From positions 36,825 to 100,824 of the forward strand of contig CAYJQR010000001.1 in assembly GCA_964372345.1 (NCBI GenBank): a stretch of DNA of 64,000 nt, given 5' to 3'. The notes beneath the pieces were generated by a model that did no database searches, had not been told where the DNA came from, and saw only the letters and a program-made list of their open reading frames with translations. How positions within the stretch are numbered: the first letter of the stretch is position 1; each line of letters begins with the position of its first letter. Source of the stretch: an uncultured Planctomycetia bacterium. GTDB taxonomy: Bacteria; Omnitrophota; Gorgyraeia; JACOVV01. Below, in pieces: positions 1 through 64,000 of the stretch. The translations under genes and the position numbers were made by a program.

Positions 1-1034
1 AGACAAAAGATCTGGTTCACTTCACCCGTCAGTTGGCTACCCTTGTTTCCGCCGGACTCCCTCTTTTAAAAGCCCTTCGCACCTTGTATGACCAGCTTGA
101 AAAAGGTTATCTCAAAGAGGCGGTCGGAGAGGTTTGTAAAGAGATCGAGGGAGGAACTCATTTTTCGGCCGCCCTCTCCAGATATCCCAAGGCGTTTCCT
201 GAACTCTTTGTCAACATGGTGCGCGCCGGGGAACAGGGGGGGATGCTGGATACTATTTTAAAGCGGCTCGCGGAATTTCTGGAAAAACAGCAGCGGCTGG
301 TTGAGAAGGTCCGCGCCAGCATGATGTATCCTTCTTTTGTCATGGGGATCGCCGTTCTCATTCTGGTTCTGTTGATGATTTTCGTCGTCCCCACCTTTAC
401 CTCCATGTTCCAGGAATTAGGAGGAGCTCTCCCCTTGCCGACCCAGATTTTAATCACACTGAGCGAATTAATCCGGCATTTCTGGTATGTTCTTTTATTT
501 CTCCCTTTCGGCGCGGGGACTCTCTATCGGTGGCTCACGGCCTCTCCCGGCCGGCGCTACTATGTTGATAAGGTTAAACTGAAACTGCCGGTCGTCGGCG
601 TCCTGATGAACCAGGTCTCGGTGGCCCGTTTTTCCAGGACGCTGGGGACTCTTCTTTCCAGCGGCGTCCCGATTTTGGGGGCGCTCGATACCGTCCGCAA
701 CGTTGTCGGCAATGAAGTCGTGGCGCGGGCGATTGGCAGGGTGCGTGAGTCCATTCGCGAAGGAGAAAGTGTGGCAGGCCCTTTGGAGAAATCGAATGTC
801 TTTCCTCCTCTGGTCATCAAGATGGTCGCTGTCGGAGAAGAGACGGGCCAACTGGATAAAATGCTGGTCCAGATCGCGGATTCCTACGAGGAAGAAGTGG
901 ACGTCGCCGTTAACGGGCTCACGGCGTTACTGGAGCCGTTCCTGATCGTCACGATGGGGCTTTTGGTCGGTTTCATCGTTGTCTCGATGTTCTTGCCGCT
1001 GTTTAGTTTGACGAGATTGGTGGGAGGGGAATAA
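1..1034 (+). CDS. Type II secretion / type IV pilus platform protein, GspF/PilC family. 5' partial: the reading frame is open to base 1.
   Basis: The translation has GspF-family motifs (FTRQLATLVSAGLPLLKAL, two polytopic membrane repeats) and the C-terminal domain is complete. The frame continues upstream of the first Met with no stop. Confidence 0.85.
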   Translation, partial: TKDLVHFTRQLATLVSAGLPLLKALRTLYDQLEKGYLKEAVGEVCKEIEGGTHFSAALSRYPKAFPELFVNMVRAGEQGGMLDTILKRLAEFLEKQQRLVEKVRASMMYPSFVMGIAVLILVLLMIFVVPTFTSMFQELGGALPLPTQILITLSELIRHFWYVLLFLPFGAGTLYRWLTASPGRRYYVDKVKLKLPVVGVLMNQVSVARFSRTLGTLLSSGVPILGALDTVRNVVGNEVVARAIGRVRESIREGESVAGPLEKSNVFPPLVIKMVAVGEETGQLDKMLVQIADSYEEEVDVAVNGLTALLEPFLIVTMGLLVGFIVVSMFLPLFSLTRLVGGE

Positions 1035-1470
<436 letters not shown>

Positions 1471-1474
<4 letters not shown>

Positions 1475-2121
1475 GTCCAAATACAGAGAATGGAAAATGG
1501 AAAATGGAAAATGGATTTAGGAATTTGTTTTTCCCATTCTCCATTCTCCATTCTCCATTCTCCGCTTTTACATTGCTGGAACTTCTGATCGCCATGACGA
1601 TTCTAGTGGTGATTCTAACCAGCACTTACACTCTTTTTCGCAGCGCCTCGGGGGCCTTCTTAAAAGGGGAAGTGCGGTCGGAACTGTATCAGCAGGTCCG
1701 GATTATCTTTGGTGTGGCGGAACGCGAGATCAGCTCGGCGCTCCCTGTGCCGGGAAAGGATCGTTATTTCCAGGGAAGCGAAGACCGGCTCTTCTTTATC
1801 TGTCCCGTTTCTGAACAGGACAAAGCGGACTTAAGAGAGGTCGGTTACTGGTTGTCGAATGAAGATCAGACGCTGATGCGCCACGTGGATACCGACCCGG
1901 ATTTTGATTTCACCACGGCTGACACGAATGAAGAACTTGGGGTCCATATCCAGCGGCTGGCGTTTTCTTATTATGACGGAGAAAAATGGGGAAACTCCTG
2001 TGATTCGCAGATCGAGCAGGGGCTCCCGAAGGCGGTTAAAATGGAAATAACCATTGGGGATAGTCGTGGGAAAGAGAAGAGTGAGTTCTCAACGATTGTG
2101 CGGATTGAGACAAACCAGTAA
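1471..2121 (+). CDS. Minor pseudopilin (GspJ-like).
   Basis: Has a prepilin-like segment AFTLLELLIAMTILVVILTSTYTLF with Glu at +5. Its leader is again encoded by the heptamer element. The -1 residue is Ala/Ser rather than Gly. There is a 4-nt overlap with the upstream gene. Confidence 0.65.
1487..1562. repeat. Heptamer inverted-repeat miniature element, copy A2.
   Basis: Sequence is agaatggaaaatggaaaatggaaaatggatttaggaatttgtttttcccattctccattctccattctccattctcc. The core is nearly identical to A1, including the ggatttaggaatttgttttt spacer. Confidence 0.85.
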
Positions 2122-5100
2122 AACGTACGACGTACGACGTACGACGTACGACGAATCTGGGATCGCTCTCATTATCGTCGTCAGTGTCCTCGCGATCGCC
2201 GGCGTGATGGCGGTCAGTTTTGCCTTCAGCCAGCGGTTGGAGCTGAAAGCGGCGGTCAACTACCAGCTCTCCGTCAAGGCGGGGTATATCGCCGAAGCCG
2301 GAATTCGCCACGCGGTGCAATTGTTAAAGGAAGACAAAGGGGTTAACGCCTACGACGCCTACTCGGAGCTGTGGGCGGCCAATTTTCAGGGCGAAGACGT
2401 TGACAACAATGGGGACGGCGCGGCCGATTCCCGATGGTTCGACTTCACGGAAGAAGGGGAGACGATAGGGCGTTACGCGGTATGGGTGGTTGACGAGGCG
2501 GGAAAGGTTAACCTGAACGCCGCTGGTTTTTACAATACTTCTCCTTTGAAGATCACGGAGGGATGGACTCCTTTCGAAGTGAGTCTTGAGAAATTATTGG
2601 ATGGTTTGACCGTGAGCAACGCTAAAGGATTGATGGAATCCATCCTTGATTATCGTTACGGAGGAGAGAGGGGACTCAAAGGAGGAATGGATAGCAGGGA
2701 TAATGATTTGGACGGATTGACGGATGAAAAAGGTTATCCCGGAAAAGATGACGATTCTTTCGACGATAATGGAAACGCGCGAGTCTTGGCTTATGACGGG
2801 ACCGATAATAACGCGGATGGAGTCCGCGATGAGCCCAATGACGGGATCAATGAACCGATGGAGTACAATCCCTGGGAACCGTACGCGGATGACCGGGTTT
2901 TCTTGACTACGGAACAGATCAAGGGGGTGGAGGGGGTCACGGAAGACGTTTTTCAAAAAATCCGGAACTTTGTAGGGACCCACTCCGCGGATAAGGAATT
3001 AAATTCTTATTCCAGGAATAGAATCTGCCTGAATCTGGCGACGGTGGATCAATTGTACAAAACCTTTCGTGAACGTGGAGTGGGACAACCGGCCCTCAAG
3101 GCGGTCCGGCTGAAGGATTGGCTGGACGCCGATTTGGAGCGGAGCAGTATCGTCAGGTTTGTCAAGGATCTGCCGGTTTCCGATCTTGGCAGCATTGGGG
3201 AGTGGAAGTGGGAAGGGGCTTATTATGCCAACAAAATTCCGGGGAGTGAACCCGGTCGGTGGCGGTGGATCGGTATCCCGGAAGGAAAATATTATGTGAC
3301 CTTGCTGGCGGATAAGCCGAACGACGTCGTTGGAGACGTCACGATCGCCGGTGAAGTGGTTCAAGAGATGAAACACGGAGACGCGTTTGTGACGGCAGAT
3401 TCCAACACGGTGTCTATCGGAGGCGATAGGAGCCTGACGGTGACGATCCAAAATAATCGGCAGGGAGAAGGGAGCGAGTGCCGTTTTCAAAAGATAGAGT
3501 TAGAACCGCAGGAAGGAATCCCCGCCGGCTTTAAGTCGGCGCCGGTTTATGGAGTGGAGGGGGTCAGGATCAACGAGCTGATGGTGAGGCCGATGGTGGA
3601 ACTGAATGTCAACCAGGGTCATGACCCTGGAGGGGACTGGAATTTCGAAGAGAATGGTTACGTCAACAGGAAACCGGCGGGGGGGACCATCGGAGAAGGG
3701 GTCTGGGAGTGGGAGGGCGTTCCTAATGGAACTTACTATGTGAATCTTTACGGGAAAGAAGACGGCAAGCCGGTCGGGGATGTGGAGATTAAGGGGAAGA
3801 AGAGTAGCCATTTTAAATCGGGAGGGAGATTCTCAGACACGGTAACGGTTTCCGGGGGATACTTAAGAATCGAAATCCAAAACAATGAAGAAAGCGAAAA
3901 CTGTGCTTTTTCCAAGGTGCGGCTCAGCCAGCAGCCGGATGATGAATACATCGAGTTAATCAACATTTCCCAGGATCCGATTTCGGTGGCGGGTTGGACC
4001 CTCGAGGGACCGGGCCCCGAAGGATGGCCGGCGACGATTCCGATTGAAACGGAACCGATTCCGTCGGGGGGGTATTTGGTTCTGGCGGTTGATTTGAATG
4101 ACAGCCAAACCGGCGTCTCAGGGAATGGGATCGCTTTCCATAAGAATAAGAACTGGGCCGAAGTTGACAACGCGGCGCAATTGCTGTTCAAGAATTCCGT
4201 CTCAGAGACAGGGGATCTCCTGAAAGACGGGCTTCAAATAGGATCGGAAACAGTCCGTCTGAAAAACACGGACGGCCAGGTGGTGGACGAAGCGGAATAT
4301 ACCTCTTATCCGGAGGCGAACAAGAGTTTAGAGCGGGCCAATCCCGCCGAAGACGCGGATTCCAACTCTAACGGCATCCAGGACGGGTTCTATACCACGA
4401 CCGGCCCCGGCGGCGGAACGCCCGGTAAAGAAAACAAGAACGTGGGATTGATTAAGGAATACAACGAATTCAACGACCCTGTTTACTACGATATCAACAA
4501 GGAGATCTGGATCAGGAATCGGCCTCTTCCTAACCTGGGGGTCCTCTCTGAACTTCCGATGCCAGGATGGACTCGTTGGAACTTGAGAGATCTGGGTTTT
4601 TTTGTGGACGATATCACTCTTCACGCGCAAAGATTGGAAGCCGAAGGACATCAACAAGAGGTCTCAGGATGGGCGGAGGTTCAACAGAGCGATCCATCGT
4701 CGAGCATTTTTCGTAGTCAACGGCTTGAAGAAGTGGGAGAATGGAGATGGGACAAGACCGATTTACTCAAGAACGGCTATTACACTCTGCGAATCTTCGG
4801 CAAGCCGGGACAGGGGGTACAGTGTTCCATCCGGTTGAAGGATGGAACATGGACGGAGTTTACCCCGGCGCTGACTCCGTCCAGCGATGGGAGTGTTGTC
4901 TATGGCGTGATTGGGATTGGCACCGGTGAGGAGACCGCCGTGGGAAAAAGGGTTCTCTCCCTGAAGCTGAAAAACGCTTCAGCGTCGGGAACAGCGACGT
5001 TTGACTACATCACGCTGGAGCCGTTCCCGGTGGTCTATGGAAAAATTAATCTCAACACGGCCCCTTCGGAGGTTCTGCAGGCGCTGCCTGGAGTGGATCA

Positions 5101-5350
5101 GACCCTGGCTGAAAAAATCATCGCGGCGCGCCCCCTTGGAGATTACCAGGGGCTAAAAAGAGGGGTTGGTGATTTAGTGACGAAAGGAGTGCTGACAACA
5201 GAAGATTCAAAAAGTTTTGAACAGTTTGGAAAGATGGCCAATTTAATCACCGTTCGTTCGGACGTCTACGAAGTCATTGCCACAGGACAATGGGTGCGTC
5301 ACGGGGTTGTCTTGGCTGAAAAGAAAATTAGAGTAGTGGTGGAGCGATGA
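2054..5350 (+). CDS. Giant GspK-like minor pseudopilin (1098 aa). It has an N-terminal pseudopilin-like transmembrane helix, a lamin-tail-like domain, three Trp-rich beta-sandwich repeats and a C-terminal helix-hairpin-helix. The start codon is uncertain.
   Basis: The hydrophobic N-terminus GIALIIVVSVLAIAGVMAVSFA and the C-terminus INLNTAPSEVLQALPGVDQTLAEKIIAARP are typical of GspK. EYIELINISQDPISVAGWTLEG matches the lamin-tail-domain signature. A motif of the form GEW-W-G...G.YYV.L.GK....GDV occurs three times. No ATG lies between the upstream stop (2121) and the transmembrane helix, so the start is either ATG 2054 (a 68-nt overlap) or non-canonical. Confidence 0.6.
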   Translation: MGIVVGKRRVSSQRLCGLRQTSKTYDVRRTTYDESGIALIIVVSVLAIAGVMAVSFAFSQRLELKAAVNYQLSVKAGYIAEAGIRHAVQLLKEDKGVNAYDAYSELWAANFQGEDVDNNGDGAADSRWFDFTEEGETIGRYAVWVVDEAGKVNLNAAGFYNTSPLKITEGWTPFEVSLEKLLDGLTVSNAKGLMESILDYRYGGERGLKGGMDSRDNDLDGLTDEKGYPGKDDDSFDDNGNARVLAYDGTDNNADGVRDEPNDGINEPMEYNPWEPYADDRVFLTTEQIKGVEGVTEDVFQKIRNFVGTHSADKELNSYSRNRICLNLATVDQLYKTFRERGVGQPALKAVRLKDWLDADLERSSIVRFVKDLPVSDLGSIGEWKWEGAYYANKIPGSEPGRWRWIGIPEGKYYVTLLADKPNDVVGDVTIAGEVVQEMKHGDAFVTADSNTVSIGGDRSLTVTIQNNRQGEGSECRFQKIELEPQEGIPAGFKSAPVYGVEGVRINELMVRPMVELNVNQGHDPGGDWNFEENGYVNRKPAGGTIGEGVWEWEGVPNGTYYVNLYGKEDGKPVGDVEIKGKKSSHFKSGGRFSDTVTVSGGYLRIEIQNNEESENCAFSKVRLSQQPDDEYIELINISQDPISVAGWTLEGPGPEGWPATIPIETEPIPSGGYLVLAVDLNDSQTGVSGNGIAFHKNKNWAEVDNAAQLLFKNSVSETGDLLKDGLQIGSETVRLKNTDGQVVDEAEYTSYPEANKSLERANPAEDADSNSNGIQDGFYTTTGPGGGTPGKENKNVGLIKEYNEFNDPVYYDINKEIWIRNRPLPNLGVLSELPMPGWTRWNLRDLGFFVDDITLHAQRLEAEGHQQEVSGWAEVQQSDPSSSIFRSQRLEEVGEWRWDKTDLLKNGYYTLRIFGKPGQGVQCSIRLKDGTWTEFTPALTPSSDGSVVYGVIGIGTGEETAVGKRVLSLKLKNASASGTATFDYITLEPFPVVYGKINLNTAPSEVLQALPGVDQTLAEKIIAARPLGDYQGLKRGVGDLVTKGVLTTEDSKSFEQFGKMANLITVRSDVYEVIATGQWVRHGVVLAEKKIRVVVER
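2123..2153. repeat. (CGTACGA) heptanucleotide tandem repeat, about 4.5 units.
   Basis: Sequence is acgtacgacgtacgacgtacgacgtacgacg, directly at the gspJ-like / gspK-like junction. It lies inside the putative N-terminal coding region of the 1098-aa ORF. Confidence 0.9.
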
Positions 5351-6945
5351 GAAAAACGGAAAATGGAAAATGGAAAGTGGAAAGTGGGAAAGACAAAAAT
5401 CCATTTTCCGGGTTTTATGTCTTGTTGATTGTTTTTGCTTTATCCATTTTCCATTCTCTATTTTCCATTTTCCCTGTTTACGCCGAGGCCAGCAAAAGTT
5501 CCAAGTTCACTCTCGATGCCGGAGGATTTGTTTCTGGAGGGGGCAGCGCTGAAAGCCCGACAATCAAATCTCAAGCCGGAAACCTGGGAGATTTCGCGGG
5601 AACAACCACCACCGCGACTTCCTCTGGAACTTCCTCATCGGGCGCGGCTTCCGCCGTGACTACGGTGAATCCGGGGCTTCTCCAGGTCATCGTGGGAGAA
5701 GGCGCTCATAGTGATTATCCTTTTGATATCAAGGAAATCATTGCTAAGGATTCTCCCATGGGAAGCGCCATCACTGCCGCCGACTGGCAGAAGGATAATG
5801 ATCCCTATTTCTACTGGACGGTTTATGGTCCGCCGGAAGGAGTCATCGGTTACAGTTTTGCTCTGAACGCGATTCCCGATGAAACAGTGGATGTGAGCGA
5901 TTCCAGTTTTTCCTATGCCGGGAAGAATATCTCCGACGGCAAGCATCTTTTCCGTGTCATTGCCCAGAGCGCCGCCGGCAAATGGGGAAGAGAAGGGGCT
6001 TTTGAAATCTGGATTGACGCGACGGCTCCATCGGTGGTTTCCTTTAATCCCGGGAACAAGGCCCTGCTGAATACGGCGACACCCCAGATCCAAGTCGCTT
6101 TAAAAGATGCTGACAGCGGCGTCAACCCGGATTCCGTTGTTTTAAAGGTGAATCGCGCCACGGTTGAGGTCCCTTTTGACGACCAACAGGGGGGCGTTAC
6201 TTACACGCCTGCTTCTCCGCTAAAAGAGGGGATTAATTCGATCACGTTCGACGCGCGGGATAAAACAAATAACGTCGCGGCGACTCTAGTCTGGAGCTTC
6301 ACCATTGATACCCAAGCGCCCGGCGGAAGCGTCGTCATCAATAACGGCGACGCGTCCACCACTTCTACCTCAGTCAAATTGACGCTCGCTGCGGAAGACG
6401 CGACGACTTCGGTTAAAGAGATGATGATCAGTAATCAACCTGATTTCGGCGGGGCGCGCTGGGAACCTTTCGTTGGTTTGAAAGATTCGTGGACACTCTC
6501 TCCGGTCAGCGGGGAACGGGCTGTCTATGTTAAATTTAAAGATGAAGCGGGCAATGAATCCGGCGCCTACAGCGACCCCATCGAATTGGTGATCATCGCT
6601 CCGGACACAACCATCACCAGCGGCCCTTCCGGGGTCACCGATCAGACAGCGGCGGCTTTCACTTATTCCGCTTCTGAGTCCGGCAGTTCTTTCAGGCGTC
6701 AAATTGACGGGGGGGATTGGTCGGAGTGGGGGACTGAAACCTGGGTGACGTTCACCGATCTTAAAAGGGGAAATCACTATTTCGGCGTCAAGGCCGGTAA
6801 AGATGTGGATGGCAATGGCACGATTGACGCCGACGAGGAAGATCCGACCCCCGCGACGCGAAGCTGGACGATCAGTGAAAGCGGCGGAACAGAAGCGATT
6901 AACTTACCACCGGAAAAGCCAGTGAAATATTGGTACAAAGAATAG
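5347..6945 (+). CDS. Secreted protein with Ig-like/Big-like beta-sandwich repeats. Possible pilus-associated adhesin or T2SS substrate.
   Basis: The N-terminal signal peptide is largely encoded by heptamer element A3 (hydrophobic core FYVLLIVFALSIFHSLFSIFPVYAEA). The sequence is Thr/Ser-rich with repeated modules reminiscent of bacterial Ig-like domains. The ATGA start overlaps the upstream gene. Confidence 0.5.
   Translation: MRKTENGKWKVESGKDKNPFSGFYVLLIVFALSIFHSLFSIFPVYAEASKSSKFTLDAGGFVSGGGSAESPTIKSQAGNLGDFAGTTTTATSSGTSSSGAASAVTTVNPGLLQVIVGEGAHSDYPFDIKEIIAKDSPMGSAITAADWQKDNDPYFYWTVYGPPEGVIGYSFALNAIPDETVDVSDSSFSYAGKNISDGKHLFRVIAQSAAGKWGREGAFEIWIDATAPSVVSFNPGNKALLNTATPQIQVALKDADSGVNPDSVVLKVNRATVEVPFDDQQGGVTYTPASPLKEGINSITFDARDKTNNVAATLVWSFTIDTQAPGGSVVINNGDASTTSTSVKLTLAAEDATTSVKEMMISNQPDFGGARWEPFVGLKDSWTLSPVSGERAVYVKFKDEAGNESGAYSDPIELVIIAPDTTITSGPSGVTDQTAAAFTYSASESGSSFRRQIDGGDWSEWGTETWVTFTDLKRGNHYFGVKAGKDVDGNGTIDADEEDPTPATRSWTISESGGTEAINLPPEKPVKYWYKE
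5358..5473. repeat. Heptamer inverted-repeat miniature element, copy A3. It is longer than A1/A2 and has exact terminal inverted repeats GGAAAATGG ... CCATTTTCC.
   Basis: Sequence runs ggaaaatggaaaatggaaagtggaaagtgggaaagacaaaaatccattttccggg ... ccattttccattctctattttccattttcc. The interior has a nested palindrome (aagacaaaa / ttttatgtctt). Confidence 0.8.
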
Positions 6946-6980
6946 CGTATAGCGGTCAGCGTTCAGAAAAGACTTTTTAA

Positions 6981-7013
6981 CTGTACCCTGAACCCTGTAC
7001 CCTGTACCCTGAG
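6981..7013. repeat. (CCCTGTA/CCCTGAA) heptanucleotide tandem repeat, intergenic.
   Basis: Sequence is ctgtaccctgaaccctgtaccctgtaccctgag. A related copy cccctgtcccctgtaccctgaaac sits at 31974-31997. Confidence 0.85.
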
Positions 7014-7019
7014 TGCTAT

Positions 7020-8672
7020 ATGTCAACCTCGATCGGTCTGGATATCGGATGGCGGGCGATTAAACTGGTGCAGCTGGAGAAGTCGCCCAAAGGGATTCGC
7101 TTATTGAAGACGGGAGCGCATCTCATTCCTTACAAGGAAAAGGAAACGGAGTCCGAGCGGTTAGAGGCGATCACGAAAGGGATCGGCCAGCTGTTGTCAG
7201 AATTAAGAATCTCACCGTCCAGTTCCTTCAATTTAGCGGTGTCGGGCCAGTCTGTTTTTATCCGGACGATTCAAGTCATCGCGGTCAGCTATGAGAAATT
7301 AAGACAGCATATCCGTTTTGAAGCCGAGCAACATATCCCGTTTGCCCTCAACGAAGTTTTATGGGATTACTGTTTAGTCAATCCTGAGAGAAAGAAACAT
7401 CCGGGCCTTCAGGAAAAGAGGTCGGGGGAATGGCGGGTGATTCTGGCCGCCATTAAAAAGAACCTGGTGGACCGTCAGCGGGAGTTTATCAGCAGAATCA
7501 GAGGAAAATGCAGGCTCATTGACGTCGGCCCGATTGCTTTTCACAGCGCGTCCTGTTTCATGGACGCTCATTTTTTAAAACAGACCATCGTGTTATTGGA
7601 TATGGGGGCGAGAGGGACGAATTTAATCATCGCCGGCAATGGAGAGGTGTGGGTTCGGAGCTTTCCCCTTGGGGCTGACCGGTTCACCCAAGCGGTGAGT
7701 GAGAAGATGAAGATCGCTTTTAACGAAGCGGAGGTTTTGAAACAGCGGGTAGGGTTAGGGCCGGCGCCGGATTCTGGGGAGAGCGCCGTTGTGGAGGCGA
7801 TAAAACCGGCCGTTACCGATCTGTTGGAAGAAATCCAGCGGTCGCTGGAATATTATCATACTCAGGTGACGACGGCAGGCGCGTCCCATCCCAAGCCGGC
7901 GAAAATGGTACTGGGAGGGGGCGGAGCGCTGTTAAAGGGGATTGTGCCTCTCTTTCAGGAAAAACTGGGAACGCCGGTTGAATTATGGTCCGGGTTTCAG
8001 AATCTTTCAAGCCGCGTTTCCCCCGCTGTCTCTCAATGGCCGCAGGTGCAGTTTGGCACGGCGATGGGACTGGCCCTGCGCGGTCTGGTGACTTCCCCGA
8101 TTGAACTCAATCTTCTGCGGGAAGAGGTGAATCGTCATGCCGAGAGAAAAACCCTGCGGTTGTACGGAGGAGGATCACTTTTTCTAATATTGGGAATGCT
8201 GGGAATCATGGCTCAGGCGACTCGCAGTGAATATCAAAAGAAGGCGGGCTATCTGGAAGAGATCAAAAAGACGATAAAGACCTACCAGAGTTACGAACCC
8301 AAAATTAAGGAGCTGGAATTAAAAAACCATCTGTTAAAAAACCAGGTGAGTTCGCTCTACGGCGTTCTGCGGCAGAGGCAGACATGGCTGGATGTTCTCC
8401 AGCGTTTGGAGAAATCACTGCCCAAAGAAGTCTGGCTGATGAGCTATGAAGGAACCTTAGATCTGACTTCCGGTTCCCAGGACGCGACAGCGGGAGTCGT
8501 CAGGATTGTGGGACGATCCCTCTCCTATCAAGGGGTGACGGAGTTTGTTTCTAACCTCAAAAACTCGGTTCAATTCACTCAGGTCAAACCGGTTTCTTCC
8601 AATATTAAGAAGTCAGAAACTGGGGATGAAATTGTCGAGTTTCAAGTGGAGATGAAAATAGCATGGCAGTGA
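7020..8672 (+). CDS. PilM-PilN fusion: a PilM-like actin-fold domain, a transmembrane segment, then a PilN-like periplasmic domain.
   Basis: The N-terminus IGLDIGWRAIKLVQLE and about 370 aa match the PilM/FtsA-like fold. A transmembrane helix (LRLYGGGSLFLILGMLGIMAQA) and a coiled coil typical of PilN/GspL-M follow. Confidence 0.7.
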   Translation: MSTSIGLDIGWRAIKLVQLEKSPKGIRLLKTGAHLIPYKEKETESERLEAITKGIGQLLSELRISPSSSFNLAVSGQSVFIRTIQVIAVSYEKLRQHIRFEAEQHIPFALNEVLWDYCLVNPERKKHPGLQEKRSGEWRVILAAIKKNLVDRQREFISRIRGKCRLIDVGPIAFHSASCFMDAHFLKQTIVLLDMGARGTNLIIAGNGEVWVRSFPLGADRFTQAVSEKMKIAFNEAEVLKQRVGLGPAPDSGESAVVEAIKPAVTDLLEEIQRSLEYYHTQVTTAGASHPKPAKMVLGGGGALLKGIVPLFQEKLGTPVELWSGFQNLSSRVSPAVSQWPQVQFGTAMGLALRGLVTSPIELNLLREEVNRHAERKTLRLYGGGSLFLILGMLGIMAQATRSEYQKKAGYLEEIKKTIKTYQSYEPKIKELELKNHLLKNQVSSLYGVLRQRQTWLDVLQRLEKSLPKEVWLMSYEGTLDLTSGSQDATAGVVRIVGRSLSYQGVTEFVSNLKNSVQFTQVKPVSSNIKKSETGDEIVEFQVEMKIAWQ

Positions 8673-9418
8673 AAAAGAGAGCCGTCTCTTTTCCGGCGCT
8701 GTTGGCGGGGGTGGTTTTTCTGGCAATAGCGGGGGCGCTGGTATGGTTTGGTTTCGCGGGAGAACATAACCCCCAGGAAGTGGAAAAAGAGTTGAGCCGC
8801 AGAGAGAGAGAGATAAGGCGTTATCAGGGAGAACAAAAGACCACGCCGACGCCGGAGGCGTACGCGGTATTGCGGAAGATTAATGAAAAACTGAACAGCG
8901 ATTTAAAACAGCTTGAACAGATGATTCAAAAAACAAATCTAACCGTTCCGGAAGGGACGGTGACCGATGGGCTCTTTTTCCGGGAACAGCTCTTTAAGAC
9001 AGGCAAGGACCTTCACCTTCTGGCGTTGGATCGTGAGACGGTCCTTCCGGAGACACTGGGATTTTCTGATGAACTGCCGGACGTTAAAAGAGTTCCGCTC
9101 CTGCTCCGCCAGCTGTTGACGATACAGGAGACTGTGACCGCGTTCATCGAATCGGGAACGGGGGCGTTATCCCTGGTGAAACCGCTCGACCCGGTCGAGC
9201 ATAAGAATCAGGACACGGGCCAGGTGACTCTGGTGGAACTTCCGGTGCAGATTGCCGCGGAGTGCGATTTCCAAACTCTGTTAGCCGTTTTGATCCATCT
9301 CAGAAACAGCTCACAGGCAATCGTCGTCCGTGAACTTCAGGTAAAGACCAAGGAAGAAGAAACTCTGCAGGTTCAGATGGTGGCCAGTGGGTTTTTTATC
9401 GCGAGTAAACAAGAATGA
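8663..9418 (+). CDS. PilO-like pilus assembly protein.
   Basis: It has an N-terminal transmembrane helix, a coiled coil and a C-terminal alpha/beta domain. It sits immediately downstream of the PilM-PilN fusion and overlaps its 3' end. Confidence 0.5.
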   Translation: MAVKKRAVSFPALLAGVVFLAIAGALVWFGFAGEHNPQEVEKELSRREREIRRYQGEQKTTPTPEAYAVLRKINEKLNSDLKQLEQMIQKTNLTVPEGTVTDGLFFREQLFKTGKDLHLLALDRETVLPETLGFSDELPDVKRVPLLLRQLLTIQETVTAFIESGTGALSLVKPLDPVEHKNQDTGQVTLVELPVQIAAECDFQTLLAVLIHLRNSSQAIVVRELQVKTKEEETLQVQMVASGFFIASKQE

Positions 9419-9987
9419 GTAAACTCAAAATCGTTTTCTGGATATTGGCGGTTCTTTTTACGGCTTTTTTTATTCATCGCGCTCTCTTTACCTCCGGGGC
9501 CAGGAACGGGAAGATGCTGGATCCGGCCAAGAAAAATGTTCAGGCGCTCCTGGACAAGGCAGAGGAGAGGCTTCCTAAAGAAGTGTCGGTGCGTCTGGAT
9601 CCGTTAACAGTTCCAATTTTAGAGGACTCCTATAAAGGGCTCAAAGGAAGGAATTTGTTTGCTCAGTATCAAGTTTCTAAAAAGACCGCAGCCCCTTCAA
9701 AATCTGACAAGAAAGGGGATGAGGCAGCGAAGTCAAAGAAGAAAGAAGAACCCCCGCCGGCCGTCTTCTTTTATAAAGGGACGATTCATCTGGGAGGAAA
9801 ACAGGTGGTGATCCTGCAGGAAGAAGGGGGACGCTCTTTCTTTGTCGGGAAAGGGGATCATCTGGTGTTAAAGGGGGGGGAATCAGAGTACGAAGTCATT
9901 GACATTACAGCAGATGAGGTGATAATATTAAATTCGAAATTACCTCAGGAAGAGAAAGTTTCAGTCTCAAAAATAAAGTCCAAATGA
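9415..9987 (+). CDS. PilP-like protein.
   Basis: It has a transmembrane/signal anchor and a Lys-rich linker. The C-terminal beta domain GTIHLGGKQVVILQEEGGRSFFVGKGDHLV...YEVIDITADEVIILN matches the PilP-fold pattern. Confidence 0.5.
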   Translation: MSKLKIVFWILAVLFTAFFIHRALFTSGARNGKMLDPAKKNVQALLDKAEERLPKEVSVRLDPLTVPILEDSYKGLKGRNLFAQYQVSKKTAAPSKSDKKGDEAAKSKKKEEPPPAVFFYKGTIHLGGKQVVILQEEGGRSFFVGKGDHLVLKGGESEYEVIDITADEVIILNSKLPQEEKVSVSKIKSK

Positions 9988-11570
9988 AGAAAATGCTACT
10001 TACTTTTATCCTAGGGTGTTTATTCATGGGGGCGCAGGGTGATTGGCCCCTCATGGCCATTGACACAAAGACCCCTGCTAGCCAGAGCTTAACCGTTGAG
10101 GACCTGCGTCAACTGGAAGCGCGAGTGAAGGCGCTGGAGCAGGAGTTTGCCGGGGAAAGAGCAAAAGAGAAAAAGAGTTGGTTTGGTCAGTATCAGGAAA
10201 GACGAAAAGAAGAAAGGGCTCGTCAAGTAGAGAAGAAACGAATTCTTAAGGAGGAACGCGAAAGCTCAAAACAGCGGGCGGATCGTCTCTACGAAGAAGC
10301 CAAACAGCTGATACGAGGAAAAAGGTTTAAGGAAGCAAAGAAAGATTTGGAAGAAGTGGACCGGCTGGATCCCAATCGTCATTGGGTGAATGTTCTCTTG
10401 ATGGAGGTAGATTCGCGGATCCAGCGGGACGTCCGGAATGAGAGGGAAGAGCGGTTGCAACGACGGACTTGGCTGGTCAAACGGGAGGCCGGAACAGAAG
10501 AGCCAGAACCAGCAAAGCAAGGACCGATTCAGAAAAAGAGGGTGGAGAAAAAAGAAGGGACGGAATGGAAGAAACAAAGAGAAATAGAAGAGAAAAGGGA
10601 GAAATCAGAAAAAGATAAAAGACTTCAGGAAATAAGGGAAGAAAAACGGCGGGCCGCGGAAGAACAGAAATCGGGAAGAAAGAGAAAACAGGAAGAAAAG
10701 CGGGTTCAGGAAGAGAAAAGGAAAGAGGAGAAGACCGCCCAACTCAAAGAGAGAGCGGAGGCAAAGGCGATCTATCAAAGGGTAGCGGCGAAACGGAAGA
10801 AGAGTGACAAGAAGCGACGGGAGGAAGAGAAAGAGCAAAAACAGGCGGAAAAGGAAAGACAGGAAGCGGAGCGAGAGGAGAGGATTCAGAAAAGCCGGGA
10901 AGAAAAGAAATTAGTTGTTCTGGCCGAAGAAGACCTGAACGCGAGAGAAAGAGAAGCGAGACAATCGCGGAGCAAAGAGGCGGTAGATCCGGAGAAAGAA
11001 CAGGGCTTGGACGAAACGGCGTCTGAACAAGAGAGATTAGCGCGCGAGCAGAAGAGATTGGGAGAAGAATTCTTGAACTGGAAGGTCGCCAAGAAAAAAC
11101 CGCAGGAAAAGCCAACCTATAGTTCATTCTTAATACAGGGTGGAGAGACTGCTCTGGAAGTGAAGCAGTATAACGCGGCGATTGCCGCCTATGAAGCCGC
11201 TTTGAAGTTGGAGCCGGAATCAAGCCAAGCGCAGCGAGGAATACGCACGGCTCAAATGGCAAAAAAAGAGGAGGCAAGAAAGGCAATCCTGGCTCAATTA
11301 GATCGCCGGCAGCGAGTTGTTTCTAAACCGATTACGATTTATTTCCATGACGCAACTTTAGCTGAAATGCTCGAACATCTTCAGAAAATAAGCGGCGCCG
11401 ATTTTGTGATTTCTGATGAAGTCAAACAAGATCAGGATCGAAGAACGATCTTCATCCAGGAAGTGCCTTTAGAGGACGCCCTCCAGCAGATTCTCGAAGG
11501 ATATAAAGAATTCGTCTATTCCGTCAAAAACCAGACCGTTTCGATCACAAAACCTGTTACCGCTCACTGA
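9984..11570 (+). CDS. Lipoprotein with a long Lys/Glu-rich coiled coil, a TPR-like segment and a C-terminal secretin-N (N0/STN)-like domain. There is no secretin beta-barrel.
   Basis: Has a lipobox (FILGC), a stretch of about 250 aa of KE repeats and the TPR-like AAIAAYEAALKLEPES. The C-terminus ITIYFHDATLAEMLEHLQKISGADFVISDEVKQ...LEDALQQIL fits the secretin/TonB N-terminal short-domain pattern. Confidence 0.5.
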   Translation: MKKMLLTFILGCLFMGAQGDWPLMAIDTKTPASQSLTVEDLRQLEARVKALEQEFAGERAKEKKSWFGQYQERRKEERARQVEKKRILKEERESSKQRADRLYEEAKQLIRGKRFKEAKKDLEEVDRLDPNRHWVNVLLMEVDSRIQRDVRNEREERLQRRTWLVKREAGTEEPEPAKQGPIQKKRVEKKEGTEWKKQREIEEKREKSEKDKRLQEIREEKRRAAEEQKSGRKRKQEEKRVQEEKRKEEKTAQLKERAEAKAIYQRVAAKRKKSDKKRREEEKEQKQAEKERQEAEREERIQKSREEKKLVVLAEEDLNAREREARQSRSKEAVDPEKEQGLDETASEQERLAREQKRLGEEFLNWKVAKKKPQEKPTYSSFLIQGGETALEVKQYNAAIAAYEAALKLEPESSQAQRGIRTAQMAKKEEARKAILAQLDRRQRVVSKPITIYFHDATLAEMLEHLQKISGADFVISDEVKQDQDRRTIFIQEVPLEDALQQILEGYKEFVYSVKNQTVSITKPVTAH

Positions 11571-11574
11571 AGGT

Positions 11575-12654
11575 TTGGCCATGGACCCTCTACTCAGGGG
11601 AAAACTTTCCCAATTAACCAATCGGCTTAACGAGCTGGCGAAGCTGTTGGAGTTGGACGAAAAGAAAAAAGAGGCCGCCGGCATAGAAACGCTGATGAGC
11701 GAGCCCGGTTTCTGGAACCGGCAGGATTCTTCCAGCAAAATTTCATCGCTCAAATCGCTCAAGAAGACCATTGACGTCCTGACTCAGGCCCAGACCCACG
11801 CGAAGGAATTGGCGGAATTAGGAGAAATCGCCGAGGCCGCGGAGATGGAACGGGAGTTAATGGCGCTGGAAAAGTCGGTGGCGGAGTTGGAGTTTGCATC
11901 CCTTCTGGGAGGAAAACAGGATATCCGCCCCGCGATCATTTCGATTCACGCGGGGGCCGGAGGGACCGAGAGCTGTGATTGGACGGCGATGCTCTATCGG
12001 ATATACTCCCGATGGGCGGATAGAAAGGGATTCAAGATCCGTGAAATTGATTTTCTCGCCGGTGAAGAAGCGGGGATTAAAAGTGTCTCCGCGATGATTA
12101 CCGGAGATTACGCCTACGGTTATTTGAAGTCGGAGAGAGGTGTTCACCGGCTTGTCCGTATTTCCCCGTTTGACGCCAATAAAAAGCGGCACACCTCCTT
12201 CGCTTCCGTGGACGTTATCCCCGAGGTTTCAGAGGATATTAAAATTGATATTAAGGAAGATGACCTTCGGATTGACACCTATCGGGCCGGAGGAAAAGGG
12301 GGACAGCACGTCAACATGACCGACTCGGCGGTCCGTATCACCCACACTCCAACGGGGATCGTCGTGCAGTGCCAGAACGAACGTTCCCAGCATCAAAATA
12401 AGGAAGTGGCCATGAAGATGCTGCGGGGTAAATTATATGAGGTGGAAGAGCAGAAGCGGGAGGCCGAAATGGCCAAACATCACGGCAGTAAAAAGAAGAT
12501 CGAGTGGGGGAGCCAGATCCGCTCCTACGTTTTGCATCCCTATAATATGGTGAAAGATCATCGAACTGACACGGAGACTTCTAATACCTCCGCGGTATTG
12601 GACGGGGAGCTTGATTTATTCACGGAAGCGTATTTGAAATGGCGCCTGAGATGA
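11575..12654 (+). CDS. prfB: Peptide chain release factor 2.
   Basis: Contains the SPF tripeptide (RISPFDAN) and the GGQ motif ([19 protein letters not shown]). It aligns end to end with RF2 as one continuous ORF with no frameshift. The start is probably the ATG at 11581. Confidence 0.9.
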
Positions 12655-12664
12655 GGGGTTTTTC

Positions 12665-15370
12665 ATGCTGAGCTGGATTCTTAAAAAAATTGTCGGTACC
12701 CAGAATGAAAGAGAATTGCGCCGGTTGATCCCCGCGGCGCAAAAGATCAACGCTTTAGAACAGGAGATTCAGAAGTTATCCGATGAAGAACTCCGGAATA
12801 AAACCGAAGAATTTAAAGAACGGTTGGTTAAGAAAGTGGGCCCTGAGAAACTCTATCTCAGGCGAAAGCACTCGCCGGTGTTGGTGGAAAAAGGAGACGC
12901 GGAGTATGAAGAATACCATGCGGCGCGCGAGGCGATTCATAGCGCTTTAAACGAACTCTTGCCGGAAGCGTTCGCGGTGGTGCGGGAGGCGGGGCGGCGC
13001 GTGCTCAAAATGCGCCATTTTGACGTCCAGTTGATCGGCGGCATTGTTCTTCACCAAGGAAAAATCGCGGAGATGGCCACCGGCGAGGGAAAAACGCTCG
13101 TGGCGACCCTGACGGTTTATCTGAACGCGCTCACCGGAAAAGGGGTGCATGTCATCACGGTCAACGATTATCTGGCGCGGCGAGACCGCGCCTGGATGGG
13201 GCCGTTGTATGAATTTCTGGGACTGACGATCGGCGTGATCCAGCATGATATGGATCCCGAGGAACGCAAAAAAGCGTACGCCTGCGATATCACCTACGGG
13301 ACGAACAACGAGTACGGTTTTGATTATCTGCGCGACAACATGGTCATTCGCAAAGAGGACAGGGTCCAGCAAAGGGGACTGCACTACGCCATCGTTGATG
13401 AAGTGGACAGCATCCTGATTGACGAGGCGAGAACGCCGCTCATCATTTCCGGGCCGGCGGAGGAATCCACGGAGAAATATTACGTGATTAACCGGATCAT
13501 CCCGCGGCTTGAGAAAGAAAAAGATTATCAGATTGACGAGAAAGCCAATACGGTCAATCTCACCGAAACAGGAATTCATCAAGTGGAAGAGATGCTGGCG
13601 GTCAAGAATCTTTATGAAGACGTGAATATGGATCTAGTTCATCATGTGAATCAGGCGCTCAAAGCGCATACTCTTTTCCAGAAGGATGTGGACTACGTGG
13701 TGAAAGACGGAGAGGTGCTTATCGTTGATGAGTTTACCGGCCGTTTAATGCCGGGGCGGCGGTACTCCGACGGCCTTCATCAGGCGCTTGAAGCGAAAGA
13801 AGGGGTCGCCATTGAACGGGAAAACCAGACGCTGGCGTCCATTACTTTCCAAAACTATTTCCGCATGTACGATAAACTGGGTGGAATGACAGGGACGGCG
13901 GCGACGGAAGCCCAAGAATTTCACGCGATTTACAAATTGGATGTGGTTGTGGTTCCGGCGAATAAACCGATGAAACGGACTAATCATCCGGACGTCATTT
14001 ACCGGACCGAGCGGGAGAAATTCAACGCCGTCATCGCTGAAATCGCCCAGCTTTACAAAGAAGGGCGGCCGGTGCTGGTCGGAACCATTTCCATTGACAA
14101 GTCCGAGAAACTGAGCGCCCTATTGACACGGAAAGGAATCCCGCACCACGTCCTCAACGCGAAATACCACGAGAAAGAAGCCGAGATCATCGCGCGGGCC
14201 GGGCAGAAATTCTCCGTTACGATCTCTACCAACATGGCGGGCCGGGGAACCGACATCATTCTGGGGGAAGGAATCGCCGGCCTTGGAGGATTGCATGTTT
14301 TAGGGACGGAGCGCCATGAAGCGCGGCGGATTGATAACCAGCTTCGAGGAAGATCAGGGCGTCAAGGAGATCCCGGATCGAGCCGGTTTTATCTTTCGTT
14401 AGAGGATGATCTGATGCGGATTTTTGGCGGTGACCGGATTTCTGGAATGATGTCAAAACTAGGAATGGAAGAGGGGCAGGACATTCAGCATCCTTTAGTC
14501 ACCCGTTCCATCGAAACCGCGCAAAAACGGGTAGAGTCGAGAAACTTTGAAATACGAAAACATCTTTTGGAATACGATAACGTAATGAATAAGCAGAGAG
14601 AAGTGATTTACCAGGAAAGAAATGAAGTGATCGAAGGAGAAGATCTACGCTCACACGTTCTTGAAATGATCGAAGAGGCGATCCGGAATACTTTCGGCCG
14701 TTATGTGAACCCGCAGGTGGCGCCGGATCAGTGGGATCTGGCCGGGTTAACCGAGTGGGCGAGAAGAGGGCTGGGACTGCGGTGGGAAACGGCGAAAGAG
14801 TCGGGTTTAGAGGCGAGGCAAATCGAAGCGTCATTACTGGAGGGGGCTTTAAAATCGTATCAGGAAAAAGAGGAACAGCTGACCGCGGAACTGATGCGCC
14901 AGTTAGAGAGAAGCGTTTTATTGCAGATCATTGATTCCAAATGGAAAGACCATCTCTACGCGATGGACAATCTTCGGGAGGGGATCGGACTCAGGGCTTA
15001 TGGTCAGCGGGATCCGCTGGTGGAGTATCAGCATGAGGCGTATATCATGTTCACCGACATGGTGGAGTCGGTCAAACAGGAATCGGTGGAGATGCTGATG
15101 AAAGTCCAGTTGATGCGACGGGAACCCAAGCCGGCGCGCGGCATATTGGAGACGATTCCTCAGAAACTGGTTCATGAGACCCCCTCCGCTCTGGCGGGAA
15201 ATCCGTTGAAATCGGTGGAAGAGGCGATACCGGGGAGCGGGGCCCCATCGGCGAAATCAATGCTCGGCGGCCCGCAGCCGGTCCACCGCCAGACTCCCAA
15301 GGTGGGGCGCAATGATCCCTGCCCCTGCGGGAGCGGGAAGAAGTACAAGAAATGCTGCGGGGCTGTTTGA
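12665..15370 (+). CDS. secA: Preprotein translocase ATPase SecA.
   Basis: The full-length 901 aa product has DEAD-motor motifs ([33 protein letters not shown]) and the C-terminal zinc-binding tail [14 protein letters not shown]. Confidence 0.95.
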
Positions 15371-15372
15371 AA

Positions 15373-16935
15373 ATGAATGTATTATCGGCGCTACTACTTG
15401 TTCTTAGTTATCCCCCCTTTAATTTCTGGTGGCTGGCGTGGCTTGGATTGATTCCGTTATTCACTTCACTCACCAAAACAAAGGATAGTAAACAATCATT
15501 TCTTCGGGGGTATCTCTTTGGTTTTCTTTTTTGGCTGGGAACTATTGGGTGGGTGGGCTACGTCACTATTTTCGGCGCCTTGATGCTGATCCTTTATTTA
15601 TCTCTTTATTCAGGTATCTTTGGATGGATTTTTTGGCGATTATGGAAGAAAAAAATTAGAGATTTTCGATTCATTCTGCTCATTTCTGGCGCGTGGACAA
15701 TCCTGGAATGGATTCGTTCTCATCTCTTCACTGGTTTTGGTTGGAATCTCTTGGCGTATTCCCAGGCGCCGAATCTACCGGTGATCCAAATCGCGGATCT
15801 CGTCGGGGCGTTTGGGGTGTCGTTTTTGGTGGTGTGGGTGAATGGGGCATTATTTTTGGCTAGGAGCTGGGAGCTAGGAGCTGGGAGCAAAGGCAAAATC
15901 AAAAGTTTTTTCTCCCAGCTCTTAGCTCCTAGCTCTCAGTTGACTTTTCTTCTGGTTATTCTCGTTTGTTCCTACGGTTTCTATCGTCTCAACGAAAAGA
16001 TACCCACAATTCCCGTCTCGATTGCTGTGATCCAAGGAAACGTCCCGCAAGACATCAAATGGGAAGATCAGTATCGTGAAGCGCTATTTCAACGGTATGA
16101 ACTCTTGACAAAAACGGCGACCTTGGATCATCCGCAGTTAGTCATCTGGCCGGAAACTTCCATCGTGGAAGATTTCAGCAATCCTGAGATTCAGAACCGA
16201 ATCGCCGGCATCGCCAGAGAGGCAAACAGTTTTCTCTTGGTCGGCGCTCCCTGGTCGAGTCAAACATCGGAAAATGGAAAATGCCCGCCGGAGGCGGGTC
16301 TGCCTCTTCAGCCGAAGGCTGATCAGCCTCAGGCTGAGGCAGAGAAAATAGAAAATAAAGAAGACATCGGCGGGCACTATTTCAACAGCGCTATTTTATT
16401 TGATCCTGAGGGGAACCTCGTTCAGAAATATGACAAACTCCATTTGGTTCCCTATGGTGAGTTTATTCCTTTTGAGAAACAATTCCCGTTTCAACGGAAC
16501 TGGATCGTCACCGGAGATTTTACTAGTGGGAAAGAACACACGGTCTTTACTACTCCCAGCTCCCTTCGACTTCGCTCAGGGCAGGCCCAGCTCCCTTCGA
16601 CTTCGCTCAGGGCAGGCCCAGCTCCTAGCCAGGTGGGTTTTTCCGTCTTGATCTGTTTCGAAGACCTCTTTCCTGATTTAGTTCGTCAATTTGTCAAGAA
16701 AGGGGCGCGGCTTCTGATCAATATTTCCAACGACGCGTGGTTTGGTGAAAGCGGCGCGGCGTTTCAGCACGCGCAGGCGTCTGTTTTTCGCGCGGTAGAG
16801 AACCGGGTCCCGGTGGTGCGGGCGACGAATACCGGTTTCAGTTGTTTCATTGATTCCCGCGGCCGTATTTATGAAAAGGCGCCGCCGTTTAAGACAGGAT
16901 ATCTCACAGCAAAGGTGGAAATCCCGAGCACTTGA
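15373..16935 (+). CDS. lnt: Apolipoprotein N-acyltransferase, carrying three in-frame repeat-element insertions.
   Basis: It has an N-terminal polytopic membrane domain plus a CN-hydrolase domain with a Glu (VIWPETS), Lys (YDKLHLVPYGEFIP) and Cys (ICFEDLFP) triad. The start was moved to ATG 15373 (MNVLSALL), which overlaps the secA stop. Confidence 0.85.
   Translation: MNVLSALLLVLSYPPFNFWWLAWLGLIPLFTSLTKTKDSKQSFLRGYLFGFLFWLGTIGWVGYVTIFGALMLILYLSLYSGIFGWIFWRLWKKKIRDFRFILLISGAWTILEWIRSHLFTGFGWNLLAYSQAPNLPVIQIADLVGAFGVSFLVVWVNGALFLARSWELGAGSKGKIKSFFSQLLAPSSQLTFLLVILVCSYGFYRLNEKIPTIPVSIAVIQGNVPQDIKWEDQYREALFQRYELLTKTATLDHPQLVIWPETSIVEDFSNPEIQNRIAGIAREANSFLLVGAPWSSQTSENGKCPPEAGLPLQPKADQPQAEAEKIENKEDIGGHYFNSAILFDPEGNLVQKYDKLHLVPYGEFIPFEKQFPFQRNWIVTGDFTSGKEHTVFTTPSSLRLRSGQAQLPSTSLRAGPAPSQVGFSVLICFEDLFPDLVRQFVKKGARLLINISNDAWFGESGAAFQHAQASVFRAVENRVPVVRATNTGFSCFIDSRGRIYEKAPPFKTGYLTAKVEIPST
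15859..15939. repeat. SWELGA-type palindromic element, copy B1, inserted in frame in lnt.
   Basis: Sequence is gctaggagctgggagctaggagctgggagc, a 24-nt interior, then ctcccagctcttagctcctagctctcag. It encodes ARSWELGAGSKGKIKSFFSQLLAPSSQL. A second copy sits in metG at 38848-38932. Confidence 0.8.
16269..16357. repeat. Composite miniature element in lnt: (GGAAAAT)2, a GC hairpin cccgccggaggcggg, a GGCTGATCAGCC-type palindrome, then (GAAAATA)2.
   Basis: Heptamers bracket two hairpins. It encodes ENGKCPPEAGLPLQPKADQPQAEAEKIENKE in frame. A sister copy sits in metG at 38472-38540. Confidence 0.8.
16555..16625. repeat. 31-bp direct tandem repeat (2.3 copies) inside lnt.
   Basis: The unit cccagctcccttcgacttcgctcagggcagg is repeated. 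It encodes SSLRLRSGQAQLPSTSLRAGPAPS in frame. Confidence 0.85.
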
Positions 16936-16974
16936 CAAATGTATATGACTATGATATACCTAAAGTAGGCAGAT

Positions 16975-17286
16975 ATGGAAGAGCTCTCCCAGTGTGTTGG
17001 TTTTGAGTGGGATAAGGGAAATAGCCAGAAGAACTGGCTAAAGCATCATGTCAGTCCGATGGAGTGTGAAGAATTATTTCTAAATCGGCCGCTGGTGCTT
17101 GCCGAGGATGTAAAACATTCCCATCAAGAAAAACGTTATTACGCTTTAGGGCAGACGGATATGAAGCGGTTTCTTTATATTGTATTTGTTCTCCGAAACC
17201 GATATGTCCGAGTGATCTCTGCCAGAGACATGAGTCGAAACGAAAGAGAGGCATATCTCAATGACGAAAAGAAAACAAATCCCTAA
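16975..17286 (+). CDS. brnT: BrnT-family toxin (DUF497 ribonuclease toxin).
   Basis: The 103 aa product has the N-terminal WDxxKxxxNxxKHxV signature (FEWDKGNSQKNWLKHHVS) and R/ISAR-like C-terminal residues (VISARDMSRNE). Confidence 0.8.
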   Translation: MEELSQCVGFEWDKGNSQKNWLKHHVSPMECEELFLNRPLVLAEDVKHSHQEKRYYALGQTDMKRFLYIVFVLRNRYVRVISARDMSRNEREAYLNDEKKTNP

Positions 17287-17542
17287 TTTTCGATCCGAAG
17301 ATGAGGAACGGCGATTCTGGGATTCCCATGATTCGACTGGTTACATTAATTGGAAAAAAGCTAAGCGAATAACGTTCCCGAACTTAAAACCATCAACCCG
17401 GACAATTTCTCTGCGGCTGCCGGAATCCATGCTGGAAGAATTGAGACTCTTGGCGAATAAGCAGGATGTCCCCTATCAGTCGCTCATGAAAGTATTCCTA
17501 GCGGAAAAGATAGGAGAAAAATTAGGAACTTACAAAGCATGA
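17261..17542 (+). CDS. brnA: BrnA-family antitoxin (CopG/RHH-like).
   Basis: The 93 aa product overlaps the brnT 3' end. Its C-terminal ribbon-helix-helix segment (SLRLPESMLEELRLLANKQDVPYQSLMKVFLAE) is typical of BrnA. Confidence 0.75.
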   Translation: MTKRKQIPNFRSEDEERRFWDSHDSTGYINWKKAKRITFPNLKPSTRTISLRLPESMLEELRLLANKQDVPYQSLMKVFLAEKIGEKLGTYKA

Positions 17543-18318
17543 TCCCACTCACGCGTCCGTTAGTGTTCCTCGATTTGGAATCCACCGGCGTCTGGCCGGA
17601 GAAAGACCGGATTGTCGAGATTGCCATGATCCGGCTCACCCCCGATGGCAAGGAAGAAATTTTCGAAACCAGAGTCAACCCAGAGATGAAAATGCCAAAA
17701 GAGGTGATCGCGATTCATGGAATTACCGACGACGCGGTGAAAGACGCCCCCATTTTTTCGCGGATCGCGCCAAAGGTTGTCGAGTGGCTGACGGGGGCCG
17801 ATGTGGGAGGTTTTTCATTGGAACGGTTCGATCTATTGATGCTGGGACAGGAATTTTCGCGGGCGGGAATCAAGTTTGATTTCAGCCCTTGTTTTTTAGT
17901 GGACGCGCAGAGAATTTTTGTTCTAAAGGAACGGCGCAATCTGGAATCGGCCTGCCGTTTGTATTTGGGCAAACCGTTAGAGAACGCGCATTCGGCCATG
18001 GCCGATACGCGGGCGACGCTTGATGTTTTCAAAGCCCAGCTGGAGCGCTATCCAGACCTCCCCAGAGAAGTAAAAGGGATCCATCTCTTTACACGCCAGG
18101 AGGAAACCACTTTCGCGGACAAAACGCGGCTCTTCCGGTGGTGGAACGAAGAACTCCATTTCAACTTCGGCAAAGGGGACGTCTATGGGAGATCCCTTCG
18201 CGAAGTGGCTCAGAACAACCGGGGCTACCTGCAATGGATGATGAGCCGTGATTTCTCCCCCGAAGTCAAGAAAATCGTAGAAGACGCTCTCAATAATAAA
18301 TTCCCTGTGCAGTCGTAG
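17539..18318 (+). CDS. DnaQ-like 3'-5' exonuclease (DEDDh family).
   Basis: Has Exo I FLDLESTG, the IHGITD motif and the C-terminal motif H-x4-D (HSAMAD). The ATGA start overlaps the brnA stop. Confidence 0.75.
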   Translation: MIPLTRPLVFLDLESTGVWPEKDRIVEIAMIRLTPDGKEEIFETRVNPEMKMPKEVIAIHGITDDAVKDAPIFSRIAPKVVEWLTGADVGGFSLERFDLLMLGQEFSRAGIKFDFSPCFLVDAQRIFVLKERRNLESACRLYLGKPLENAHSAMADTRATLDVFKAQLERYPDLPREVKGIHLFTRQEETTFADKTRLFRWWNEELHFNFGKGDVYGRSLREVAQNNRGYLQWMMSRDFSPEVKKIVEDALNNKFPVQS

Positions 18319-18337
18319 ACAGATTCACCAATTTCCA

Positions 18338-18367
18338 TTGACCTAACCTCTCAATTCCCTTTATAAT
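18338..18367 (+). promoter_or_regulatory. Sigma70-like promoter upstream of lysS.
   Basis: TTGACC (18338-18343), a 17-18 nt spacer and TATAAT (18362-18367), 20 nt before the lysS ATG. Confidence 0.5.
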
Positions 18368-18386
18368 AATAAGTTGTAGAAAACCT

Positions 18387-19760
18387 ATGGAAGAGACACT
18401 GATTGAACAGCGCCGGGCAAAGCGCCAGGCGTTGCTGGAGAAGGGGTTAGAACCGTATGGCCGCCGCTTTGAGCGGTCGCAGACGATCGCTCAAATCCGG
18501 GCTCAATTCCAAGAAGGGAAAGAAGTTCGGATTGCCGGACGCGTCATGACTCTCCGGAGCCATGGGAAAAGCGCTTTTGCCGATATTCAGGATGAAAAAG
18601 GCCGCCTACAGATTTATGTCAAGCAGGAAGAGTTAGGGCCGGAACAGTACACGCTCTTTGAAATGCTGGACATGGGAGACTGGATCGGCTGTGAGGGAAA
18701 ACTGTTCACCACCAAAAAAGGGGAACAGACGGTTCACGTCGTCAAATTCTGGCTTCTCTCCAAGAATTTAAGGCCGATGCCGGAAAAATGGCATGGGCTC
18801 AAAGACGTCGAGACCCGGTTCCGCCAGCGCTATGTGGATTTGATCGTTAATGATGAGGTCCGGGAAGTTTTTCAAAAGCGGAGCGTGATCATCCGGAAAA
18901 TCCGCGAAGAGCTGGACCGGCGGGAATTCCTCGAAGTAGAGACGCCGATGATGCAGCAGATTCCCGGAGGAGCGGCGGCCCGCCCGTTTATCACGCGCCA
19001 TAACGCCCTCGGCATGGATCTCTATTTGAGGGTGGCGCCGGAACTGTATCTCAAACGGCTTTTGGTCGGCGGGATCGAGAAAGTCTATGAGATCAACCGG
19101 AATTTCAGAAACGAGGGGCTTTCGCGCCGGCATAATCCGGAATTCACGATGCTTGAGGTGTATCAGGCGTATGCCGATTACACCGACATGATGCGGCTCT
19201 GCGAGGAATTGATCGTGGCGGCGGCCGTCTCGTGCGGGAGCCCGATCGGGACCGGCGCGACGGCGGCTCCATGGAAACGAATCCCTTATTGGGAATCGTT
19301 CCGCCATTTCGCCGGCGTTGACTTAGAGAAAGAAAAAAATCTTCAGTCAGATTTTGTCAATGGGCTTTTTGAAAAAGAGGTGGAACCGAAATTGACGGCG
19401 CCAACGTTCATTACCGATTATCCTTCTTCCCTATGCCCTCTTTCAAAAACAAAGCCGGGGAGACCGGAGATCGCAGAACGATTTGAACTCTATATCGGCG
19501 GTATTGAAATCGCCAACGCCTATTCGGAACAGAATGATCCGGTGATTCAGCGGCAGAGGTTTGAGGAACAATTGGAGGAGGCGCGCCGTGACGGGAACCA
19601 CACTCCGGTGATGGATGACGATTATATCCGCGCGTTGGAGTATGGAATGCCTCCGGCGGGGGGATTGGGGATTGGCATTGACCGGCTGGTGATGCTTCTG
19701 ACGGGACAGGAGTCCATACGGGATGTGATTTTATTCCCGCAGATGAAGCCGGAGGGATAG
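18387..19760 (+). CDS. lysS: Lysine--tRNA ligase (class II).
   Basis: Has an OB-fold N-terminus and class II motifs (FRNEGLSRRHNPEFTMLEVYQAY; GGLGIGIDRLVMLLT). Confidence 0.9.
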   Translation: MEETLIEQRRAKRQALLEKGLEPYGRRFERSQTIAQIRAQFQEGKEVRIAGRVMTLRSHGKSAFADIQDEKGRLQIYVKQEELGPEQYTLFEMLDMGDWIGCEGKLFTTKKGEQTVHVVKFWLLSKNLRPMPEKWHGLKDVETRFRQRYVDLIVNDEVREVFQKRSVIIRKIREELDRREFLEVETPMMQQIPGGAAARPFITRHNALGMDLYLRVAPELYLKRLLVGGIEKVYEINRNFRNEGLSRRHNPEFTMLEVYQAYADYTDMMRLCEELIVAAAVSCGSPIGTGATAAPWKRIPYWESFRHFAGVDLEKEKNLQSDFVNGLFEKEVEPKLTAPTFITDYPSSLCPLSKTKPGRPEIAERFELYIGGIEIANAYSEQNDPVIQRQRFEEQLEEARRDGNHTPVMDDDYIRALEYGMPPAGGLGIGIDRLVMLLTGQESIRDVILFPQMKPEG

Positions 19761-19761
19761 G

Positions 19762-20932
19762 ATGCGATACGAGTTATTAATCAGCTTGCGTTATCTATTC
19801 GGTCGCCGCAAAGAACGGTTTGTTGCGATCATCAGTTGGATTTCAGTCGCTGGAATTGCCCTGGGGGTGATGGCGCTCATCGTCGTGATCTCGGTGATGA
19901 ACGGGTTTGACCGCGAATTGCGGGACCGGATGGTGGGATTCTACGCCGATCTTTCGGTGACTCAACCAGACGGCGTCAAGAATGCCGGCGAACTTGTGAA
20001 AAAAATCTTGGCTCATCCGGACGTGACGGCGGCGTCTCCCTTCATTCAGGGGCAGGCACTGGTGACTCAGCCGGGGCAAGTCATGGGAATCGTGATTCGA
20101 GGGGTGGATCCTTCCGGTGAGAAAAGGGTCACACAGTTAGACGAGTTTCTGAAGCAGGAGAACGGACTTCCAGACGACGGCATCTGGCTGGGCTGTGAAT
20201 TGGCGGCCCGGCTCGGTCTCTGGATGGGGGACAAAATCAGTTTGATCTCTCCGTCGGACCGGAAATCGTACTTATATCAGGTGACCGGAATTTTCACGTC
20301 GCAGATGTATGAGTATGACGCCAACGTCGCGGTTCTTTCTCTGCCGGCGGCAGGACAGCTTTTGGGAACGGGTGATTCGGTTACCGGCGTCGGGGTGAAA
20401 ACGAGAACGCTCGCCCTGGCTCCGCAGGTGACGCGCCAGCTTCGGCAGCAGCTGGGGCCCGGCTGTGTCGTTCGTTCCTGGATGGATTTAAACCAGGCGC
20501 TCTTTAAAGCGCTGAAACTGGAAAAGACGGTCATGTTCTTGATTCTCGCGATGATTGTGCTGGTGGCCTGTTTTAATATTTCGAGCACTTTGATTATGAT
20601 GGTGATGGAGAAAACAAAAGATATCGGAATTTTAAAAGCAATCGGCGTCGGCGCCGCCGGCGTCCAGCGGATCTTCGTCAATATGGGACTCTGGATTGGT
20701 TTGGTGGGGACGTTCGCTGGAGGAGCGGCCGGGTTGGGAGTCTGCTTTCTCCTGGAGAAATACCCGATCATTCATCTGCCGCCCGATATTTATTACATTG
20801 ACCGGCTTCCGGTGGACGTCGGATGGAGCGATATCACATGGATCACGGCGGGAGCGGTTCTGTTGACCTTAGTGTCAACGCTCTATCCCGCCGCTAAAGC
20901 GGCGAGTTTGGATCCAGTGGAAGCGCTGCGGT

Positions 20933-20940
<8 letters not shown>
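19762..20940 (+). CDS. Lipoprotein-releasing system permease, LolC/LolE (FtsX/MacB family).
   Basis: A four-transmembrane FtsX-like topology with a large periplasmic loop. It is adjacent to the LolD-like ATPase. Confidence 0.75.
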
Positions 20941-21649
<709 letters not shown>

Positions 21650-21662
21650 AAGAGGTGGTGGG

Positions 21663-22529
21663 ATGAAGATCTATTTGAACGGCCAGTGGGTGGAAAAAGA
21701 AGAAGCGAAGATCTCGATCTTTGACCATGGGCTTCTGTACGGCGACGGTGTTTTCGAAGGAATCCGTTCCTACAACGGTCTCATTTTCAAATTGAGAGAG
21801 CATATAGACCGGCTCTTTGAATCGGCCCACACGATCATGCTCAAAATTCCTCTCACCAAAGAAGGACTGACCGAGGCGGTGAAGCAGACTCTTCGCGCCA
21901 ACCAGTTGAAAGAAGCATATATCCGGCTGGTGGTGACTCGCGGAGAGGGAGATTTGGGGCTGGACCCGCGCAAATGCAAAAAGGCGACGATCTTCATCAT
22001 CGCGGACAAAATTGTTCTTTACCCGAAAGAACTCTATGAAACCGGGTTGTCAATCATCACGGTTCCGACCCGGAGAAATGTCCCGGAGGCGCTCAACCCG
22101 CAGATCAAGTCGCTCAATTACTTGAATAACATTCTGGCCAAAATCGAGGCCACTAACGCCGGTAGTGAAGAAGCGATCATGCTTAACGCGCAGGGGTACG
22201 TCGCCGAGTGCACCGGGGATAATATTTTTAGCGTCGCTAAAGGAAAATTGTTGACTCCGGCTCCTTACGTCGGCGCTTTAAAGGGAATTACCCGGGATAC
22301 GGTGATCGCTCTGGCGCAAAAAGGCCGGATGATCGTTCATGAGACTGTTCTCACAAGGCATGATTTGTTCAACTCCGATGAGTTGTTCCTGACCGGCACC
22401 GCCGCTGAGATTATTCCTGTGGTCAAAGTGGACGGCAGGGTGATCGGAACAGGAAAACCGGGGCCGGTGACGCTGCGGCTGATGAAGGAATTTCGTAAAC
22501 TAACTGAGATAGATGGAGAAAAGTACTAA
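21663..22529 (+). CDS. ilvE: Branched-chain amino acid aminotransferase (class IV PLP enzyme).
   Basis: MKIYLNGQWV...FDHGLLYGDGVFEGIR with a catalytic Lys region. About 289 aa. The start was set to ATG 21663 with the SD-like gaggtggtg. Confidence 0.8.
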   Translation: MKIYLNGQWVEKEEAKISIFDHGLLYGDGVFEGIRSYNGLIFKLREHIDRLFESAHTIMLKIPLTKEGLTEAVKQTLRANQLKEAYIRLVVTRGEGDLGLDPRKCKKATIFIIADKIVLYPKELYETGLSIITVPTRRNVPEALNPQIKSLNYLNNILAKIEATNAGSEEAIMLNAQGYVAECTGDNIFSVAKGKLLTPAPYVGALKGITRDTVIALAQKGRMIVHETVLTRHDLFNSDELFLTGTAAEIIPVVKVDGRVIGTGKPGPVTLRLMKEFRKLTEIDGEKY

Positions 22530-23020
22530 TGGTCTGCGATCTCTGCAATAAAAACGTGGCGACAGTCCACTTGACAGAAATCATCAATGATCAGATGAGA
22601 GAGCTTCATCTCTGTGAGGGGTGCGCCAGAGAAAAAGGGGCCGAGATGGAACAGCATTTCGGATTGCAGGATATGCTGGCCGGGTTGGCCGATATGGGAG
22701 AGGAGTTGGGGGAAGAGACCGGAGACCAGTTAACCTGCGGCGTCTGTGGGATGACCTACCTTGATTTCCGCAAAATAGGGCGGCTTGGCTGTCCCGCCTG
22801 TTACGACGCTTTCAAAAAGAAATTGACGAGTGTCCTGCGCCGGATTCACGGTTCGACGCGGCACGTCGGGAAAATTCCGGCCAGGACTAATCAGGATGTG
22901 TCGGATAAATTAAGAATCCAGGAGTTAAAACGAAAACTTCAGCGGTCGGTCGAAATGGAGGAATTTGAAGAAGCGGCAAGGATCCGGGATGAGATTCGGA
23001 GACTGGAGAGGAAAGCTTAG
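22529..23020 (+). CDS. mcsA: McsA-like protein arginine kinase activator (zinc-finger plus UVR domain).
   Basis: Has two CxxC pairs (CDLCNK, CEGCARE, CGVCGM, CPACY) and a C-terminal UVR-like segment (EFEEAARIRDEIRRLE). It lies upstream of mcsB and clpC. Confidence 0.8.
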   Translation: MVCDLCNKNVATVHLTEIINDQMRELHLCEGCAREKGAEMEQHFGLQDMLAGLADMGEELGEETGDQLTCGVCGMTYLDFRKIGRLGCPACYDAFKKKLTSVLRRIHGSTRHVGKIPARTNQDVSDKLRIQELKRKLQRSVEMEEFEEAARIRDEIRRLERKA

Positions 23021-23021
23021 T

Positions 23022-23124
23022 GTCATTCCGACCGAAGTCCGCCAGAGGCGGACGAAGTGGAGGAATCTAATGTCGAGGTGAGATTCCTCGACTCGCCCTT
23101 CGGGCTCGCTCGGAATGACAGTTA
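23022..23124. repeat. Nested-hairpin miniature element between mcsA and mcsB.
   Basis: An 11-bp terminal inverted repeat (tgtcattccga / tcggaatgaca) encloses inner stems (gaggaatct/agattcctc; gcccttcgggc). Confidence 0.7.
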
Positions 23125-23175
23125 TGATAACCTAAGGGACAATAGATTTGAGATAACAGGGGAAGAATTTAAACG

Positions 23176-24225
23176 ATGAAAATCAACGATCTACTCAACC
23201 AAACCAGCGAATGGCTGAAAGGAACGGGGCCGAACGCGGAGATTATCCTCTCGACGCGAATCCGCTTGGCGCGCAACATCGAGAAGAAACCGTTCTCGAA
23301 TTGGGCGACGAAAGCGCAAGCCGCGGAAATTTTTGAAGAGGCGATTCTGGGATTAAACGACGTGAAAACGCTGAAGACCGGAATGGCGCTGGCGCTCAAG
23401 GACGTCCCCTCAGTGGACCGCCAGTTTCTGGTCGAGCGGCATCTGATGAGCAAAGAACAGGCGTCGCGTCCCGAGAATAAAGGATTGGCGCTCAGTAAGG
23501 ACGAGGTTTGCAGCGTCATGGTTAATGAAGAGGATCACCTGCGGGCGCAAATCCTGGGATCGGGGTTCAACCTTCGCAAGTGCTGGGAGATGGCCGATAA
23601 GCTCGACGACCAAATCAGCGAGAAGATCACTTACGCTTTTTCATTGGAGCTCGGTTATCTGACCGCGTGTCCCACCAACACGGGAACCGCCATGAGGGCT
23701 TCGGTGATGGCTCATCTCCCCGCGCTGGTCATGACAAAACGGATCGGCAAACTTTTGGAAGCGATCACCAAATTCGGCCTGACCACCCGCGGACTTTACG
23801 GCGAGGGGACGGAAGCGAGCGGCAACATTTTTCAGGTTTCCAATTCCGTGACACTGGGACAGTCTGAAGACGACACCGTTGAATATCTGGAGCGGTTTGT
23901 GAAACAGCTCATCGGGCACGAAGAGAACGCCCGGAGAACTCTCCTGACACAGCAGAGGGCGGAATTAGAGGACCGTGTCTGGAGGGCTTACGGGGTGTTA
24001 AGAGCGGCGCACATTATCACCAGCAATGAAACGATTGATCTTTTATCGACCGTTCGCTTGGGGGTTGATTTGGGGATTATCAAAGAGATCGACCGCCGGG
24101 CGGTCAATGAACTTTTCATCGCGACGCAGCCGGCTCATCTGCAAAAAATGGAAGGGAAAGAGCTGACTCCTCCCGAGCGGGACGTCAAACGGGCGGCGAT
24201 TATTCGAACGAGGTTGGGAGAGTAA
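23176..24225 (+). CDS. mcsB: Protein arginine kinase McsB (ATP:guanido phosphotransferase family).
   Basis: Has phosphagen-kinase motifs (CPTNTGTAMRASVMAHLPAL) and is about 350 aa. Confidence 0.9.
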   Translation: MKINDLLNQTSEWLKGTGPNAEIILSTRIRLARNIEKKPFSNWATKAQAAEIFEEAILGLNDVKTLKTGMALALKDVPSVDRQFLVERHLMSKEQASRPENKGLALSKDEVCSVMVNEEDHLRAQILGSGFNLRKCWEMADKLDDQISEKITYAFSLELGYLTACPTNTGTAMRASVMAHLPALVMTKRIGKLLEAITKFGLTTRGLYGEGTEASGNIFQVSNSVTLGQSEDDTVEYLERFVKQLIGHEENARRTLLTQQRAELEDRVWRAYGVLRAAHIITSNETIDLLSTVRLGVDLGIIKEIDRRAVNELFIATQPAHLQKMEGKELTPPERDVKRAAIIRTRLGE

Positions 24226-24252
24226 GAGTTATTTTAATAAAGGGAGGCAACG

Positions 24253-26700
24253 ATGTTTAATCGTTTTACGGAGCGGGCAAGGAAAGTGGTGTTGTTGGCG
24301 AAGGAAGAAGCGAAACGGTTCAATCACGACTACATCGGGACAGAACACGTTCTGCTGGGACTTATCCGGGAAGGAGAAGGGGTGGCCGCGGCGGTTCTGC
24401 AGAAACTTGGATTGAGCCCGGACAATATTCGTTTAGAGGTGGAGAAGCTGGTCCAGCCGGGTCCAGCGACGATGGTTTCCGGCGATATCCCGTTTACTCC
24501 AAAAGCTAAAAAAGTGATCGAGCTTGCCATGGATGAAGCGCGGGCGCTGGGGCATAACTATATCGGCACTGAGCACCTCCTGCTGGGGCTTATCCGCGAG
24601 GGAGAAGGGGTTGCTTCGCAGGTTCTGCTGAACATGGGGCTGGATCTCAACAAAGTCCGCAACGAGGTGATGAATCTGCTCGGTTCCGGAATGCCGGGGC
24701 CGGCCCAGCAGCAGGGAAGCGGAGGGGGAAGCGGCGCCGCGCAGGGGCAGAGGACTAAGACGCCCGCTTTGGACGCGTTCGGCCGGGATCTCACGGCGCT
24801 GGCCCGCGAAGGAAAACTCGATCCCGTCGTGAACCGAAAAGATGAAATCGAACGGGTGATTCAAATTTTAGGACGGCGCACCAAGAATAATCCTGTCCTG
24901 CTGGGGGAAGCGGGCGTCGGCAAGACGGCCATCGTCGAAGGGTTGGCTCAGTTGATTGTTCGATCGGAAATCCCAGAGATTCTCAAAGACAAGAGAGTGG
25001 TCATCCTCGATCTGGCTTTAATGGTCGCCGGCACAAAATACCGGGGACAATTTGAAGAGCGGATCAAGGCGGTGATGGATGAACTGCGGCGTTCCGAAAA
25101 CGTCATCATCTTCATTGACGAACTGCATACCCTCGTCGGGGCCGGCGCGGCTGAAGGGGCCATTGACGCGTCGAACATCTTGAAACCGGCGCTGGCGCGG
25201 GGCGAAATTCAATGTATCGGCGCCACGACGCTGGATGAATACCGCAAGTATATTGAAAAAGACGCCGCCTTGGAACGGCGGTTTCAGACAATCATGGTGG
25301 AGCCGCCGTCGGTGGAAGAAACCGTCGAAATCCTAAAAGGGCTTCGGGATAAATATGAAGCGCATCATAAAGTAAAATTTACCGACGCCTCTTTGGAGGC
25401 GGCCGCCAAACTCTCTGACCGGTATATCAGCGGACGGTTCCTTCCGGACAAAGCGATTGACCTCATTGACGAGGCCGGATCACGGGCCCGCCTCTCGATG
25501 ATGACCGCGCCGGAAAGCTTGAAGGAATTAGAATCAAAACTGGAAACGATTCGCAAGGAAAAGGAGTCGGCCGTCAAGGGGCAGGATTTTGAGAAAGCGG
25601 CGAAGTTTCGCGATCAGGAGCGCGAGGCGAAAGAGGCGATGGACAAAGGGCGCAAAGACTGGTCTTTGGCGAAGCAAGCGACGGAACCGGAGATCTCCGT
25701 TGAGGAGATCGCTTACGTTGTCTCCAAGTGGACCGGTATCCCTCTGGCGCGTCTTGAAGAGAAAGAGACGGAACGTTTGCTCCGGATGGAAGAAGTGATT
25801 CACAAGAGAGTCGTCGGCCAGGAAGAAGCCATTCAGGCGATCGCGCGGTCCGTCCGCCGGTCTCGCTCCGGCATAAAAGACCCCAAACGCCCGATTGGTT
25901 CTTTTATCTTTTTGGGTCCGACCGGCGTCGGCAAGACGCTGTTAGCCAAGGCGCTCGCCGAATTTATCTTCGGCAGCGAAGACGCCATGATTCAAGTGGA
26001 TATGTCGGAGTACATGGAAAAATTTAACGTCTCCCGCCTGGTCGGCGCCCCTCCGGGGTATGTCGGTTATGAAGAGGGGGGGCAGTTGACCGAGAGAATC
26101 CGGAGAAAACCCTACTCGGTGGTTCTGCTGGATGAGATCGAGAAAGCGCATCCGGACGTGTTCAATATCTTGCTGCAGGTTCTTGAGGAGGGACGGCTGA
26201 CCGATAATTTGGGAAGAAAGGTCGATTTTAGAAACGCGATCTTGATCATGACTTCAAACGTGGGCGCTGAGTTATTAAAGAAGCACGGTTCTCTTGGTTT
26301 CACGCCGCAGAGCAAGGAATACAATTATGAGCAGATGAAGAAACAGTTAATGGACGAAGTCCGGAAAACTTTCAAGCCGGAATTCCTGAACCGTCTCGAT
26401 GACATTATCGTCTTCCGGGCGTTGACCAAAGACGACCTTTACAAAATCCTGGAGATCGAGCTTTCTTATTTCAGCAATCGCCTGAAAGACCAGGAGATCA
26501 AAGTCGATCTGACCCAGAAAGCGAAGGATTTTCTCATTGAAAAAGGATTCGACGAGATCTACGGCGCCAGGCCGATCAAAAGGACGTTGCAGAGATATTT
26601 GGAAGACCGTGTTTCCGAGGAGATCATCAGCGGGAAGATCGCCAAAGGGGCGGCGATTAAAGTGAGCGTCAAAGACGACTCGTTAATTTTTGAGGTGTGA
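24253..26700 (+). CDS. clpC: ATP-dependent Clp protease ATP-binding subunit ClpC.
   Basis: Has N-terminal double Clp-N repeats, two AAA+ modules (GEAGVGKTAIVEGLA; GPTGVGKTLLAKALA) and a UVR linker. 815 aa. Confidence 0.95.
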   Translation: MFNRFTERARKVVLLAKEEAKRFNHDYIGTEHVLLGLIREGEGVAAAVLQKLGLSPDNIRLEVEKLVQPGPATMVSGDIPFTPKAKKVIELAMDEARALGHNYIGTEHLLLGLIREGEGVASQVLLNMGLDLNKVRNEVMNLLGSGMPGPAQQQGSGGGSGAAQGQRTKTPALDAFGRDLTALAREGKLDPVVNRKDEIERVIQILGRRTKNNPVLLGEAGVGKTAIVEGLAQLIVRSEIPEILKDKRVVILDLALMVAGTKYRGQFEERIKAVMDELRRSENVIIFIDELHTLVGAGAAEGAIDASNILKPALARGEIQCIGATTLDEYRKYIEKDAALERRFQTIMVEPPSVEETVEILKGLRDKYEAHHKVKFTDASLEAAAKLSDRYISGRFLPDKAIDLIDEAGSRARLSMMTAPESLKELESKLETIRKEKESAVKGQDFEKAAKFRDQEREAKEAMDKGRKDWSLAKQATEPEISVEEIAYVVSKWTGIPLARLEEKETERLLRMEEVIHKRVVGQEEAIQAIARSVRRSRSGIKDPKRPIGSFIFLGPTGVGKTLLAKALAEFIFGSEDAMIQVDMSEYMEKFNVSRLVGAPPGYVGYEEGGQLTERIRRKPYSVVLLDEIEKAHPDVFNILLQVLEEGRLTDNLGRKVDFRNAILIMTSNVGAELLKKHGSLGFTPQSKEYNYEQMKKQLMDEVRKTFKPEFLNRLDDIIVFRALTKDDLYKILEIELSYFSNRLKDQEIKVDLTQKAKDFLIEKGFDEIYGARPIKRTLQRYLEDRVSEEIISGKIAKGAAIKVSVKDDSLIFEV

Positions 26701-27795
26701 ATGGGAGGAATTCGGAGAATCCGAAAGCGGATCGGGGTGGCGGGTTTTTGCCTGGCAGGATTTTTTGCCGTCAGCCACGGAGGGTTTTTAGTTTCTGTGC
26801 CCCGGCCTGTCGTGGAGAACTTAAAACCCGAATCCGTTTCGGAAACCATGCAGGGGGGATTTGATCTGGTGGATGGAGAGATGGTTCTTCATCTTGGGGG
26901 AATTGTTTTCAAAATGGGTTTGAAACCCCCCTATGCGGGACGACTCAGCATTGACCACGTCCCATTCATGGGATGGATGATCGTGGCCTCTGTGTCGTTT
27001 CAGGGAGAAAGAAGCCCCTTTAAAGGGACGTTTCAGTCAACTCAGATACTAGTGAATTACGCCCCGGCGATGTTATTTCACGGGCGGTATGAGATCGTTG
27101 ACGGGAAACTTTTGCTGTCGGATTGCGAGGTTGGAGATCTCTATCAATTGGACGGCAGTGTCGGCTTAAGCGTCCCCTATCCAGTCGCCTTGACCCTTCG
27201 GCTGAAAACATGCCAGGCCGGCGAGGTCTTCTTTGTCTCTGAACTGGCGCGGTCAGGAGCGCTGGCCGGAACCGCGAAGGGAGAGTGGCGGCTGGAGGGC
27301 CCGCTTTCGGCCTTGCGGTTCTCCGGAACGTTTGAATTAACGGATGGCCGGCTGGGAAAGAATAACCCGATTTTCTTTTCATCCTCTTTCTTCCCGGTGG
27401 CGGGGACATTGCCCGTTCTAACGATGACGGACGCGCGCGTGAATGGCGATCAAGGGGTTCTGTTGGCAAAAGGAGAGATCGACCTGCGCCAGGGCAATCC
27501 GATGGAAAAGATTAAATTCTATTCGGACACGAAAACGATGCGTTGGAAGGGATGGGATATTCAAACGGCCGATGAGGAAACTAGAGAAGGAGAGGTGAAG
27601 GTCGGCAAGAATATCAGCAAGGATATGCGCGTCAGCTTCAAGGGGTTCATGAATGACGAGCTTGAAATGCAGAGGGCGGGAAGCGGCAAGAAAGAGTTCG
27701 AGTTGGAGTACCGCTTCCAGAAAAATAAAAGGATCAAAATGCAGGTAAAGGGGCACGAAGAGTTCCTGGGGATGGAAAATCGGGTGAAATTCTAA
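26701..27795 (+). CDS. Membrane-anchored hypothetical protein. Possibly an AsmA/TamB-like fragment.
   Basis: Has an N-terminal signal anchor and a beta-rich periplasmic region. It directly precedes mlaEFD. No diagnostic motif was recognised. Confidence 0.4.
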   Translation: MGGIRRIRKRIGVAGFCLAGFFAVSHGGFLVSVPRPVVENLKPESVSETMQGGFDLVDGEMVLHLGGIVFKMGLKPPYAGRLSIDHVPFMGWMIVASVSFQGERSPFKGTFQSTQILVNYAPAMLFHGRYEIVDGKLLLSDCEVGDLYQLDGSVGLSVPYPVALTLRLKTCQAGEVFFVSELARSGALAGTAKGEWRLEGPLSALRFSGTFELTDGRLGKNNPIFFSSSFFPVAGTLPVLTMTDARVNGDQGVLLAKGEIDLRQGNPMEKIKFYSDTKTMRWKGWDIQTADEETREGEVKVGKNISKDMRVSFKGFMNDELEMQRAGSGKKEFELEYRFQKNKRIKMQVKGHEEFLGMENRVKF

Positions 27796-27796
27796 A

Positions 27797-28582
27797 ATGA
27801 ACTTCGCGCTTTGGTTTGCCAGGCTGGGGGAGAGATTTCTGGATTTGGCGGTCTACGTGGGGGGCGTAGCCATCCTTTTCGTTCGGACGATTCATTTTGC
27901 CGTCGTGGGGCCCCTCGATCGCTTTCAAGTGTTTGACCAGATGAAGAAGATCGGCATCAACAGCCTTCCCATTGTTACGTTAATCTCTCTTTTTACCGGC
28001 GTGGTGCTGGCGCTTCAGAGCGCTTATCAAATGCAGAAAATCTCCGCCCAGCTTTACATCGCCAGCCTTGTCTCTCTCTCAATGATGCGGGAGTTGGGCC
28101 CCGTTTTGACGGCCCTCATCGTCGCCGGAAGAGTGGGGGCGGCGATCACGGCGGAGTTGGGGACCATGAAGGTGACCGAACAGATTGACGCTTTAGAAAC
28201 GCTGTCGACCCATCCGGTTCGCTATCTGTCCGTTCCCCGTTTTTTAGCCCTGATGACGATGCTTCCCATTTTGACTGTCTACGCCGATCTGATAGGAGTG
28301 ATCGGGGGATACCTGGTCGGGGTCTATAAGCTGGGAATCGGCTCGGGGATTTACATCAAAATGACTTTTGAACCGCTCATGTTGAAAGATCTTTTCACCG
28401 GGCTCTCCAAATCGATCGTTTTTGGCATGGTCATCTGCATCGTCGCCTGTTATGAGGGATTTCGGACGCAGGGAGGGGCTGAAGGAGTTGGAAGGGCGAC
28501 GACTTTCTCGGTAGTGACGTCTTTTATTCTAATCATAGCGTCGGATTGCTTGTTCACGGCGCTGTTTTACTTTGCGTTTTGA
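27797..28582 (+). CDS. mlaE: Phospholipid ABC transporter permease MlaE.
   Basis: A 261 aa polytopic MlaE/YrbE-family protein (TMKVTEQIDALETL). Confidence 0.85.
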   Translation: MNFALWFARLGERFLDLAVYVGGVAILFVRTIHFAVVGPLDRFQVFDQMKKIGINSLPIVTLISLFTGVVLALQSAYQMQKISAQLYIASLVSLSMMRELGPVLTALIVAGRVGAAITAELGTMKVTEQIDALETLSTHPVRYLSVPRFLALMTMLPILTVYADLIGVIGGYLVGVYKLGIGSGIYIKMTFEPLMLKDLFTGLSKSIVFGMVICIVACYEGFRTQGGAEGVGRATTFSVVTSFILIIASDCLFTALFYFAF

Positions 28583-29346
28583 TGATTGAAATTATCAATC
28601 TTTGTAAATCATTCGGCCCGCGGCGGGTTTTTCACAACCTGAACCTGACGATTGAAACGGGAGAGACGCGGGTCATTATCGGCCGGTCCGGCGCCGGCAA
28701 GAGTGTTTTGCTGAAACATATCGTTGGATTGATTCGTCCTGATTCGGGACAGGTGCTCATTGACGGAGTGGATGTCTGCTCCATTAGAGAGAGCGCGGCA
28801 TTGGACAAAATCCGCATGAAGTTCGGAATGTTGTTTCAAGGAGCGGCTCTTTTTGATTCTCTCTCTATCTGGGAAAACGTCGGGTTCGCCCTCATCCAGC
28901 ACACCTCGATGGGGGAGGAAGAAATCCGCCACAGGGTGAGGGAGTGTTTGTCGCTGGTGGGCTTGAAAGGGATCGAGGAGATGAAGCCGGCGGAATTGAG
29001 CGGCGGAATGCGCAAACGAGTGGGGTTGGCGCGGGCCATCTGCATGAACCCGGAGACTCTTTTTTACGACGAGCCGACGACGGGAATTGATCCGATCATG
29101 GCGGACGCGATCACCGATTTGATTATTGATCTGCATGACAAACTGCGGGTCACTTCCATCGTGGTGACCCATGACATGATCAGCGCGTACAAAGTAGCGA
29201 GCAGGATCGCCATGTTGTATGCCGGCAAGATTATCGAGGTAGGAACGCCGGATCAGATTCGGAACACAAAAAACCCGATCGTGCGGCAATTTATCACGGG
29301 CGCCGCTGTGGGGCCGATTACGGAAGCAGAGGGGTTGGCGATATGA
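28582..29346 (+). CDS. mlaF: Phospholipid ABC transporter ATPase MlaF.
   Basis: Has Walker A (GRSGAGKSVL), the signature LSGGMRKRVGLARA and Walker B (FYDEPTTGIDP). The start was set to ATG 28582, overlapping the mlaE stop (TGATG). Confidence 0.85.
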   Translation: MIEIINLCKSFGPRRVFHNLNLTIETGETRVIIGRSGAGKSVLLKHIVGLIRPDSGQVLIDGVDVCSIRESAALDKIRMKFGMLFQGAALFDSLSIWENVGFALIQHTSMGEEEIRHRVRECLSLVGLKGIEEMKPAELSGGMRKRVGLARAICMNPETLFYDEPTTGIDPIMADAITDLIIDLHDKLRVTSIVVTHDMISAYKVASRIAMLYAGKIIEVGTPDQIRNTKNPIVRQFITGAAVGPITEAEGLAI

Positions 29347-29377
29347 CGCAAAAATTGGGAAGGGAGGAGAAGACTAG

Positions 29378-30094
29378 GTGATTCAACGAGAGAACGTCGA
29401 GGTCAAAGTGGGGATCTTTGTTTTTATCGGGATGCTGATTCTTTTTGTCATCGTGTTTTCAATCGGTGATTTCTATCTCTGGAATCCCGGATATTCCGTC
29501 AGGGCCGGTTTTAGGTTTATCAACGGAATCGAAGAATCCGCTCCGGTCCGTTTCGCCGGCGTCAATGCCGGCGAAGTAAAGGATATCCAGATCGTCACTG
29601 ATCCGCAGACAGGACAGACATGGGTCGAACTTGTTCTCTGGCTGAGGCAGAATGTCATGGTGAGCGAAGATTCGGTCGTGACGATCAATACGCTCGGTTT
29701 ATTAGGAGAAAAATATGTGGAAATTGCTCCCGGCACTCCCAGTGCGAAGCTTTTAAAAGAGGGGGACAGGGTCCGCGGCAAGGATCCTTTAGCGACTGAA
29801 GCCATCGCGGAGAAGGCTTACGCGGTGGCGACGAAGCTGGATCAAGTCATGACTCATGTGAATGAAGTTGTCCAGGATGCTGAATTTAAGAGTTCTTTAA
29901 AGCGGACAGTCGTCAATACAGCGGAAGCAGCCGACTCAGCCAAGTCGGTCCTGTCTCAAATCCAAAGCGGCCAGGGGACCCTCGGGAAACTCATTTATGA
30001 GGAGGCGGTTCACAAGAATCTGGAGGATCTCACCGGCGATTTAAAGGCGAATCCCTGGAAACTGCTCCAGAAGCCGAAGGAAAAAAAGAAATAG
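29378..30094 (+). CDS. mlaD: MCE-domain protein MlaD.
   Basis: Has an N-terminal transmembrane helix and an MCE domain (GAPVRFAGVNAGEV). Confidence 0.8.
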   Translation: MIQRENVEVKVGIFVFIGMLILFVIVFSIGDFYLWNPGYSVRAGFRFINGIEESAPVRFAGVNAGEVKDIQIVTDPQTGQTWVELVLWLRQNVMVSEDSVVTINTLGLLGEKYVEIAPGTPSAKLLKEGDRVRGKDPLATEAIAEKAYAVATKLDQVMTHVNEVVQDAEFKSSLKRTVVNTAEAADSAKSVLSQIQSGQGTLGKLIYEEAVHKNLEDLTGDLKANPWKLLQKPKEKKK

Positions 30095-30105
30095 GGGGTT
30101 TTATT

Positions 30106-31143
30106 ATGACATTTATTTTCATTCGTTTATTTTTTGTCGCGATGAGCGGAGTCGTCGGATACCAGCTGGGATTTTCCGTTTCTAATCTAGACGCGCAAAC
30201 CGCGTGGACATGGGCGGCGCTGGGATTGGGCAGCGGCGGAATCGTCGTGGCGTTGGAATTGCTGTTGCGCCCCATTTATGTCCGCGGCCTTTCAGCGGCG
30301 GTCTTTGGACTGCTATTCGGATTGATCCTGTCGAAGTTAATCACCAGCGCGTTTTTGCTCGTCCCGATGTCGCCGATGTTAGGGCAATCCGTGCAATTAG
30401 CGTTCACTCTTGTGTTCTGTTATCTGGGAATGATCATGGCCCTTCGGAGCAAGGACGAATTCAGCGTCATCATTCCCTATATCAAGTTTGAACAAGAGGG
30501 AAAAATCGAAGATCTTGTGTTGCTGGACACCAGCGTCATCATTGACGGCAGGATCGCCGATATCACGAAGACACGGTTCATTGACGGCAAGTTCGTTATT
30601 CCGCGGTTTGTGCTGAAGGAACTCCAGCAGATCGCCGATTCTCAGGATTCCCTGAAGCGAAACAGGGGTCGCCGGGGGCTAGACGTTCTTAATAAAATTC
30701 AAAAGAGCGCTAATATCAATGTCGTGATCCATGAAGAGGATTTTCCGGAGATTCACGAAGTGGACGCGAAACTAGTGAAGCTGGCGAAAAAGATTCAGGC
30801 GAAAGTTTTCACTAATGATTACAACCTGAACAAAGTCGCCGAACTGCAGGGAGTGACTGTCTTGAACATCAACGAATTGGCGAACGCCCTCAAACCGGTC
30901 GTCCTGCCGGGTGAAGTCATGGAAGTGCGGCTGGTCAAGGAGGGGAAGGAATATAATCAAGCGGTCGCCTATCTGGACGACGGGACCATGGTGGTCGTGG
31001 AAGGATCCAGGCGTCTCATTGGACAGCGCATCGAAGCGGAGGTCACCAGTGTCATTCAGACGGCCGCCGGCCGGATGATTTTCGCCAAGCTGACTTCTCA
31101 ACAACAGCAGATGGCTGAAAGAAATCAGTCAAAATCGGAATGA
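30106..31143 (+). CDS. YacL-like membrane protein with PIN and TRAM domains.
   Basis: Has an N-terminal transmembrane region and a PIN domain (LLDTSVIIDGRI...TND). The C-terminal TRAM domain is GEVMEVRLVKEGKEYNQAVAYLDDGTMVVVEGS. Confidence 0.75.
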   Translation: MTFIFIRLFFVAMSGVVGYQLGFSVSNLDAQTAWTWAALGLGSGGIVVALELLLRPIYVRGLSAAVFGLLFGLILSKLITSAFLLVPMSPMLGQSVQLAFTLVFCYLGMIMALRSKDEFSVIIPYIKFEQEGKIEDLVLLDTSVIIDGRIADITKTRFIDGKFVIPRFVLKELQQIADSQDSLKRNRGRRGLDVLNKIQKSANINVVIHEEDFPEIHEVDAKLVKLAKKIQAKVFTNDYNLNKVAELQGVTVLNINELANALKPVVLPGEVMEVRLVKEGKEYNQAVAYLDDGTMVVVEGSRRLIGQRIEAEVTSVIQTAAGRMIFAKLTSQQQQMAERNQSKSE

Positions 31144-31187
31144 TTGATGATCCCACCACCTGTTTTCGACTCTTTGAGCCGATGATC

Positions 31188-31248
31188 CGCCTCAGCCAAA
31201 GGCTGATCAGCCTCTTCAGCCAAAGGCTGATCAGCCTCTGGCTGAGGC
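31188..31248. repeat. GGCTGATCAGCC-type palindromic/tandem element, copy C2, intergenic.
   Basis: Sequence is gcctcagccaaaggctgatcagcctcttcagccaaaggctgatcagcctctggctgaggc. The unit is duplicated inside terminal inverted repeats. It is related to the element inside lnt at 16290-16345. Confidence 0.8.
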
Positions 31249-31272
31249 ATGATGCTACGGGGAGGATTCATT

Positions 31273-31995
31273 ATGGTTCAAGCGATTGTTCCAGCGGCCG
31301 GAAAAGGAGAGCGGCTCGGAGCTAATGTCGAAAAGCCGTATGTTTTACTGGCGGGGATACCGCTGATTGTCCACACGCTGAAGGGGCTGGAGTCGGTCAA
31401 GGAGATTGATTCGATTGTTCTCGTCGTCAGCCGTGAGTGGCTCCGGAGAGTCCGCGAAGAAATCCTGGAGCGTTATCGTCTGAAACGAATCGCGGCGGTG
31501 GTTGAGGGAGGAGCTACCCGCATGGAATCGGTCTACGCGGGGTTGTCTTCTTTGAATCAAAAAACTCGATGGGCGCTTGTCCATGACGCGGCAAGGCCGT
31601 TGGTCAGGAAGGATGAAGTTTCAAAACTCATCCAGTCGGCGTGGCGAACCGGGGCGGTTTGTCCCGGCGTCACGCCTAAGGATACGACAAAGAGAGTGAG
31701 TGAAAAGGGCTGGGTTAAAGAAACCTTGGATCGGCGCCGGCTCCGCGCCGTTCTGACTCCGCAGGTGTTCCGCAGAGATATTCTGGTGAAGGCGTATGAA
31801 CTGGCGTTTGCCAAAGGATACAGCGGCACGGATGACGCCTCATTAGTCGAGCGGATGGGGGTTAAGGTTAAGGTTGTTGAAGGAGATCTGGAAAATATTA
31901 AAATTACCACGCCGGAAGATTTATTGCTGGCGGAAGCAATTTTAAAGCGGAGAGATAAGGGCAGGGTTCAGCGTCCCCTGTCCCCTGTACCCTGA
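31273..31995 (+). CDS. ispD: 2-C-methyl-D-erythritol 4-phosphate cytidylyltransferase.
   Basis: AIVPAAGKGERLG is the IspD signature. About 240 aa. Confidence 0.9.
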   Translation: MVQAIVPAAGKGERLGANVEKPYVLLAGIPLIVHTLKGLESVKEIDSIVLVVSREWLRRVREEILERYRLKRIAAVVEGGATRMESVYAGLSSLNQKTRWALVHDAARPLVRKDEVSKLIQSAWRTGAVCPGVTPKDTTKRVSEKGWVKETLDRRRLRAVLTPQVFRRDILVKAYELAFAKGYSGTDDASLVERMGVKVKVVEGDLENIKITTPEDLLLAEAILKRRDKGRVQRPLSPVP

Positions 31996-32001
31996 AACGC
32001 G

Positions 32002-32490
32002 ATGTCCATCCGTATTGGCATTGGGTATGATATTCATCGTCTCAAAAAAGGCAAGGGTGTTCGTTTGGGCGGAGTGCTTATCCCCTGCGATCAGGAATTA
32101 ATCGGGCATTCCGACGCCGACGTCTTGATCCACGCCGTCTGCGACGCTCTTTTGGGGGCGGTCGGCGCGGGAGATATGGGAACGCATTTCCCCGATACAG
32201 AGGAGAAATTCGGAGGAAAAGAGAGCTCTTGGTTTTTGAAAGAGGTGGTTAAGAAGGTTCAAAAGAAGGGGTTTAAAATATCGCAGATTGATTCGGTCGT
32301 CATCGCGGAGAAGCCAAAACTTTCGGAGTGCCGTTCCCGGATACAAAAAAGAGTGGCCAGTTTGTTGAGAATTTCTATCGGGCAGGTGAGCGTTAAAGCG
32401 AAAACCAACGAGGGGCTCGATTCCATCGGCGGCAAGAAAGCGATCGCGGCGTGGGCTGTCTCGCTGGTAGAGAAAGTGAAAACAAAATGA
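32002..32490 (+). CDS. ispF: 2-C-methyl-D-erythritol 2,4-cyclodiphosphate synthase.
   Basis: [11 protein letters not shown]...[11 protein letters not shown] has the IspF Zn-binding D-H-H motifs. 162 aa. Confidence 0.9.
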
Positions 32491-33203
32491 CTCTATTGGC
32501 GATTCTTCTTTTCATCGGTTGTTTAGCGGCTTTGGCGCATTATTTCAGACCGGAGATTGACGCCTGCTTTGAACGGGACCCGGCGGCGGCCAATACGATA
32601 GAAGTCCTCTTAAGCTATTCCGGTCTCCACGCCTTGATAGGGCACCGCCTGGCTCATTGTCTGTATCAATGGAAAATTCCCATTCTGCCGCGGCTCATTT
32701 CCCAGTGGACCCGGTTTTTCACCGGGATAGAGATCCATCCCGGCGCCGTCATCGGGGAAGGGTGCTTTATTGATCATGGAATGGGAGTTGTCATTGGCGA
32801 AACGGCCGTCCTCGGCAAGAATGTCACCTTGTATCAGGGAGTCACGCTGGGAGGGACCGGGAAGGAAAAAGGGAAACGCCACCCGACGCTGGGGGACAAT
32901 GTTCTGGTCGGGGCCGGAGCAAAGGTGTTAGGCAGCATTCGTATCGGCAATAACGGGGTGGTCGGCGCCAACGCGGTGGTGATTCGGGATATCCCCGCTA
33001 ACTCGACCGTCGTCGGGGTTCCGGGAAGAGTCACCCAGCGCCATGGGAGACGATTCCCGGGAATCAATCTGGACCACACCACGCTTCCGGACCCTCTTGC
33101 CCAGTCTTTGGAACAGCTCCAGCACCATATTGATCATCTCGAGGAAGAACTGGAAAGATGGCGTCAGAAGGCAGGGGAGGGGAAGGAATTAGAGGAAGAG
33201 TAA
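32487..33203 (+). CDS. cysE: Serine O-acetyltransferase.
   Basis: Has a left-handed beta-helix of hexapeptide repeats with the CysE signature [21 protein letters not shown]. The start was set to ATG 32487 (ATGA overlap with the ispF stop). Confidence 0.75.
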
Positions 33204-34784
33204 ATGGGACTTAAGATTTACAATACGCTTACCGGAGAGAAAGAAGAATTTAAACCACTCCATCCTCCTCATGTCCGCATGTATGTCTGCGGCCCCACCG
33301 TTTACGATGATCCTCATATCGGGCATATCCGCGGGGCGTTTGTTTTTGACGTCATCCGCAAATATCTACAATACCGCGGCCACTCCGTAAAGTTTATCCG
33401 CAATATTACCGACGTGGATGACAAGATTATTGAGAAAGCACGGCAAGAGAGTAGGGGCGGGGTAACCCCGCCCCTACAACAGGCATGCGAACAGGTTGCC
33501 TTAAGGTACACAAATGCTTATCACGAGGCGCTAGAAAAACTCGAGATTGCTCCACCGGATGAAGAGCCAAGGGCCACTCAGTACATTCCAAAAATGATCG
33601 AGATGATTCAACATCTGATTGAGAAGGGGATAGCTTACGCGGAGGAAGGGAGTGTTTATTTTTCGGTCAACAGTTTCAAGGAATACGGAAAATTGTCCCA
33701 TCAGAGTCCGGAACAATTGTTGAAAGGGTATCGGATGGAGCCGGAGGCCGATAAAAGGGACCCGCTCGATTTTGCCCTCTGGAAAAACGCGAAACCTGAA
33801 GAACCGCAATGGCCCAGCCCCTGGGGGCCGGGGCGTCCCGGCTGGCACATTGAGTGTTCGGTGATGAGCCAGCGCCAGTTTGGCGAAACTCTCGACATCC
33901 ATGGCGGCGGAGTGGATCTGGTTTTCCCTCATCATGAGAACGAAATCGCCCAATCCGAAGCTTGCTGGGAGAAACCGTTCGCCAACTACTGGCTCCACAA
34001 CGGACTCCTCACCATCGAGGGAGAAAAGATGTCGAAGTCGGTGGGGAATGTGGTGGGGGTAAAAGACATCTTAGAGAATCCAGATGAGCGATATATAGCA
34101 GACGATCTGAAGTTATTCTTTCTGCAAAGCCATTACCGCAGTCCTGTGGATTTTAGCTGGGAGAAGATGAAAGGCATAAAAAGCAGCCGTCTAAGTTTTG
34201 ACAGATTTTTTATCAAATGTGAAGGAATTAAGAAGAAGGAAAAAGATATTATCGAAATAAATGACCTAATGGTAAAGGAAGCAAGGAAAAATTTTAAAGA
34301 AGCCATGGACGACGATTTCAACACGCCTAAGGTCCTGGCTATTTTATTTGAGCTGCTCAAGAGAGGAAATATTTGTTTAGATAGAGGGGAAGATACTCAC
34401 CTTGTGCTTGGTATTGAGCATGAACTAAAAGAAATAGGTCGCATCTTAGGGCTTTTTAAATGGGAACACTTGAAACTTTATGCAAAAGCAATCGAACGCA
34501 CTAGTAATTTCGATTATCGAGAAAGAGACTCAGAAGATCCACTTTCTTTCACGGGGATAAAAACTAGGAATGTCGCGATTGAACTTTTGTTTATGGAATT
34601 GGAATCAGAGGAAGGAAACAAGGACAAAAGAAAAGAAATAATAGATGAAATTTTAGCCATTCGTGACAACGCGCGCCGTGAAAAGGATTTTAAAAAAGCA
34701 GATGAAATTAGAGTTAGACTCGAGCAAATGGGCACCATAATCGAAGATGGAAAAGAGGGGACAACGTGGAGGCCAAAGGAATGA
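33204..34784 (+). CDS. cysS: Cysteine--tRNA ligase, carrying an in-frame palindromic insertion.
   Basis: Has HIGH (PHIGHIRG), KMSKS and a Zn-binding Cys region. The product is 526 aa. Confidence 0.9.
   Translation: MGLKIYNTLTGEKEEFKPLHPPHVRMYVCGPTVYDDPHIGHIRGAFVFDVIRKYLQYRGHSVKFIRNITDVDDKIIEKARQESRGGVTPPLQQACEQVALRYTNAYHEALEKLEIAPPDEEPRATQYIPKMIEMIQHLIEKGIAYAEEGSVYFSVNSFKEYGKLSHQSPEQLLKGYRMEPEADKRDPLDFALWKNAKPEEPQWPSPWGPGRPGWHIECSVMSQRQFGETLDIHGGGVDLVFPHHENEIAQSEACWEKPFANYWLHNGLLTIEGEKMSKSVGNVVGVKDILENPDERYIADDLKLFFLQSHYRSPVDFSWEKMKGIKSSRLSFDRFFIKCEGIKKKEKDIIEINDLMVKEARKNFKEAMDDDFNTPKVLAILFELLKRGNICLDRGEDTHLVLGIEHELKEIGRILGLFKWEHLKLYAKAIERTSNFDYRERDSEDPLSFTGIKTRNVAIELLFMELESEEGNKDKRKEIIDEILAIRDNARREKDFKKADEIRVRLEQMGTIIEDGKEGTTWRPKE
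33451..33477. repeat. Perfect palindrome with 12-bp arms (gtaggggcgggg taa ccccgcccctac), inserted in frame in cysS.
   Basis: It encodes RGGVTPPL within a segment that has no counterpart in E. coli CysRS. Confidence 0.85.
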
Positions 34785-34796
34785 CCTTTACGTTGC

Positions 34797-34830
34797 ACCG
34801 TGTTCCAACGCTCTCTCTAGGAACACGGTG
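34797..34830 (+). terminator. Hairpin downstream of cysS. A possible terminator, though it lacks a U-tract.
   Basis: accgtgttcc, a 14-nt loop, then ggaacacggt: a 10-bp stem. Confidence 0.3.
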
Positions 34831-34999
34831 GTCGTATAAAAAGCATCCCATAGTGGGAAATCATGACGATATTAAGCGGTGCCTGAAGAATCTAGGGTAG
34901 TATAGGCTTGTTCTACTACCCCTGCTGGTGAAAGCGGTCATCTTACTTATTATGATCAGCGGGCATTTCATATATTACCGATAGTAAGAAGAAAATTAT

Positions 35000-35028
35000 T
35001 TGACTTACTATTTGTGATATGGTATACT
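35000..35028 (+). promoter_or_regulatory. Near-consensus sigma70 promoter for vapBC.
   Basis: TTGACT (35000-35005), a 17-nt spacer and TATACT (35023-35028). An RBS gaggagga follows, with the ATG at 35055. Confidence 0.65.
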
Positions 35029-35054
35029 TTTCATATAAGAGAGGAGGATGTAAG

Positions 35055-35285
35055 ATGGACACTTCAGTGGTTACATCCAAAGGGCAAATTGTGATCCCAA
35101 GTAGGATCCGAGAGTATTTTCATATCCAACAGGGGACGATGGTTTGTTTTGAGCCTCGAGGCAGTGAGATCGTGTTGAAACCTCTCACTCCAGGATATTT
35201 TGACAAAATGGCAGGTATTCTTGGGACGAGCGGCAAAGTACTCAAGAGATTTCTGGATGAGAAGAAAAAGGAAAGAAGGCAATGA
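35055..35285 (+). CDS. vapB: VapB/MazE-type antitoxin (AbrB/SpoVT swapped-hairpin fold).
   Basis: MDTSVVTSKGQIVIPSRIRE is a typical AbrB/MazE N-terminus. The 4-nt overlap with the PIN gene is the usual TA arrangement. Confidence 0.75.
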   Translation: MDTSVVTSKGQIVIPSRIREYFHIQQGTMVCFEPRGSEIVLKPLTPGYFDKMAGILGTSGKVLKRFLDEKKKERRQ

Positions 35286-35689
35286 GTGGTTTGGTTCTGG
35301 ATGCCTATAGTGTTATTGCATATCTGGAGCGAGAATTCGCATATGAGAAGGTAAAGGTTCATTTAGAACAAGCAGTACAGAGTGGCCAGTATTTATTTTT
35401 ATGTACCGTAAACTGGGGAGAGGTTTATTACAGTGTCATGAAGGAAACAAATCACGCTAAGGCTGAAGAGGCTAGGCATGTTATTGCCACATTACCGATT
35501 GAATTAGTGCCGGCTGATCTGGGGTTGACTCATCAAGCGGCTCTGTATAAAGCAATCCACAAAATGTCCTACGCCGACTGTTTCGCTGCTGCTCTTGCCA
35601 AGATACGGAAAGCTACCCTCCTTACGGGTGACCGAGATTTTAAACAGCTCGATGGAGAAATCAAGGTAGAGTGGTTGCCAGAAAAATAA
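35282..35689 (+). CDS. vapC: PIN-domain VapC toxin.
   Basis: LVLDAYSVIAYL...; 135 aa with conserved acidic residues (D6, E, D, D). Translationally coupled to vapB. Confidence 0.75.
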   Translation: MSGLVLDAYSVIAYLEREFAYEKVKVHLEQAVQSGQYLFLCTVNWGEVYYSVMKETNHAKAEEARHVIATLPIELVPADLGLTHQAALYKAIHKMSYADCFAAALAKIRKATLLTGDRDFKQLDGEIKVEWLPEK

Positions 35690-35706
35690 TGTCTACTCAC
35701 TAAAAT

Positions 35707-36261
35707 TTAAGGTCGGTGTTGTAGACATCGGCTTGAAAGAGAATAGTTTTCTTGTATTTCTAGTGTAAGCGTCTGTGTTACATCTTCTTTTGACAGATAT
35801 CTTCCCTCTGACCAACCGACAACTTCCCCTATGACATTAAAATTTACTTTAAAGACTGTTATGGAAAGATGATCCGAGTGGGACGTGATACTAACCATTT
35901 CTCCTTCTTTAGGTTGGCCAGTGCCCCAGGAAGGTGAGTTGGGTGTGGTTCTTATTTGAGTGATATTTCCATTTATTTCATTAAGATCCGTAGGTGGACT
36001 ATTGATCAATTCTGGAGGTAAATTCATGCGATTCTCATTATTCACAACTTCATAGGCATTGGTAAAAATTGTTCGCGATGTAGTTACCCGAGTCCCCGAT
36101 TTATCGATGATCGTTTGTGTTTCTTGTATACCATCCCAATCGACCGTTACTACTTTATCTCCTGATGTGAGAGGCTTTAGACTATTTTTTAAAGGAGAGT
36201 ACCTTTTGAGAAAATTATCCCGATCCTGCTCATTTCGTAGGTCCGAAACATCAATGTTCAC
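35707..36261 (-). CDS. Hypothetical protein encoded in an AT-rich (foreign-looking) segment.
   Basis: A 184 aa ORF with no recognisable motifs. It is convergent with vapC and uses a GTG start. Confidence 0.35.
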   Translation of the reverse strand: MNIDVSDLRNEQDRDNFLKRYSPLKNSLKPLTSGDKVVTVDWDGIQETQTIIDKSGTRVTTSRTIFTNAYEVVNNENRMNLPPELINSPPTDLNEINGNITQIRTTPNSPSWGTGQPKEGEMVSITSHSDHLSITVFKVNFNVIGEVVGWSEGRYLSKEDVTQTLTLEIQENYSLSSRCLQHRP

Positions 36262-36452
36262 TTGAACGTGGGGTTCTTTCGCGGATGGCTTTGTTGTTTT
36301 ATTTGTAGGATTCGAGGTGAAATATTTTTAATTCTTTAATTTACAGAGTATTATGGTAAAAACTGCAAGCAACGAAACCCTTCATTGCACCCTCCTTTGG
36401 TTATGAGGGGGAGGAAGTGATACAATATGTGGAAAGGATGTGGAGGCGAGAG

Positions 36453-37082
36453 TTGATGTCCAAAGGTAAATTCATCACGTTCGAGGGCTCGGAAGGATGC
36501 GGGAAGTCTACGCAGATCAAACTGCTCTCTGAGGCGTTAATCAAGCAGGGGCGGGCCGTTTTGACGACCCGTGAGCCGGGCGGCACCGACGTCGGGGAGG
36601 AGATTCGTAAAATCCTGATGAATCCCGAACATGTCGAGCTGACCGACTTGACCGAAGTCTTTCTCTATGAGGCCGCGCGCGCCCAGCTCGTCAACGAAGT
36701 CATCATCCCGGCGCTCGATTCAGGACACATCATTCTCTGCGACCGGTTCAGCGAGTCCACCCTCGCTTATCAAGGATACGGCGGGAAAATCAGCGTGGAA
36801 TGGATCCAGAAAATAGACCAGATGGCCCGCGGGGGATTAAGTCCCGATCTAACCCTGTTCATTGACGTGGATCCCGAGGTAGGGTTGAAGCGGGCAAGAG
36901 CGAGCGAGAAAGAAATTGACCGCCTTGAGGAGAAGGATTTGGAGTATCACAAAAGAGTCTATCAGGGGTATTTGGAGTTAGCGAAAAAGAGTCCGGATCG
37001 AATCAAGATAGTGGATGGCAGGAAGGGCGTTCAAGAAGTGCATCAGGAAATATTGAAACTATGTCTTTCTCCAACATACTAG
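36453..37082 (+). CDS. tmk: Thymidylate kinase.
   Basis: FITFEGSEGCGKST P-loop, a DRF motif and an LID region. The start was set to ATG 36453. Confidence 0.9.
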   Translation: MMSKGKFITFEGSEGCGKSTQIKLLSEALIKQGRAVLTTREPGGTDVGEEIRKILMNPEHVELTDLTEVFLYEAARAQLVNEVIIPALDSGHIILCDRFSESTLAYQGYGGKISVEWIQKIDQMARGGLSPDLTLFIDVDPEVGLKRARASEKEIDRLEEKDLEYHKRVYQGYLELAKKSPDRIKIVDGRKGVQEVHQEILKLCLSPTY

Positions 37083-38059
37083 GCCAACAAACGGCGGTTT
37101 GGCTTTTTAAGAGAGCTCTCCGGGAGGAAAAGCTAGCCCACGCTTATCTTTTGACCGGGCCCGACGGCGTCGGTAAGAGAACTCTCGCTCAAGAGGCTGC
37201 GAAGGGACTGAACTGCCGGCTGGTTCATACCCAACTCGAGACTCGAGACTCGAGACTCGAGACTGAAGAAAATTGGCCCTGCGATTCCTGTCGCGAGTGC
37301 CGGCTGATCGAATCGGGACAGTACGCGGACGTCACTTTATTGACTCCTGAAAATAAAACTCTTAAGATCGAAGCCATTCGCCGCCTCCAACAGGCGGTGG
37401 CGCTGAAACCGTACGAAAGCCGTTTCCGTGTCGCGATTATTCAGGATGTGGACCAATTAACCCCCGACGCCGCCAACGCTTTCCTAAAAACGCTGGAAGA
37501 ACCGCCGCAGGGCGTTTTCTTTTTTCTAACGACCCAATACCGGGAGAGAGTTTTCGCGACGATTCAATCCCGTTGCCAGGTTGTCTCTCTGAAAGCCATT
37601 TCTAAAGAGATATTGGAGCGGAAGATGATCCCTCGTTCGGTGATTTCCTTGGCCCAGGGAAGTTTCGGCAGGGCAGACTATTGGATGGATCCCGAAGTGG
37701 GAGAGAGAAGAAAAAAAATCTTATCGGCGTTTTTCTTAAACCATTCTCTCGACGATATCAACGAAAAGGTATCCAGCAAAGAGGAGGAACGCCTGCTGAT
37801 GGAGGAAAAACTCCTTCTTCTGCAGAGCGGGCTTCGGGATTTAATCGTCTGGAAGAAAACAAAAGACGAGGCATTGCTCATTCATCGGGATTACCGGGAG
37901 CAAATCAGTCATTTTGCCTCCCGATTTGAGATGGACACTCTAGAAGATAAAATTATTTCTTTGGAACAGTTGACTCAAGGATTAGACCGCAGCGCTAACC
38001 TAAAACTAACCCGGGCGGTTCTGGAACTTGAGCTGGCGGACCTGACAAAGGCAGAATGA
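37061..38059 (+). CDS. holB: DNA polymerase III delta-prime subunit, with an in-frame heptamer tract.
   Basis: HAYLLTGPDGVGKRTLA, a Zn module (CDSCRECRL) and an SRC motif. 332 aa. It follows tmk as in Bacillus. Confidence 0.85.
   Translation: MSFSNILGQQTAVWLFKRALREEKLAHAYLLTGPDGVGKRTLAQEAAKGLNCRLVHTQLETRDSRLETEENWPCDSCRECRLIESGQYADVTLLTPENKTLKIEAIRRLQQAVALKPYESRFRVAIIQDVDQLTPDAANAFLKTLEEPPQGVFFFLTTQYRERVFATIQSRCQVVSLKAISKEILERKMIPRSVISLAQGSFGRADYWMDPEVGERRKKILSAFFLNHSLDDINEKVSSKEEERLLMEEKLLLLQSGLRDLIVWKKTKDEALLIHRDYREQISHFASRFEMDTLEDKIISLEQLTQGLDRSANLKLTRAVLELELADLTKAE
37235..37266. repeat. (CTCGAGA)4 heptanucleotide tandem repeat inside holB.
   Basis: Sequence is ctcgagactcgagactcgagactcgagactga. 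It encodes LETRDSRLETE in frame. Confidence 0.9.
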
Positions 38060-39774
38060 ATCGATACTACGTTACCACTCCTCTTTATTACGTCAACGAC
38101 AAACCCCATATCGGCCACGCCTATACCGAGATTGCGGCGGACACAATCGCTCGTTACCGTCGGTTCAGAGGGGATGAAGTTTTCTTTTTGACCGGGACCG
38201 ATGAGCATGGACAAAAAATCGAGCAGGCGGCTAAAAAAGCGGGGATGCCGGCGAAGGATTTCGCGGATCAGGTGGCTCCGCGTTTTTCGGAAGTATGGAA
38301 ACTTCTGGGGATCAGCTACGATTATTTTTTAAGGACGACGGAGCCAAGACATATTCAAACAGTGCAGAAGGTATTATCGCTCCTTTTTGAAAAAGGAGAT
38401 ATCTACATTTCTGAATACGAAGGATGGTATTGTACTCCCTGCGAGACGTTCTGGACGGAGACGCAGCTTGAAGAACAGAAAATGGAAAATGGAAAATGCC
38501 CACCGGAGGCGGGTTCGCCTCTGGCGAAGAAAATGGAAACGCCTGTTTGCATTGACTGCAAAAGACCGATTGAAAAAATCACGGAGAGTAATTACTTCTT
38601 TCGGTTATCGAAATATCAAGAGTGGCTGATGGACTACATCAATAGCCACCCTAAGTTTATCCAACCGGCAACGCGGCGGGAAGAAATCTTGAGTTTTTTG
38701 AAACAGCCGTTGAATGATCTCTGCATCTCACGTCCCAAACAGAGACTTGCATGGGGAATTCCGATTCCGTTCAGTCAAGATCATGTCACGTATGTGTGGT
38801 TTGACGCATTGATTAATTATATTAGTGGAATCGATTATCTTGAATGGGCTAAGAGCTGGGAGCTAGGAGCTAGGAGTGAAAACTCGGATTCTACCTCGCC
38901 AGCTTCCAGCTTCCAACTTCTAGCTTCTAGCCGTTTTTCAAAATTCTGGCCGGCCGATATGCACTTAATCGGCAAAGACATCCTTCGCCCTCACGCCGTC
39001 TACTGGCCCATCATGCTGCGCGCTCTCGGAATAGAACCCCCTAAACAGGTTTTTGCTCACGGCTGGTGGACGATGCAAGAGGAAAAAATGTCGAAATCCA
39101 AAGGAAATATCGTTGATCCGGTGGACGTCTGCGCCCGCTATGGCGTGGACGTTTTTCGTTATTTCCTTCTAAGAGAGGTGACCTTTGGGCTGGATGGCGC
39201 TTACTCGGAGGGGGCGTTGACTTTGAGGTTTAACAGTGATTTAGCCAACGATCTTGGTAATTTGTTTCATCGAACCCTGACGATGGTGGAGAAATACTAT
39301 GGGGGGAAAGTACCCCAGGTAGAACAGAAGGACGAGGGACGAAGGACGAGGGACGAAAGGAAATATATCCCAGAAGACTTAATCGTTCTTCTTCGATCTC
39401 TTCCGGATCGTTTGGATCAAGCGATGGAGGATCTTGATTTCGCGCGCGCTCTTTCCGCCATCTGGGAGTGCGTCAACCGGGCCAATAAATTGATTGAAGA
39501 AGTGAAACCGTGGGTTTTAGACAGGGAAAACGACCGGGAAGGGTTAAATCAAGTCATCTATTTTTTGGTGGATCTATTACGGATCATTACTCTGGCGGTG
39601 GCCCCCTTCATGCCGCGCGCGGCGGAAAAGATGTGGAAACAATTGAACCTTCCCTCGAAGTTAGAAGCGATGGGTTTTGAGGATTTGGCTCCTGGAAAAA
39701 CCGTCGGCGGTTTCCATGTGAACAAGGAAGAACCGCTCTTTCCCCGATTAGACACTAAGAAAGGAGACCGTTAA
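38056..39774 (+). CDS. metG: Methionine--tRNA ligase, carrying three in-frame repeat insertions.
   Basis: Has HIGH (PHIGHAY), KMSKS and Zn-knuckle cysteines (CTPCE...CIDCKRP). The product is 572 aa. Confidence 0.9.
   Translation: MNRYYVTTPLYYVNDKPHIGHAYTEIAADTIARYRRFRGDEVFFLTGTDEHGQKIEQAAKKAGMPAKDFADQVAPRFSEVWKLLGISYDYFLRTTEPRHIQTVQKVLSLLFEKGDIYISEYEGWYCTPCETFWTETQLEEQKMENGKCPPEAGSPLAKKMETPVCIDCKRPIEKITESNYFFRLSKYQEWLMDYINSHPKFIQPATRREEILSFLKQPLNDLCISRPKQRLAWGIPIPFSQDHVTYVWFDALINYISGIDYLEWAKSWELGARSENSDSTSPASSFQLLASSRFSKFWPADMHLIGKDILRPHAVYWPIMLRALGIEPPKQVFAHGWWTMQEEKMSKSKGNIVDPVDVCARYGVDVFRYFLLREVTFGLDGAYSEGALTLRFNSDLANDLGNLFHRTLTMVEKYYGGKVPQVEQKDEGRRTRDERKYIPEDLIVLLRSLPDRLDQAMEDLDFARALSAIWECVNRANKLIEEVKPWVLDRENDREGLNQVIYFLVDLLRIITLAVAPFMPRAAEKMWKQLNLPSKLEAMGFEDLAPGKTVGGFHVNKEEPLFPRLDTKKGDR
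38472..38540. repeat. Composite miniature element in metG: AGAACAG, (AAAATGG)3, hairpin cccaccggaggcggg, hairpin ttcgcctctggcgaa, then GAAAATGGAAAC.
   Basis: It encodes ENGKCPPEAGSPLAKKME, inserted between the two CxxC pairs of the MetRS zinc knuckle. It is a sister of the lnt copy at 16269-16357. Confidence 0.8.
38848..38932. repeat. SWELGA-type palindromic element, copy B2, inserted in frame in metG.
   Basis: Sequence is gctaagagctgggagctaggagctaggag ... ccagcttccagcttccaacttctagcttctagcc. It encodes AKSWELGARSENSDSTSPASSFQLLASS. Confidence 0.8.
39321..39360. repeat. (GAAGGAC/GAGGGAC) heptamer tandem repeat with an AGAACAGAA left terminus, inside metG.
   Basis: Sequence is agaacagaaggacgagggacgaaggacgagggacgaaagg. 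It encodes KDEGRRTRDERK in frame. Confidence 0.85.
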
Positions 39775-39782
39775 AATTTCTC

Positions 39783-39810
39783 TTGACGACTCCAGAAATA
39801 TATGTAAAAT
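39783..39810 (+). promoter_or_regulatory. Sigma70-like promoter for the DUF4143 ATPase gene.
   Basis: TTGACG (39783-39788), a 16-nt spacer and TAAAAT (39805-39810), 6 nt before the ATG at 39817. Confidence 0.45.
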
Positions 39811-39816
39811 GGAAGT

Positions 39817-40950
39817 ATGTACTCCAGATTAATTGCCCCCCCAAAGGGGAAGAGCTTCTTTCTATTCGGGCCGCGGGGGACTGGAAAAACAACGTGGGTT
39901 AAAGCGGTCTTTCCTAACGCCCTCTATCTTGATCTTCTAGAAGCGGAACTTTTTAATGACCTTTTGGCTAATCCACAACGGCTGGAGAACTTAATCCCCC
40001 AATCGTTCAGCGACTGGATTATCATTGATGAAGTGCAAAAGGTCCCTGAGCTCCTAAATGAAGTCCACCGGTTGATCGAAAAATATAAATATCAGTTCAT
40101 CTTGACTGGTTCCAGCGCTAGGAAATTAAAGAAAAAGGGGCCAAACTTATTGGCAGGCCGCGCGTTAACCTACTCGATGCATCCTCTGACAGCGATGGAA
40201 CTGGGGCGAGATTTTAACTTAGATCACTCTCTAAAATATGGACAACTTCCCTGTGTCTATAGCGAGGCAAACCCCAAAGGTTATCTGGAGAGTTATGTAA
40301 AGACTTACCTAGAGCAAGAAATCCAGCAGGAAGGACTCACAAGAAACTTGGGGGCTTTTTCGCGTTTTTTAGAATCGGCTAGTTTCTCACAGGCGGCCGT
40401 ACTCAATATTTCAGCGGTAGCGCGTGAGTGCGCTATCGAGAGAAAAGTAGTTGAGAATTATTTCACTATCTTAGAGGATTTATTAATTGCGTATCGAATT
40501 CCTGTTTTTACAAAAAAAGCTAAAAGGCGATTGGTCACCCACTCAAAGTTTTATTTTTTTGATGTTGGGGTTTATCGTGTTTTAAGACCGATGGGACCTT
40601 TGGATATGCCTGAATCCGCCGAAGGGGCGGCATTGGAGGGGCTTTTGTTTCAGGAATTGAATGCGATCAATGCCTATTTTGATCTGGGCTACAAGATCTA
40701 TTTCTGGAGGACCTCCAATCAAGTGGAGGTTGATTTTGTGTTGTATGGGAATAAGGGATTGAGAGCGTTTGAGGTGAAACGGACCCGGAAAATCTCAAAC
40801 TCTATGCTAAAAGGACTCAAGGCGTTTTTAGAAAACTATCCACTAGCTAAAGCCTATTTCCTTTATGGTGGAGAACGCCGTATGCGGGAAGGGAAAATTG
40901 AGATTATTCCAATGGATTCCGCGCTCAAAAATTTACCCTCACTTCTCTAG
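39817..40950 (+). CDS. AAA+ ATPase with a C-terminal DUF4143-like domain.
   Basis: Walker A FLFGPRGTGKTT and Walker B IIIDEVQK. The 377 aa architecture is typical of the ATPase (AAA+ superfamily)/DUF4143 family common in defense islands. Confidence 0.75.
   Translation: MYSRLIAPPKGKSFFLFGPRGTGKTTWVKAVFPNALYLDLLEAELFNDLLANPQRLENLIPQSFSDWIIIDEVQKVPELLNEVHRLIEKYKYQFILTGSSARKLKKKGPNLLAGRALTYSMHPLTAMELGRDFNLDHSLKYGQLPCVYSEANPKGYLESYVKTYLEQEIQQEGLTRNLGAFSRFLESASFSQAAVLNISAVARECAIERKVVENYFTILEDLLIAYRIPVFTKKAKRRLVTHSKFYFFDVGVYRVLRPMGPLDMPESAEGAALEGLLFQELNAINAYFDLGYKIYFWRTSNQVEVDFVLYGNKGLRAFEVKRTRKISNSMLKGLKAFLENYPLAKAYFLYGGERRMREGKIEIIPMDSALKNLPSLL
40833..40950. repeat. 118-bp direct repeat, copy 1. 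This is the 3' end of the ATPase gene.
   Basis: About 97% identical to 42527-42654. Confidence 0.9.
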
Positions 40951-40974
40951 TCTAAAAACTGAAGGAACCGTGGA

Positions 40975-42276
40975 ATGTCTGGGGCGTGGGCAAATAAAAA
41001 ATTCGCCGAAGATATCCAGTCAGTAAACCAAGACCTGAAAAATTTGAACCATGATAAACCCTTGAGGAAAGGTCTTGAAGGGAGTGATATGGCGCAAGAT
41101 TCTATAAAATGTCCTAAATGCGGGGAGGCAATCCCTCTTTCTGAGGCGTTGTCGCAGGATATTGAAGAACGCGCCCGCCGGAAATACGAGGCGCAATTAT
41201 CTGAAAAAGAAACCGAATACCAAGCTCTGCTGAGAAAACAGCGCGAAGAACTTGCGATAAAACTTAAAAAACAGGCAGAAGAAGCTGTCAGCGCTGAAAT
41301 GACCGATCTGAAAGAGCAAGCGGAAGAGACGAAACGCAAGCTGAAACAAGCCAATGAGAATGAGTTGGCGTTGCGCAAAAAACAGCGCGAATTGGAAGAG
41401 AGGGAAAAAACGCTTGAGTTGGAAACCGCCAGAAAGATAGACGAAGAACGGCGAAAGATCGAGACGGATGTTTTCACGCGACTTGAAGAACAGCATAAGC
41501 TGAAAGACGCGGAAAAAGATAAGAAACTTTCGGATGCCTTCAAGCAGGTTGAAGAATTAAAGCGAAAGATGGAGCAAGGTTCCCAGCAGATGCAGGGAGA
41601 AGTGCTTGAATTGGAACTAGAAGAATTATTTAAGCGAGAGTTTCCTTTTGATGTCATCGAACCAGTTTCCAAAGGGGTGCGGGGCGCTGATATTGTCCAA
41701 ACTGTCAAAACGCAATCCGGGCGCACGTGCGGGAAAATCCTCTGGGAAACAAAGAGAGTAAAAAACTGGAGCGACTCCTGGGTTCAAAAGTTGAAAGACG
41801 ATCAGCAAGACGCGAAAGCGGATATTGCAGTCCTCGTTTCCGAGGCGCTTCCCGCGGGGTTTCATCACTTTCGGCAGATTCACAGTGTGTGGGTAACGGA
41901 TATTCCATCGGCCGTTAGCCTGGCTTTAGCCCTGAGAGTGGTGTTGATTCAAGTGGCCAGTGCCAAGGAAATGGAGAGTGGCAAAGATGATAAAAAGGAT
42001 CTCATTTATCGTTATATAACTGGTACTGACTTCCGTAATCGGGTCACTGCGATCATCGAAGGATTTCGGACAATGAAAGAAGACCTTGAAGCGGAGAAGC
42101 GAGCCATGCAGAGGATTTGGGGAAACCGGGAAAAGCAGATCGAAAGGATCATTTTCAACACGGCCGGGATGTACGGGGATTTAGAGGGGTTGGCTGGGGC
42201 GGCCTTGCCGCAGATTAAGATTCTGGAGTTGCCAGTAGGGGAAAATATAGAAAAGAAGACAAGGGAGACAGAGTAA
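40975..42276 (+). CDS. DUF2130-like protein: an N-terminal zinc ribbon, a long coiled coil and a C-terminal PD-(D/E)xK-like motif.
   Basis: CPKCGE zinc ribbon, an EK-rich coiled coil and GADIVQTV...GKILWETKR (a D...E-x-K pattern). The start may be the ATG at 41089. Confidence 0.55.
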   Translation: MSGAWANKKFAEDIQSVNQDLKNLNHDKPLRKGLEGSDMAQDSIKCPKCGEAIPLSEALSQDIEERARRKYEAQLSEKETEYQALLRKQREELAIKLKKQAEEAVSAEMTDLKEQAEETKRKLKQANENELALRKKQRELEEREKTLELETARKIDEERRKIETDVFTRLEEQHKLKDAEKDKKLSDAFKQVEELKRKMEQGSQQMQGEVLELELEELFKREFPFDVIEPVSKGVRGADIVQTVKTQSGRTCGKILWETKRVKNWSDSWVQKLKDDQQDAKADIAVLVSEALPAGFHHFRQIHSVWVTDIPSAVSLALALRVVLIQVASAKEMESGKDDKKDLIYRYITGTDFRNRVTAIIEGFRTMKEDLEAEKRAMQRIWGNREKQIERIIFNTAGMYGDLEGLAGAALPQIKILELPVGENIEKKTRETE

Positions 42277-42432
42277 ATGCTGAAGCGAATAAAAAGGAAA
42301 AGCTCAAGCTCATGGGGAAAATAAAAGGAGGCATTTCCTCGGGACGGAACCCTTTGGATAGCCCCCCATCGTGATTCTACTATGAGTATAGCATACGAAT
42401 AACAATATCGTTGAAGATTGTTTTGAAGGTAT

Positions 42433-42654
42433 TTGTTCCTCTCCCCACCTGCCTACCCGATAAAACCTTCTGGCAAACTCCATGGGTTTGGGGGTAAAAT
42501 GAGGGGAAAAGAGAACCGGTCTCATTTCCTATTAGAAAACTATCCACTGGCTAAAGCCTATTTCCTTTACGGTGGAGAACGCCGTATGCGGGAAGGGAAA
42601 ATTGAGATTATTCCAATGGATTCCGCGCTTAAAAATTTACCTTCACTTCTCTAG
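42433..42654 (+). pseudogene. 3'-terminal remnant of a DUF4143 ATPase gene. This is the second copy of the direct repeat.
   Basis: The last 37 codons (YPLAKAYFLYGGERRMREGKIEIIPMDSALKNLPSLL) are identical to the C-terminus of the 39817-40950 gene. There is no upstream ATPase body. Confidence 0.7.
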
Positions 42655-42674
42655 GGCCTATGAGGTAACAACGA

Positions 42675-45056
42675 ATGTCAAACGAAGCAGACACTTGCAG
42701 GCGATATGTTTTACCCAAGCTCTATGCGGCTGGTTGGACAGACGATCAGATATCAGAGCAAAAATATTTTACGGATGGCCGAATAATAATAATTGGTAGC
42801 GCCTGCAAGCGAAGAAAACAAAAAAGAGCAGATTATCTTCTGCGGTATCGCCGCGACTTCCCCATAGCTATTATCGAGACCAAAGCAGATTATAAAAGCG
42901 CCGGCGACGGCATGCAGCAAGCAAAAGAGTATGCGGAAATTCTTGGGTTGAAGTTCGCGTATTCGACCAACGGAGAGAGGTTTATAGAACATGATTACAC
43001 AACTGGGATTGAGCGCGAACTTTTGGAATTGCCGTCGCCGGATGATCTGTGGCAAAGATATAGAAAGTCAGAGAGCATAACGGAAGAAACCGTTGCCGGC
43101 AAGCTTTTAACTCCGTATTATTACAATCCCGATAAAGAACCTCGTTATTATCAGCAGATAGCGATCAATAGAACCGTACAATATGTTTTAAAGGGGAAAA
43201 GACGTATTTTGATCACCCTGGCGACAGGAACAGGCAAAACAGAAGTGGCTTTTCAAATTGCCTGGAAATTGTGGAACGCGAAATGGAACAAGACGGACGA
43301 TGGAAGAAAACCAAGAATCTTATTTTTGTCAGATCGGTCTATCCTGGTTGACGATCCCAAGGATAAAACATTTATTCCGTTTGGAGACGCGCGCCATAAA
43401 ATTGACGGGGAAGCGATAAAAAGCAGGGAAGTGTATTTTTCGCTATATCAATCCATCGCTAAGGACGAAAGGCGACCGGGGCTGTATAGAGAATATTCCC
43501 CTGATTTCTTCGATCTTATCATTATTGATGAGTGCCATCGCGGGAGCGCTGCCGACGAAAGTAACTGGAGGGAGATCTTAGAATATTTTGAACCCGCGTA
43601 TCAAATCGGCATGACCGCAACTCCATTAAGGGAAGACAACAAGGACACCTATAAGTACTTTGGCAATCCAATTTATACTTACACGTTAAAACAAGGAATA
43701 GACGACGGTTTTCTCGCGCCTTACAAAGTGCACCGCGTTGTTACGGAAGTGGACGCGACCGGGTGGAGGCCCGAACAAGAACAAAAGGACCGGTATGGCA
43801 GAGAGATTCCCGATGGTGAATACAGCACAAAAGATTTTGGCCGTATTTTAGCCTTACGGCCGAGAACCGAAGCGGTTGCTCAGCATTTAACAGATTTCCT
43901 CAAAAAAAAGGACCGATTCGCCAAAACTATAGTGTTCTGTGAAGACCAGGAAGAGGCCGAAGAAATGCGCAGGATATTAAACAACCTGAATTCCGACTTA
44001 GCGCAACAATATCCTGATTTTGTAGTGAGGATTGTCTCGGAAGAAGGGTCTGTTGGACGCGGCCATTTGAGTAAATTTCAGGAGTTGGAGACATTAACCC
44101 CAGTCATTGTCACGACAAGCAAGTTATTAACGACGGGTGTTGATATTCAAATGTGCAAGAATATCGTCCTGTATAAAGTCATAAACTCGATGACTGATTT
44201 TAAGCAGATTATCGGCCGTGGAACACGAGTACGCAGCGATTACGGCAAGCTCTATTTTAACATTATTGATTATACTGGCAGCGCGACGCGCCTGTTCGCA
44301 GACCCCTCTTTTGACGGCGAACCCGCACTCTTGACACAGGAAGAAATCGACACGCTCGGTAAAGTAAAAGAAGGGAGCCAAGTGATTCTAGCTCCTGAAG
44401 AAGCCAAAGAATATAAAAAGGCCGATGAAGAAGTAACAATAGACGATCTCGTTGTCTGTGACCTCCCCGATGGACAGCGCGAAAGAAGAAAATTCTACGT
44501 GGATGACGGTAAGAGGATCAAAATTATTTACGATTATGAACAGCATTTAGACGCCAACGGCAATAAACTGCGAGTCGTAAAATACACAGAGTATACGGCT
44601 GAAAAAGTGCGTTCAATGTTCACTTCCGCGGCGGCGCTTCTTTCAAAATGGCAAGTGGCCGAAGAGCGAACGGCAATTATCGAGTTCCTACAAGATAAAG
44701 GGATTACTTTTGAAGAACTTGTCAAAGCGACAGACCAAGAAGACGCGGATCATTTCGATCTTCTCTGCCATGTAGCTTTTAATGCCCCTTTGCGCTCGCG
44801 CAGGGAGCGGGCTGAACGTTTAAGAAAAGGGAAAGTGGATTTCTTTGAATACTTTTCTCCAGAGGCCCGGCAGATCCTAAATGAAATACTGGATAAATAT
44901 GTCGAGTTCGGTACAGAACAGTTTAAAGTCCCGGATATTCTTAAAGTAGATCCAATTGCCCGCCACGGAAACGTTATTGAAATTGCATCTTTGTTTAGCG
45001 GGCCGGAAAAGCTCAGAGAGGTCTTTGAAAAGCTTCAAACACTTTTGTATAGCTAG
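42675..45056 (+). CDS. hsdR: Type I restriction enzyme R subunit.
   Basis: The N-terminal Mrr-like nuclease region (CRRYVLPKLYAAGW, IIETKADY), SF2 helicase motif I (LATGTGKT) and the DEAD-box motif IIIDECHRGS. Confidence 0.85.
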   Translation: MSNEADTCRRYVLPKLYAAGWTDDQISEQKYFTDGRIIIIGSACKRRKQKRADYLLRYRRDFPIAIIETKADYKSAGDGMQQAKEYAEILGLKFAYSTNGERFIEHDYTTGIERELLELPSPDDLWQRYRKSESITEETVAGKLLTPYYYNPDKEPRYYQQIAINRTVQYVLKGKRRILITLATGTGKTEVAFQIAWKLWNAKWNKTDDGRKPRILFLSDRSILVDDPKDKTFIPFGDARHKIDGEAIKSREVYFSLYQSIAKDERRPGLYREYSPDFFDLIIIDECHRGSAADESNWREILEYFEPAYQIGMTATPLREDNKDTYKYFGNPIYTYTLKQGIDDGFLAPYKVHRVVTEVDATGWRPEQEQKDRYGREIPDGEYSTKDFGRILALRPRTEAVAQHLTDFLKKKDRFAKTIVFCEDQEEAEEMRRILNNLNSDLAQQYPDFVVRIVSEEGSVGRGHLSKFQELETLTPVIVTTSKLLTTGVDIQMCKNIVLYKVINSMTDFKQIIGRGTRVRSDYGKLYFNIIDYTGSATRLFADPSFDGEPALLTQEEIDTLGKVKEGSQVILAPEEAKEYKKADEEVTIDDLVVCDLPDGQRERRKFYVDDGKRIKIIYDYEQHLDANGNKLRVVKYTEYTAEKVRSMFTSAAALLSKWQVAEERTAIIEFLQDKGITFEELVKATDQEDADHFDLLCHVAFNAPLRSRRERAERLRKGKVDFFEYFSPEARQILNEILDKYVEFGTEQFKVPDILKVDPIARHGNVIEIASLFSGPEKLREVFEKLQTLLYS

Positions 45057-45089
45057 AGCATAATTGTTACATTTTATGTAATAATTATG

Positions 45090-45118
45090 TTGACAAACAG
45101 CTTCTTATATGGCATATT
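45090..45118 (+). promoter_or_regulatory. Candidate promoter for abiEi-abiEii.
   Basis: TTGACA (45090-45095), a 17-nt spacer and CATATT. It overlaps the palindromic operator. Confidence 0.4.
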
Positions 45119-45147
45119 TGTTACAGAGAACGTAACAAATATGCCAT
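45109..45147. promoter_or_regulatory. Perfect 16-bp inverted-repeat operator overlapping the abiEi start codon.
   Basis: ATGGCATATTTGTTAC agagaac GTAACAAATATGCCAT. The right arm ends in the ATG at 45146. Confidence 0.7.
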
Positions 45148-45760
45148 GAGTACTCTATACGATAGAAGACAAAATCTTTATAACGTTGCCTCAACCCAAC
45201 AGGGGTATTTCTCTGCCAAGCAAGCCCTTTCTTGCGGTTATTCCCACCGTCTCCAGCATTATCATAAGGAAAAGGGCCAATGGGTTGAAATAGAGCGGGG
45301 TTTCTTCCGCCTTTCCAATTTCCCATCCTCGCCCAATGAGGATCTTGCTCGTTGGTCCTTTTGGAGCCGTAATCGTGAAGATATTCCTCAAGCTGTTGTT
45401 TCTCACGAATCGGCCCTTGCTATTCATGAACTCAGCGATGTGATTCCTTCAAAAGTTCACCTTACGATTCCACCCTTTTTCCGTAAGAAAAGCGCCGGAG
45501 GGTGCGTCCTTCATAAAAATATCCTCCTCCCGGAGGTTATAGAAAAACGAGAGGGGTTCTTTGTGACAACTCCTATGCAAACAATTATTGATGTGGCTGA
45601 TAGCGCTCTTAGCCTTGAACAGCTTGAACAAGCAGTTCGGGACGCTCTGGCCAAGGGGCTTATGGTCCCGGCCAATATCGCAAAAGCAAAGATGTCAGCC
45701 GCCGCTCGTGAAAAGATAGGTCTGATTATGGAGAACATTAAAAGAAAGCCGGTTTTATGA
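45146..45760 (+). CDS. abiEi: AbiEi-type antitoxin / transcriptional regulator (type IV TA system).
   Basis: A 204 aa product with an N-terminal winged-helix region. It is translationally coupled to the downstream nucleotidyltransferase and sits behind a palindromic operator. Confidence 0.65.
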   Translation: MSTLYDRRQNLYNVASTQQGYFSAKQALSCGYSHRLQHYHKEKGQWVEIERGFFRLSNFPSSPNEDLARWSFWSRNREDIPQAVVSHESALAIHELSDVIPSKVHLTIPPFFRKKSAGGCVLHKNILLPEVIEKREGFFVTTPMQTIIDVADSALSLEQLEQAVRDALAKGLMVPANIAKAKMSAAAREKIGLIMENIKRKPVL

Positions 45761-46632
45761 AAAACGAGAGAACGTATATGTCCGCTGCTTCTTTTCGCCA
45801 AGCCCTTGAAGAGCGCCTGCACAATATTTCCAAGGAACAGAAAGTTCCATTGGAAAGGTTGCGTAAGCGCATTGCGTTTGATCGTCTTCTGGCCCGATTG
45901 TTCGATAGAAAAGCGCATCCCGATCCTCAATGGTTGCTTAAAGGAGGTTATGCTTTAGAAATTAGGTATCTCAATATTGCCCGGGCGACTAAAGATATTG
46001 ATATGGCTATTCCCAGCATGGTCGGGCCTTCTCCTGGAACAGTAAGAGGTATTTTACAAAGGTCGGCTGAGATAAATCTCGGAGATTGGTTTGCGTTTCT
46101 TATAGGAGAACATTCTCAAGAATTAAGCCAGGCAGTTTACGGCGGTTGGCGCTATCCGGTAGAGGCGAGGTTGGCAAATAGAGAATTCACAAAATTTCAT
46201 GTTGACGTTGCCATCGGAGACGTCGTCGTTTCAGAGGCCGAGTGGTTCAAAAGCACAGAGTTATTAAGTTTCGCGGGGATTCCTCCCGCAGAGGTGGCGC
46301 TTTTCCCGAGGGATCAACAGTTCGCTGAGAAAGTTCATAGTTATACTTTCCCGCGAGACCCAAAAGAGATGTCGCGGGTTAAAGACCTTGTTGATATGGT
46401 TTTGTTGATTGAGAACGGCATGCCAAGTTCTGCGCATGTAGTAAAAGCGGTTAAGGCAACGTTTAAAAGAAGAAAAACGCATACTGTGCCTGACGCGCTC
46501 GTTTCTCCACCTGCTTCATGGGAAGCAAGTTATCGGGAAATGGCGTTAGACTGCGGAGTAAAATGCAAGACCGTTGAAGAAGCGTTTAAGTCAGTTTCTT
46601 CCTATTGGGGAAATTTATTTAAGAAGGAGTAA
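45757..46632 (+). CDS. abiEii: AbiEii/AbiGii-family nucleotidyltransferase toxin (DUF1814).
   Basis: A 291 aa product with a nucleotidyltransferase-fold GG...D.D region (LLKGGYALEIRY...TKDIDMAI). The ATGA overlap with abiEi is typical. Confidence 0.7.
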   Translation: MKNERTYMSAASFRQALEERLHNISKEQKVPLERLRKRIAFDRLLARLFDRKAHPDPQWLLKGGYALEIRYLNIARATKDIDMAIPSMVGPSPGTVRGILQRSAEINLGDWFAFLIGEHSQELSQAVYGGWRYPVEARLANREFTKFHVDVAIGDVVVSEAEWFKSTELLSFAGIPPAEVALFPRDQQFAEKVHSYTFPRDPKEMSRVKDLVDMVLLIENGMPSSAHVVKAVKATFKRRKTHTVPDALVSPPASWEASYREMALDCGVKCKTVEEAFKSVSSYWGNLFKKE

Positions 46633-46635
46633 ATA

Positions 46636-48210
46636 ATGATGACCAAAAAATCAAAAATTAAAATACCGCAAACAACGTCGGCGCAATTGAGTTCTATTAT
46701 AAAATCATGCCGCGATATCATGCGTAAAGATAAAGGATTAAACGGCGACGCGGATCGCCTTCCTATGCTTACCTGGATTATGTTCCTAAAGTTCCTCGAT
46801 GATATGGAAATGATGCGGGAAACCGAAAGCAAAATGGAAGGTAAAAAATATGTTCCGGCAGTTCACGCGCCTTATCGCTGGCGTGATTGGGCATCCAAAG
46901 AAGACGGCATTACCGGAGAAGAGCTGATTTCCTTCATCAATCATCAGGAATGCGTGCGGCCGGATGGCAGTCGCGGGCCGGGTCTGTTCACCTATTTACG
47001 GGCGCTTGAAGGCACCGGTCAAAAAAGAGATCGCCGTAACGTTGTTTCAACGGTTTTCCGCGGCACAGCAAACCGGATGCTTAATGGCTACCTTCTGCGG
47101 GATGTCATCAATAAGATCAATCAGATTCATTTTACCTCAACGGAAGAAATTCATACTCTATCCCATCTTTACGAAAGTCTTCTTAAAGAAATGCGGGACG
47201 CATCCGGAGACGCAGGCGAGTTCTATACTCCACGGGCAGTGGTCAAGTTGATGGTAGCGGTGGTCAATCCTCGGCTTGGCGAAACTGTGTTGGACCCGGC
47301 GTGCGGAACAGGCGGATTCCTTGTTGAGTCATTTGAGCATATCAAAAAACAGTGTAAAACAATTGCGGATCATAAAAAACTTCAAGAGGAGACGATCTTC
47401 GGAGGAGAGGCAAAGTCTTTACCGTATTTACTGTGTCAGATGAGTCTCCTTCTGCACGGGCTTGACTCTCCGAATATCGATCCGGGAAATTCCCTGCGGG
47501 TTCCCTTAAAAGAAATCGGTGATAAAGACCGCGTAGAGGTGATTCTGACCAATCCTCCTTTCGGAGGCGAGGAAGAAAAAGGCATTCAAGGTAATTTCCC
47601 TCAAGATAAACAGACGGCGGAAACCGCGCAACTTTTCTTACAACTGATTATGCGTAAATTGAAACGTCCCGGGCAGGGAAATAAAGGAGGCGGCCGCGCG
47701 GGCGTGATTGTTCCCAACGGCACGCTTTTTGGCGACGGCGTCTGCGCGCGGATAAAAGAAGAATTACTCAAGGAATTCAATCTTCATACGATCGTACGGC
47801 TGCCGAACGGTGTTTTCTCGCCATACACTTCCATACCGACGAATATACTCTTTTTTGACCGCGCCGGGCCGACAAAAGAAATCTGGTTTTATGAACATTT
47901 GCTTCCGGAGGGAAGAAAAAACTACACGAAAACAAAACCGATACAATTTGAAGAATTCCAATCATGCCTGGAATGGTGGGAGAAACGGGAAGAGAACGAA
48001 CGTGCCTGGAAGATCAAAGTCGAAGATGTTTTAAGATATGCCCAAGATGGTAATCTTATTTCAACCAACCTGGATATCAAAAACCCCAATACAGAGGACG
48101 CTTTTGAACATATGCCGCCGGAGAAGCTGATAGAGGATATTTTGGAGAAAGAAGAAAAAATTATGGTAATTTTGAGAGAAGTCAGTCAAATTCTAAAGGA
48201 AAAAATATGA
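46636..48210 (+). CDS. hsdM: Type I restriction-modification N6-adenine DNA methyltransferase subunit.
   Basis: An N-terminal HsdM_N helical domain, an AdoMet motif (DPACGTGGFLV) and the catalytic NPPFG. Confidence 0.9.
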   Translation: MMTKKSKIKIPQTTSAQLSSIIKSCRDIMRKDKGLNGDADRLPMLTWIMFLKFLDDMEMMRETESKMEGKKYVPAVHAPYRWRDWASKEDGITGEELISFINHQECVRPDGSRGPGLFTYLRALEGTGQKRDRRNVVSTVFRGTANRMLNGYLLRDVINKINQIHFTSTEEIHTLSHLYESLLKEMRDASGDAGEFYTPRAVVKLMVAVVNPRLGETVLDPACGTGGFLVESFEHIKKQCKTIADHKKLQEETIFGGEAKSLPYLLCQMSLLLHGLDSPNIDPGNSLRVPLKEIGDKDRVEVILTNPPFGGEEEKGIQGNFPQDKQTAETAQLFLQLIMRKLKRPGQGNKGGGRAGVIVPNGTLFGDGVCARIKEELLKEFNLHTIVRLPNGVFSPYTSIPTNILFFDRAGPTKEIWFYEHLLPEGRKNYTKTKPIQFEEFQSCLEWWEKREENERAWKIKVEDVLRYAQDGNLISTNLDIKNPNTEDAFEHMPPEKLIEDILEKEEKIMVILREVSQILKEKI

Positions 48211-49406
48211 AAAAGTGGGATAGATATAGCTTGGGAGAATTAATAACCTTAGAAAGAAGGCCTGTAGATGTTGAATTGGATAAAAGATATCAAGAAATCG
48301 GTATTTATTGTTTTGGTAGAGGAGTTTTTCATAAGCAACCGCGTACAGGATATGAAATAGGAAACAAAGCTCTCTTTTTAGTAAAAGAGAGAGATCTTAT
48401 ATTCCAAATAACATTTGCATGGGAGGGAGCCATTGCACTAATGAGTGATTCGGAAAATTGGATGTATGCGTCTACGCGTTTCCCGACTTTTCGTGCTAAT
48501 GAAAGAAAGTGCGATCCTAAATTTTTACTTTACTATTTCCGTACCCAGGAAGGGAGAGATCAGCTAGTAAAAATATCCCCTGGCTCAGCAGGAAGAAACA
48601 GAGTTCTAAGTCTCAAAAGAATGCCAGAGGTATTTATTCCACTCCCATCGCTTCCCGAGCAACACCGTCTCGTAGAATGTATCGAGGCAATCGTAGGTAA
48701 AATTGACGAGGCGAAAAGATTACGAGAAGAAGCACAGAAAGCAATAGATGCATTAATAGATGCGAAGCTACGGGGCCTAATTAATGAAAGCAACAAAAGA
48801 TACGAATGGGATTTCGGTCCTATTTCTAAATACGCAGAAGTCAATCCTTCTAGGCAAGGTCAGATCAAGTTGGCTGATAAAGATGTGGTCTCTTTTGTTC
48901 CTATGTCCGCTGTTGATGACATTACAGGTACCATCAAAGAGCGATTTATTAAACCCTACTATGAAGTTTCAAGAGGATATACATGGTTTAGAGAGGGGGA
49001 TGTTATATTCGCTAGAATTACGCCATGCATGGAGAATGGGAAATCGGCAGTTGCTGTTAATTTAGAAAACGGCCATGGATTTGGTTCCACCGAATTCCAT
49101 GTGTTAAGACCGGGGACTAAAATCTTAGCTGACTGGTTACATTTATTAATTCGCAGTAAAGATTTCAGAAGGGATGCGGAATCTTATTTCAAAGGGACAG
49201 CAGGTCAACAAAGGATCCCTCAAAGTTTTCTTGAAAAAAAAGAAATCCCCGCTCCACCGATACCAAAACAGAGGGAGTTAATAAATTATTTTAAGAAATT
49301 TACTGTGTGTCTTGCTGAAGAACACAAGATTGATGAAGAACGTCACGCCGAATTGAACGCTTTATTCCCTTCCGTATTAGACAAAGCCTTTAAAGGTGAG
49401 ACATGA
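48207..49406 (+). CDS. hsdS: Type I restriction-modification specificity subunit.
   Basis: A 399 aa product with two target-recognition domains separated by the conserved central helix (LPSLPEQHRLVECIEAIVGKIDEAKRL) and a C-terminal conserved helix. It is AT-rich, as is usual for hsdS. Confidence 0.8.
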   Translation: MKKWDRYSLGELITLERRPVDVELDKRYQEIGIYCFGRGVFHKQPRTGYEIGNKALFLVKERDLIFQITFAWEGAIALMSDSENWMYASTRFPTFRANERKCDPKFLLYYFRTQEGRDQLVKISPGSAGRNRVLSLKRMPEVFIPLPSLPEQHRLVECIEAIVGKIDEAKRLREEAQKAIDALIDAKLRGLINESNKRYEWDFGPISKYAEVNPSRQGQIKLADKDVVSFVPMSAVDDITGTIKERFIKPYYEVSRGYTWFREGDVIFARITPCMENGKSAVAVNLENGHGFGSTEFHVLRPGTKILADWLHLLIRSKDFRRDAESYFKGTAGQQRIPQSFLEKKEIPAPPIPKQRELINYFKKFTVCLAEEHKIDEERHAELNALFPSVLDKAFKGET

Positions 49407-52400
49407 TCCCTGTCTTTTTTTGCCATATCTGTGATGAGAAAGATAATTGTAGATTTGCGATTAGAATAGCTGAGAAGTTGCGAAAAGATATCACGGGAGT
49501 AGAACCATTTATTGCTTGCCAGGATGATAATTGGAACAATGCCAAAGAATTAAATACGGCATTAAATCACTGCTATCTTTTTATCGCAATAGTAAGCTCG
49601 GGGTTTCTGCAAAAGAATAATTGTGTTTCTGAATTGGAACAGGCAAGAGAAAGGAACCAAAAAAATGGGAAATTTCCTATTATTTTCCCGATACAATATC
49701 AATGCGACTCAAAAGTCATGGCCGATCTAGAGTTTTCTATAGATCAAGGTAAACAGACGGGAGAGAGATGGGTTGATTTCTCTAATGATAGCGAATATGA
49801 CGTCAAGTATGAAGAATTTTATAAAAGAATATATTCTACAATTCTTGATAGCAATCTGATAACCAACGAGGATTTTCACAAGGATTGTAAAGTTCTCGAT
49901 GTTGTTTTAAGAGAAGATGAGCCAACCTCGGGTTTCGTAAAGACAGCGATAGATTATTGCCGAAGGGGTGAAGAATATGGTTTTTATTTTTTTAAAAATC
50001 TTTCGAATCCAAAATGGCTAAGCCATTTATATGCGGCGGGATTTTTTAACAATAATCCCTCTCCTGTAGAATCTGAGAAAAATGCCGGCTACTATAATAT
50101 CAATATCCCTTTTTGGACGGTATTACCTTATCTAGAGAAAGTAGCAGAAAATCTTCGGGGTAGACCGACTTTTGTAATAATTGATATTATACGTAAGGTT
50201 ACAAGGCCGGTTGCTCCAGTAAAAAAACAAGACAACTATCACACCTGGTATTCCTTCATCAAGATCATGGCGAACCTGCCGCCTGATGTTATTCAATTGG
50301 AGGACATTGATCTCGTCGCTGACTGGCTGGAGAGTAGATTTGATGTTTCTCTTGTGATGCACGAAGTCGGCAGGACATTTTTGCCGAAACTGCTTTCCAC
50401 GCAAGGAGAAGACTTGCGGAAAGTTACGCGTCTTATCGAAATTGTTATAAATTCGATTAAGGTTGAAAAAAGACATAGCGTCGAAGTCCGTGGGCTTCAA
50501 GAGATGTTTGAACTGAATGCTTCACAATTGGGCGAGAAATGCGGCAAGGAGATTGTGGAAGTTCTTAAAAGGAAAATAGAGACAGTGATCGCCGCGGAAG
50601 ACGATACATACAGCTATATATGGCGGCCCGCTATTGAGGACCATGAGCAGAATGTTGGCGACGGCGAATACCGGCACATCTTGATTGCGGGCTTGCGGGA
50701 TGTGCTTTTAGGATTCGCCTCTAAACAAGATGCTTCAGGGATGATCCAGACGTTTTTCCAATCAGAAAAATACATTATCAGACGTATCGGATTATATGTT
50801 TTAGATAAGCTGTTTGAAAAGTTTAGGTATAAAGAATTGGCCGAACAGGCCATTCAAGATGAGATGAGAGAACTATTACTCAAGAGCAATTATCACCACG
50901 AATGGTATCTGTTTATAAAAACTCACTTTAATACTCTTTCAAAGGAGGTTCAAAAGAAGCTTATCGAGTATATCAGCACCCTAAAGGGAGATTGGCGGGA
51001 TGCCGCGGATAAGGAGAGATTTAATATAGAGCTTCGGCGCCAGTGGTTTGGCGCGATTCAATCCTCCGGATATCAACTGCCTGCCGAAATAAAACAACGA
51101 TATCGTGAAGGGATTAATGCTGAATCCGAACACCCAGAGTTTTTAGGTTATATGGGCCCTGTTTCGTGGGGGGATGAAAATGTCTTTTCCGTGAGTGAAT
51201 TATTGGCTCAAGGAAGCGCCGAAAACATTATTTCATTTCTTAATGGCTATCGGGGGAAGAACCGGTTTGGTAAACCGGCTATCCGTGAATCAGGGCAGTC
51301 TTTGAAAGCGGCCGTTAAGGCAAAACAGGATTTTTTTGAAGGAAATCTTGATAAATTTAAAGAGGTAAAATGGGAGTATTGGTACTACCTGTTGGACGCT
51401 TTTGAAGAGCTATGGGATGATAAAAAACAGATTGACTGGAATAAAGTACTAGCGTTTTGTTCGTCAATAGTCCATCAGGATTTCTTGTACCAAGAAGAGG
51501 AAAAGAAAGATAACCACCCGCTTTACCCTAAGGAAAGTTGGGTCATTTCTGTCATCGCAGACCTGATTAAGAAAGGGGTTCAGAATGATGAACGGACGAT
51601 GCCGGATGATTGTTTAGATAATGCCGAACAGATTATCAGGATCATGCTAGGGAAACAGAAAGCAGAGGCAACCGGGAAAGAAGATAGCGCTTTGAACGAA
51701 GCGATGAACACAACCAAAGGGCGCGTCTTAACGTGTTTCATCAGTTATGCCTTGCGGCGGTACAGAACTTATGAAAGGCTGCCTGAGAAAGGCATTAAAG
51801 AAAAGGAATCGTTCTGGGGAAAAATAGAACCTCTCTTCGACGAGGAGATCAAAAAAACAAAAGAAGGAAATTTTGAGTTTTCAAGCATTGCGGGGGCGTA
51901 TCTTCCCAACCTTTTTTATTTGAATAACGATTGGGCCGAGAGAAATATCAATCATATATTTTCACAAGAGGAAAAGCACTGGCGCTGCGCTATGGCGGGA
52001 TATGCGTATGTCAGTACTGTCTATTCAGTTATTTATGGCTTGTTGAAGAAGAACGGCAACCTTAAACGCGCTCTTGATACGGAATTTACCAATGACAATG
52101 TAAAAGAGCGGATCGTCGAAAATATCGCGGTCTCCTACTTAAGGGGGCAGGAGTCTTTAGACGGCGAAGGGAGTTTATTTAAGTACCTGCTTGAGAAATG
52201 GCAGGTAAAAAACATTGAAGATACTATTGATCTTTTTTGGGCTCATCGGGATGTCGAGTTAAATCGTGAACAGAGAGATCGAATATATGGCTTTTTGCGG
52301 TATTGTTTTAACCGCGTCAAAGGGCATGAAGAGGAAAACAAAGGGATCCTTTCCGATTTAAACCTGTTGGCCGTATTCTTGTGCGAAATCAACAATGAGC

Positions 52401-52702
52401 AAAAAGATTGGCTCATGCAATCTGTTCAACATGTAGAGGAACGCTATCACAGTTCATTCTTTCTGGAATACTTGGATAAATTAGCCGCTATTAACCCGAG
52501 AGAGGCGGGCGAAGTTTTCCTTGAAATGTTGAATAAAACTGTACCCCCATACAAGGAAGAAAATGTAACATCAATCGTTGAAAAAATCTACAAAGCCGGA
52601 TTCAAAGAGATAGCTAATCTAATCTGCGATAAATATAAGCGAAATGGGCATGACTTCTTAGATGACCTTTATAATCGGTATAATTCAGCTAACATTAAAT
52701 AG
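49403..52702 (+). CDS. Large (1099 aa) protein with an N-terminal TIR-like domain and a long helical repeat region of unknown function. Translationally coupled to hsdS.
   Basis: Residues 1-140 follow the TIR motif order: VFFCHICDEKD (betaA) ... VEPFIACQDD ... YLFIAIVSSGFLQKNNCVSELEQA ... KFPIIFPIQYQCDSKV. There is no P-loop or nuclease motif. GC content is about 40%. The ATGA start overlaps the hsdS stop. Confidence 0.55.
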   Translation: MIPVFFCHICDEKDNCRFAIRIAEKLRKDITGVEPFIACQDDNWNNAKELNTALNHCYLFIAIVSSGFLQKNNCVSELEQARERNQKNGKFPIIFPIQYQCDSKVMADLEFSIDQGKQTGERWVDFSNDSEYDVKYEEFYKRIYSTILDSNLITNEDFHKDCKVLDVVLREDEPTSGFVKTAIDYCRRGEEYGFYFFKNLSNPKWLSHLYAAGFFNNNPSPVESEKNAGYYNINIPFWTVLPYLEKVAENLRGRPTFVIIDIIRKVTRPVAPVKKQDNYHTWYSFIKIMANLPPDVIQLEDIDLVADWLESRFDVSLVMHEVGRTFLPKLLSTQGEDLRKVTRLIEIVINSIKVEKRHSVEVRGLQEMFELNASQLGEKCGKEIVEVLKRKIETVIAAEDDTYSYIWRPAIEDHEQNVGDGEYRHILIAGLRDVLLGFASKQDASGMIQTFFQSEKYIIRRIGLYVLDKLFEKFRYKELAEQAIQDEMRELLLKSNYHHEWYLFIKTHFNTLSKEVQKKLIEYISTLKGDWRDAADKERFNIELRRQWFGAIQSSGYQLPAEIKQRYREGINAESEHPEFLGYMGPVSWGDENVFSVSELLAQGSAENIISFLNGYRGKNRFGKPAIRESGQSLKAAVKAKQDFFEGNLDKFKEVKWEYWYYLLDAFEELWDDKKQIDWNKVLAFCSSIVHQDFLYQEEEKKDNHPLYPKESWVISVIADLIKKGVQNDERTMPDDCLDNAEQIIRIMLGKQKAEATGKEDSALNEAMNTTKGRVLTCFISYALRRYRTYERLPEKGIKEKESFWGKIEPLFDEEIKKTKEGNFEFSSIAGAYLPNLFYLNNDWAERNINHIFSQEEKHWRCAMAGYAYVSTVYSVIYGLLKKNGNLKRALDTEFTNDNVKERIVENIAVSYLRGQESLDGEGSLFKYLLEKWQVKNIEDTIDLFWAHRDVELNREQRDRIYGFLRYCFNRVKGHEEENKGILSDLNLLAVFLCEINNEQKDWLMQSVQHVEERYHSSFFLEYLDKLAAINPREAGEVFLEMLNKTVPPYKEENVTSIVEKIYKAGFKEIANLICDKYKRNGHDFLDDLYNRYNSANIK

Positions 52703-52756
52703 ACCACCGGACGTAGTTCGCAGGGGACACTATTTAAAAAAACTGAGGATTTTGGG

Positions 52757-53089
52757 ATGATCCCACCACCTCTTTGGGCTGGCGCCGTTGGAGAAATAAA
52801 ATTGCACTATGTATATTTACTTCGCAGTGTAGAGAGCGGACAACTCTATCTTGGTTGGACGACAGATCTCCAACGGCGCCTGAACGAACATAACAATGGG
52901 GATTCACTAGCGACTCGTAATAGAGGTCCTTATGAATTGATTTATTTTGAGGCATATCGGTTCAGAGAAGAAGCCGTGGCGAGGGAACAGTCGCTTAAAA
53001 AACATCCCAATGTGATAAAGCAATTAAAGGCACGATTATATCGGAGTCTCGCCACGGCTTCTTCTGTCCCCAAAGAGGTGGTGGGATGA
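52757..53089 (+). CDS. GIY-YIG nuclease superfamily small protein.
   Basis: HYVYLLRSVESGQLYLGWTTDLQRRLNEHN is the GIY-YIG signature. An alternative TTG start lies at 52802. The gene is bracketed by inverted ATCCCACCACCT motifs. Confidence 0.75.
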   Translation: MIPPPLWAGAVGEIKLHYVYLLRSVESGQLYLGWTTDLQRRLNEHNNGDSLATRNRGPYELIYFEAYRFREEAVAREQSLKKHPNVIKQLKARLYRSLATASSVPKEVVG

Positions 53090-53865
53090 TTGATACCCAC
53101 TGCCATCTTCATTTTTCCGAATACGACCAGGATCGTGAAACAGTCTTGCAAAGAAGCCGGGAGAGCGGAATTGACGCTTTGATTTTGGTGGGCTGTGATG
53201 CCGAAGATTCCACCCAGGCAATGAAGCTGTCCCAAAACTTCGATGGGGCTTTCTTTAGCGCCGGTTTTCATCCCCATGAAGCGAGCCGGTGGGATCTCCA
53301 CAAAAAGAAAAAACTGGAAGAACTCTCTCAAGAACCAAAGTGTGTCGCGATCGGAGAAGTTGGGTTAGATTATTACCGCAATCTCTCTTCAAAGGAAGAC
53401 CAGCAAAAAGTTTTTATCGAGATGTTAACCTTGGCTAAAACCAGAGAACTTCCGCTGATCATTCATTCCCGTCAAGCGGTGGAGGAGATGGTTTCGTTGT
53501 TAAAAGAACAGGGGCCTTTTCCATCGTCGGGAGTGATGCACTGTTTCTCGGGAGATTCAAAATACCTGCGGGACTGTTTAAAATTGGGATTTTACATTTC
53601 GTTCGCGGGAAATCTCACCTTTACCAATGCCCAAGAGTTGCGAGAGCGCGCGGCGGAAGTTCCGATGGAACGATTGCTGGCAGAAACGGATTCTCCTTAT
53701 CTGACGCCGGTCCCGTTTAGGGGGACCCGCAATGAACCTTGCCGTCTCACGCGCACGATCGCGAAACTGGCCGAGATCCAAAAGAAATCGCCGGAAGAAA
53801 TGGCAGAGGCGACCGCTGAAAACGCCCGGCGGCTTTTTAAATTGGATCCCAATGAAAAGCATTGA
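53086..53865 (+). CDS. tatD: TatD-family metal-dependent DNase/hydrolase.
   Basis: MIDTHCHLHF...; 259 aa with His/Glu/Asp metal ligands. Confidence 0.9.
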   Translation: MIDTHCHLHFSEYDQDRETVLQRSRESGIDALILVGCDAEDSTQAMKLSQNFDGAFFSAGFHPHEASRWDLHKKKKLEELSQEPKCVAIGEVGLDYYRNLSSKEDQQKVFIEMLTLAKTRELPLIIHSRQAVEEMVSLLKEQGPFPSSGVMHCFSGDSKYLRDCLKLGFYISFAGNLTFTNAQELRERAAEVPMERLLAETDSPYLTPVPFRGTRNEPCRLTRTIAKLAEIQKKSPEEMAEATAENARRLFKLDPNEKH

Positions 53866-54880
53866 TATTTCAGCCCTGTTTCAATGGATATGGCGCCGGA
53901 AGATTTATTGGGTCATGCTCCTGTTTATTTTCTTAATTCATGCCTTCTTTGCCCCGCCAAAGGGGGGAGAGGAACAGACCCATGAATTCTCAAAAGTCTA
54001 CCAGCAGTTCAATGAGACGATCAAGGAAGAGTTGAAAAACCCGCGAAAGATCGTTTTACTGGGCGGCCTCACATTGCTGGGATTGGGAGCGCTGGGAGTG
54101 GGGAGCGTCCTTTTCTTTACGTGGGGGTTAGGATTTATCAGACACGCCAGGGCGGACCATCTTCCTGCTCCGTGGAGATTCTGGGATCTGTTTCGCGTGG
54201 TCATCCTTTCTTTCTTTTGGGGGGAATTCGGTTTTCTGATTGTTTTAGCGGGATGCCGGCGGCTTGGCGTGGGAGTCAAGGATATCAACGAGCATTTCCT
54301 GATGTTATCGGGAACATTATGGATGGACCTCCTGATTTTTTTCTTTATTCTATCTATCGTGATCGGCCAGGCGGGGGGGACGTGTCTGCATTTAGGGTTG
54401 ACCTGCCGGCGGTTTTTCAGGAACGTGGCGACGGGGATTTTAGGATACGTTTCCGCGCTCCCCATTTTGTTGATGACTCTTTTGACGGCGCTGGCCGTGG
54501 TCCAAATTTTAAAATACGAACCTCCGCCTCAGCCAATCCAAGAGATTTTCTTTATGGAAAAGGGGGGTACTCTCCTTATCGCTTCGATCTTAGCGGCGCT
54601 GGTGGGTCCCTTCTTTGAAGAACTCTTTTTCCGCGGTTTTCTGTATAATACTCTCAAGAAACGAGTGAGTCCCATGACGGCGTTGTGGACAACCAGCGCT
54701 TTCTTCGCGGGAGTCCACGGGAACCTCTTTGGTTTCTTCCCGATCATGGTGTTGAGCGCGCTGTTGACTCTTTTATATGAAAAAACCGGCTCGCTGGTCG
54801 CATCCATTACGGTGCATGTCTTGCATAATTCTTTGATGATCGGGTTTCTTTTTTTGGCAAAGGAATTGGGAGGTTTATGA
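53852..54880 (+). CDS. CPBP-family (CAAX-type) intramembrane metalloprotease.
   Basis: A polytopic membrane protein with EELFFRGFL and H..NS...G motifs. The start was set to ATG 53852. Confidence 0.7.
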   Translation: MKSIDISALFQWIWRRKIYWVMLLFIFLIHAFFAPPKGGEEQTHEFSKVYQQFNETIKEELKNPRKIVLLGGLTLLGLGALGVGSVLFFTWGLGFIRHARADHLPAPWRFWDLFRVVILSFFWGEFGFLIVLAGCRRLGVGVKDINEHFLMLSGTLWMDLLIFFFILSIVIGQAGGTCLHLGLTCRRFFRNVATGILGYVSALPILLMTLLTALAVVQILKYEPPPQPIQEIFFMEKGGTLLIASILAALVGPFFEELFFRGFLYNTLKKRVSPMTALWTTSAFFAGVHGNLFGFFPIMVLSALLTLLYEKTGSLVASITVHVLHNSLMIGFLFLAKELGGL

Positions 54881-55920
54881 CGACTCAGTCCGCGTACTAT
54901 CAAACTGTCAGTTGGCAAAACGGGAAGGTTCGTTTAATTGACCAAACGCTTTTGCCGGCTCAATTAGTCTATATCGAATGTGACACGGTGGAATCGCTCT
55001 GGGAAGCGATTCGCTCTCTGCGGGTTCGCGGGGCTCCCGCCATCGGGATCGCGTCCGCTTTTGGCGTGGCCATAGCGGCGATTCGGGCGGCCGCTAGTGA
55101 CGCTAAAAATTTTAAGGGAGAGGTTTTGAAAGCGATCGAATACCTCCGAAGCGCCCGGCCGACGGCGGTGAATCTTTTTTGGGCGACGGAGAGAATGAAA
55201 GAAACATTACAAGCGCGCGAGCGTCAAGAACCCAAACGGCTTGCCCAAATATTGCTGGAGGAAGCTCAAGGGATTTTGGAAGAGGACAAAAATACCTGCC
55301 GCAAGATGGCCGAGTTTGGAGCTGTCCTCATTGCTCCGGGGAGTCGGGTGATGACTCATTGCAACGCCGGGGGGTTAGCGACGGCGGAATATGGAACCGC
55401 GCTGGGGGTGATCTATCGGGCGCATGAACAGGGAAAAATTAAGGAAGTTTTTGCCGGTGAGACACGGCCGTTATTGCAGGGGGCGCGGTTGACCTGCTGG
55501 GAGCTGAAACAGGCCGGAGTCCCGGTGACCCTTGTCTGCGATACCATGGCCGGTTCGGTCCTGAAACAAAAAGGGATTGATCTGGTGATTGTGGGAGCTG
55601 ACAGAATTGCCTCTAACGGCGATACTGCCAACAAGATCGGAACCTATAACCTCGCTGTCTTAGCGAAACATCACAAGATTCCGTTTTATGTCGCCGCCCC
55701 ATGGTCAACGATTGATGTGTCAATCAGTGACGGCAGTCAGATTCCGATCGAAGAACGGGATCCAAGAGAAATCACCCATTGGGGCGGAAAACAATGGGCT
55801 CCCGAAGGAATTGGAGTTTGGAATCCGGCTTTTGATGTCACGCCAGCCGAGCTGATCACCGCTTTTATCACGGAAAAAGGAATTTTGAATCCCCCGTTTA
55901 AAAACGAAGGGCTTACATGA
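54877..55920 (+). CDS. mtnA: S-methyl-5-thioribose-1-phosphate isomerase (eIF-2B alpha/beta/delta family).
   Basis: A 347 aa product with GAPAIGIASAFG and THCNAGGLAT...GADRIA motifs. Confidence 0.8.
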   Translation: MTTQSAYYQTVSWQNGKVRLIDQTLLPAQLVYIECDTVESLWEAIRSLRVRGAPAIGIASAFGVAIAAIRAAASDAKNFKGEVLKAIEYLRSARPTAVNLFWATERMKETLQARERQEPKRLAQILLEEAQGILEEDKNTCRKMAEFGAVLIAPGSRVMTHCNAGGLATAEYGTALGVIYRAHEQGKIKEVFAGETRPLLQGARLTCWELKQAGVPVTLVCDTMAGSVLKQKGIDLVIVGADRIASNGDTANKIGTYNLAVLAKHHKIPFYVAAPWSTIDVSISDGSQIPIEERDPREITHWGGKQWAPEGIGVWNPAFDVTPAELITAFITEKGILNPPFKNEGLT

Positions 55921-56825
55921 ATGAGTTCAGTTTCATCAAAAGACTTTCCCAATCCATCAAGACAAATCGCTCAGTCATCGTCGGGATTGGGGATGACGCG
56001 GCGGTTCTTCAATATAAGAAAGACCGCTATCTTCTTTTTACGACTGACATGATCGTGGAAGGAACGCATTTCCTTTTAAAGAGCGCGGCTCCTTATCAAA
56101 TCGGCTGGAAGGCGATGGCGGTGAACCTGAGTGATATTGCGGCCATGGGAGGATTGCCTCGATGGGCGGTGGTGTCGCTGGGGGGGCCGTTTCAAAGACG
56201 GAAAATGGAAAATGGAAAATGGAAAATAGAAGAATTTGTCTGGGAAATTTACCGAGGGATGAGCGCGGTGGGCAAGAAATTCGGCGTTCAGATTGTGGGA
56301 GGGGATACCGATAAGGCGGACCGGTGGACGATCAACATCGCGCTATTGGGAGAAGTAGAAAAAAAATATCTAAAACTTCGCTCAGGAGCGAAAGTGGGTG
56401 ATCGGGTCTTTGTCACGGGTTCACTCGGCGGCTCGATTCATGGGAAACACCTGACTTTCATTCCTCGAGTCAAAGAGGCCCGCTATTTAGTCACTCATTA
56501 TCCGGTGACCAGCATGATGGATCTCTCGGACGGCCTGGCGAGCGACCTTTGCCGGATCATGGAGCAGAGCAAGGTTGGAGTCCTGATTGATGAAGAAAGA
56601 ATCCCTCTTTCAAAAGAGGCAAAGGACTCGCGAAGCGCTTTCTGCGATGGGGAAGATTTTGAATTATTATTTACGGTGCCAAAATCCGCGGGCGAAAGAT
56701 TAGAGAGGAACGTCCCCTGGGCGCGTCTGATTGGAGAAGTGACGCCTGCTTCGCGAGGACTACGGATGAGAGATCGAACTGGGCAGGTGCGGACGGTCGC
56801 ATGGAAAGGGTTCGAGCACTTCTAA
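55917..56825 (+). CDS. thiL: Thiamine-monophosphate kinase, carrying an in-frame heptamer insertion.
   Basis: An AIRS-family N-terminus (FSFIKRLSQ...GIGDDAAVL). The insert RRKMENGKWKIEEF sits at 56200-56232. Confidence 0.75.
   Translation: MNEFSFIKRLSQSIKTNRSVIVGIGDDAAVLQYKKDRYLLFTTDMIVEGTHFLLKSAAPYQIGWKAMAVNLSDIAAMGGLPRWAVVSLGGPFQRRKMENGKWKIEEFVWEIYRGMSAVGKKFGVQIVGGDTDKADRWTINIALLGEVEKKYLKLRSGAKVGDRVFVTGSLGGSIHGKHLTFIPRVKEARYLVTHYPVTSMMDLSDGLASDLCRIMEQSKVGVLIDEERIPLSKEAKDSRSAFCDGEDFELLFTVPKSAGERLERNVPWARLIGEVTPASRGLRMRDRTGQVRTVAWKGFEHF
56200..56232. repeat. (GGAAAAT)3.5 heptamer array, copy A5, inside thiL.
   Basis: ggaaaatggaaaatggaaaatggaaaatagaag. Confidence 0.85.
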
Positions 56826-56836
56826 ATGAATAAAAT

Positions 56837-57265
56837 ATGAGACCCCAAACGGTTATTTCGAACAGCCCTGAAGAGACGATTCAATTTGCTTCGCGGTGGT
56901 CTGCGAAACTGCCGGCGGGGAGTGTCGTTGTCTTACGCGGCAACTTAGGAAGCGGGAAAACTGTTTTCGTCAAAGGGGTCGCCAAAGGGATTGGGGTGAA
57001 AGAGCCGGTCACAAGCCCCACGTTTGTTTTTGTCAATGTTTACCAGGGGAGAACTCCCGTCTATCATCTTGATTTATATCGTGTCGAATCGCCGGACCAA
57101 GCGGATTCAATCGGATATGAAGAATATTTTGACTCCGACGGCATCACTTTAATCGAGTGGGGCGAAAGGGTCAAACCGTTTCTTCCCAAAAAAGCGGTAT
57201 GGATTGAGTTTGAGGTATTAGGAGAGAAGAAACGAAAAATTCGCGTTCATGGAGCTGGGCGATGA
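56837..57265 (+). CDS. tsaE: tRNA threonylcarbamoyladenosine biosynthesis ATPase TsaE.
   Basis: LRGNLGSGKTVFVKG P-loop. 142 aa. Confidence 0.85.
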   Translation: MRPQTVISNSPEETIQFASRWSAKLPAGSVVVLRGNLGSGKTVFVKGVAKGIGVKEPVTSPTFVFVNVYQGRTPVYHLDLYRVESPDQADSIGYEEYFDSDGITLIEWGERVKPFLPKKAVWIEFEVLGEKKRKIRVHGAGR

Positions 57266-57957
57266 AGATACTGGCAGTGGAAACCTCTTCATTAATGGGA
57301 AGCGTCGCTCTCCTGGAAGAAGATCGGGTCTTGATCGAGATCTCGATGCGATTGGAGAGACAGCATTCCACGAATCTGGTTCCGTTGATTGAACGGCTTC
57401 TTCAAACGGCCGGGATTGGGCTTGCCGGCATTGACGGCTACGCGGTGGGGGCGGGGCCGGGGTCTTTTACCGGGATTCGGGTCGGCGTCACGACCGTGAA
57501 GGGGCTCGCCCTGGTAACCCGGAAACCGGTCGTCGCCGTTTCATCTCTCTTGGCTTTGGCGGCTTTGGCTTGCGACGGCATGAGCGGCCCCTATCCGGTA
57601 GCGCCACTGGTGGACGCCAAAAGAAATTTAATCTACTTCACCTGGTACCGTTCCGGTAAAAACGGAAAGCCGGTCCAGTTGATCGCGCCGGGCCTGGGGA
57701 CATTAAAGGAAGCTCTTGCTAAGATCAATCGGCCGACACTCTTCATCGGCGACGGCGCCCACTGTTACCGGAAACAGATCCAACGCCTTCAAGGGAAGAA
57801 AGCCTTTTTCACGGGATCGAATGATTATTTTCCAAGGGCCTCGGCAATTGGTAAAATGGCGGTAGAAAAGTTCCGTCTCGGCAAGTTCGATGATCCCGAG
57901 ACAGTGACGCCGTCGTATCTTTATTCACGATACTGTTCGATTCAAGGGAACCGATAA
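57262..57957 (+). CDS. tsaB: tRNA threonylcarbamoyladenosine biosynthesis protein TsaB.
   Basis: MKILAVETSS...; an inactive Kae1/YeaZ-family paralog, 231 aa. Coupled to tsaE. Confidence 0.8.
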   Translation: MKILAVETSSLMGSVALLEEDRVLIEISMRLERQHSTNLVPLIERLLQTAGIGLAGIDGYAVGAGPGSFTGIRVGVTTVKGLALVTRKPVVAVSSLLALAALACDGMSGPYPVAPLVDAKRNLIYFTWYRSGKNGKPVQLIAPGLGTLKEALAKINRPTLFIGDGAHCYRKQIQRLQGKKAFFTGSNDYFPRASAIGKMAVEKFRLGKFDDPETVTPSYLYSRYCSIQGNR

Positions 57958-57959
57958 TA

Positions 57960-59144
57960 ATGATGACCCTAAGACCTACTTGGGCTGAAATAAATCTGGA
58001 GGCAGTTCAAAAGAATTTTCTCTGGGTTAAAAGCATGGTTTCCAGCGATACCGCCGTAATGGGGGTGATCAAGGCGGATGGTTATGGGCATGGAGCCGTG
58101 GAAGTGGCGAAAGCGCTCGAACAGATAGAGGCCCCTTACCTGGGAGTCTCTTCGCTGGATGAGGCGGTTGAATTGCATCAGGCAGGAATCCAAACTCCAA
58201 CCTTGATTCTCGGTTCCGTTCTTCCGGATCTTAATGCCATTTCTGGAGATCCTCTGCTTCCGACCTTCACGTTCACGGTCTGCACTCTTGACGTGGCCAA
58301 AGTCCTTCAAGAGGAAGCCCGCAAACAGCAATGTCCCATCAAGATTCACGTCAAGGTTGACACAGGAATGGGGAGGTTGGGCGTTTGGTATGAACAAGCG
58401 GCGAAATGGATCAAAGAACTCGCGCAATTTGACGCTTTGCGGTTAGAGGGAATTTACACTCATTTCGCCAATATGGACGAGAGAGATCTGAATGACACGC
58501 TGGAGCAGATCGGCCGGTTCTCCTGGCTTCTTGAGATGCTGGAAGTGCAGGAGATGCCCGCGCGATACCGTCACGCCGCCAACAGTCTGGCGGTAACTCG
58601 CCTGCCGGCGTCGCATTTTAACATGGTCCGCCCCGGGATCATTCTTTACGGCGTTTGGCCGGCGTCGGAGAATCTGCCCGATTCGGAACGGGTGCCGTTG
58701 TCTCCGGTTTTTTCTTTAAAGACGCGCGTTGTTTTCCTCAAACACACTCCCGAAGGGCGGCGCCTCGGCTACAGCGGGACTTATACCACCCAACGCCCTA
58801 CGCGGATCGCGACTCTCCCGATCGGCTATGGCGACGGCTATCCGGTGGCGCTCTCCAATAAGGCGAAAGTTTTGGTAAAAGGAATCCACGCCCCTGTCGT
58901 TGGAAAAGTTTCCATGGATCAAACGTTAATTGATGTGGGGCATATTTCGGGAATTGAAGTCGGCGACGAAGTCGTTTTAATCGGTTCCCAGGGGGAGCGG
59001 CAAATCTCGGTCGAAGAAGTCAGCCGCTGGGCCGGCAGGATTCCGTATGAATTTCTCTGCGGCATTACTCAACGAGTCCCCCGCGTGTACTACAATACGG
59101 CAGTTCTGAGTAGGGGCGCAATTAATCGCGCCCCTACCAGTTGA
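57960..59144 (+). CDS. alr: Alanine racemase.
   Basis: VIKADGYGHG PLP-Lys motif. 394 aa. Confidence 0.9.
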   Translation: MMTLRPTWAEINLEAVQKNFLWVKSMVSSDTAVMGVIKADGYGHGAVEVAKALEQIEAPYLGVSSLDEAVELHQAGIQTPTLILGSVLPDLNAISGDPLLPTFTFTVCTLDVAKVLQEEARKQQCPIKIHVKVDTGMGRLGVWYEQAAKWIKELAQFDALRLEGIYTHFANMDERDLNDTLEQIGRFSWLLEMLEVQEMPARYRHAANSLAVTRLPASHFNMVRPGIILYGVWPASENLPDSERVPLSPVFSLKTRVVFLKHTPEGRRLGYSGTYTTQRPTRIATLPIGYGDGYPVALSNKAKVLVKGIHAPVVGKVSMDQTLIDVGHISGIEVGDEVVLIGSQGERQISVEEVSRWAGRIPYEFLCGITQRVPRVYYNTAVLSRGAINRAPTS

Positions 59145-59178
59145 CCCCTATAAGCGATTATGTTATGTTATTTTTTCT

Positions 59179-59907
59179 ATGGATGCCTTAATCCTTGCAG
59201 CGGGATACGCGACTCGATTGTATCCATTGACGCGGAATTTTCCGAAACCTCTCCTTCCGATAGGATCCAAGCCGATCATTGACTACATCATAGGGGGTTT
59301 GCGTAAAATTTCGGAGCTGAAAAATATTTGGGTAGTGACTAATTACGCTTTTTTCAGGCATTTCCAATGCTGGAGTAAATCTCATCCGGATAAAACAAAG
59401 GTTAAAATCGTTGACGACGGAACCCAAACGCCCGAAGGGCGATTGGGGGCGGTCAGGGACATGGAGTTTGTCATAGAGAAGGAAAAAATCAAGAGCGATT
59501 TACTGATTGTCGGCGGAGACAACCTCTTTGAGTTCGACCTGAGAAATTTCGCCGTGCAGGGACAAAGTCATAAGCCGTATCCTACCATGGGGGTCTACGA
59601 TATCGGATCCAAGGGTCTCGCCAAACGATTCGGCGTGGTGACGCTGGATTCGAAAGGAAGAGTCGCTCATTTTGTCGAGAAACCGGTCCGTCCTCATTCC
59701 ACGCTGGTGGCGATGTGTTTATACTATTTTCCCAAAGAATCGCTTCCCTGGATCCGCCGTTATCTGGATTCTGGAAAAAACGCGGATGCCCCTGGGCATT
59801 ATCTAAGCTGGCTGGCGCGTGAACAATCGGTTTATGGGTATCTCTTTGAAGGGGAGTGGGTGGATATTGGGGATTTAAAAACGTACGAAAAGATCCAGAG
59901 CAGGTAG
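59179..59907 (+). CDS. Sugar-phosphate nucleotidyltransferase (GlmU/RmlA-like fold).
   Basis: MDALILAAGYATRLYPLT...KPLLPIG. Substrate cannot be assigned. Confidence 0.65.
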   Translation: MDALILAAGYATRLYPLTRNFPKPLLPIGSKPIIDYIIGGLRKISELKNIWVVTNYAFFRHFQCWSKSHPDKTKVKIVDDGTQTPEGRLGAVRDMEFVIEKEKIKSDLLIVGGDNLFEFDLRNFAVQGQSHKPYPTMGVYDIGSKGLAKRFGVVTLDSKGRVAHFVEKPVRPHSTLVAMCLYYFPKESLPWIRRYLDSGKNADAPGHYLSWLAREQSVYGYLFEGEWVDIGDLKTYEKIQSR

Positions 59908-59942
59908 GGTAAGAAGAAGTCCAAAAAAAGGAGTTAAAGACA

Positions 59943-61085
59943 ATGGCCAAAGGAAAACATCTCTTTACGTCAGAATCAGTCACTGAAGGACATCCCGACA
60001 AAGTTTCCGATCAAATTTCAGACGCGATCGTAGACGCCATCTACCGCAAAGATCCCAGCGGCCGCGTCGCCTGTGAAGCCCTGGTCACGACAGGGCTCGC
60101 GATCGTCGCCGGCGAAGTGACGACTTCCTGCTACGTCGACATTCCTAAAATCATCCGGAAAACAATTCATGACATTGGCTATACCGACGCCGCGTACGGT
60201 TTTGACTATTTAACCTGCGGCGTCGTGACTTCAATTCAGGGACAGTCTCCTGATATCGCGTTAGGGGTTGATGTCGGCGGCGCGGGGGATCAGGGAATGA
60301 TGTTCGGCTACGCCTGCAACGAGACCTCTGAATTGATGCCGATGCCCATCATGATGGCGCATAAATTGTGCCGGCGCCTGGCTCATGCTCGCAAGGAGGG
60401 AATCATCAATTACCTGCGCCCCGATGGGAAATCACAGGTAACGGTGGAATATCATGACGGAAAACCGACCCGCATTGACACGGTTGTCGTCAGCGCCCAC
60501 CACAGCAGCAAAGTGAAGATCGAAGACGTCCGTCATGACATCAAAAAACTGGTGATTGACGAAGTGGTTCCAAAACACCTGATGGACAAGAAGACAAAAT
60601 TCTACATCAATCCGACCGGCAGGTTCGAAGTTGGAGGCCCTCAGGGGGATACCGGCGTCACCGGAAGAAAGATCATTATTGATACCTACGGCGGCGTCGG
60701 GAGCCATGGCGGAGGGGCTTTTTCGGGTAAAGACCCTTCAAAGGTGGACCGCTCAGCCAGTTATATGGCGCGCTACATCGCCAAGAACATTATCGCGGCG
60801 AAGCTCGCGGAGAAATGCGAGATTCAGCTGGCTTACGCTATCGGAGTGGCGGAACCGGTCTCCGTGATGGTGAATACCAACGGAACTGGGAAGGTTTCCG
60901 ACGAGAAATTGATCAAATTAATCCGCGAGAATTTCGATCTGACTCCCAACGGGATCATCAAGGATTTGAAACTTCGCCGGCCGATCTACTTGAAGACCGC
61001 CTGCTATGGGCATTTCGGCCGCGAGGAAGAAGGTTTCAGCTGGGAGGAAGTGGATAAGGCAAGAATATTGGCAAAACATGTTTAG
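59943..61085 (+). CDS. metK: S-adenosylmethionine synthetase.
   Basis: [22 protein letters not shown] and [16 protein letters not shown]. 380 aa. Confidence 0.95.
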
Positions 61086-61107
61086 ATAACCTGAAAGGTG
61101 GAAAAGA

Positions 61108-62373
61108 ATGAAACGCGATATTCAAAGTCTGGCTCTAGCGGATAAGGGAAAAGACCGTATCGAGTGGGCGGGACAAAGTATGCCGGTTGTTCTTTCGATC
61201 CGCAAGGATTTCTCCAGCGCCAAACCGCTCAAGGGAGTGAGGATCGGCGCTTGTCTTCACGTGACTTCCGAAACAGCCAATCTGATGATCACTTTGAAAG
61301 AAGGGGGAGCCCATGTTTCTCTCTGCGCGTCGAATCCGCTGAGCACTCAGGACGACGTGGCCGCTTCGCTGGTGAAACATTACGGCATCCCGGTCTTCGC
61401 CGTCAATGGAGAAAATTCAAAACGGTATTACCGTCATATTCAGGCGGTTCTGGCCGCCAATCCACAGGTCACTATGGACGATGGAGCCGATTTAATCTCA
61501 ACCCTCCACCGAACTCAAAACTCGAAACTCGAAACTCAAGACTCAATCTGGGGTTCTACTGAGGAAACAACAACAGGAGTCATTCGTCTCAAGAGTTTGG
61601 AAAAAGCAGGGAAACTTCGGTTCCCGGTCATCGCGGTCAATGAAGCACAAACCAAACATCTTTTCGACAATCGCTACGGCACAGGCCAGTCAACGCTCGA
61701 TGGCATTATCCGGGCGACGAATCACCTGATCGCCGGGCAAATATTCGTCGTGGCCGGCTATGGCTGGTGCGGCAAAGGGGTGGCGATGCGCGCCAAGGGA
61801 TTAGGGGCGCAGGTGGTCGTTACTGAGATAGAACCGCTCCGGGCATTGGAAGCGGTCATGGACGGCTTTTCCGTCAAGACGATGGCCGAGGCGGCTCGAA
61901 TTGGCGATATCTTTGTAACGCTGACCGGAGACCGCGACGTGATCAGAAAAGAACATTTCCTAAAGATGAAAGACGGAGCAATTCTTGCCAACTCAGGGCA
62001 TTTCGACATTGAAATTGATATTGCGGCCCTGAAAAAACTGAGCCGGAGAACCCGCAGAATCCGTTCGTTTGTGGATGAGTATGTTTTACGGGGTGGAAGG
62101 AAGATTTACGTTCTTGGGGAAGGCCGCCTCGTCAACCTAGCGGCGGCAGAGGGGCATCCTGCCAGTGTCATGGATTTAAGTTTTGCCAATCAATCGCTGT
62201 CAGTAGAATATGTGGTTTCTCACCACGAGGAATTAAGAAATAAAGTCTATGCGGTTCCTGAAGAGATTGATCGTAGTATCGCTCAATTAAAGTTACGGGC
62301 AATGAAAATTTCCATTGACGCTTTGACGCGGGAACAAAGAGATTATCTGAAGTCGTGGCAGCTTGGGACGTAA
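61108..62373 (+). CDS. ahcY: Adenosylhomocysteinase, carrying an in-frame heptamer tract.
   Basis: An NAD-binding GYGWCGKG. The 421 aa product has the insert [11 protein letters not shown]. Confidence 0.9.
61512..61549. repeat. (AACTCGA/AACTCAA) heptamer tandem repeat inside ahcY.
   Basis: aactcaaaactcgaaactcgaaactcaagactcaatc. Same ACTCGAR family as the holB tract. Confidence 0.85.
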
Positions 62374-62377
62374 GTTC

Positions 62378-63280
62378 ATGGACAATTCCAAAGACGCCGG
62401 GGCAACTCTTTTCAATTACCTCAACCTCATACGTATTCATCAGTGGATAAAAAACCTCTTTGTATTCACGCCCCTATTCTTTTCTGGCCAGGTACTTGAC
62501 AACCGTAAATTAATTTTAACTTTTTTTGCTTTCATCCTATTTTGCTTATTAACGAGCTGCGCTTATATTTTCAATGATTACGTGGATATCGAGCTGGATA
62601 AAAAGCATCCCCAGAAGAAAAATCGTCCTCTTGCCAGCGCTCAAATAAGCGTTAGAAACGCTCTTGTGCTGGGTGTTATTCTATTTCTATCCGCCGCGGC
62701 TGTCTGTTTTTATTTAAACAATCTAAAATTGACGATGATCTCAGCATCCTACCTGGCGCTTAACGCGGCATACTCACTGAAATTGAAACAGATCGCTTTA
62801 ATTGATATTTCCAGTATCGCTTTCGGATTCATTTTACGCGTGGAGGCCGGTGGAGCGGTCATCAGTATTTCCATTTCTCACTGGTTGTACATCATGACGT
62901 TTTTATTATCTCTGTTTTTAGCCCTTGCAAAACGCAGAGACGATTTGATCATCGAGGCAAGAACGGGACAGAGATTACGCCGCTCGATGGGCGGTTACAA
63001 TTTAAACTTTATATCAAACGCCATCAGTGTTCTGCTGGCGAGTTTAATCGTCGCTTATCTTTTATATATTACTTCGCCGGCGATAACGGAAAGATTTATC
63101 GGCAGACCCATGTTCCTATCGGCCTTCTTTGTTATCGTGGGAGCGTTGCGATACCTGCAAATTACATTAGTGGATGAGGAGAGCGGTTCCCCAACGAGAA
63201 TTTTGCTGAAAGACCTTTTTATACAGTTGTTGGTTGTTATGTGGCTCCTTTATTTCATGGTCAATATTTATTTCAGCTGA
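62378..63280 (+). CDS. UbiA-family prenyltransferase (decaprenyl-phosphate phosphoribosyltransferase-like).
   Basis: A polytopic protein with NDYVDIELD, the Asp-rich UbiA motif. The start was set to ATG 62378. Confidence 0.65.
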   Translation: MDNSKDAGATLFNYLNLIRIHQWIKNLFVFTPLFFSGQVLDNRKLILTFFAFILFCLLTSCAYIFNDYVDIELDKKHPQKKNRPLASAQISVRNALVLGVILFLSAAAVCFYLNNLKLTMISASYLALNAAYSLKLKQIALIDISSIAFGFILRVEAGGAVISISISHWLYIMTFLLSLFLALAKRRDDLIIEARTGQRLRRSMGGYNLNFISNAISVLLASLIVAYLLYITSPAITERFIGRPMFLSAFFVIVGALRYLQITLVDEESGSPTRILLKDLFIQLLVVMWLLYFMVNIYFS

Positions 63281-64000
63281 CCTCTTAAAAAAAAGACCCC
63301 CAGGACAGAAAAAATAAAATTGGCTCCCCACGCTCCAATAAAGGAAGGAAGAATCCCCGCCTTCCCTAAAGAAAACATCACTGAATTCAGCAGGTAGAAA
63401 AGGATTCCAATAAAAACGCACAATCCGATACCGCTGAAAATCCATCCCTGTCGCTTTGGCGGCGAAATAGCCAGTGGGATTGCTGCAAGGATCAGCGCGA
63501 AATTTGCGAAGGGGAACGCGACCCGGCTGTACAATTCGACCAAAAGCCGCCGCGTCACGTTCTTCCCAGAGACGGCGATCCGGTCAATATAATTTTCAAG
63601 CTGTTCGTACCTCATGAAAAGTACCTGCGACTCCATTTTGAGAAAACTTTGCGGGGTTTCATCCAGATCCATGGTCCGTTCTTCGTAATAAGTCGGCTTA
63701 TCAATAATTTCCCCATCAGGCCCCAGCTGATAGGAAACGCACGAATAAAGCTTCCATTTATCATTGACGATCCATTCCGCTTTCTCAGCGGCAATTTTCG
63801 CGGCCGGTCTGTGGGAGGCGTCGTCAATAAAAACAATTAAATCATACAGGGTCTTTTCATTCGGGTCGTAGCGCTTGGCATAGAACATCCGGTTTTTAGT
63901 CCCGTAAAGAGCGACATTTTCTATAACGGCTGTATGAACTTCTTGCGATTCTCTTTCCAAATGGGCTTCCTTAATGGCATGGGTGACCATCATTGCCTGT
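63268..64000 (-). CDS. LptF/LptG (YjgP/YjgQ) family permease. The N-terminus lies beyond the window end.
   Basis: The C-terminal periplasmic beta-jellyroll plus transmembrane helices (ILPSFIGAWGANFIFSVLGVFFL) match the LptF/G architecture. The ORF is open at 64000. Confidence 0.5.
   Translation of the reverse strand, partial: QAMMVTHAIKEAHLERESQEVHTAVIENVALYGTKNRMFYAKRYDPNEKTLYDLIVFIDDASHRPAAKIAAEKAEWIVNDKWKLYSCVSYQLGPDGEIIDKPTYYEERTMDLDETPQSFLKMESQVLFMRYEQLENYIDRIAVSGKNVTRRLLVELYSRVAFPFANFALILAAIPLAISPPKRQGWIFSGIGLCVFIGILFYLLNSVMFSLGKAGILPSFIGAWGANFIFSVLGVFFLRGQLK

Follow-up and report, generated by a model that had tools for sequence, protein, structure and literature searches.

A single intact open reading frame in the 64-kb stretch of DNA analyzed here (the window) encodes a GspK-type minor pilin of 1098 residues, roughly 630 of which form an insertion within the GspK α-domain, immediately N terminal to its helix-hairpin-helix (HhH) motif. 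On balance we favor the reading that this giant pilin is an apical K-type minor pilin carrying a built-in adhesin or receptor head with carbohydrate as its most probable ligand, all structural arguments being drawn from a predicted model. GspK is the capping protein of filaments of the type II secretion and type IV pilus-like kinds. An earlier note on this DNA had described an expanded GspK-like pseudopilin of this length and position, and that description is borne out by a reading frame without internal stops and by its conservation. Its own caveat, that the frame might really be two genes, does not hold, as 39 database homologs (1027–1103 aa) align across 96 to 100% of the giant pilin. Five in-frame start codons are candidates (TTG 2054, GTG 2066, GTG 2081, TTG 2096, and TTG 2105), spread over ∼17 codons and all upstream of the gspJ-like stop (2119–2121); none was found downstream of that stop and ahead of the hydrophobic helix of the giant pilin.

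Table 1. Features of the giant pilin gene and its neighborhood, in window coordinates (arrows mark processing-type sites).
Feature	Coordinates	Strand	Basis or remark
GspF/PilC platform protein	33..1034	+	Pfam T2SSF 221 bits; 5′ end lost at window edge
GspI/PilV-like minor pilin (G↓FSLIE)	1037..1474	+	Pfam, NCBIfam; 84-nt in-frame palindromic element in leader
GspJ-like minor pilin (A↓FTLLE)	1471..2121	+	Pfam, NCBIfam; same 84-nt element in leader as GspI-like
Giant GspK-type minor pilin, entire gene	2054..5350	+	1098 aa; start somewhere in 2054–2105
(ACGTACG)x4.4 heptamer array	2123..2153	+	In leader-coding part of giant pilin gene
Class-III-signal-like N terminus ESG↓IALIIVV and long α1 (aa 34–93)	2153..2332	+	Model secondary structure, alignment, NCBIfam match from aa 35
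N-terminal strands of pilin β-sheet (aa 106–150)	2369..2503	+	Include DxDxDG-like motif 115–122
First part of GspK α-domain (aa 151–364)	2504..3145	+	Model, NCBIfam
Conserved D/N-rich loop, low model confidence (aa 205–285)	2666–2908	+	Within first α-domain part
Module M1, CBM6/35-like jelly roll (aa 365–490)	3146..3523	+	
First strand(s) of lamin-tail domain, GVRINELMVRP (aa 494–518)	3533..3607	+	Excision test
Module M2, CBM6/35-like jelly roll nested in lamin-tail domain (aa 519–627)	3608..3934	+	hhalign, excision test
Lamin-tail (Ig-like) domain, main body (aa 628–792)	3935..4429	+	
Small α/β segment, no fold assigned (aa 793–865)	4430..4648	+	Model
Module M3, divergent jelly-roll copy (aa 866–992)	4649..5029	+	hhalign
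HhH part of GspK α-domain, GKINLNTAPSEVLQALPGV (aa 993–1066)	5030..5251	+	Pfam HHH_3, T2SSK; PDB sequence match XcpX 5vtm_X
C-terminal β-hairpin closing pilin sheet (aa 1067–1098)	5252..5347	+	
Secreted four-Ig-domain protein	5347..6945	+	Translationally coupled to giant pilin; conserved C-terminal tail P-Φ-K/R-Φ-W-K/R-x-E
PilM–PilN fusion, GspL-like architecture	7020..8672	+	Pfam
PilO/GspM/Amuc_1100-family protein	8663..9418	+	Pfam, NCBIfam
Conserved 190-aa protein, no family assigned	9415..9987	+	
Lys/Glu-rich, TPR, and N0/STN protein	9984..11570	+	Homologous to N-terminal part of relatives' TPR-secretins; lacks secretin domain

The two ends of the protein match GspK profiles. Residues 35 to 317 aligned to positions 2 to 214 of the 307-position NCBIfam T2SS_GspK profile (E 5e-20), and residues 996 to 1028 matched Pfam HHH_3 (36.6 bits) and T2SSK (26.7 bits; cut-off 24.2), in agreement with the earlier note, which had stated that the pseudopilin transmembrane helix and the C-terminal HhH are kept. 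Against an equivalog cut-off of 130 for NCBIfam GspK, the native sequence scored 72.2 bits and the sequence without the insert 75.9 bits; judged by these profile scores, the giant pilin is a divergent GspK homolog and not an ortholog of characterized GspK. The AlphaFold2 model (pLDDT 82, pTM 0.79) predicts that the pilin fold is kept, with the α-domain set into the β-sheet, a five-stranded sheet, and retained C-terminal strands. The N terminus is of the class-III-signal type, in which a short leader ending in Gly precedes the hydrophobic α1 (ESG↓IALIIVVSVLAIAGVMAV in the window; KG↓IALILVVSVLAV as the family consensus in the alignment). Position +5 after this Gly is Ile or Leu and never Glu in the 21 aligned sequences displayed, whereas the adjacent I-like and J-like pilins have Glu+5; absence of Glu+5 is a hallmark of apical K-type pilins (PMC13533445). 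Sequence, predicted fold, and synteny together support assignment of the giant pilin to the GspK family as a K-type minor pilin.

The insertion contains three homologous modules, M1 to M3, related by hhalign with E values of 4e-33 (M1–M2), 1e-12 (M1–M3), and 2e-12 (M2–M3). In the predicted model, their best structural matches are carbohydrate-binding modules, and they adopt the CBM6/CBM35/CBM36 jelly-roll fold. No Pfam CBM family matched at E ≤ 0.1 and no PDB sequence matched significantly; a weak sequence link (hhalign probability 88%) leads to protein P0170, which has AGA-YXIM_GBD and CBM35 matches. The lamin-tail domain (PF00932) is recognized both by a profile match above the gathering score and by its Ig-like fold, and the excision test indicated that it is interrupted by M2. 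The small α/β segment showed no significant similarity to HhH regions. Three copies of a GEW.W.G...G.YYV.L.GK....GDV motif had been proposed previously; the threefold homology stands, but M3 lacks the GDV motif, and the register differs in that GEWKW of M1 pairs with GDWNF of M2, not with GVWEW of M2. Likewise, the proposed lamin-tail-like domain is real but split by M2, and the concern that the central region might have no fold is countered by domain-level prediction, which yields jelly rolls and a lamin-tail domain.

These folds bear on the possibility, which we regard as improbable, that the head and the HhH motif form a tip receptor for extracellular DNA, serving uptake or adhesion to extracellular DNA in a manner analogous to Thermus ComZ. 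Such a receptor would be in keeping with the presence of lamin-tail domains in extracellular nucleases of bacteria, with the ability of the lamin Ig fold to bind DNA, and with the strong conservation of the ComEA-type HHH_3 motif. Insert-bearing K pilins also serve DNA uptake in Thermus and Vibrio cholerae (PMC13533445, PMC8179133). However, the HhH is generic to every GspK α-domain, where DNA binding is not known, the repeated modules structurally resemble carbohydrate-binding rather than DNA-binding folds, and neither comEA, comEC, nor dprA was seen among the locus proteins scanned.

A scan of species-representative genomes returned 111 encoding stretches, from which 75 distinct loci were kept, most covering query residues ∼30 to 1098. 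Thus 75 or more genomic loci, all from Omnitrophota-type MAGs, carry orthologs at 26 to 91% identity and mostly near full length; the window itself derives from an uncultured Omnitrophota bacterium, and the database homologs already bear GspK annotation. Mean pairwise identity is 49 to 54% across the inserted domains and 53 to 58% across the pilin core, consistent with comparable constraint on both. High conservation of the modules, as opposed to variability, is unusual where adhesins track diverse hosts and counts against an adhesin. Expanded GspK relatives of 857 to 1463 aa show other insert compositions (M1 is missing from P0035–37 and P0041, and Golvesin_C is present in P0043). Where mapped, these variant inserts fall at the same site as that of the giant pilin, arguing that the site is solvent exposed. 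The D/N-rich stretches pointed out in the earlier note are present as DxDxDG-like motifs (DVDNNGDG at 115–122 and DNNADGVRDE at ∼251–260) and are conserved, with 62% mean pairwise identity. By analogy with the two calcium sites of canonical GspK (PMC6211770), these stretches are plausible as putative calcium sites.

The gene order in the window is gspF, gspI-like, gspJ-like, and giant gspK, followed after the four-Ig gene by GspL-like and GspM-like genes. This order, with GspF and GspI-like genes upstream, recurs in ∼25 related loci (gspJ being left out of that scoring), while in ∼30 others a mechanosensitive-channel gene, not gspI/gspJ, lies upstream of the giant pilin. The four-Ig gene comes directly after the giant pilin in most related loci with downstream sequence, a full-length homolog being scored in 49 loci, and its product has a Sec signal and an invariant C-terminal motif. 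In this strain, all three minor pilin genes have heptanucleotide repeats where the leader is encoded; at the site of the array in the giant pilin gene, relative L001 has a different in-frame insert and L006 has none. Neither the window nor the region upstream in L001 contains an assembly ATPase gene (GspE/PilB), and a T2SSE gene lies near the L002 locus. By family matches of the encoded proteins, the locus mixes T2SS-like parts (GspF, I, J, K, and GspM-like) with T4P-like parts (PilM–PilN).

One unlikely, though not negligible, interpretation of this locus is a periplasmic T2SS pseudopilus, a short filament at whose tip the head either binds a dedicated cargo or pushes it out by way of the secretin, or else acts as a gate on the secretin. 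The cotranscribed four-Ig protein could be such a cargo. The minor pilins do fit T2SS families best in NCBIfam (XpsI 37 bits versus PilV 28.5, along with gspJ and GspK), the order of K, L-like, and M-like genes is that of gsp operons, related loci include GspG-type major pseudopilins and secretins, and the conserved downstream position, Sec signal, and invariant tail of the four-Ig protein would befit a cargo. On the other hand, a rigid head of ∼70 kDa atop GspK seems big for the vestibule of the secretin, CBM-like and lamin-tail folds typify binding proteins outside the cell, the tips of known T2SSs do without such a module, and literature on the phylum takes these clusters as type-4a pili for attachment (PMC10066038).

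With no secretin domain encoded in the 64-kb window or in the locus of its closest, 91%-identical relative, exposure of the head at the cell surface is conjectural in this organism. The same lack speaks for the rival view that the giant pilin is not a filament subunit at all but a bitopic inner-membrane protein with a GspK-derived anchor and periplasmic CBM-like modules, for example binding peptidoglycan to position the machine. The placement of the gene after a mechanosensitive-channel gene, away from gspI/gspJ, in many relatives points the same way. We consider this very improbable given the full pilin fold, with its C-terminal strands and its signature of Gly(−1) and no Glu+5, and given the platform genes and two secretins directly downstream in most relatives with downstream flank.

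In the favored reading of a tip-displayed binding head, which fits a K-type minor pilin without Glu+5 whose cap α-domain has received binding-type folds, the core would, as homology suggests, join the neighboring GspI-like and GspJ-like pilins in a complex that initiates the filament and caps it, in a machine at once T2SS-like and T4P-like. The nested residues (M1, the lamin-tail domain hosting M2, the α/β segment, and M3) would form a rigid, β-rich head on the tip, acting as an adhesin or receptor for carbohydrate at the surface of a host, prey, or substrate; carbohydrate ranks as the likeliest ligand given the CBM6/CBM35/CBM36-type fold shared by the modules. The head would thereby do in one polypeptide the job that falls to PilY1, or to grafted modules in other modular pilins, with the four-Ig protein, going by gene order, as a probable tip partner. 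The earlier note had envisaged a tip adhesin or binding module built into a secretion piston; the K-type pilin and the cap insertion of binding folds fit its first part, while the piston is not supported by a T2SS/T4P-mixed locus whose window has no secretin domain. Omnitrophota are ultra-small cells predicted to be host dependent, and type-4a pili have been proposed for their attachment (PMC10066038). A more elaborate and quite doubtful proposal is that the giant pilin and the four-Ig protein constitute a PilY1-independent tip head of ∼170 kDa, in which the Ig C-terminal peptide (P-Φ-K/R-Φ-W-K/R-x-E-COOH) would dock by β-strand addition as in PilY1/MshQ and the CBM-like modules would recognize a conserved host or prey envelope glycan, forming an attachment organ of ultra-small host-dependent Omnitrophota that is perhaps switchable in this strain via the leader heptanucleotide repeats.

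Omnitrophota are abundant and uncultured, and a life attached to other cells is presumed for them. Their pilus-like machines are the foremost candidates for mediating it, and the giant pilin is the most obvious seat of ligand specificity in Omnitrophota-type MAGs and a concrete target for study. It extends the modular-pilin idea to multilevel nesting (jelly roll within lamin-tail domain within α-domain within pilin sheet) and suggests that the GspK α-domain can act as a platform for grafted binding modules.

Compared with GspK/XcpX (PDB 3CI0 chain K, 5VTM chain X), the giant pilin shares an α1 without Glu+5, an α-domain with HhH motif interrupting the pilin sheet, acidic DxDxDG-like loops where GspK/XcpX has calcium sites, and a gene position after gspI–gspJ and before an L-like/M-like pair. 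It differs in being ∼3.5 times as long, in the β-rich residues nested in its α-domain, and in an acidic loop ∼70 residues longer, with identity at just 21 to 23%. Verru_Chthon cassette protein A (TIGR02600, ∼1300 aa) of PVC-group bacteria is likewise very large, with a GspK-like N terminus, and lies beside small prepilin-type proteins. The giant pilin N terminus matches it weakly in NCBIfam, and its two neighbors match cassette proteins B and C, likewise weakly; membership was rejected because the match covers only the first ∼60 residues at 24 bits (cut-off 332). To our knowledge, the pili-like Amuc_1098–1102 cluster of Akkermansia muciniphila has no giant GspK-like gene. The downstream genes of our locus do match that cluster, with FtsA/PilM-like, Amuc_1100-family, small-protein, and, in relatives, secretin genes (PMC5332112). 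PilC/PilY1 and MshQ have a similar mass (∼115–120 kDa) and the same presumed tip place and role, but PilY1 is a separate non-pilin with a β-propeller that docks by its C-terminal strand; no PilY1-type domain was matched by Pfam in the giant pilin or its eight scanned neighbors. Some K-type pilins bear large adhesin inserts, and CpaL/TadG of Tad pili and Thermus ComZ resemble the giant pilin in being apical, in completing the sheet, downstream of a large insert, with C-terminal strand(s) of their own, and in needing no PilY1 (PMC13533445, PMC8179133). Their insert folds differ from that of the giant pilin (a β-solenoid in ComZ, another adhesin domain in CpaL), as do their machine types. Their inserts lie between the sheet and the donor C-terminal strand, in contrast to the GspK α-domain between mid-sheet strands (PMC13533445), and no sequence similarity to either was detected. 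The modular-pilin concept is established, its grafts including lectin and CBM-type modules, with PilB (vWA module) and PilC (lectin module) of Streptococcus sanguinis presenting a non-pilin module on a pilin carrier (PMC8179133, PMC9934059). The giant pilin likewise combines a pilin module with lamin-tail and CBM-like modules, yet where the PilB/PilC module is a C-terminal graft on a small pilin, here several modules lie within the α-domain by nested insertion, one inside another. The giant pilin is therefore not a new machine class but a variant on the modular-pilin theme, in which modular pilins (PilB/PilC) and insert-bearing K pilins (ComZ and CpaL) are already known.

Giant K, a GspK-type (K-type) minor pilin with a large internal insert, is encoded by one open reading frame of 1098 codons (coordinates of all features are collected in the table). 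Its start is uncertain over ∼17 codons, with in-frame TTG or GTG codons at 2054, 2066, 2081, 2096, and 2105, all of which fall within the 3′ end of the upstream gene (stop codon 2119–2121); the stretch from that stop to the hydrophobic helix of giant K contains no start codon. Among 5.8 billion proteins searched, 44 homologs were retrieved, 39 of which aligned over 96–100% of giant K (length 1027–1103 aa, identity 32–91%), while the exact giant K sequence was absent from the protein collection, probably owing to a different start call. When species-representative genomes were scanned (one genome per species), 111 stretches encoding giant K relatives were detected and 75 distinct loci kept, most of which span residues ∼30–1098. 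These loci and the near-full-length homologs show that the reading frame is no artefact and rule out the possibility, raised in the earlier note, that it is two genes. All host genomes are MAGs or SAGs named Omnitrophota or Omnitrophica, or generic MAGs (“uncultured Planctomycetia/Planctomycetales”, “bacterium”). The family is already present in databases as GspK with LTD (lamin-tail domain), HHH_3, and T2SSK Pfam hits, and some homologs already bear the NCBI name “general secretion pathway protein GspK”. The architecture is undescribed in the literature found: no paper found pairs GspK with a lamin-tail domain, and giant K does not appear in the Omnitrophota papers found. Binding modules borne by a tip pilin are an established concept; what is new is the construction, three carbohydrate-binding module (CBM)-like jelly rolls (M1, M2, and M3) and an LTD placed several nesting levels deep in a GspK alpha-domain, and its retention across many Omnitrophota-type genomes with a fixed partner gene.

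Both GspK ends proposed for giant K from its sequence are retained. The NCBIfam T2SS_GspK profile matched with an E value of 5e-20, residues 35–317 corresponding to profile positions 2–214 of 307, with an additional matching stretch at the C terminus; the score, 72 bits, falls far short of the equivalog cut-off (130). At residues 996–1028, Pfam HHH_3 and T2SSK scored 36.6 and 26.7 bits (above cut-off). The LTD-like domain and the three repeats, likewise suggested earlier, also held up. Pfam LTD scored 32.5 bits at residues 624–750, slightly below the gathering score of 34.3, and in silico excision of M2, which joins ‘GVRINELMVRP’ to ‘EYIELINIS’, raised the score to 42.8 bits (profile positions 6–108), indicating that M2 sits inside the lamin-tail domain. 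Profile-profile comparison established the repeats as real and homologous (E = 4e-33 for M1–M2, 1e-12 for M1–M3, and 2e-12 for M2–M3). Conserved Trp, Asp, and Asn residues of the modules include W384, W386, D528, W529, W551, N610, W897, and W899. An AlphaFold2 model computed from a 41-sequence alignment was confident (mean pLDDT 82, pTM 0.79), with low confidence only at residues 1–36 and in parts of the acidic loop at ∼205–285 (pLDDT <50 at 213–217, 221–232, 234–236, 241–247, and 263–265). A pTM of 0.79 for a protein of this size suggests a defined packing of the domains, not a beads-on-a-string arrangement. By Foldseek, the model matched CBM6 folds (TM-scores 0.62–0.69) and XcpK in 9a1f (probability 1.0). 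The layout thus comprises an insert of ∼630 residues within the GspK alpha-domain, immediately N-terminal to the ‘INLNTA’ helix-hairpin-helix (HhH) motif. A third HhH-like repeat in the small alpha/beta segment, alike by eye, was dropped at an hhalign probability of only 3–7%. Mean pairwise identity is 49–54% for the inserted domains versus 53–58% for the pilin core, and 62% for the acidic loop; computation shows that the insert is under purifying selection.

Features of the giant K locus, the giant K protein, and the surrounding window
Feature	Coordinates	Strand
gspF	33–1034	+
GspI/PilV-like pilin	1037–1474	+
GspJ-like pilin	1471–2121	+
Giant K gene (after GspJ-like pilin gene)	2054–5350	+
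532-aa Ig protein, translationally coupled to giant K	5347–6945	+
PilM-PilN fusion, GspL-like architecture	7020–8672	+
GspM/PilO/Amuc_1100-family protein	8663–9418	+
190-aa protein	9415–9987	+
Lys/Glu-rich TPR protein, N0/STN domain at end	9984–11570	+
prfB, secA, other housekeeping genes	after 11570	
Giant K: leader, ending Gly36	aa ∼30–36	
Giant K: alpha1 helix	aa 34–93	
Giant K: pilin strands	aa 106–150	
Giant K: alpha-domain part 1, including acidic loop 205–285	aa 151–364	
Giant K: M1	aa 365–490	
Giant K: LTD first strand(s)	aa 494–518	
Giant K: M2	aa 519–627	
Giant K: LTD body	aa 628–792	
Giant K: small alpha/beta segment	aa 793–865	
Giant K: M3	aa 866–992	
Giant K: HhH part of alpha-domain	aa 993–1066	
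Giant K: two closing strands	aa 1067–1098	
Period-7 arrays (examples)	2123–2153, 6981–7011, 15859–15888, 37234–37264, 38848–38931, 39330–39356, 61512–61546	
Palindromic element copies	1034–1118, 1489–1563, 5353–5473	
Palindromic element, partial copies	21137–21169, 38478–38498, 56200–56231	
HsdR (type I restriction-modification)	42675–45056	
AbiEi/AbiEii pair interrupting the type I system	45146–46632	
HsdM (type I restriction-modification)	46636–48210	
HsdS (type I restriction-modification)	48207–49406	
1099-aa protein with N-terminal TIR domain, after HsdS	49403–52702	

The distribution of the module was assessed by searching 1.84 billion representative proteins with an M1+M2 profile. Some 35–40 cluster representatives of 900–1111 aa carried complete modules, two to four copies each; they share the giant K architecture and belong to its family. 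Complete modules also occurred in some shorter proteins, of which the four with the family Pfam hits (P0057, P0069, P0072, and P0079) look like fragments of family members. One protein of 501 aa, P0170, which has Pfam hits to the beta-agarase/YxiM galactose-binding-like domain and CBM35, gave a partial match (profile positions 26–108, hhalign probability 88%). No significant match to the M1/M2 profile was obtained among PDB sequences, where matches comprised only a generic ‘G-x-Φ-x-Φ...P-x-G-x-Y-Y’ hairpin of the type seen in carboxypeptidase-regulatory-like domains. Short, partial multi-copy matches in giant proteins of 2000–7000 aa trace to the same generic beta-hairpin and so provide no evidence for the module there. 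This distribution places the module in the CBM6/35-like fold class as a family-specific member of divergent sequence. The insert content differs in further expanded GspK proteins (857–1463 aa); P0035–37 and P0041 are without M1, and P0043 bears Golvesin_C. In the M1-lacking proteins, where position is readable from the alignment, the variation falls within the insert region of giant K, which argues for an exposed site that can accommodate large insertions.

The predicted cleavage region has K-type features. After the Gly, giant K reads IALII (family consensus IALIL) with no Glu at +5, while the two upstream pilins carry Glu+5 (G|FSLIE and A|FTLLE); absence of Glu+5 is a mark of the apical subunit in type IV filaments (PMC13533445). 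Two calcium sites are present in canonical GspK and three in XcpX (PMC6211770), and conserved DxDxDG-like motifs in giant K are compatible with putative calcium sites.

Among relatives with enough flanking sequence, a recurrent block comprises giant K, the Ig protein (a secreted protein with four Ig domains), often a small HTH protein, PilMN, the PilO-like protein, the 190-aa protein, a TPR-secretin, and a second secretin. This block is flanked upstream either by gspF and a gspI-like gene or by a mechanosensitive-channel gene; the most distant relatives have two GspG-like genes ahead of the gspI-like one. The synteny tally scored GspI-like genes and left out GspJ; the gap between the GspI-like and giant K genes in relatives is consistent with a gspJ there. 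The genes downstream of giant K follow the order of the Akkermansia Amuc_1098–1102 pili-like cluster (PMC5332112), with an NCBIfam Amuc_1100_fam match. Type-4a pilus clusters are reported in nearly all Omnitrophota, with a proposed role in host-cell attachment (Seymour et al. 2023, PMC10066038). Computation shows a GspK-type pilin core, nested binding-type domains, and synteny conserved with filament-assembly genes; that giant K is a membrane protein outside any filament is very improbable. In relatives, a TPR-N0-secretin of 828–908 aa is followed by a second secretin of ∼500 aa (18228–20954 and 20998–22497 in related locus L002). The window TPR protein and its homolog in the 91%-identical relative L001 end after N0/STN, with prfB directly next; no secretin domain was found in the 64-kb window, and L001 likewise differs from the other loci. 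A periplasmic T2SS piston, with cargo handled by the giant K head, is judged rather unlikely. In some relatives (related loci L002 and L003), a second complete filament gene set (1–9033) lies directly upstream of the giant K block (10001–22497) and includes T2SSE, T2SSF, a T2SSG-type pilin, small pilins, a 398-aa PilX_N protein, PilMN, and PilO, so that two assembly platforms stand side by side in those genomes, though with only a single ATPase and a single GspF seen.

Heptanucleotide tandem arrays of ∼30 nt are numerous in this genome, often as inverted pairs forming ∼84-nt hairpins, and are inserted in frame within coding genes, among them metG and, in the leader-coding region, each of the three minor pilin genes. 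The 64 kb contain ∼17 period-7 arrays of four to five copies with differing unit sequences, several of them inverted pairs within ORFs with frame kept. The metG array codes for ‘AKSWELGARSENSDSTSPASSFQLLASS’ between conserved motifs, and a further array lies in an ABC ATPase gene (20933–21649). A palindromic element of ∼84 nt, (GGAAAAT)x4–5, a ∼20-nt spacer, and (CCATTCT)x4, reads ‘ENGKWKMENGFRNLFFPFSILHSPFS’ in translation; RNA of 1030–1125 folds at −32.8 kcal/mol (z = −4.4). Compared with L001, two copies are clean in-frame insertions of 84 nt (28 codons), placed precisely between start codon and cleavage motif in the GspI-like and GspJ-like prepilins, and a third lies where the Ig-protein gene begins. 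Five related loci (L001–L005) lack the element, and an Rfam scan of the window returned no family above threshold. In the giant K leader, (ACGTACG)x4.4 encodes ‘TYDVRRTTYD’ upstream of Gly(−1); the same site holds a distinct, C/G-rich hairpin insert in L001 and none in the related locus L006, all length differences being multiples of three. The arrays and hairpins resemble Rickettsia palindromic elements, a type of selfish DNA in protein-coding genes. Gain or loss of one 7-nt unit would change the reading frame, so phase-variation switching is a possible role of the arrays in the three pilin leaders. Elsewhere in the window, 42675–52702 looks like a defence island.

The Ig protein has a Sec-type signal sequence, a Ser/Thr-rich linker (42–122), and, in its predicted model, four Ig-like domains (128–509, pLDDT mostly 80–96) followed by a disordered tail. 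The closest matches of these domains are Ig arrays of adhesins and grappling hooks. Its last eight residues are kept in 40 of 40 loci of the alignment of related loci as P-[FIV]-[KR]-[FLYVI]-[WY]-x-x-[ED]-COOH (PVKYWYKE in the window), with W at the [WY] position in 39. Encoded right after a K pilin, this C-terminal peptide is reminiscent of the strand through which PilC/PilY1 and MshQ dock (PMC13533445); as a lead by analogy, it may be a docking strand of PilY1/MshQ type or some different C-terminal signal. In the giant K model, the pilin's own sheet is seemingly self-completed, with residues 1085–1097 as the candidate terminal strand.

Giant K and the I-like and J-like pilins would prime and cap a filament, at whose tip giant K would display a head of ∼70 kDa (aa 365–992) as a built-in adhesin or receptor, glycan being the most likely ligand. 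The adhesin reading is favored by the CBM-like folds and by the literature on Omnitrophota lifestyles; a role of giant K as a DNA receptor appears improbable. At ∼117 kDa, mature giant K is the size of PilY1, and no PilY1-type domain was found among the Pfam hits of giant K or its locus neighbors. Giant K as an adhesin would fit the logic of modular pilins (PMC8179133, PMC9934059) and that of K-type pilins like CpaL and ComZ, which carry an adhesin or receptor insert internally (PMC13533445).

Follow-up and report, generated by a model that had tools for sequence, protein, structure and literature searches.

Short 7-base tandem repeats, many of them in frame inside essential genes, in an uncultivated Omnitrophota bacterium

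Results

Heptanucleotide arrays at the locus

The window, by which we mean the whole 64,000-nt stretch of DNA analysed here, stems from an uncultivated Omnitrophota bacterium that carries short 7-base tandem repeats by the dozen, many of them in frame inside essential genes. Long plus-strand open reading frames (ORFs) account for 94.6% of the window. Using TRF, we detected 19 period-7 tandem arrays of 3-5.6 units each, 10 of which are situated 150 nt or more inside ORFs; the conserved host genes of these deep tracts are lolD, holB, metG (three tracts), thiL, ahcY and lnt. The main features are as follows.

1034-1118, +: hairpin element (AAAATGG)5.1, 18-nt spacer, (CCATTCT)4.4; dispersed family D1 (85 nt); TRF
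1489-1563, +: second copy of the D1 hairpin element; TRF; RNA fold -34.5 kcal/mol, z = -5.9
2123-2153, +: (ACGTACG)4.4; TRF, sequence, orthologue alignment A3, frame analysis
5353-5473, +: hairpin pair (AAAATGG/AAAGTGG)5.6 ... (TCCATTT)4.4; TRF, fold
6981-7011, +: intergenic (CTGTACC)4.4; TRF, sequence
15859-15935, +: lnt hairpin pair (GCTAGGA/GCTGGGA)4.3 ... (CTCCTAG)3.4; TRF; fold -55.3 kcal/mol, z = -8.4
16269-16364, +: lnt composite of a (GGAAAAT)2 remnant, nested period-15 hairpin mini-elements and (AGAAAAT)2; TRF; families D5, D6
21137-21169, +: lolD (GAAAATG)4.7, in frame, encoding ENGKWKMENGK; TRF, translation
31973-31994, +: (CCCTGTC/CCCTGTA)3.1 at the ispD 3' end or just past it; TRF, sequence
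37234-37264, +: holB (ACTCGAG)4.4, in frame, encoding QLETRDSRLET; TRF, translation
38478-38538, +: metG site 1, (GAAAATG)3, nested 30-nt hairpin element (38499-38528) and AAAATGGAAA; TRF, fold
38848-38931, +: metG site 2, hairpin pair (GCTAGGA)4.1 ... (CCAGCTT)4.7, in frame; TRF, fold
39327-39357, +: metG site 3, (GGACGAG/GGACGAA)4.4, period 7/14, in frame, encoding KDEGRRTRDE; TRF
56200-56231, +: thiL (GGAAAAT)4.6, in frame, encoding RKMENGKWKIE; TRF, translation
61512-61546, +: ahcY (AACTCAA/AACTCGA)5.0, in frame, encoding a 13-letter peptide; TRF, translation

Every tract named by the original prediction was recovered by TRF, exact-run scan and inspection of the sequence within a few bases of its predicted position, and those placed in coding regions (lolD, holB, metG, thiL, ahcY) have conserved domain sequence on both flanks. 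About half of the tracts had been missed, however, including the five inverted hairpin-forming pairs and two more metG sites. The prediction had also described every unit as free of stops in all six frames, which applies to its consensus units but not to every unit observed: TAG occurs on both strands of GCTAGGA, and the reverse strand of the AACTCAA copies contains TGA. The property is in any case weak evidence: among random heptamers, 65% have no forward-strand stop and 49% have none on either strand.

Strength and scope of the period-7 enrichment

The enrichment in 7-mers was confirmed by three approaches. The array density was 29.7 per 100 kb in the window, as compared to 2.7 per 100 kb in a background of 1.32 Mb drawn from 79 other bacterial genomes, and no comparably strong arrays were found in the window at other periods from 4 to 15. 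The exact-run scan yielded nine perfect period-7 runs of at least 3 units, against none in dinucleotide shuffles and none at periods 5, 6 and 8-15. At a threshold of 20/24 matches, a lag scan of the window detected 16 segments for lag 7, while lags 4-6, 8-13 and 15 gave no segment. The claim that a 7-nt periodicity dominates the genome was nevertheless overstated, as the tracts cover only about 0.9% of the window and its global lag-7 autocorrelation (0.2527) is not elevated. Heptamer-rich genomes are scattered sporadically across the phylogeny. Enrichment in 7-mers in some bacteria (Mrazek 2007, as cited in PMC4679880 and PMC4692102), as well as polymerase slippage as a proposal for it, are already on record in these two sources. 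The tracts of this clade are mostly deep in ORFs (21/34), whereas in the heptamer-rich background genomes of Pelotomaculum, Dialister and UBA4049 they never are (0/28).

Tracts at gene boundaries

Several elements lie at the 5' ends of pilus, secretion and surface genes. The element at 1034-1118 (RNA fold -32.8 kcal/mol, z = -5.3) occupies the leader-peptide region of a pseudopilin gene (1037-1474), immediately 3' of the gspF stop. Its copy at 1489-1563, in the leader region of the pseudopilin gene 1471-2121, is 95% identical, spacer included, and has unrelated flanks. The tract at 2123-2153 begins directly 3' of the upstream stop, at the place where GspK-like orthologues start (alignment A3), and is in frame from an upstream TTG or GTG (TYDVRRTTYDE); the GspK-like gene contains the Pfam domains T2SSK and HHH_3. 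The pair at 5353-5473 (-50.5 kcal/mol, z = -7.1) stands at the start of a gene for a secreted Ig-like-domain protein (5347-6945, Pfam Big_13), with the left arm as charged N-region and the right arm as hydrophobic core in a signal-peptide-like arrangement.

The CTGTACC-family tracts end 8-10 nt before start codons in 3/3 cases, namely 8 nt before the ATG at 7020, 8 nt before the ispF ATG at 32002 (a tract invariant in two Logan contigs), and upstream of holB in a sister genome. This spacing corresponds to the placement of the TAACTGA repeats of Beggiatoaceae. Together with the very stable folding of the five inverted pairs (1034-1118, 1489-1563, 5353-5473, 15859-15935 and 38848-38931; -33 to -55 kcal/mol, z -5 to -8), it would fit functional cis elements, whether structures in RNA or DNA or arrays bound by proteins, that control translation or the stability of mRNA, with, for instance, heptamer binders of the Csp, S1 or CsrA type or hairpins for RNase III as candidates. 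We regard this as highly improbable: the unit sequence is not kept at orthologous sites, one sister species has a tract that the other lacks both at lolD and upstream of holB, there were no Rfam matches, and T runs are absent 3' of the hairpins.

Tracts inside conserved genes

We compared the window with relatives, including the sister genome, which has about 90% nucleotide identity to the window and differs at 19.6% of 4-fold degenerate sites. The intragenic tracts are all in frame in four genomes (window, sister, GCA_023248175.1 and GCA_023248195.1), and more distant Omnitrophota orthologues are devoid of them. In lnt, the in-frame pair at 15859-15935 separates the N-terminal membrane domain from the CN-hydrolase domain, and the composite at 16269-16364, also in frame (-39.1 kcal/mol), is 92% identical to the composite in metG. 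The lolD tract is a 30-nt insertion relative to the sister, where a single GGAAAAC stands, and, as in MetG, an insertion relative to ordinary Omnitrophota orthologues; LolD is about 13 aa longer than solved structures. HolB has a 13-aa insertion ahead of its Cys-rich module relative to solved clamp-loader subunits, and ThiL is about 6 aa longer than solved structures. The ahcY tract mostly substitutes a native segment, the protein being only 3 aa longer than PDB 7o5l.

MetG has 572 aa in the window compared to about 510 aa in ordinary Omnitrophota MetG, and inserts at the same three sites occur only in relatives of 64-85% identity. At site 1, the sister carries (GAAAGTG)4.3 without the nested 30-nt element. 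At site 2, four genomes have four different heptamers at one codon position, the three tracts of the relatives being single rather than paired. Compared with L089 and P0004, the window has 30 nt inserted at site 3, namely the tract. The AF2 model of MetG (mean pLDDT 81.7) contains five low-confidence segments; three of them, with pLDDT below 50, coincide with the tracts (residues 147-160, 274-290 and 426-433 for sites 1, 2 and 3), and the other two are residues 348-350 and the C-terminal tail. In this model, the tract-encoded segments of MetG look like disordered protein loops. The tract-encoded segments are hydrophilic loops: a Kyte-Doolittle hydropathy of -1 or lower was found for 14 of the 15 single-arm intragenic units versus 38% of random stop-free heptamers (P = 6e-5), and in the GCTAGGA tracts the single in-frame TAG position reads TGG.

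Length, frame and unit sequence between relatives

Tract length is equal in window and sister for holB, metG site 3, thiL and ahcY, and also for metG site 1 once the nested 30-nt element is set aside. The remaining intragenic tracts differ by three or six units (21 or 42 nt), by 9 nt or by 30 nt, in no case out of frame. The units at the same codon positions are altered in concert, e.g. GGAAAAT versus GGAAAGT in thiL and metG; the sister has (GGAAAGT)3 plus one GGAAAAT in thiL, (AAGTACG)4.7 in ahcY and degenerate units in holB. At metG site 1 and thiL, 3/3 mismatches between window and sister fall in one phase, and those of the ahcY tract are clustered by phase (P = 0.02). That orthologous units differ by one repeated substitution shows ongoing homogenisation. 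Since the identical A/G unit variant splits the species at both metG site 1 and thiL, an inter-locus exchange or a trans-acting template is hinted at.

Among near-identical assemblies, the sole single-unit (7-nt) length difference is intergenic: the 99.9%-identical assemblies L089 and L090 of a relative differ by exactly one CTTGCCC unit, a single case. The three MetG-associated tracts on the L089 and L090 contigs are unchanged. L087 and L088 are separated by 16 SNPs without any indel, the thiL, ahcY and ispD-end tracts of the window are identical in Logan contigs (ERR4904390, ERR4904391, ERR3478686), and its exact ThiL protein recurs in ERR4904391. The Logan contigs compared here may come from the MAG's own samples. 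The predicted proneness to slippage is thus borne out by the CTTGCCC polymorphism and by the concerted change of orthologous units. Logan contig L093 breaks off after 4 nt of the lolD tract, so the tracts disturb short-read assembly, but the chance that they are themselves an assembly or sequencing artefact is practically negligible, given that tracts at orthologous positions recur in independent NCBI, JGI, ENA and Logan assemblies and that the reading frames of conserved genes are preserved across them.

The original prediction had read the tracts as potential contingency loci like those of Haemophilus and Neisseria, at which slipped-strand gain or loss of units would switch genes off and on in subpopulations; E. 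coli neuO is another such locus. As 7 is not divisible by 3, any change by one unit shifts the frame; a polymorphism of one unit does exist, though in an intergenic tract; and four elements (1034-1118, 1489-1563, 2123-2153, 5353-5473) lie at plausibly phase-variable pilus, secretion or surface genes. The proven neuO switch, a precedent for heptanucleotides in a coding region, ranges from 3 to 53 units, with 66% of alleles in the OFF state (PMC13001214), whereas the tracts of the window have only 3-5.6 units and the intragenic ones are in frame in 4/4 genomes, with lengths kept between species as divergent as window and sister. Their hosts are housekeeping genes, several of which (metG, holB, lolD, lnt) are normally essential; an OFF state would be lethal. 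Type I restriction-modification genes are a classic home of contingency repeats, but no heptamer tract is present in the type I restriction-modification island at 42.7-49.4 kb of the window. The AAAATGG arrays at 5' ends offer ATG in every frame, and slippage there would therefore be buffered without switching the gene. A switch function is thus not supported for the housekeeping genes and is very unlikely as an account of the tracts in general; only the 5'-end tracts of the pilus and secretion genes are left as plausible candidates.

Dispersed copies and a 30-nt element

Nested inside tracts we also found a distinct hairpin mini-element of 30 nt that varies between strains. It is present or absent between 99.95%-identical strains whose 3 SNPs are all directly adjacent to it, which looks like a conversion patch. 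Copies of dispersed families have non-repeat flanks or spacers in common although they lie at unrelated loci (D1 95%, D3 87%, D6 92% identity; likewise D8), which in the case of D1, D3 and D6 suggests copying of pre-formed pieces. The unit families GGAAAAT, GTACGNN and ACTCGAR recur at unrelated loci and in different species, and 'SWELGA' peptides are found in lnt, metG and the LolD of P0131.

Tracts and 30-nt double-hairpin element might accordingly be templated or mobile ultra-small modules, inserted as pre-formed pieces of about 30 nt with slippage as a secondary process; the agent would be lineage-specific and trans-acting, either short-homology copy-paste or a stuttering polymerase or reverse transcriptase. 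The 30-nt quantum at lolD, at metG site 3 and in the nested element would fit, as would the sporadic phylogeny of heptamer-rich genomes. We consider this reading rather unlikely, however. The left flank of the lolD tract, including the GGAAAAC proto-unit, pre-exists in the tract-less sister allele, which fits formation of the tract in place; we identified neither a transposase nor a target-site duplication or terminal inverted repeat for the tracts and elements; and the units are too varied for one template. Selection for multiples of 3 could by itself give sizes of 27-36 nt, and the differences of 21 nt (LolD, W vs P0134) and 42 nt (metG site 2, window vs sister) are 3 and 6 units, as slippage predicts.

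Discussion

The reading that we favour, with a probability of roughly two in three, is that the tracts are slippage-prone heptanucleotide simple-sequence repeats of the known LSSR/STRR kind, and tolerated in-frame insertions rather than on/off switches; the original interpretation as a whole is partly supported. Strand slippage in a 7-nt register or intra-tract conversion would create the tracts and keep their units uniform, and some copies would move to new sites or turn into inverted pairs. As the genome is about 95% coding, most new tracts fall in genes. Selection would then spare only versions that keep the frame, lack an in-frame stop and encode hydrophilic peptides, located at gene boundaries, in leader or signal peptides or in loops at the protein surface. 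We infer slippage as the homogenising process, as well as the neutrality of the insertions and, within the same account, the reason for the 7-nt period. The 30-nt differences at lolD and at site 3 of metG are beyond the reach of pure 7-nt slippage, which also leaves the narrow range of 3-5.6 units unexplained. Homogenising tracts of essential genes at constant length calls for either steps of three units or conversion in register.

LSSR/STRR-type heptamer tracts are expanded within one Omnitrophota lineage. What persists in its genes would be selfish or neutral in-frame loop insertions instead of expression switches, functionally like the palindromic elements of Rickettsia.

Period-7 arrays in the window and in other genomes

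Tandem Repeats Finder (TRF) returned 40 rows for the window, 19 of which are non-overlapping period-7 arrays of 3.0-5.6 copies, and together with inspection of the sequence it located every tract listed in the original prediction. An exact-match scan gave nine perfect period-7 runs of at least three copies in the window, no perfect run at periods 5, 6 or 8-15, and none in dinucleotide shuffles. Likewise, a lag scan with a threshold of 20 matches out of 24 detected 16 segments at lag 7 and no segment at lags 4-6, 8-13 and 15. The array density of 29.7 per 100 kb was 11 times that of the background (2.7 per 100 kb), which comprised 1.32 Mb from 79 unrelated genomes; the background loci were genome-collection matches to a MetG query, and among the matches listed the best was Ca. 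Saelkia with 49% identity. The window tracts belong to at least seven unit families, and three related genomes have a similar density, while no period-7 array was found in L007, a distant member of the Omnitrophota. The claim that a 7-nt periodicity dominates could not be upheld, since the tracts make up about 0.9% of the window, the global lag-7 autocorrelation is not raised and the signal is limited to discrete tracts. Many units are indeed free of stops in all six frames, as had been claimed for every one of them, but GCTAGGA and AACTCAA are not, and 4 of the 15 units of the clade have stops on the reverse strand. Six-frame stop avoidance was dropped as a notable signal: among random heptamers, 65% have no stop on the forward strand, and a fraction of 0.76 of these have none on the reverse strand either.

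By its MetG and LolD homologues, the window belongs to Candidatus Omnitrophota, and 94.6% of it lies inside long + strand ORFs. Nearly all long ORFs are on this strand, with start/stop overlaps; the GC skew is positive in each 4-kb bin and the cumulative skew climbs monotonically. A cyanobacterial origin, suggested by STRR-like repeats together with one GCGATCGC close to the first tract, was rejected, as the window has 4 HIP1 sites only, and it is also contradicted by the Omnitrophota homologues of MetG and LolD.

The gene calls around the tracts agree with Pfam for T2SS-F, GspK-like, Lnt, LolD, HolB, MetG, ThiL and AhcY. The tract hosts metG, holB, lolD, lnt, thiL and ahcY are housekeeping genes, several of them normally essential; a partial exception is formed by four elements at the 5' ends of genes for pseudopilins, a GspK-like protein and a secreted protein. 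Of the 19 window tracts, 10 lie at least 150 nt deep in ORFs, as do 21 of the 34 tracts of the clade, compared to 0 of 28 in other heptamer-rich background genomes (Pelotomaculum, Dialister and a UBA4049 firmicute). The period-7-rich unrelated background genomes were Pelotomaculum propionicicum (L014), Dialister (L078 and L080), UBA4049 (L022) and L010; such genomes contain inverted pairs too, and their arrays, which reach 16.6 copies, all lie outside long ORFs.

The sequence (GGAAAAT)3 was found in more than 120 unrelated metagenome contigs (L094-L213, e.g. L094 545-618, L178 300-331, L130 5546-5688) with a GC content of 0.34 to 0.66 and further period-7 arrays; the window's own species was not among these matches. 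A viral scan with the same sequence gave 8 matches, mostly giant-virus MAGs. Some (GGAAAAT)n tracts of the metagenome contigs are in frame in genes that by eye resemble MoaA, CoaBC and histidine-kinase genes, and intragenic heptamer tracts are therefore not peculiar to this clade.

Tracts as in-frame insertions in housekeeping proteins

Translation of the window ORFs showed that every intragenic tract is read in frame, for example in LolD (...GEVMLRT[ENGKWKMENGK]DKVSLYE...) and HolB (...HT[QLETRDSRLET]EENWPC...). MetG of the window, with three tract sites (38478-38538, 38848-38931 and 39327-39357), has 572 aa compared to about 510 aa typical of Omnitrophota. In an alignment of MetG proteins, distant Omnitrophota (about 54% identity) have gaps at all three sites, and extra residues are present there only in the closest relatives (64-85% identity), with differing sequences. 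An AlphaFold2 model of MetG had a mean pLDDT of 81.7, with values below 50 at 147-160, 274-290, 426-433, 348-350 and in the C-terminal tail; the three long segments among these five correspond to the three tract sites. Compared to solved structures, HolB has an excess of 13 aa before its Cys-rich module, LolD of about 13 aa and ThiL of about 6 aa. In AhcY the excess is only 3 aa, its tract mostly substituting a native variable segment. Each tract-bearing protein is a singleton in 90% protein clusters.

Hydrophilic 7-aa cycles (Kyte-Doolittle ≤-1) are encoded by 14 of 15 single-arm intragenic clade units versus 38% of random stop-free heptamers (Mann-Whitney P = 6e-5 for hydropathy). Hydrophobic peptides (PFSILHS, SIFHSLF) arise from complementary hairpin arms, and their sites are leader or signal peptides and the membrane protein Lnt. 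The unit GCTAGGA contains TAG, and the one copy in which this is in frame reads TGG, in lnt and metG alike; as the lnt and metG copies are related, this replacement counts as a single observation.

Ogata et al. are said to have described, in 2000, Rickettsia palindromic elements (RPEs) as selfish DNA lying in frame in protein-coding genes, and these elements, about 100-150 bp in length, are reportedly homologous and share a family consensus. Like RPEs, the tracts are in frame in conserved genes, are absent from orthologues (in MetG, LolD and HolB) and are tolerated as surface peptides, placed outside the folded core by the MetG pLDDT and their hydrophilic character; some copies are dispersed and either palindromic or hairpin-forming. 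They differ from RPEs in that their common trait is the 7-nt period and not a sequence, in their length of 21-120 nt and in their internal homogenisation. No single homologous family with a consensus was found: units vary among loci and even orthologous sites, and sequence sharing between copies is confined to D1, D6 and D8, three sub-families of dispersed repeats.

Change of units between relatives and slippage

The sister, a syntenic relative, has about 90% nucleotide identity to the window, and 19.6% of the 4-fold degenerate sites differ. In holB, thiL, ahcY and all three sites of metG, its period-7 arrays occupy codon positions identical to those in the window. The total tract length equals that of the window at holB, metG site 3, thiL and ahcY, and also at metG site 1 after discounting a 30-nt element nested in the window tract.

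Units at orthologous tract sites
thiL: window (GGAAAAT)4; sister (GGAAAGT)3 + GGAAAAT
metG site 1: window (GAAAATG)3; sister (GAAAGTG)4
metG site 2: window GCTAGGA/CCAGCTT hairpin; sister CCACTAC; GCA_023248175.1 ACTCACG; GCA_023248195.1 AAGGGTC
ahcY: window AAACTCG; sister AAGTACG

At thiL and metG site 1, all mismatches between window and sister (3/3) fall in one phase, with the same A/G change. In ahcY, 20 of 35 positions differ and cluster by phase (P = 0.02), and at site 2 of MetG four genomes have four heptamers at one codon position. Perfect identity within tracts, combined with an interspecies divergence that equals or exceeds the neutral level, is, judged from the sequences compared, the mark of ongoing homogenisation. 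Tracts are also gained and lost: the lolD tract is missing in the sister, which has a lone GGAAAAC where the window has an extra 30 nt, and (CTGTACG)5 upstream of holB in the sister is absent in the window. In-frame length differences among relatives were 0, 9, 21, 30 and 42 nt.

Two assemblies of one relative, L089 (NCBI GCA_023248195.1) and L090 (ENA ERZ27276474), are 99.9% identical, and their sole indel is one CTTGCCC unit in an intergenic tract downstream of metG; two tracts within metG and one at its 5' edge are unchanged. Single-unit slippage thus occurs, as proposed in the original prediction, and it has so far been observed only in a place where the frame does not matter. Between L087 and L088, 16 SNPs were counted and no indel. 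The thiL, ahcY and ispD-end tracts of the window recur unchanged in Logan contigs of three runs, which are perhaps not independent of the MAG. Exact-protein look-ups of neighbouring genes gave no match for tmk and, for LolC, a further short-read contig (L093, Logan ERR4904390). Compared with window positions 18977-21140, this contig breaks off after the first 4 nt of the lolD (GAAAATG)n tract; de Bruijn assemblies are fragmented by tracts that are shared.

These data bear on whether the tracts are contingency loci, i.e. phase-variation switches, as had been proposed. The argument that a change in unit number shifts the frame holds in so far as the unit length of 7 is not divisible by 3 and the tracts are within ORFs, where such a change would alter expression. 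However, no out-of-frame allele was detected at intragenic tracts in the assemblies of the window, the sister, GCA_023248175.1 and GCA_023248195.1. Thus, two defining features of contingency loci, a polymorphic unit number including OFF alleles and dispensable host genes, are lacking in the genomes compared. For comparison, the accessory surface-modification gene neuO of E. coli K1 has an (AAGACTC)n tract of 3-53 units that is highly polymorphic, with 66% of alleles OFF (PMC13001214), and the HMW adhesins of H. influenzae have 7-bp promoter repeats (PMC8262952). The neuO tract resembles those of the window in that it is coding and stop-free, gives a 7-aa repeat in all three phases and requires the frame to be kept for the product, and the 5'-end tracts in pilus/secretion genes of the window have the same position as in neuO. 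In contrast to neuO, no OFF alleles were found for the window tracts, their unit counts are 3-5.6, their lengths are conserved between species and most of their hosts are essential. A heptamer tract is also absent from the type I restriction-modification genes of the window, which likewise argues against contingency loci. We therefore consider it very unlikely that the tracts act as switches; phase variation is reasonably possible only at the four 5'-end loci.

The units of holB (GAGACTC, 37234-37264) and ahcY (GAAACTC, 61512-61546) are each one base off the neuO unit AAGACTC, and the peptide RLETRDS of the window is similar to KTQDSRL, our own translation of the neuO unit. By a rough estimate, assuming about 10 unit families and both strands, a one-mismatch match to the neuO unit has a chance of about 1 in 5.

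The best explanation, to which we assign a probability of about two in three, is that these are tolerated heptanucleotide tracts of the known LSSR/STRR kind, homogenised and surviving in genes as in-frame hydrophilic insertions. Slippage or conversion would uphold their homogeneity, and in a genome that is almost wholly coding they would persist inside genes only as loop or leader insertions that keep the frame, lack stops and are hydrophilic. In function, they would resemble the in-frame RPEs.

Hairpins, 5'-end elements and nested repeats

Ten arrays, overlooked as such in the original prediction, make up five inverted pairs that fold as hairpins.

Inverted pairs of period-7 arrays
1034-1118: inverted pair, hairpin
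1489-1563: inverted pair, hairpin
5353-5473: inverted pair, hairpin
15859-15935: inverted pair, hairpin
38848-38931: inverted pair, hairpin, metG site 2

The folding energies range from -33 to -55 kcal/mol, with z of -5 to -8 in four of the five; the metG hairpin is weaker than the other four (-36.5 kcal/mol, z = -2.7). Hairpin arms are present in the window and a transposase is not. No Rfam family reached the gathering score in the hairpins or anywhere in the window. The hairpins were rejected as terminators because none has a T run after it and two are located within essential ORFs.

Orthologues of the GspK-like protein begin 4-6 residues ahead of the KGIALI motif, at the place of the ACGTACG tract in the window. 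Since no canonical start codon follows this tract, translation must start upstream, at TTG 2054, GTG 2081 or TTG 2105. Two pseudopilin leader regions contain copies of an 85-nt hairpin element that are 95% identical and have unrelated flanks. The AAAATGG arm offers an ATG in all three frames, and slippage in this arm would, as read from its sequence, alter the leader yet not stop translation.

Tracts of the CTGTAC(C/G) family
Window 6981-7011: tract before the ATG at 7020
Window 31973-31994: tract before the ATG at 32002
L003 (sister) 8966-9000: tract before holB

All three tracts end 8-10 nt before the ATG, at the expected position of a ribosome-binding site. This location and the stability of the hairpins are the evidence for the idea that tracts or hairpins are functional cis elements, which we nevertheless regard as highly improbable.

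A further hairpin family has a period of 15 (e.g. TCAGCC-AAAG-GCTGA) and occurs mostly as 30-nt doublets, in frame.

Period-15 hairpin family
Window 38499-38528
Window 16284-16345
Window 31178-31252
L092 5795-5824, compared to L091 (both from the sister)

These hairpins are nested in the heptamer tracts of metG and lnt and are also found upstream of ispD. A 30-nt copy, TCCGCCAAAGGCGGATCCGCCTCTGGCGGA, in a GAF-HisKA kinase gene is polymorphic for presence between two strains of the sister species that are otherwise 99.95% identical, with only 3 SNPs in 5.8 kb, all adjoining the element. A 31-nt unit, CCCAGCTCCCTTCGACTTCGCTCAGGGCAGG, is present in 2.3 perfect copies at 16555-16625 of lnt, in frame within the CN-hydrolase domain, bringing the separate repeat insertions in this gene to three.

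The chief rival to tolerated, homogenised tracts is a trans-acting mechanism that would have deposited the tracts in ready-made pieces of about 30 nt. Steps of 7 nt alone do not explain the 30-nt differences at lolD and metG site 3, spacers or flanks are shared by some copies whose loci are unrelated (D1, D3, D6), and one A/G unit variant separates two species at two loci. In addition, the 30-nt double hairpin is found in only one of two 99.95%-identical strains, with all three SNPs alongside. We consider this rival unlikely. In an extended and similarly doubtful form, a lineage-specific transmissible mechanism would write repetitive modules of about 30 nt into chromosomes, including essential genes, and slippage would merely maintain them. 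The modules may be heptamer arrays, inverted pairs of these and double hairpins with a 15-nt period. Such templated writing, if true, would make the modules ultra-small insertion elements of a new, templated class and would explain the sporadic heptamer richness of Omnitrophota, Pelotomaculum, Dialister, cyanobacteria and Beggiatoaceae.

Discussion

Cyanobacterial STRR sequences with 7-nt tandem units were reportedly described by Mazel et al. in 1990, and heptanucleotide long simple-sequence repeats (LSSR) reportedly by Mrazek et al. in 2007. The window tracts have in common with LSSR/STRR loci the head-to-tail 7-nt units in at least three copies, the period-7 excess, the many dispersed, lineage-specific loci and unit sequences per genome, the sporadic phylogenetic spread, the preference for about four units and the proposed origin by slippage. 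According to two papers (PMC4679880, PMC4692102; Mrazek 2007 cited therein), long SSRs of many bacteria are most often heptanucleotide repeats. These are mostly intergenic, with a deficit in coding sequence, and their proposed cause is slippage of the polymerase, whose footprint would be about 7 nt; Xanthomonas and 'Maribeggiatoa' have about 170-190 sets per genome. In contrast to this mainly intergenic location, at least half of the window tracts are in frame within conserved housekeeping genes. Their density (about 30 per 100 kb) is several-fold above that of Xanthomonas or 'Maribeggiatoa', by our estimate from these counts and the genome sizes.

Small dispersed repeats (SDR) of Nostoc, reportedly described by Elhai et al. 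in 2008, are said to be 21-27 nt long, to form hairpins and to insert into other repeats. By this description, they resemble the 30-nt double hairpin that lies within the tracts of metG and lnt and varies among strains of the sister species; this hairpin differs in its lineage, its sequence and its in-frame location in coding sequence. The TAACTGA direct repeats of marine Beggiatoaceae are intergenic (PMC4679880), and Xanthomonas and Nostoc have GGGNATC G-quadruplex repeats (PMC4692102). Arrays of both types have 2-6 units, often just before starts or past stops, as is the case for the CTGTACC family of the window. In those genomes, however, a single dominant unit is intergenic, and one of the two units contains stops, whereas the window has many families that are mostly intragenic.

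In the literature searched, we found no description of tandem repeats in Omnitrophota, nor of heptamer tracts as a systematic feature of housekeeping genes. Thus, the tracts are of a known kind, heptanucleotide LSSR/STRR, in a variant that to our knowledge is undescribed. New, as far as we know, are the high density, the in-frame location of the majority in essential genes, tracts that are stable in position and fluid in sequence, inverted pairs inside ORFs and the occurrence in Omnitrophota.

The tracts also affect annotation, as they extend ORF calls, displace the start codon of the GspK-like gene and break short-read contigs. Gene callers and ORF lists run through the tracts because these are stop-free. 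The MetG protein annotated on L089 (P0006) has a spurious N-terminal extension of 34 aa via a (TCATTTG)4.7 tract (L089 344-445), and the ispD ORF of the window is lengthened through a CCCTGTC tract (31941-31995).

Other features of the window include a defence-type island at 39817-53089 with a low GC content of 0.40-0.46, which is missing in the sister and free of heptamer tracts. It encodes a DUF4143 ATPase, DUF2130, type I HsdR/M/S with embedded AbiEi/AbiEii, a 1099-aa TIR-domain protein and a GIY-YIG nuclease. Direct repeats of 123 nt (40828-40950 and 42532-42654, 97% identical) lie on either side of the DUF2130 gene. Small toxin genes, for a BrnT-family ribonuclease toxin and a PIN-domain protein, are located amid housekeeping genes (16975-17286 and 35282-35689).

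A frame-shifting repeat within a gene is not automatic proof of a contingency locus, and we regard the tracts as a natural experiment on repeat homogenisation and insertion tolerance and not as a new switch system. Repeats whose length is not a multiple of 3 are able to populate essential proteins densely where intergenic space is scarce, and the tracts chart insertion-tolerant loops in MetG, HolB, LolD, ThiL, AhcY and Lnt. Since the tracts are homogeneous, yet single-unit steps are forbidden by selection, they form a clean system for studying how tandem repeats homogenise. With 7-nt and 30-nt indels between near-identical strains, this clade is tractable for asking what sets the period to 7 and what makes heptamer-rich genomes sporadic among bacteria.

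Follow-up and report, generated by a model that had tools for sequence, protein, structure and literature searches.

The lnt gene of this Omnitrophota lineage, which encodes apolipoprotein N-acyltransferase, is under purifying selection and probably functional, and three permissive loops of its product have probably been colonised by short dispersed repeats that are typical of the lineage. The outcome resembles that of the Rickettsia palindromic elements (RPEs), but it is reached through a different, heptamer-based element system. The window, as we call the whole 64-kb stretch of DNA analysed here, comes from a contig of a single assembly, and the names of protein homologs point to Omnitrophota. 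The three lnt inserts are products of one window-wide system of 7-nt (heptamer) arrays with nested mini-modules (Table 1).

Table 1. Coordinates of lnt, its inserts and related features in the window.
Feature	Position	Strand	Description
lnt (apolipoprotein N-acyltransferase)	15373..16935	+	520 aa, intact; Pfam, PDB matches, AlphaFold/AF2, dN/dS
Insert 1, SWELGA palindrome	15859..15939	+	81 nt, 27 codons, aa 163-189
Insert 2	16269..16357	+	89 nt, aa 300-328; three nesting levels
Insert 3	16555..16632	+	78 nt, aa 395-420; distal limb of Arm 3 (E. coli 369-379)
(GAAAATG)x4.7 array	21137..21169	+	In frame in ABC-transporter ATPase gene (LolD/MacB type), read ENGKWKMENGK
TCAGCC-NNN-GGCTGA mini-hairpin module copy	31185..31250		Intergenic 66-nt palindrome upstream of ispD
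metG (methionyl-tRNA synthetase)	38056..39774	+	Pfam tRNA-synt_1g 3.7e-110
metG in-frame insert	38478-38538	+	Same heptamer system; canonical copy of the insert 2 composite
metG in-frame insert	38848-38931	+	Same heptamer system; second copy of the SWELGA palindrome
metG in-frame insert	39327-39357	+	Same heptamer system

The lnt reading frame is uninterrupted over all of its codons. In Pfam, the product matches LNT_N (1.3e-40) followed by CN_hydrolase (3.3e-30), and Lnt entries of the PDB match it at 1e-33. The AF2 model has a pLDDT of 88.9 and aligns with E. coli Lnt (8aq4) at a TM-score of 0.76 in Foldseek. An alternative upstream ATG at 15352 overlaps the 3' end of secA; the start was set at 15373 because the orthologs begin at the methionine of MN(V/L)LS. 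The catalytic triad, which the earlier note described as retained, is indeed complete. E261 (VIWPETS), K355 (YDKLHLV) and C428 (ICFEDL) align with E267, K335 and C387 of E. coli and are invariant among 111 homologs. W230, E363 and E430, which match E. coli W237, E343 and E389, are also conserved. Tyr388 of the E. coli enzyme is replaced by F429, and at least 90% of the 111 sequences in the alignment have Phe here. Judged by its domains, triad and fold, the gene encodes an intact Lnt, which is predicted to N-acylate apolipoproteins. The description of the gene as essential in the earlier note derives from E. coli. No second lnt copy was found in the window. An ABC transporter pair lies near lnt; its ATPase was confirmed in the window, and the MacB_PCD/FtsX permease is as annotated in the ortholog L004. 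Lnt is an antibiotic target.

Lnt has eight transmembrane helices, of which H8 follows the nitrilase domain, and a cytoplasmic C terminus (PMC5500888). The Lnt of the window lacks the C-terminal membrane helix H8 and ends at the equivalent of E. coli residue ~479, an absence overlooked on first reading of the sequence. Of 110 homologs, 25 lack H8, all close orthologs of this Lnt among them, which indicates that its loss is an old trait of the clade. Truncation by a toxin-antitoxin pair was considered and rejected, since the whole clade stops at the same position, including L001, which carries no such pair there.

Three syntenic orthologs (L001, L004 and L005) were compared with the window in a codon-level DNA alignment. 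The dN/dS of lnt against them is 0.15-0.19, versus 0.05-0.13 for the neighbouring genes; on these sequence comparisons, the higher values are compatible with a somewhat relaxed constraint on lnt. The order prfA-secA-lnt-exonuclease is kept in all three relatives. In L004, the sole relative whose compared DNA extends that far, the exonuclease gene is followed by lysS.

All three repeat elements lie in frame in lnt and introduce no stop, as was first read from the sequence, and on the Lnt structure they occupy loops, with none in the catalytic core. Insert 1 is located in the turn that joins H6 to H7 on the cytoplasmic side (E. coli 186-196) and is modelled by AF2 as a helical extension. Insert 2 lies in the beta3-beta4 loop, which forms the tip of Arm 4 (E. 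coli 306-311), and insert 3 ends two residues ahead of the strand that bears C428. The pLDDT falls below 50 at aa 302-331 and 403-418, in inserts 2 and 3, respectively. Arm 3 and Arm 4 are two of the loops arranged around the funnel of the active site (Wiktor et al., 2017, PMC5500888). The proposal that the inserts form surface loops is therefore correct in that they lie outside the alpha-beta-beta-alpha core, but the residue map to E. coli places sites 2 and 3 in the funnel arms and not on a remote surface. An effect on substrate access is possible, because Arm 3 matters for the function of the E. coli enzyme. The insert sites are permissive loops, which other Omnitrophota Lnts fill with other repeats.

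Insert 1 consists of two 28-nt arms that are 89% complementary and separated by 16 nt. Its layout, (GCTRGGA)x4, a 23-nt spacer and (CTCYYAG)x4, corresponds to about four heptamer units per arm. The predicted fold has an energy of -25.6 kcal/mol as DNA (z -5.2 versus shuffles) and -58.8 kcal/mol as RNA (z -8.6). A protein search with a 55-aa concatenation of both SWELGA copies, from lnt and metG, returned 13 word-sharing candidates, none of them at E <= 10, which suggests that the element is low-copy or lineage-restricted. Predicted insert-spanning peptides of Lnt include SWELGAGSK and CPPEAGLPLQPK.

Insert 2 is a nested composite. Its outer level is a heptamer array, GGAAAAT x2 ... AGAAAAT x2, which encloses a hairpin pair (CCCGCCGGAGGCGGG plus TCTGCCTC..GAGGCAGA) as the middle level. 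The loop of the second hairpin in turn contains a double hairpin, TCAGCCGAAGGCTGA then TCAGCCTCAGGCTGA, and the hairpin CCCGCC-GGA-GGCGGG is flanked by heptamers. The DNA fold is again stronger than that of shuffled sequences (z -5.05). Besides the metG copy, canonical copies of the composite occur at L126 and L127 on two other metagenome contigs. The 22-23-nt junction between heptamer and hairpin, AAAATGCCCRCCGGAGGCGGGT, is shared by lnt, metG and these two contigs, and it is read in a different frame on one of them. The double hairpin recurs in the intergenic palindrome upstream of ispD, which folds as DNA at -29.3 kcal/mol (z -8.6). In a comparison with MITEs, which carry terminal inverted repeats and a target-site duplication and derive from a related full-length insertion sequence, inserts 1 and 2 both have inverted symmetry, and their flanking direct repeats are indistinguishable from array units. 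Each has a single open frame of the three on the plus strand, and this is the frame used; counted over the SWELGA element and lnt site 2, the stop-free frame is used in three of three cases. Pure GGAAAAT arrays contain no stop in any of the six frames.

Insert 3 has a different construction. Between 16555 and 16625, TRF detects 2.3 copies of a 31-nt unit (100% identity, score 142). The insert reads CCCAGCT, the 24-nt module CCCTTCGACTTCGCTCAGGGCAGG, CCCAGCT, the same module, CCCAGCT and CCTAGCC, and DNA folding reveals no hairpin in it (z +0.27). At this site, L004 has four heptamers without the module, so that the window is longer by 48 nt (2 x 24), and L005 carries a related 48-nt module in the same place. 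The 24-nt module is part of a 26-nt dispersed repeat with the consensus CCCTTCGACTTCGCTCAGGGCAGGCT(C), whose 123 instances show no conservation beyond its boundaries. More than 12 phyla are represented among the at least 120 stretches that contain its exact 22-nt core. A cyanobacterial locus (L030) has the same 24-nt module between TTTTGGA units. Two general rules for the location of the 26-nt module were rejected. It is enclosed in a host hairpin only in a subset of instances (strong flank duplexes in 25%, versus 10-12% of controls; p about 1e-4 to 1e-5), and it lies beside heptamer arrays in only 2-3 of 119-123 instances, versus 0.3-0.7% of control positions. An Rfam scan of the whole window and 18 loci with the module returned no family except one tRNA, and no mention of the module or its peptides was found in the searchable literature.

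The repeat-derived codons of lnt number about 82 (27+29+26). The earlier note stated that the elements add about 80 aa, which is accurate for this span and too high for the net gain in length: +23 aa relative to P0002, +42 aa relative to P0004 and about +52 aa relative to the median of 110 homologs. The net gain is smaller than the span because every ortholog is already filled at sites 1 and 3. Among the 110 homologs, sites 1, 2 and 3 range over 20-88, 8-23 and 5-36 aa, and many of the long versions carry obviously repeat-derived peptides. A comparison with orthologs, which had been suggested as a check, shows the same sites in relatives to be heptamer-only, empty or differently filled. Site 1 of the orthologs is occupied by other palindromes. 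In L001, sites 1 and 3 contain hairpins unrelated to those of the window, and site 2 contains heptamers only. Site 2 is empty in L004 and was scored as empty in L005 as well, where the codon-level alignment shows an unrelated hairpin.

The same elements are distributed throughout the window. Fifteen strict period-7 arrays were detected, versus none of period 6 or of periods 8-14 and 0.0 in shuffled sequences; with the lnt sites excluded, 8 of the 15 lie within Pfam-supported genes. The element cores of the lnt inserts recur in the window where 0-0.5 matches are expected, and thus they do not arise by chance. In-frame inserts of the heptamer system are present in six genes: three each in lnt and metG, and one each in the ABC ATPase gene, holB, ahcY and an AIR-synthase-like gene. 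The metG inserts coincide with alignment gaps relative to Aquifex MetRS (2csx). The array in the ABC ATPase gene is missing from the L004 ortholog, and a C-terminal array of lysS is present in L004 and absent in the window. The initial view of the lnt inserts as three distinct elements does not stand, since all sites are built on 7-nt arrays and the sequence at the left end of site 1 (15857-15871), when reverse-complemented, matches that at the right end of site 3 (16617-16631) perfectly. No literature mention of heptamers in Omnitrophota was found, and no transposase or other trans-acting factor was identified in the 64 kb of the source genome analysed.

These features can be combined into a model. 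The basic unit is a 7-nt tandem array, often paired with an inverted array to form a palindrome. Modules of 15-48 nt, comprising GC-rich mini-hairpins and the 24-26-nt dispersed module, are placed between heptamers or within the loops of other modules and give nested composites. Insertions would be filtered by selection rather than aimed, and the copies that persist would be those that add a multiple of 3 nt, are stop-free in the host frame and lie in tolerant loops. Each heptamer shifts the frame by +1 (7 = 1 mod 3), so that slippage of one or two units could restore the frame after the gain or duplication of a module. At site 3, the perfect 31-nt duplication would need such a correction, as its length is indivisible by 3; even so, the window exceeds the ortholog without the module by a net 2 x 24 nt. 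Copying and repeated slippage in situ are inseparable in the case of the heptamer arrays. The predicted product would have a longer cytoplasmic H6-H7 helical hairpin and disordered extensions on Arm 4 and distal Arm 3, and the inserts would leave the catalytic triad and the other known essential residues untouched. Most probably, the inserts are passengers that are neutral or carry a slight cost. A bolder version of the model is conceivable, and we put it forward only tentatively. The heptamer arrays would serve as landing pads and frame buffers for mobile modules of 15-27 nt, known so far only as the SDRs of Nostocaceae. One of these modules, with its 22-nt core exact across more than 12 phyla, would imply either an unknown shared trans-acting machinery or intense horizontal spread. 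Housekeeping genes would here have been invaded on an RPE-like scale, which would have created loops even at the mouth of the Lnt active site.

In principle, the inserts could have formed where they stand, through local replication slippage and template switching and without any transfer of elements between loci. In many bacteria, no long simple repeats are more over-represented than heptameric tandem repeats, which have been ascribed to polymerase slippage (background in PMC4679880 and PMC4692102); unit numbers vary between the orthologs, and the perfect 31-nt tandem duplication resembles a local event. However, slippage cannot make the same complex sequence independently at several places, as the heptamer-hairpin junction at lnt, metG, L126 and L127, the exact site-3 core in more than 12 phyla and two near-identical 85-nt palindromes (1034-1118 and 1486-1563) would demand, and an exclusively local origin is unlikely. 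The loops might instead have been recruited for a function and maintained by positive or purifying selection, with Arms 3 and 4 reshaping the substrate portal or the longer hairpin compensating for the missing H8. The position of sites 2 and 3 around the funnel, the enlargement of site 1 in all four close orthologs (38-88 aa versus a family median of 27) and the lack of H8 throughout the clade are consistent with such recruitment. Nevertheless, the site sequences are unrelated between close orthologs that are 74-80% identical elsewhere, which is the opposite of conservation. Recruitment is made improbable by this turnover, by the empty site 2 of L004 and L005, by the absence of structure for inserts 2 and 3 in the AF2 model and by the same elements in unrelated proteins and intergenic DNA.

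It is very unlikely that lnt is a decaying or dispensable copy, perhaps non-essential here, whose repeat load is a symptom of relaxed selection. Some Gram-negative bacteria, among them Francisella and Neisseria, can do without lnt; the dN/dS of the gene is here two to three times that of its neighbours, H8 is missing and one gene has received three inserts. Against decay stand the intact frame and the conservation of all six residues that match W237, E267, K335, E343, C387 and E389 of E. coli, a dN/dS well below 1, synteny kept in four genomes and a confident AF2 model. In addition, the undoubtedly essential genes metG and holB bear the same kind of insert, and the loss of H8 is shared with many homologs. 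The pseudogene alternative raised in the earlier note thus finds no support in the selection and synteny data, and the window holds no second copy. An assembly artefact, in which short repeats were mis-joined in a metagenome-assembled contig, is scarcely credible. The exact Lnt protein is known from one contig only, but every insert is shorter than a sequencing read and the frame is preserved in six different genes. Moreover, the ortholog P0002, which carries inserts of its own at these sites, is the same protein in five contigs that were assembled independently. Colonisation of permissive loops in a functional lnt by a dispersed, heptamer-based repeat system is the reading that we retain.

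Comparison with known repeat systems reveals partial likenesses. In the account of Ogata et al. (2000, 2002) given in PMC10969869, RPEs are units of about 100-150 bp found in Rickettsia alone; they belong to defined families, each of which specifies a conserved peptide. The present elements are likewise short palindromic repeats that lie in frame in unrelated housekeeping genes and encode an extra peptide that fits the fold, and one gene is hit multiply. In contrast to RPEs, they measure 31-89 nt and combine 7-nt arrays with nested modules of 15-48 nt as a mosaic; a non-palindromic element is among the three lnt inserts, and the host belongs to Omnitrophota. The parallel with RPEs that was originally drawn therefore applies to the outcome, in which selfish or neutral repeats become in-frame extra loops in housekeeping proteins, and fails for length and architecture, by which the lnt inserts (81, 89 and 78 nt) are set apart from RPEs as described.

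Elhai et al. in 2008 (Genome Res 18:1484) reportedly described cyanobacterial STRR heptanucleotide arrays together with SDR modules of 21-27 nt, which have sharp boundaries, are nested and sometimes interrupt coding sequence. The SDR work is cited in PMC4390886 and PMC5861425, and the latter reports SDRs only from Nostocaceae; according to PMC4692102, heptamer repeats are mostly intergenic. Compared by description, the window resembles these systems in its abundant period-7 arrays and in its dispersed, sharp-edged modules nested in other repeats. It differs in its Omnitrophota host, in that the strict arrays lie inside genes in 8 of 15 cases and are not mainly intergenic, and in that the 26-nt module occurs in more than 12 phyla, at odds with the reported restriction to Nostocaceae. 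REP/BIME elements and GTAG-tagged palindromes are mobilised by RAYT transposases, and REPs, by definition, lie outside genes and are species-specific (PMC3733652, PMC3116915). GC-rich imperfect palindromes of 20-40 nt in mosaic clusters are a common feature, and in the ortholog L001, site 1 of lnt contains an in-frame palindrome of the GTAG type, GTAGGGGCGAATAATTATTCGCCCCTAC. The three inserts of the window, in contrast, carry no GTAG/CGTC tag and lie inside a gene, and no RAYT gene is known for the host genome. Among heptameric repeats, PMC4679880 and PMC4692102 mention the work of Mrazek (2007), TAACTGA of Beggiatoaceae and GGGAATC of Xanthomonas and Nostoc, and describe such repeats as over-represented in intergenic and under-represented in coding DNA. 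The specific excess of period-7 arrays with 2-6 units, the inverted pairs and the patchy occurrence across phyla are similar here, whereas those published descriptions include neither nested modules nor arrays that lie in frame within essential genes.

In the annotation of metagenome-assembled genomes, these elements lead to inflated gene lengths and to spurious similarities between peptides. The 26-nt module, with its exact 22-nt core across phyla, is an unexplained conserved repeat and may merit its own study. The recurrent sites provide a natural map of insertion tolerance, in which loops of Lnt and MetRS accept 10-40 extra residues. If true, frame rescue by heptamers would explain the persistence of non-triplet repeats in genes. 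To our knowledge, the in-frame colonisation of essential genes by repeats is a textbook rarity, essentially confined to Rickettsia. A further case that works by a different mechanism, in a candidate phylum that is free-living or epibiotic, would show this outcome to be general.

All three repeats that the earlier note had read inside lnt are present (see the table), and the gene carries them in frame. As DNA, inserts 1 and 2 are far more stable in folding than shuffles (z scores of -5.2 and -5.05, respectively); insert 1 folds as RNA at -58.8 kcal/mol (z -8.6), and insert 3 forms no hairpin against shuffles (z +0.27). The three elements had been taken as distinct. They do occupy separate sites, but a codon-aware DNA alignment of four lnt genes (the window and the orthologs in L001, L004 and L005) shows that they are not unrelated: all three sites are tandem heptamer arrays, with smaller modules between the units at sites 2 and 3. 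Site 3 of the window consists of CCCAGCT, the 24-nt module CCCTTCGACTTCGCTCAGGGCAGG, CCCAGCT, the same module again, CCCAGCT and CCTAGCC. It exceeds L004, where four heptamers stand without any module (CCTAACT CCCAGCT CCCAGCA CCCAGCA), by exactly 48 nt (2 x 24). At that position L005 bears a related module of 48 nt and L001 a different hairpin, CCGCCTCTGGCGG. Site 2 of the window, GGAAAAT GGAAAAT G[...]AGAAAAT AGAAAAT, is represented in L001 by heptamers only (GGAAAGT GGAAAGT GGAAAGA) and in L005 by a short unrelated hairpin-like stretch, without heptamer array or module; the alignment has nothing inserted there in L004. Site 1 reads (GCTRGGA)x4, spacer, (CTCYYAG)x4, and over 15 nt its left end matches the right end of site 3 perfectly as the reverse complement, so the same heptamer family feeds both. 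The orthologs have other palindromes at site 1, such as the GTAG-type GTAGGGGCGAATAATTATTCGCCCCTAC in L001 lnt (10001-11494). This palindrome and GTAGGGACGGCCGGTCGGTCGCCCCTAC at site 2 of L005 lnt (737-2383) are of the GTAG...CTAC (REP) type and lie in frame, which would be unusual, REP elements being defined as extragenic.

Features of the window, with the placement of the lnt inserts in the Lnt protein
Feature	Position	Strand	Description	Lnt residues	E. coli residues	Location in Lnt	AF2 model
secA	12665-15370	+	directly upstream of lnt, whose ORF begins two bases later
lnt ORF	15373-16935	+	520 codons; LNT_N and CN_hydrolase (Pfam)
lnt insert 1	15859-15939		81-nt palindrome, 28-nt arms, 89% complementary	163-189	186-196	cytoplasmic H6/H7 turn	extended helical hairpin, pLDDT 68-85
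lnt insert 2	16269-16357		89-nt hairpin block, heptamers on both flanks	300-328	306-311	beta3-beta4 loop, Arm 4 tip	pLDDT <50
lnt insert 3	16555-16625		31-nt unit x2.3, 100% identity	395-420	369-379	Arm 3 distal limb	pLDDT <50
ABC ATPase gene	21137		in-frame single array
holB	37234		in-frame single array
metG	38056-39774		Pfam 3.7e-110; three in-frame inserts
metG insert	38478-38538		heptamer-plus-hairpin composite
metG insert	38848-38931		second SWELGA palindrome
metG insert	39327-39357		14-mer repeat
AIR-synthase-like gene	56200		in-frame single array
ahcY	61512		in-frame single array

The lnt product matches LNT_N (1.3e-40) and CN_hydrolase (3.3e-30) in Pfam, and among solved structures it is closest to the apolipoprotein N-acyltransferases of E. 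coli and P. aeruginosa (~1e-33). The exact protein is present in a public protein collection, originating from one 103-kb NCBI contig, and the nearest named homologs are all Candidatus Omnitrophota. Residues were mapped on what we take to be the E. coli Lnt reference sequence, which agrees with the PDB alignment segments and published residue numbers. The Glu-Lys-Cys triad is retained as first described: E261, K355 and C428 (E. coli E267, K335 and C387) do not vary across the alignment, which comprises 111 Omnitrophota-type Lnts. The window residues W230, E363 and E430 correspond to the essential E. coli residues W237, E343 and E389, and the position of E. coli Y388 is taken by Phe (F429), as it is in 90% or more of the 111 sequences aligned. 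An AlphaFold2 (AF2) model from this alignment has a mean pLDDT of 88.9 and a pTM of 0.89, and its superposition on structures of E. coli Lnt gives TM scores of 0.71-0.76. The C-terminal transmembrane helix H8 of E. coli Lnt is missing in the window Lnt (16900-16935) and in 25 of 110 Omnitrophota homologs; the H8-less Lnts, including all close orthologs, end directly after the nitrilase domain (alignments A1 and A2), so that the C terminus would be periplasmic.

Three orthologous lnt loci were recovered, and the order prfA-secA-lnt-(brnT/brnA)-exonuclease-lysS is kept as far as each stretch reaches: L004 has the whole prfA-to-lysS gene set, the L001 stretch is without lysS, and the 3-kb L005 stretch is limited to the secA end, lnt and, downstream, a single uncharacterised gene. 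The BrnT/BrnA-type toxin-antitoxin pair between lnt and the exonuclease gene (16975-17542) is shared by L004, is missing from L001 and is left as a 50-aa CopG remnant in locus L002. The dN/dS values of the orthologous loci (Nei-Gojobori) are 0.15-0.19 for lnt, 0.05-0.06 for secA, 0.10-0.13 for prfA and 0.06-0.07 for the exonuclease; lnt is clearly under purifying selection, weaker than that on these three neighbours. The alternative named at the outset, a pseudogene with a second intact lnt elsewhere, is very unlikely given the intact ORF, the conserved residues, the confident model, the synteny, the purifying dN/dS and the lack of a second lnt in the 64-kb window by tblastn. That lnt is essential in this organism is assumed by extension from E. 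coli.

The inserts were placed with the E. coli residue map and the Lnt architecture of Wiktor et al. 2017 (PMC5500888). Insertion into the catalytic core, which would have spoken against the original reading, was not found, and none of the three inserts lies in the sandwich core. The beta5-beta6 loop, 40 residues long, houses site 3, which lies downstream of P353, F358 and M362, all important residues, and ends two residues before the catalytic-Cys strand. The inserts are surface loops, as proposed, but they are not remote, since the arms with sites 2 and 3 are among those encircling the active-site funnel. Among 110 homologs, site 1 spans 20-88 aa, site 2 8-23 aa and site 3 5-36 aa, and the window Lnt is extreme at site 2 (44 aa vs a median of 11). 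Many of the long loop versions in homologs are visibly repeat-derived, e.g. CHPEGMKCPKDL, CHPERSEGSKD and RLSVIGYRLSVKG. The Lnt loops at the three sites are permissive family-wide.

Of the three plus-strand frames of the SWELGA palindrome of site 1, two contain stops, and both copies use the third, the sole open frame. Site 2 likewise has one open frame only, which is the frame in use, and GGAAAAT arrays have no stops in any of the six frames. Selection on random insertions would leave such frame use. At site 3, the 31-nt duplication alone breaks the frame, and the net gain over the module-less L004 is 2 x 24 nt. Either the 24-nt modules would have been inserted precisely between heptamers, or one 7-nt unit would have been lost to offset the duplication. 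As 7 = 1 mod 3, slippage of heptamers could, we infer, repair any frame.

With a criterion of at least three units and at most one mismatch, the 64-kb window of this one assembly contains 15 period-7 arrays and none of period 6 or 8-14; shuffled sequence gives none. The three metG inserts all lie in alignment gaps against Aquifex MetRS 2csx. Arrays turn over between relatives: the ABC ATPase array of the window is absent in L004, and a lysS C-terminal array of L004 is absent in the window. In the metG SWELGA copy, the right arm differs from the left-arm complement by one base per heptamer, giving G-U pairs on the mRNA strand, and folding of the hairpin reaches significance for RNA (z -2.7) but not for DNA (z -0.4). 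The mutually related (GTMCCCT)n and (CTGTACC)n arrays at 31973-31998 (ispD 3' end) and 6981-7011 (just upstream of pilM) look like a third heptamer family. Palindromes of (GGAAAAT)n and (CCATTYT)n at 1034-1118, 1486-1563 and 5351-5478 occupy the 5' ends of ORFs for pilin-like and secreted proteins. Their arms encode charged ENGKWKM and hydrophobic FSILHSPFS, a pairing reminiscent of a leader peptide with its charged and hydrophobic parts, and the ATG inside each GGAAAAT unit provides a start codon in every frame for arrays of at least three units. Two length differences between relatives were noted as well: a Lys/Glu/Arg-rich low-complexity protein (window 9984-11570, 528 aa; L001 3958-6219, 753 aa) differs by large in-frame blocks, the window being without the 107-, 77-, 40- and 27-aa blocks of L001, and the secA C-terminal linker has a 7-codon insertion (AIPGSGA, 15224-15244) absent from both orthologs.

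The modules recur beyond single genes. The 22-nt junction AAAATGCCCRCCGGAGGCGGGT is common to lnt and metG and is found on two more metagenome contigs. There it belongs to a canonical composite of (GGAAART)n, CCCGCCGGAGGCGGG, TCYGCCTCTGGCRGA and (GAAARTG)n, one copy being intergenic and the other in an open frame, read in a different frame. Compared with this composite, the second hairpin of lnt site 2 holds a further double hairpin (TCAGCCGAAGGCTGA, TCAGCCTCAGGCTGA) in its loop, which makes three nesting levels; the mini-hairpin of this addition recurs as an intergenic 66-nt palindrome (31185-31250). The modules thus appear to have spread by copying from locus to locus rather than to have arisen in place. 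For the site-3 module (16562-16616), the 22-nt core is matched exactly in at least 120 reference-genome stretches and, among the matches listed, in more than 12 bacterial phyla, including Acidobacteriota, Patescibacteria, Verrucomicrobiota, Planctomycetota, Chloroflexota, Nitrospirota, Cyanobacteria, Gemmatimonadota, Proteobacteria, Armatimonadota, Dormibacterota and Omnitrophota. The consensus of these listed matches is a 26-27-mer, CCCTTCGACTTCGCTCAGGGCAGGCT(C), with sharp boundaries and no conservation outside; it is mostly intergenic (42/123 instances in long open frames vs 434/615 random positions), and only a subset lies inside a host hairpin. Heptamers rarely adjoin the repeat in other genomes among the matches listed, where Leptolyngbyaceae (L030) and Pirellulales (L063) have the between-heptamer arrangement of the 24-nt module. 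Rfam has no family for the repeat, and the searchable literature has no mention of its sequence or peptides.

Elhai and colleagues reportedly described, in 2008, tandem heptanucleotide repeats and 21-27-nt small dispersed repeats (SDRs) in cyanobacteria; the building blocks of the window, likened by description only, are most like these. Citing papers give SDRs as seen only in Nostocaceae (PMC5861425), and heptamer repeats in general are described as mostly intergenic (PMC4679880, PMC4692102). REP/RAYT palindromes are characterised in a passage of PMC3733652 as extragenic with a GTAG tag; at site 1, a palindrome of this type stands only in L001. Rickettsia palindromic elements (RPEs) appear in a passage of PMC10969869 as in-frame palindromic repeats in housekeeping genes. 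The parallel with RPEs drawn in the earlier note holds for this outcome; membership does not follow, as the window elements differ in size and architecture. On these comparisons, for elements surveyed across 64 kb of one genome in a single assembly, the lnt and metG inserts are an RPE-like outcome, in a new phylum, of an element system that resembles heptamer repeats and SDRs.
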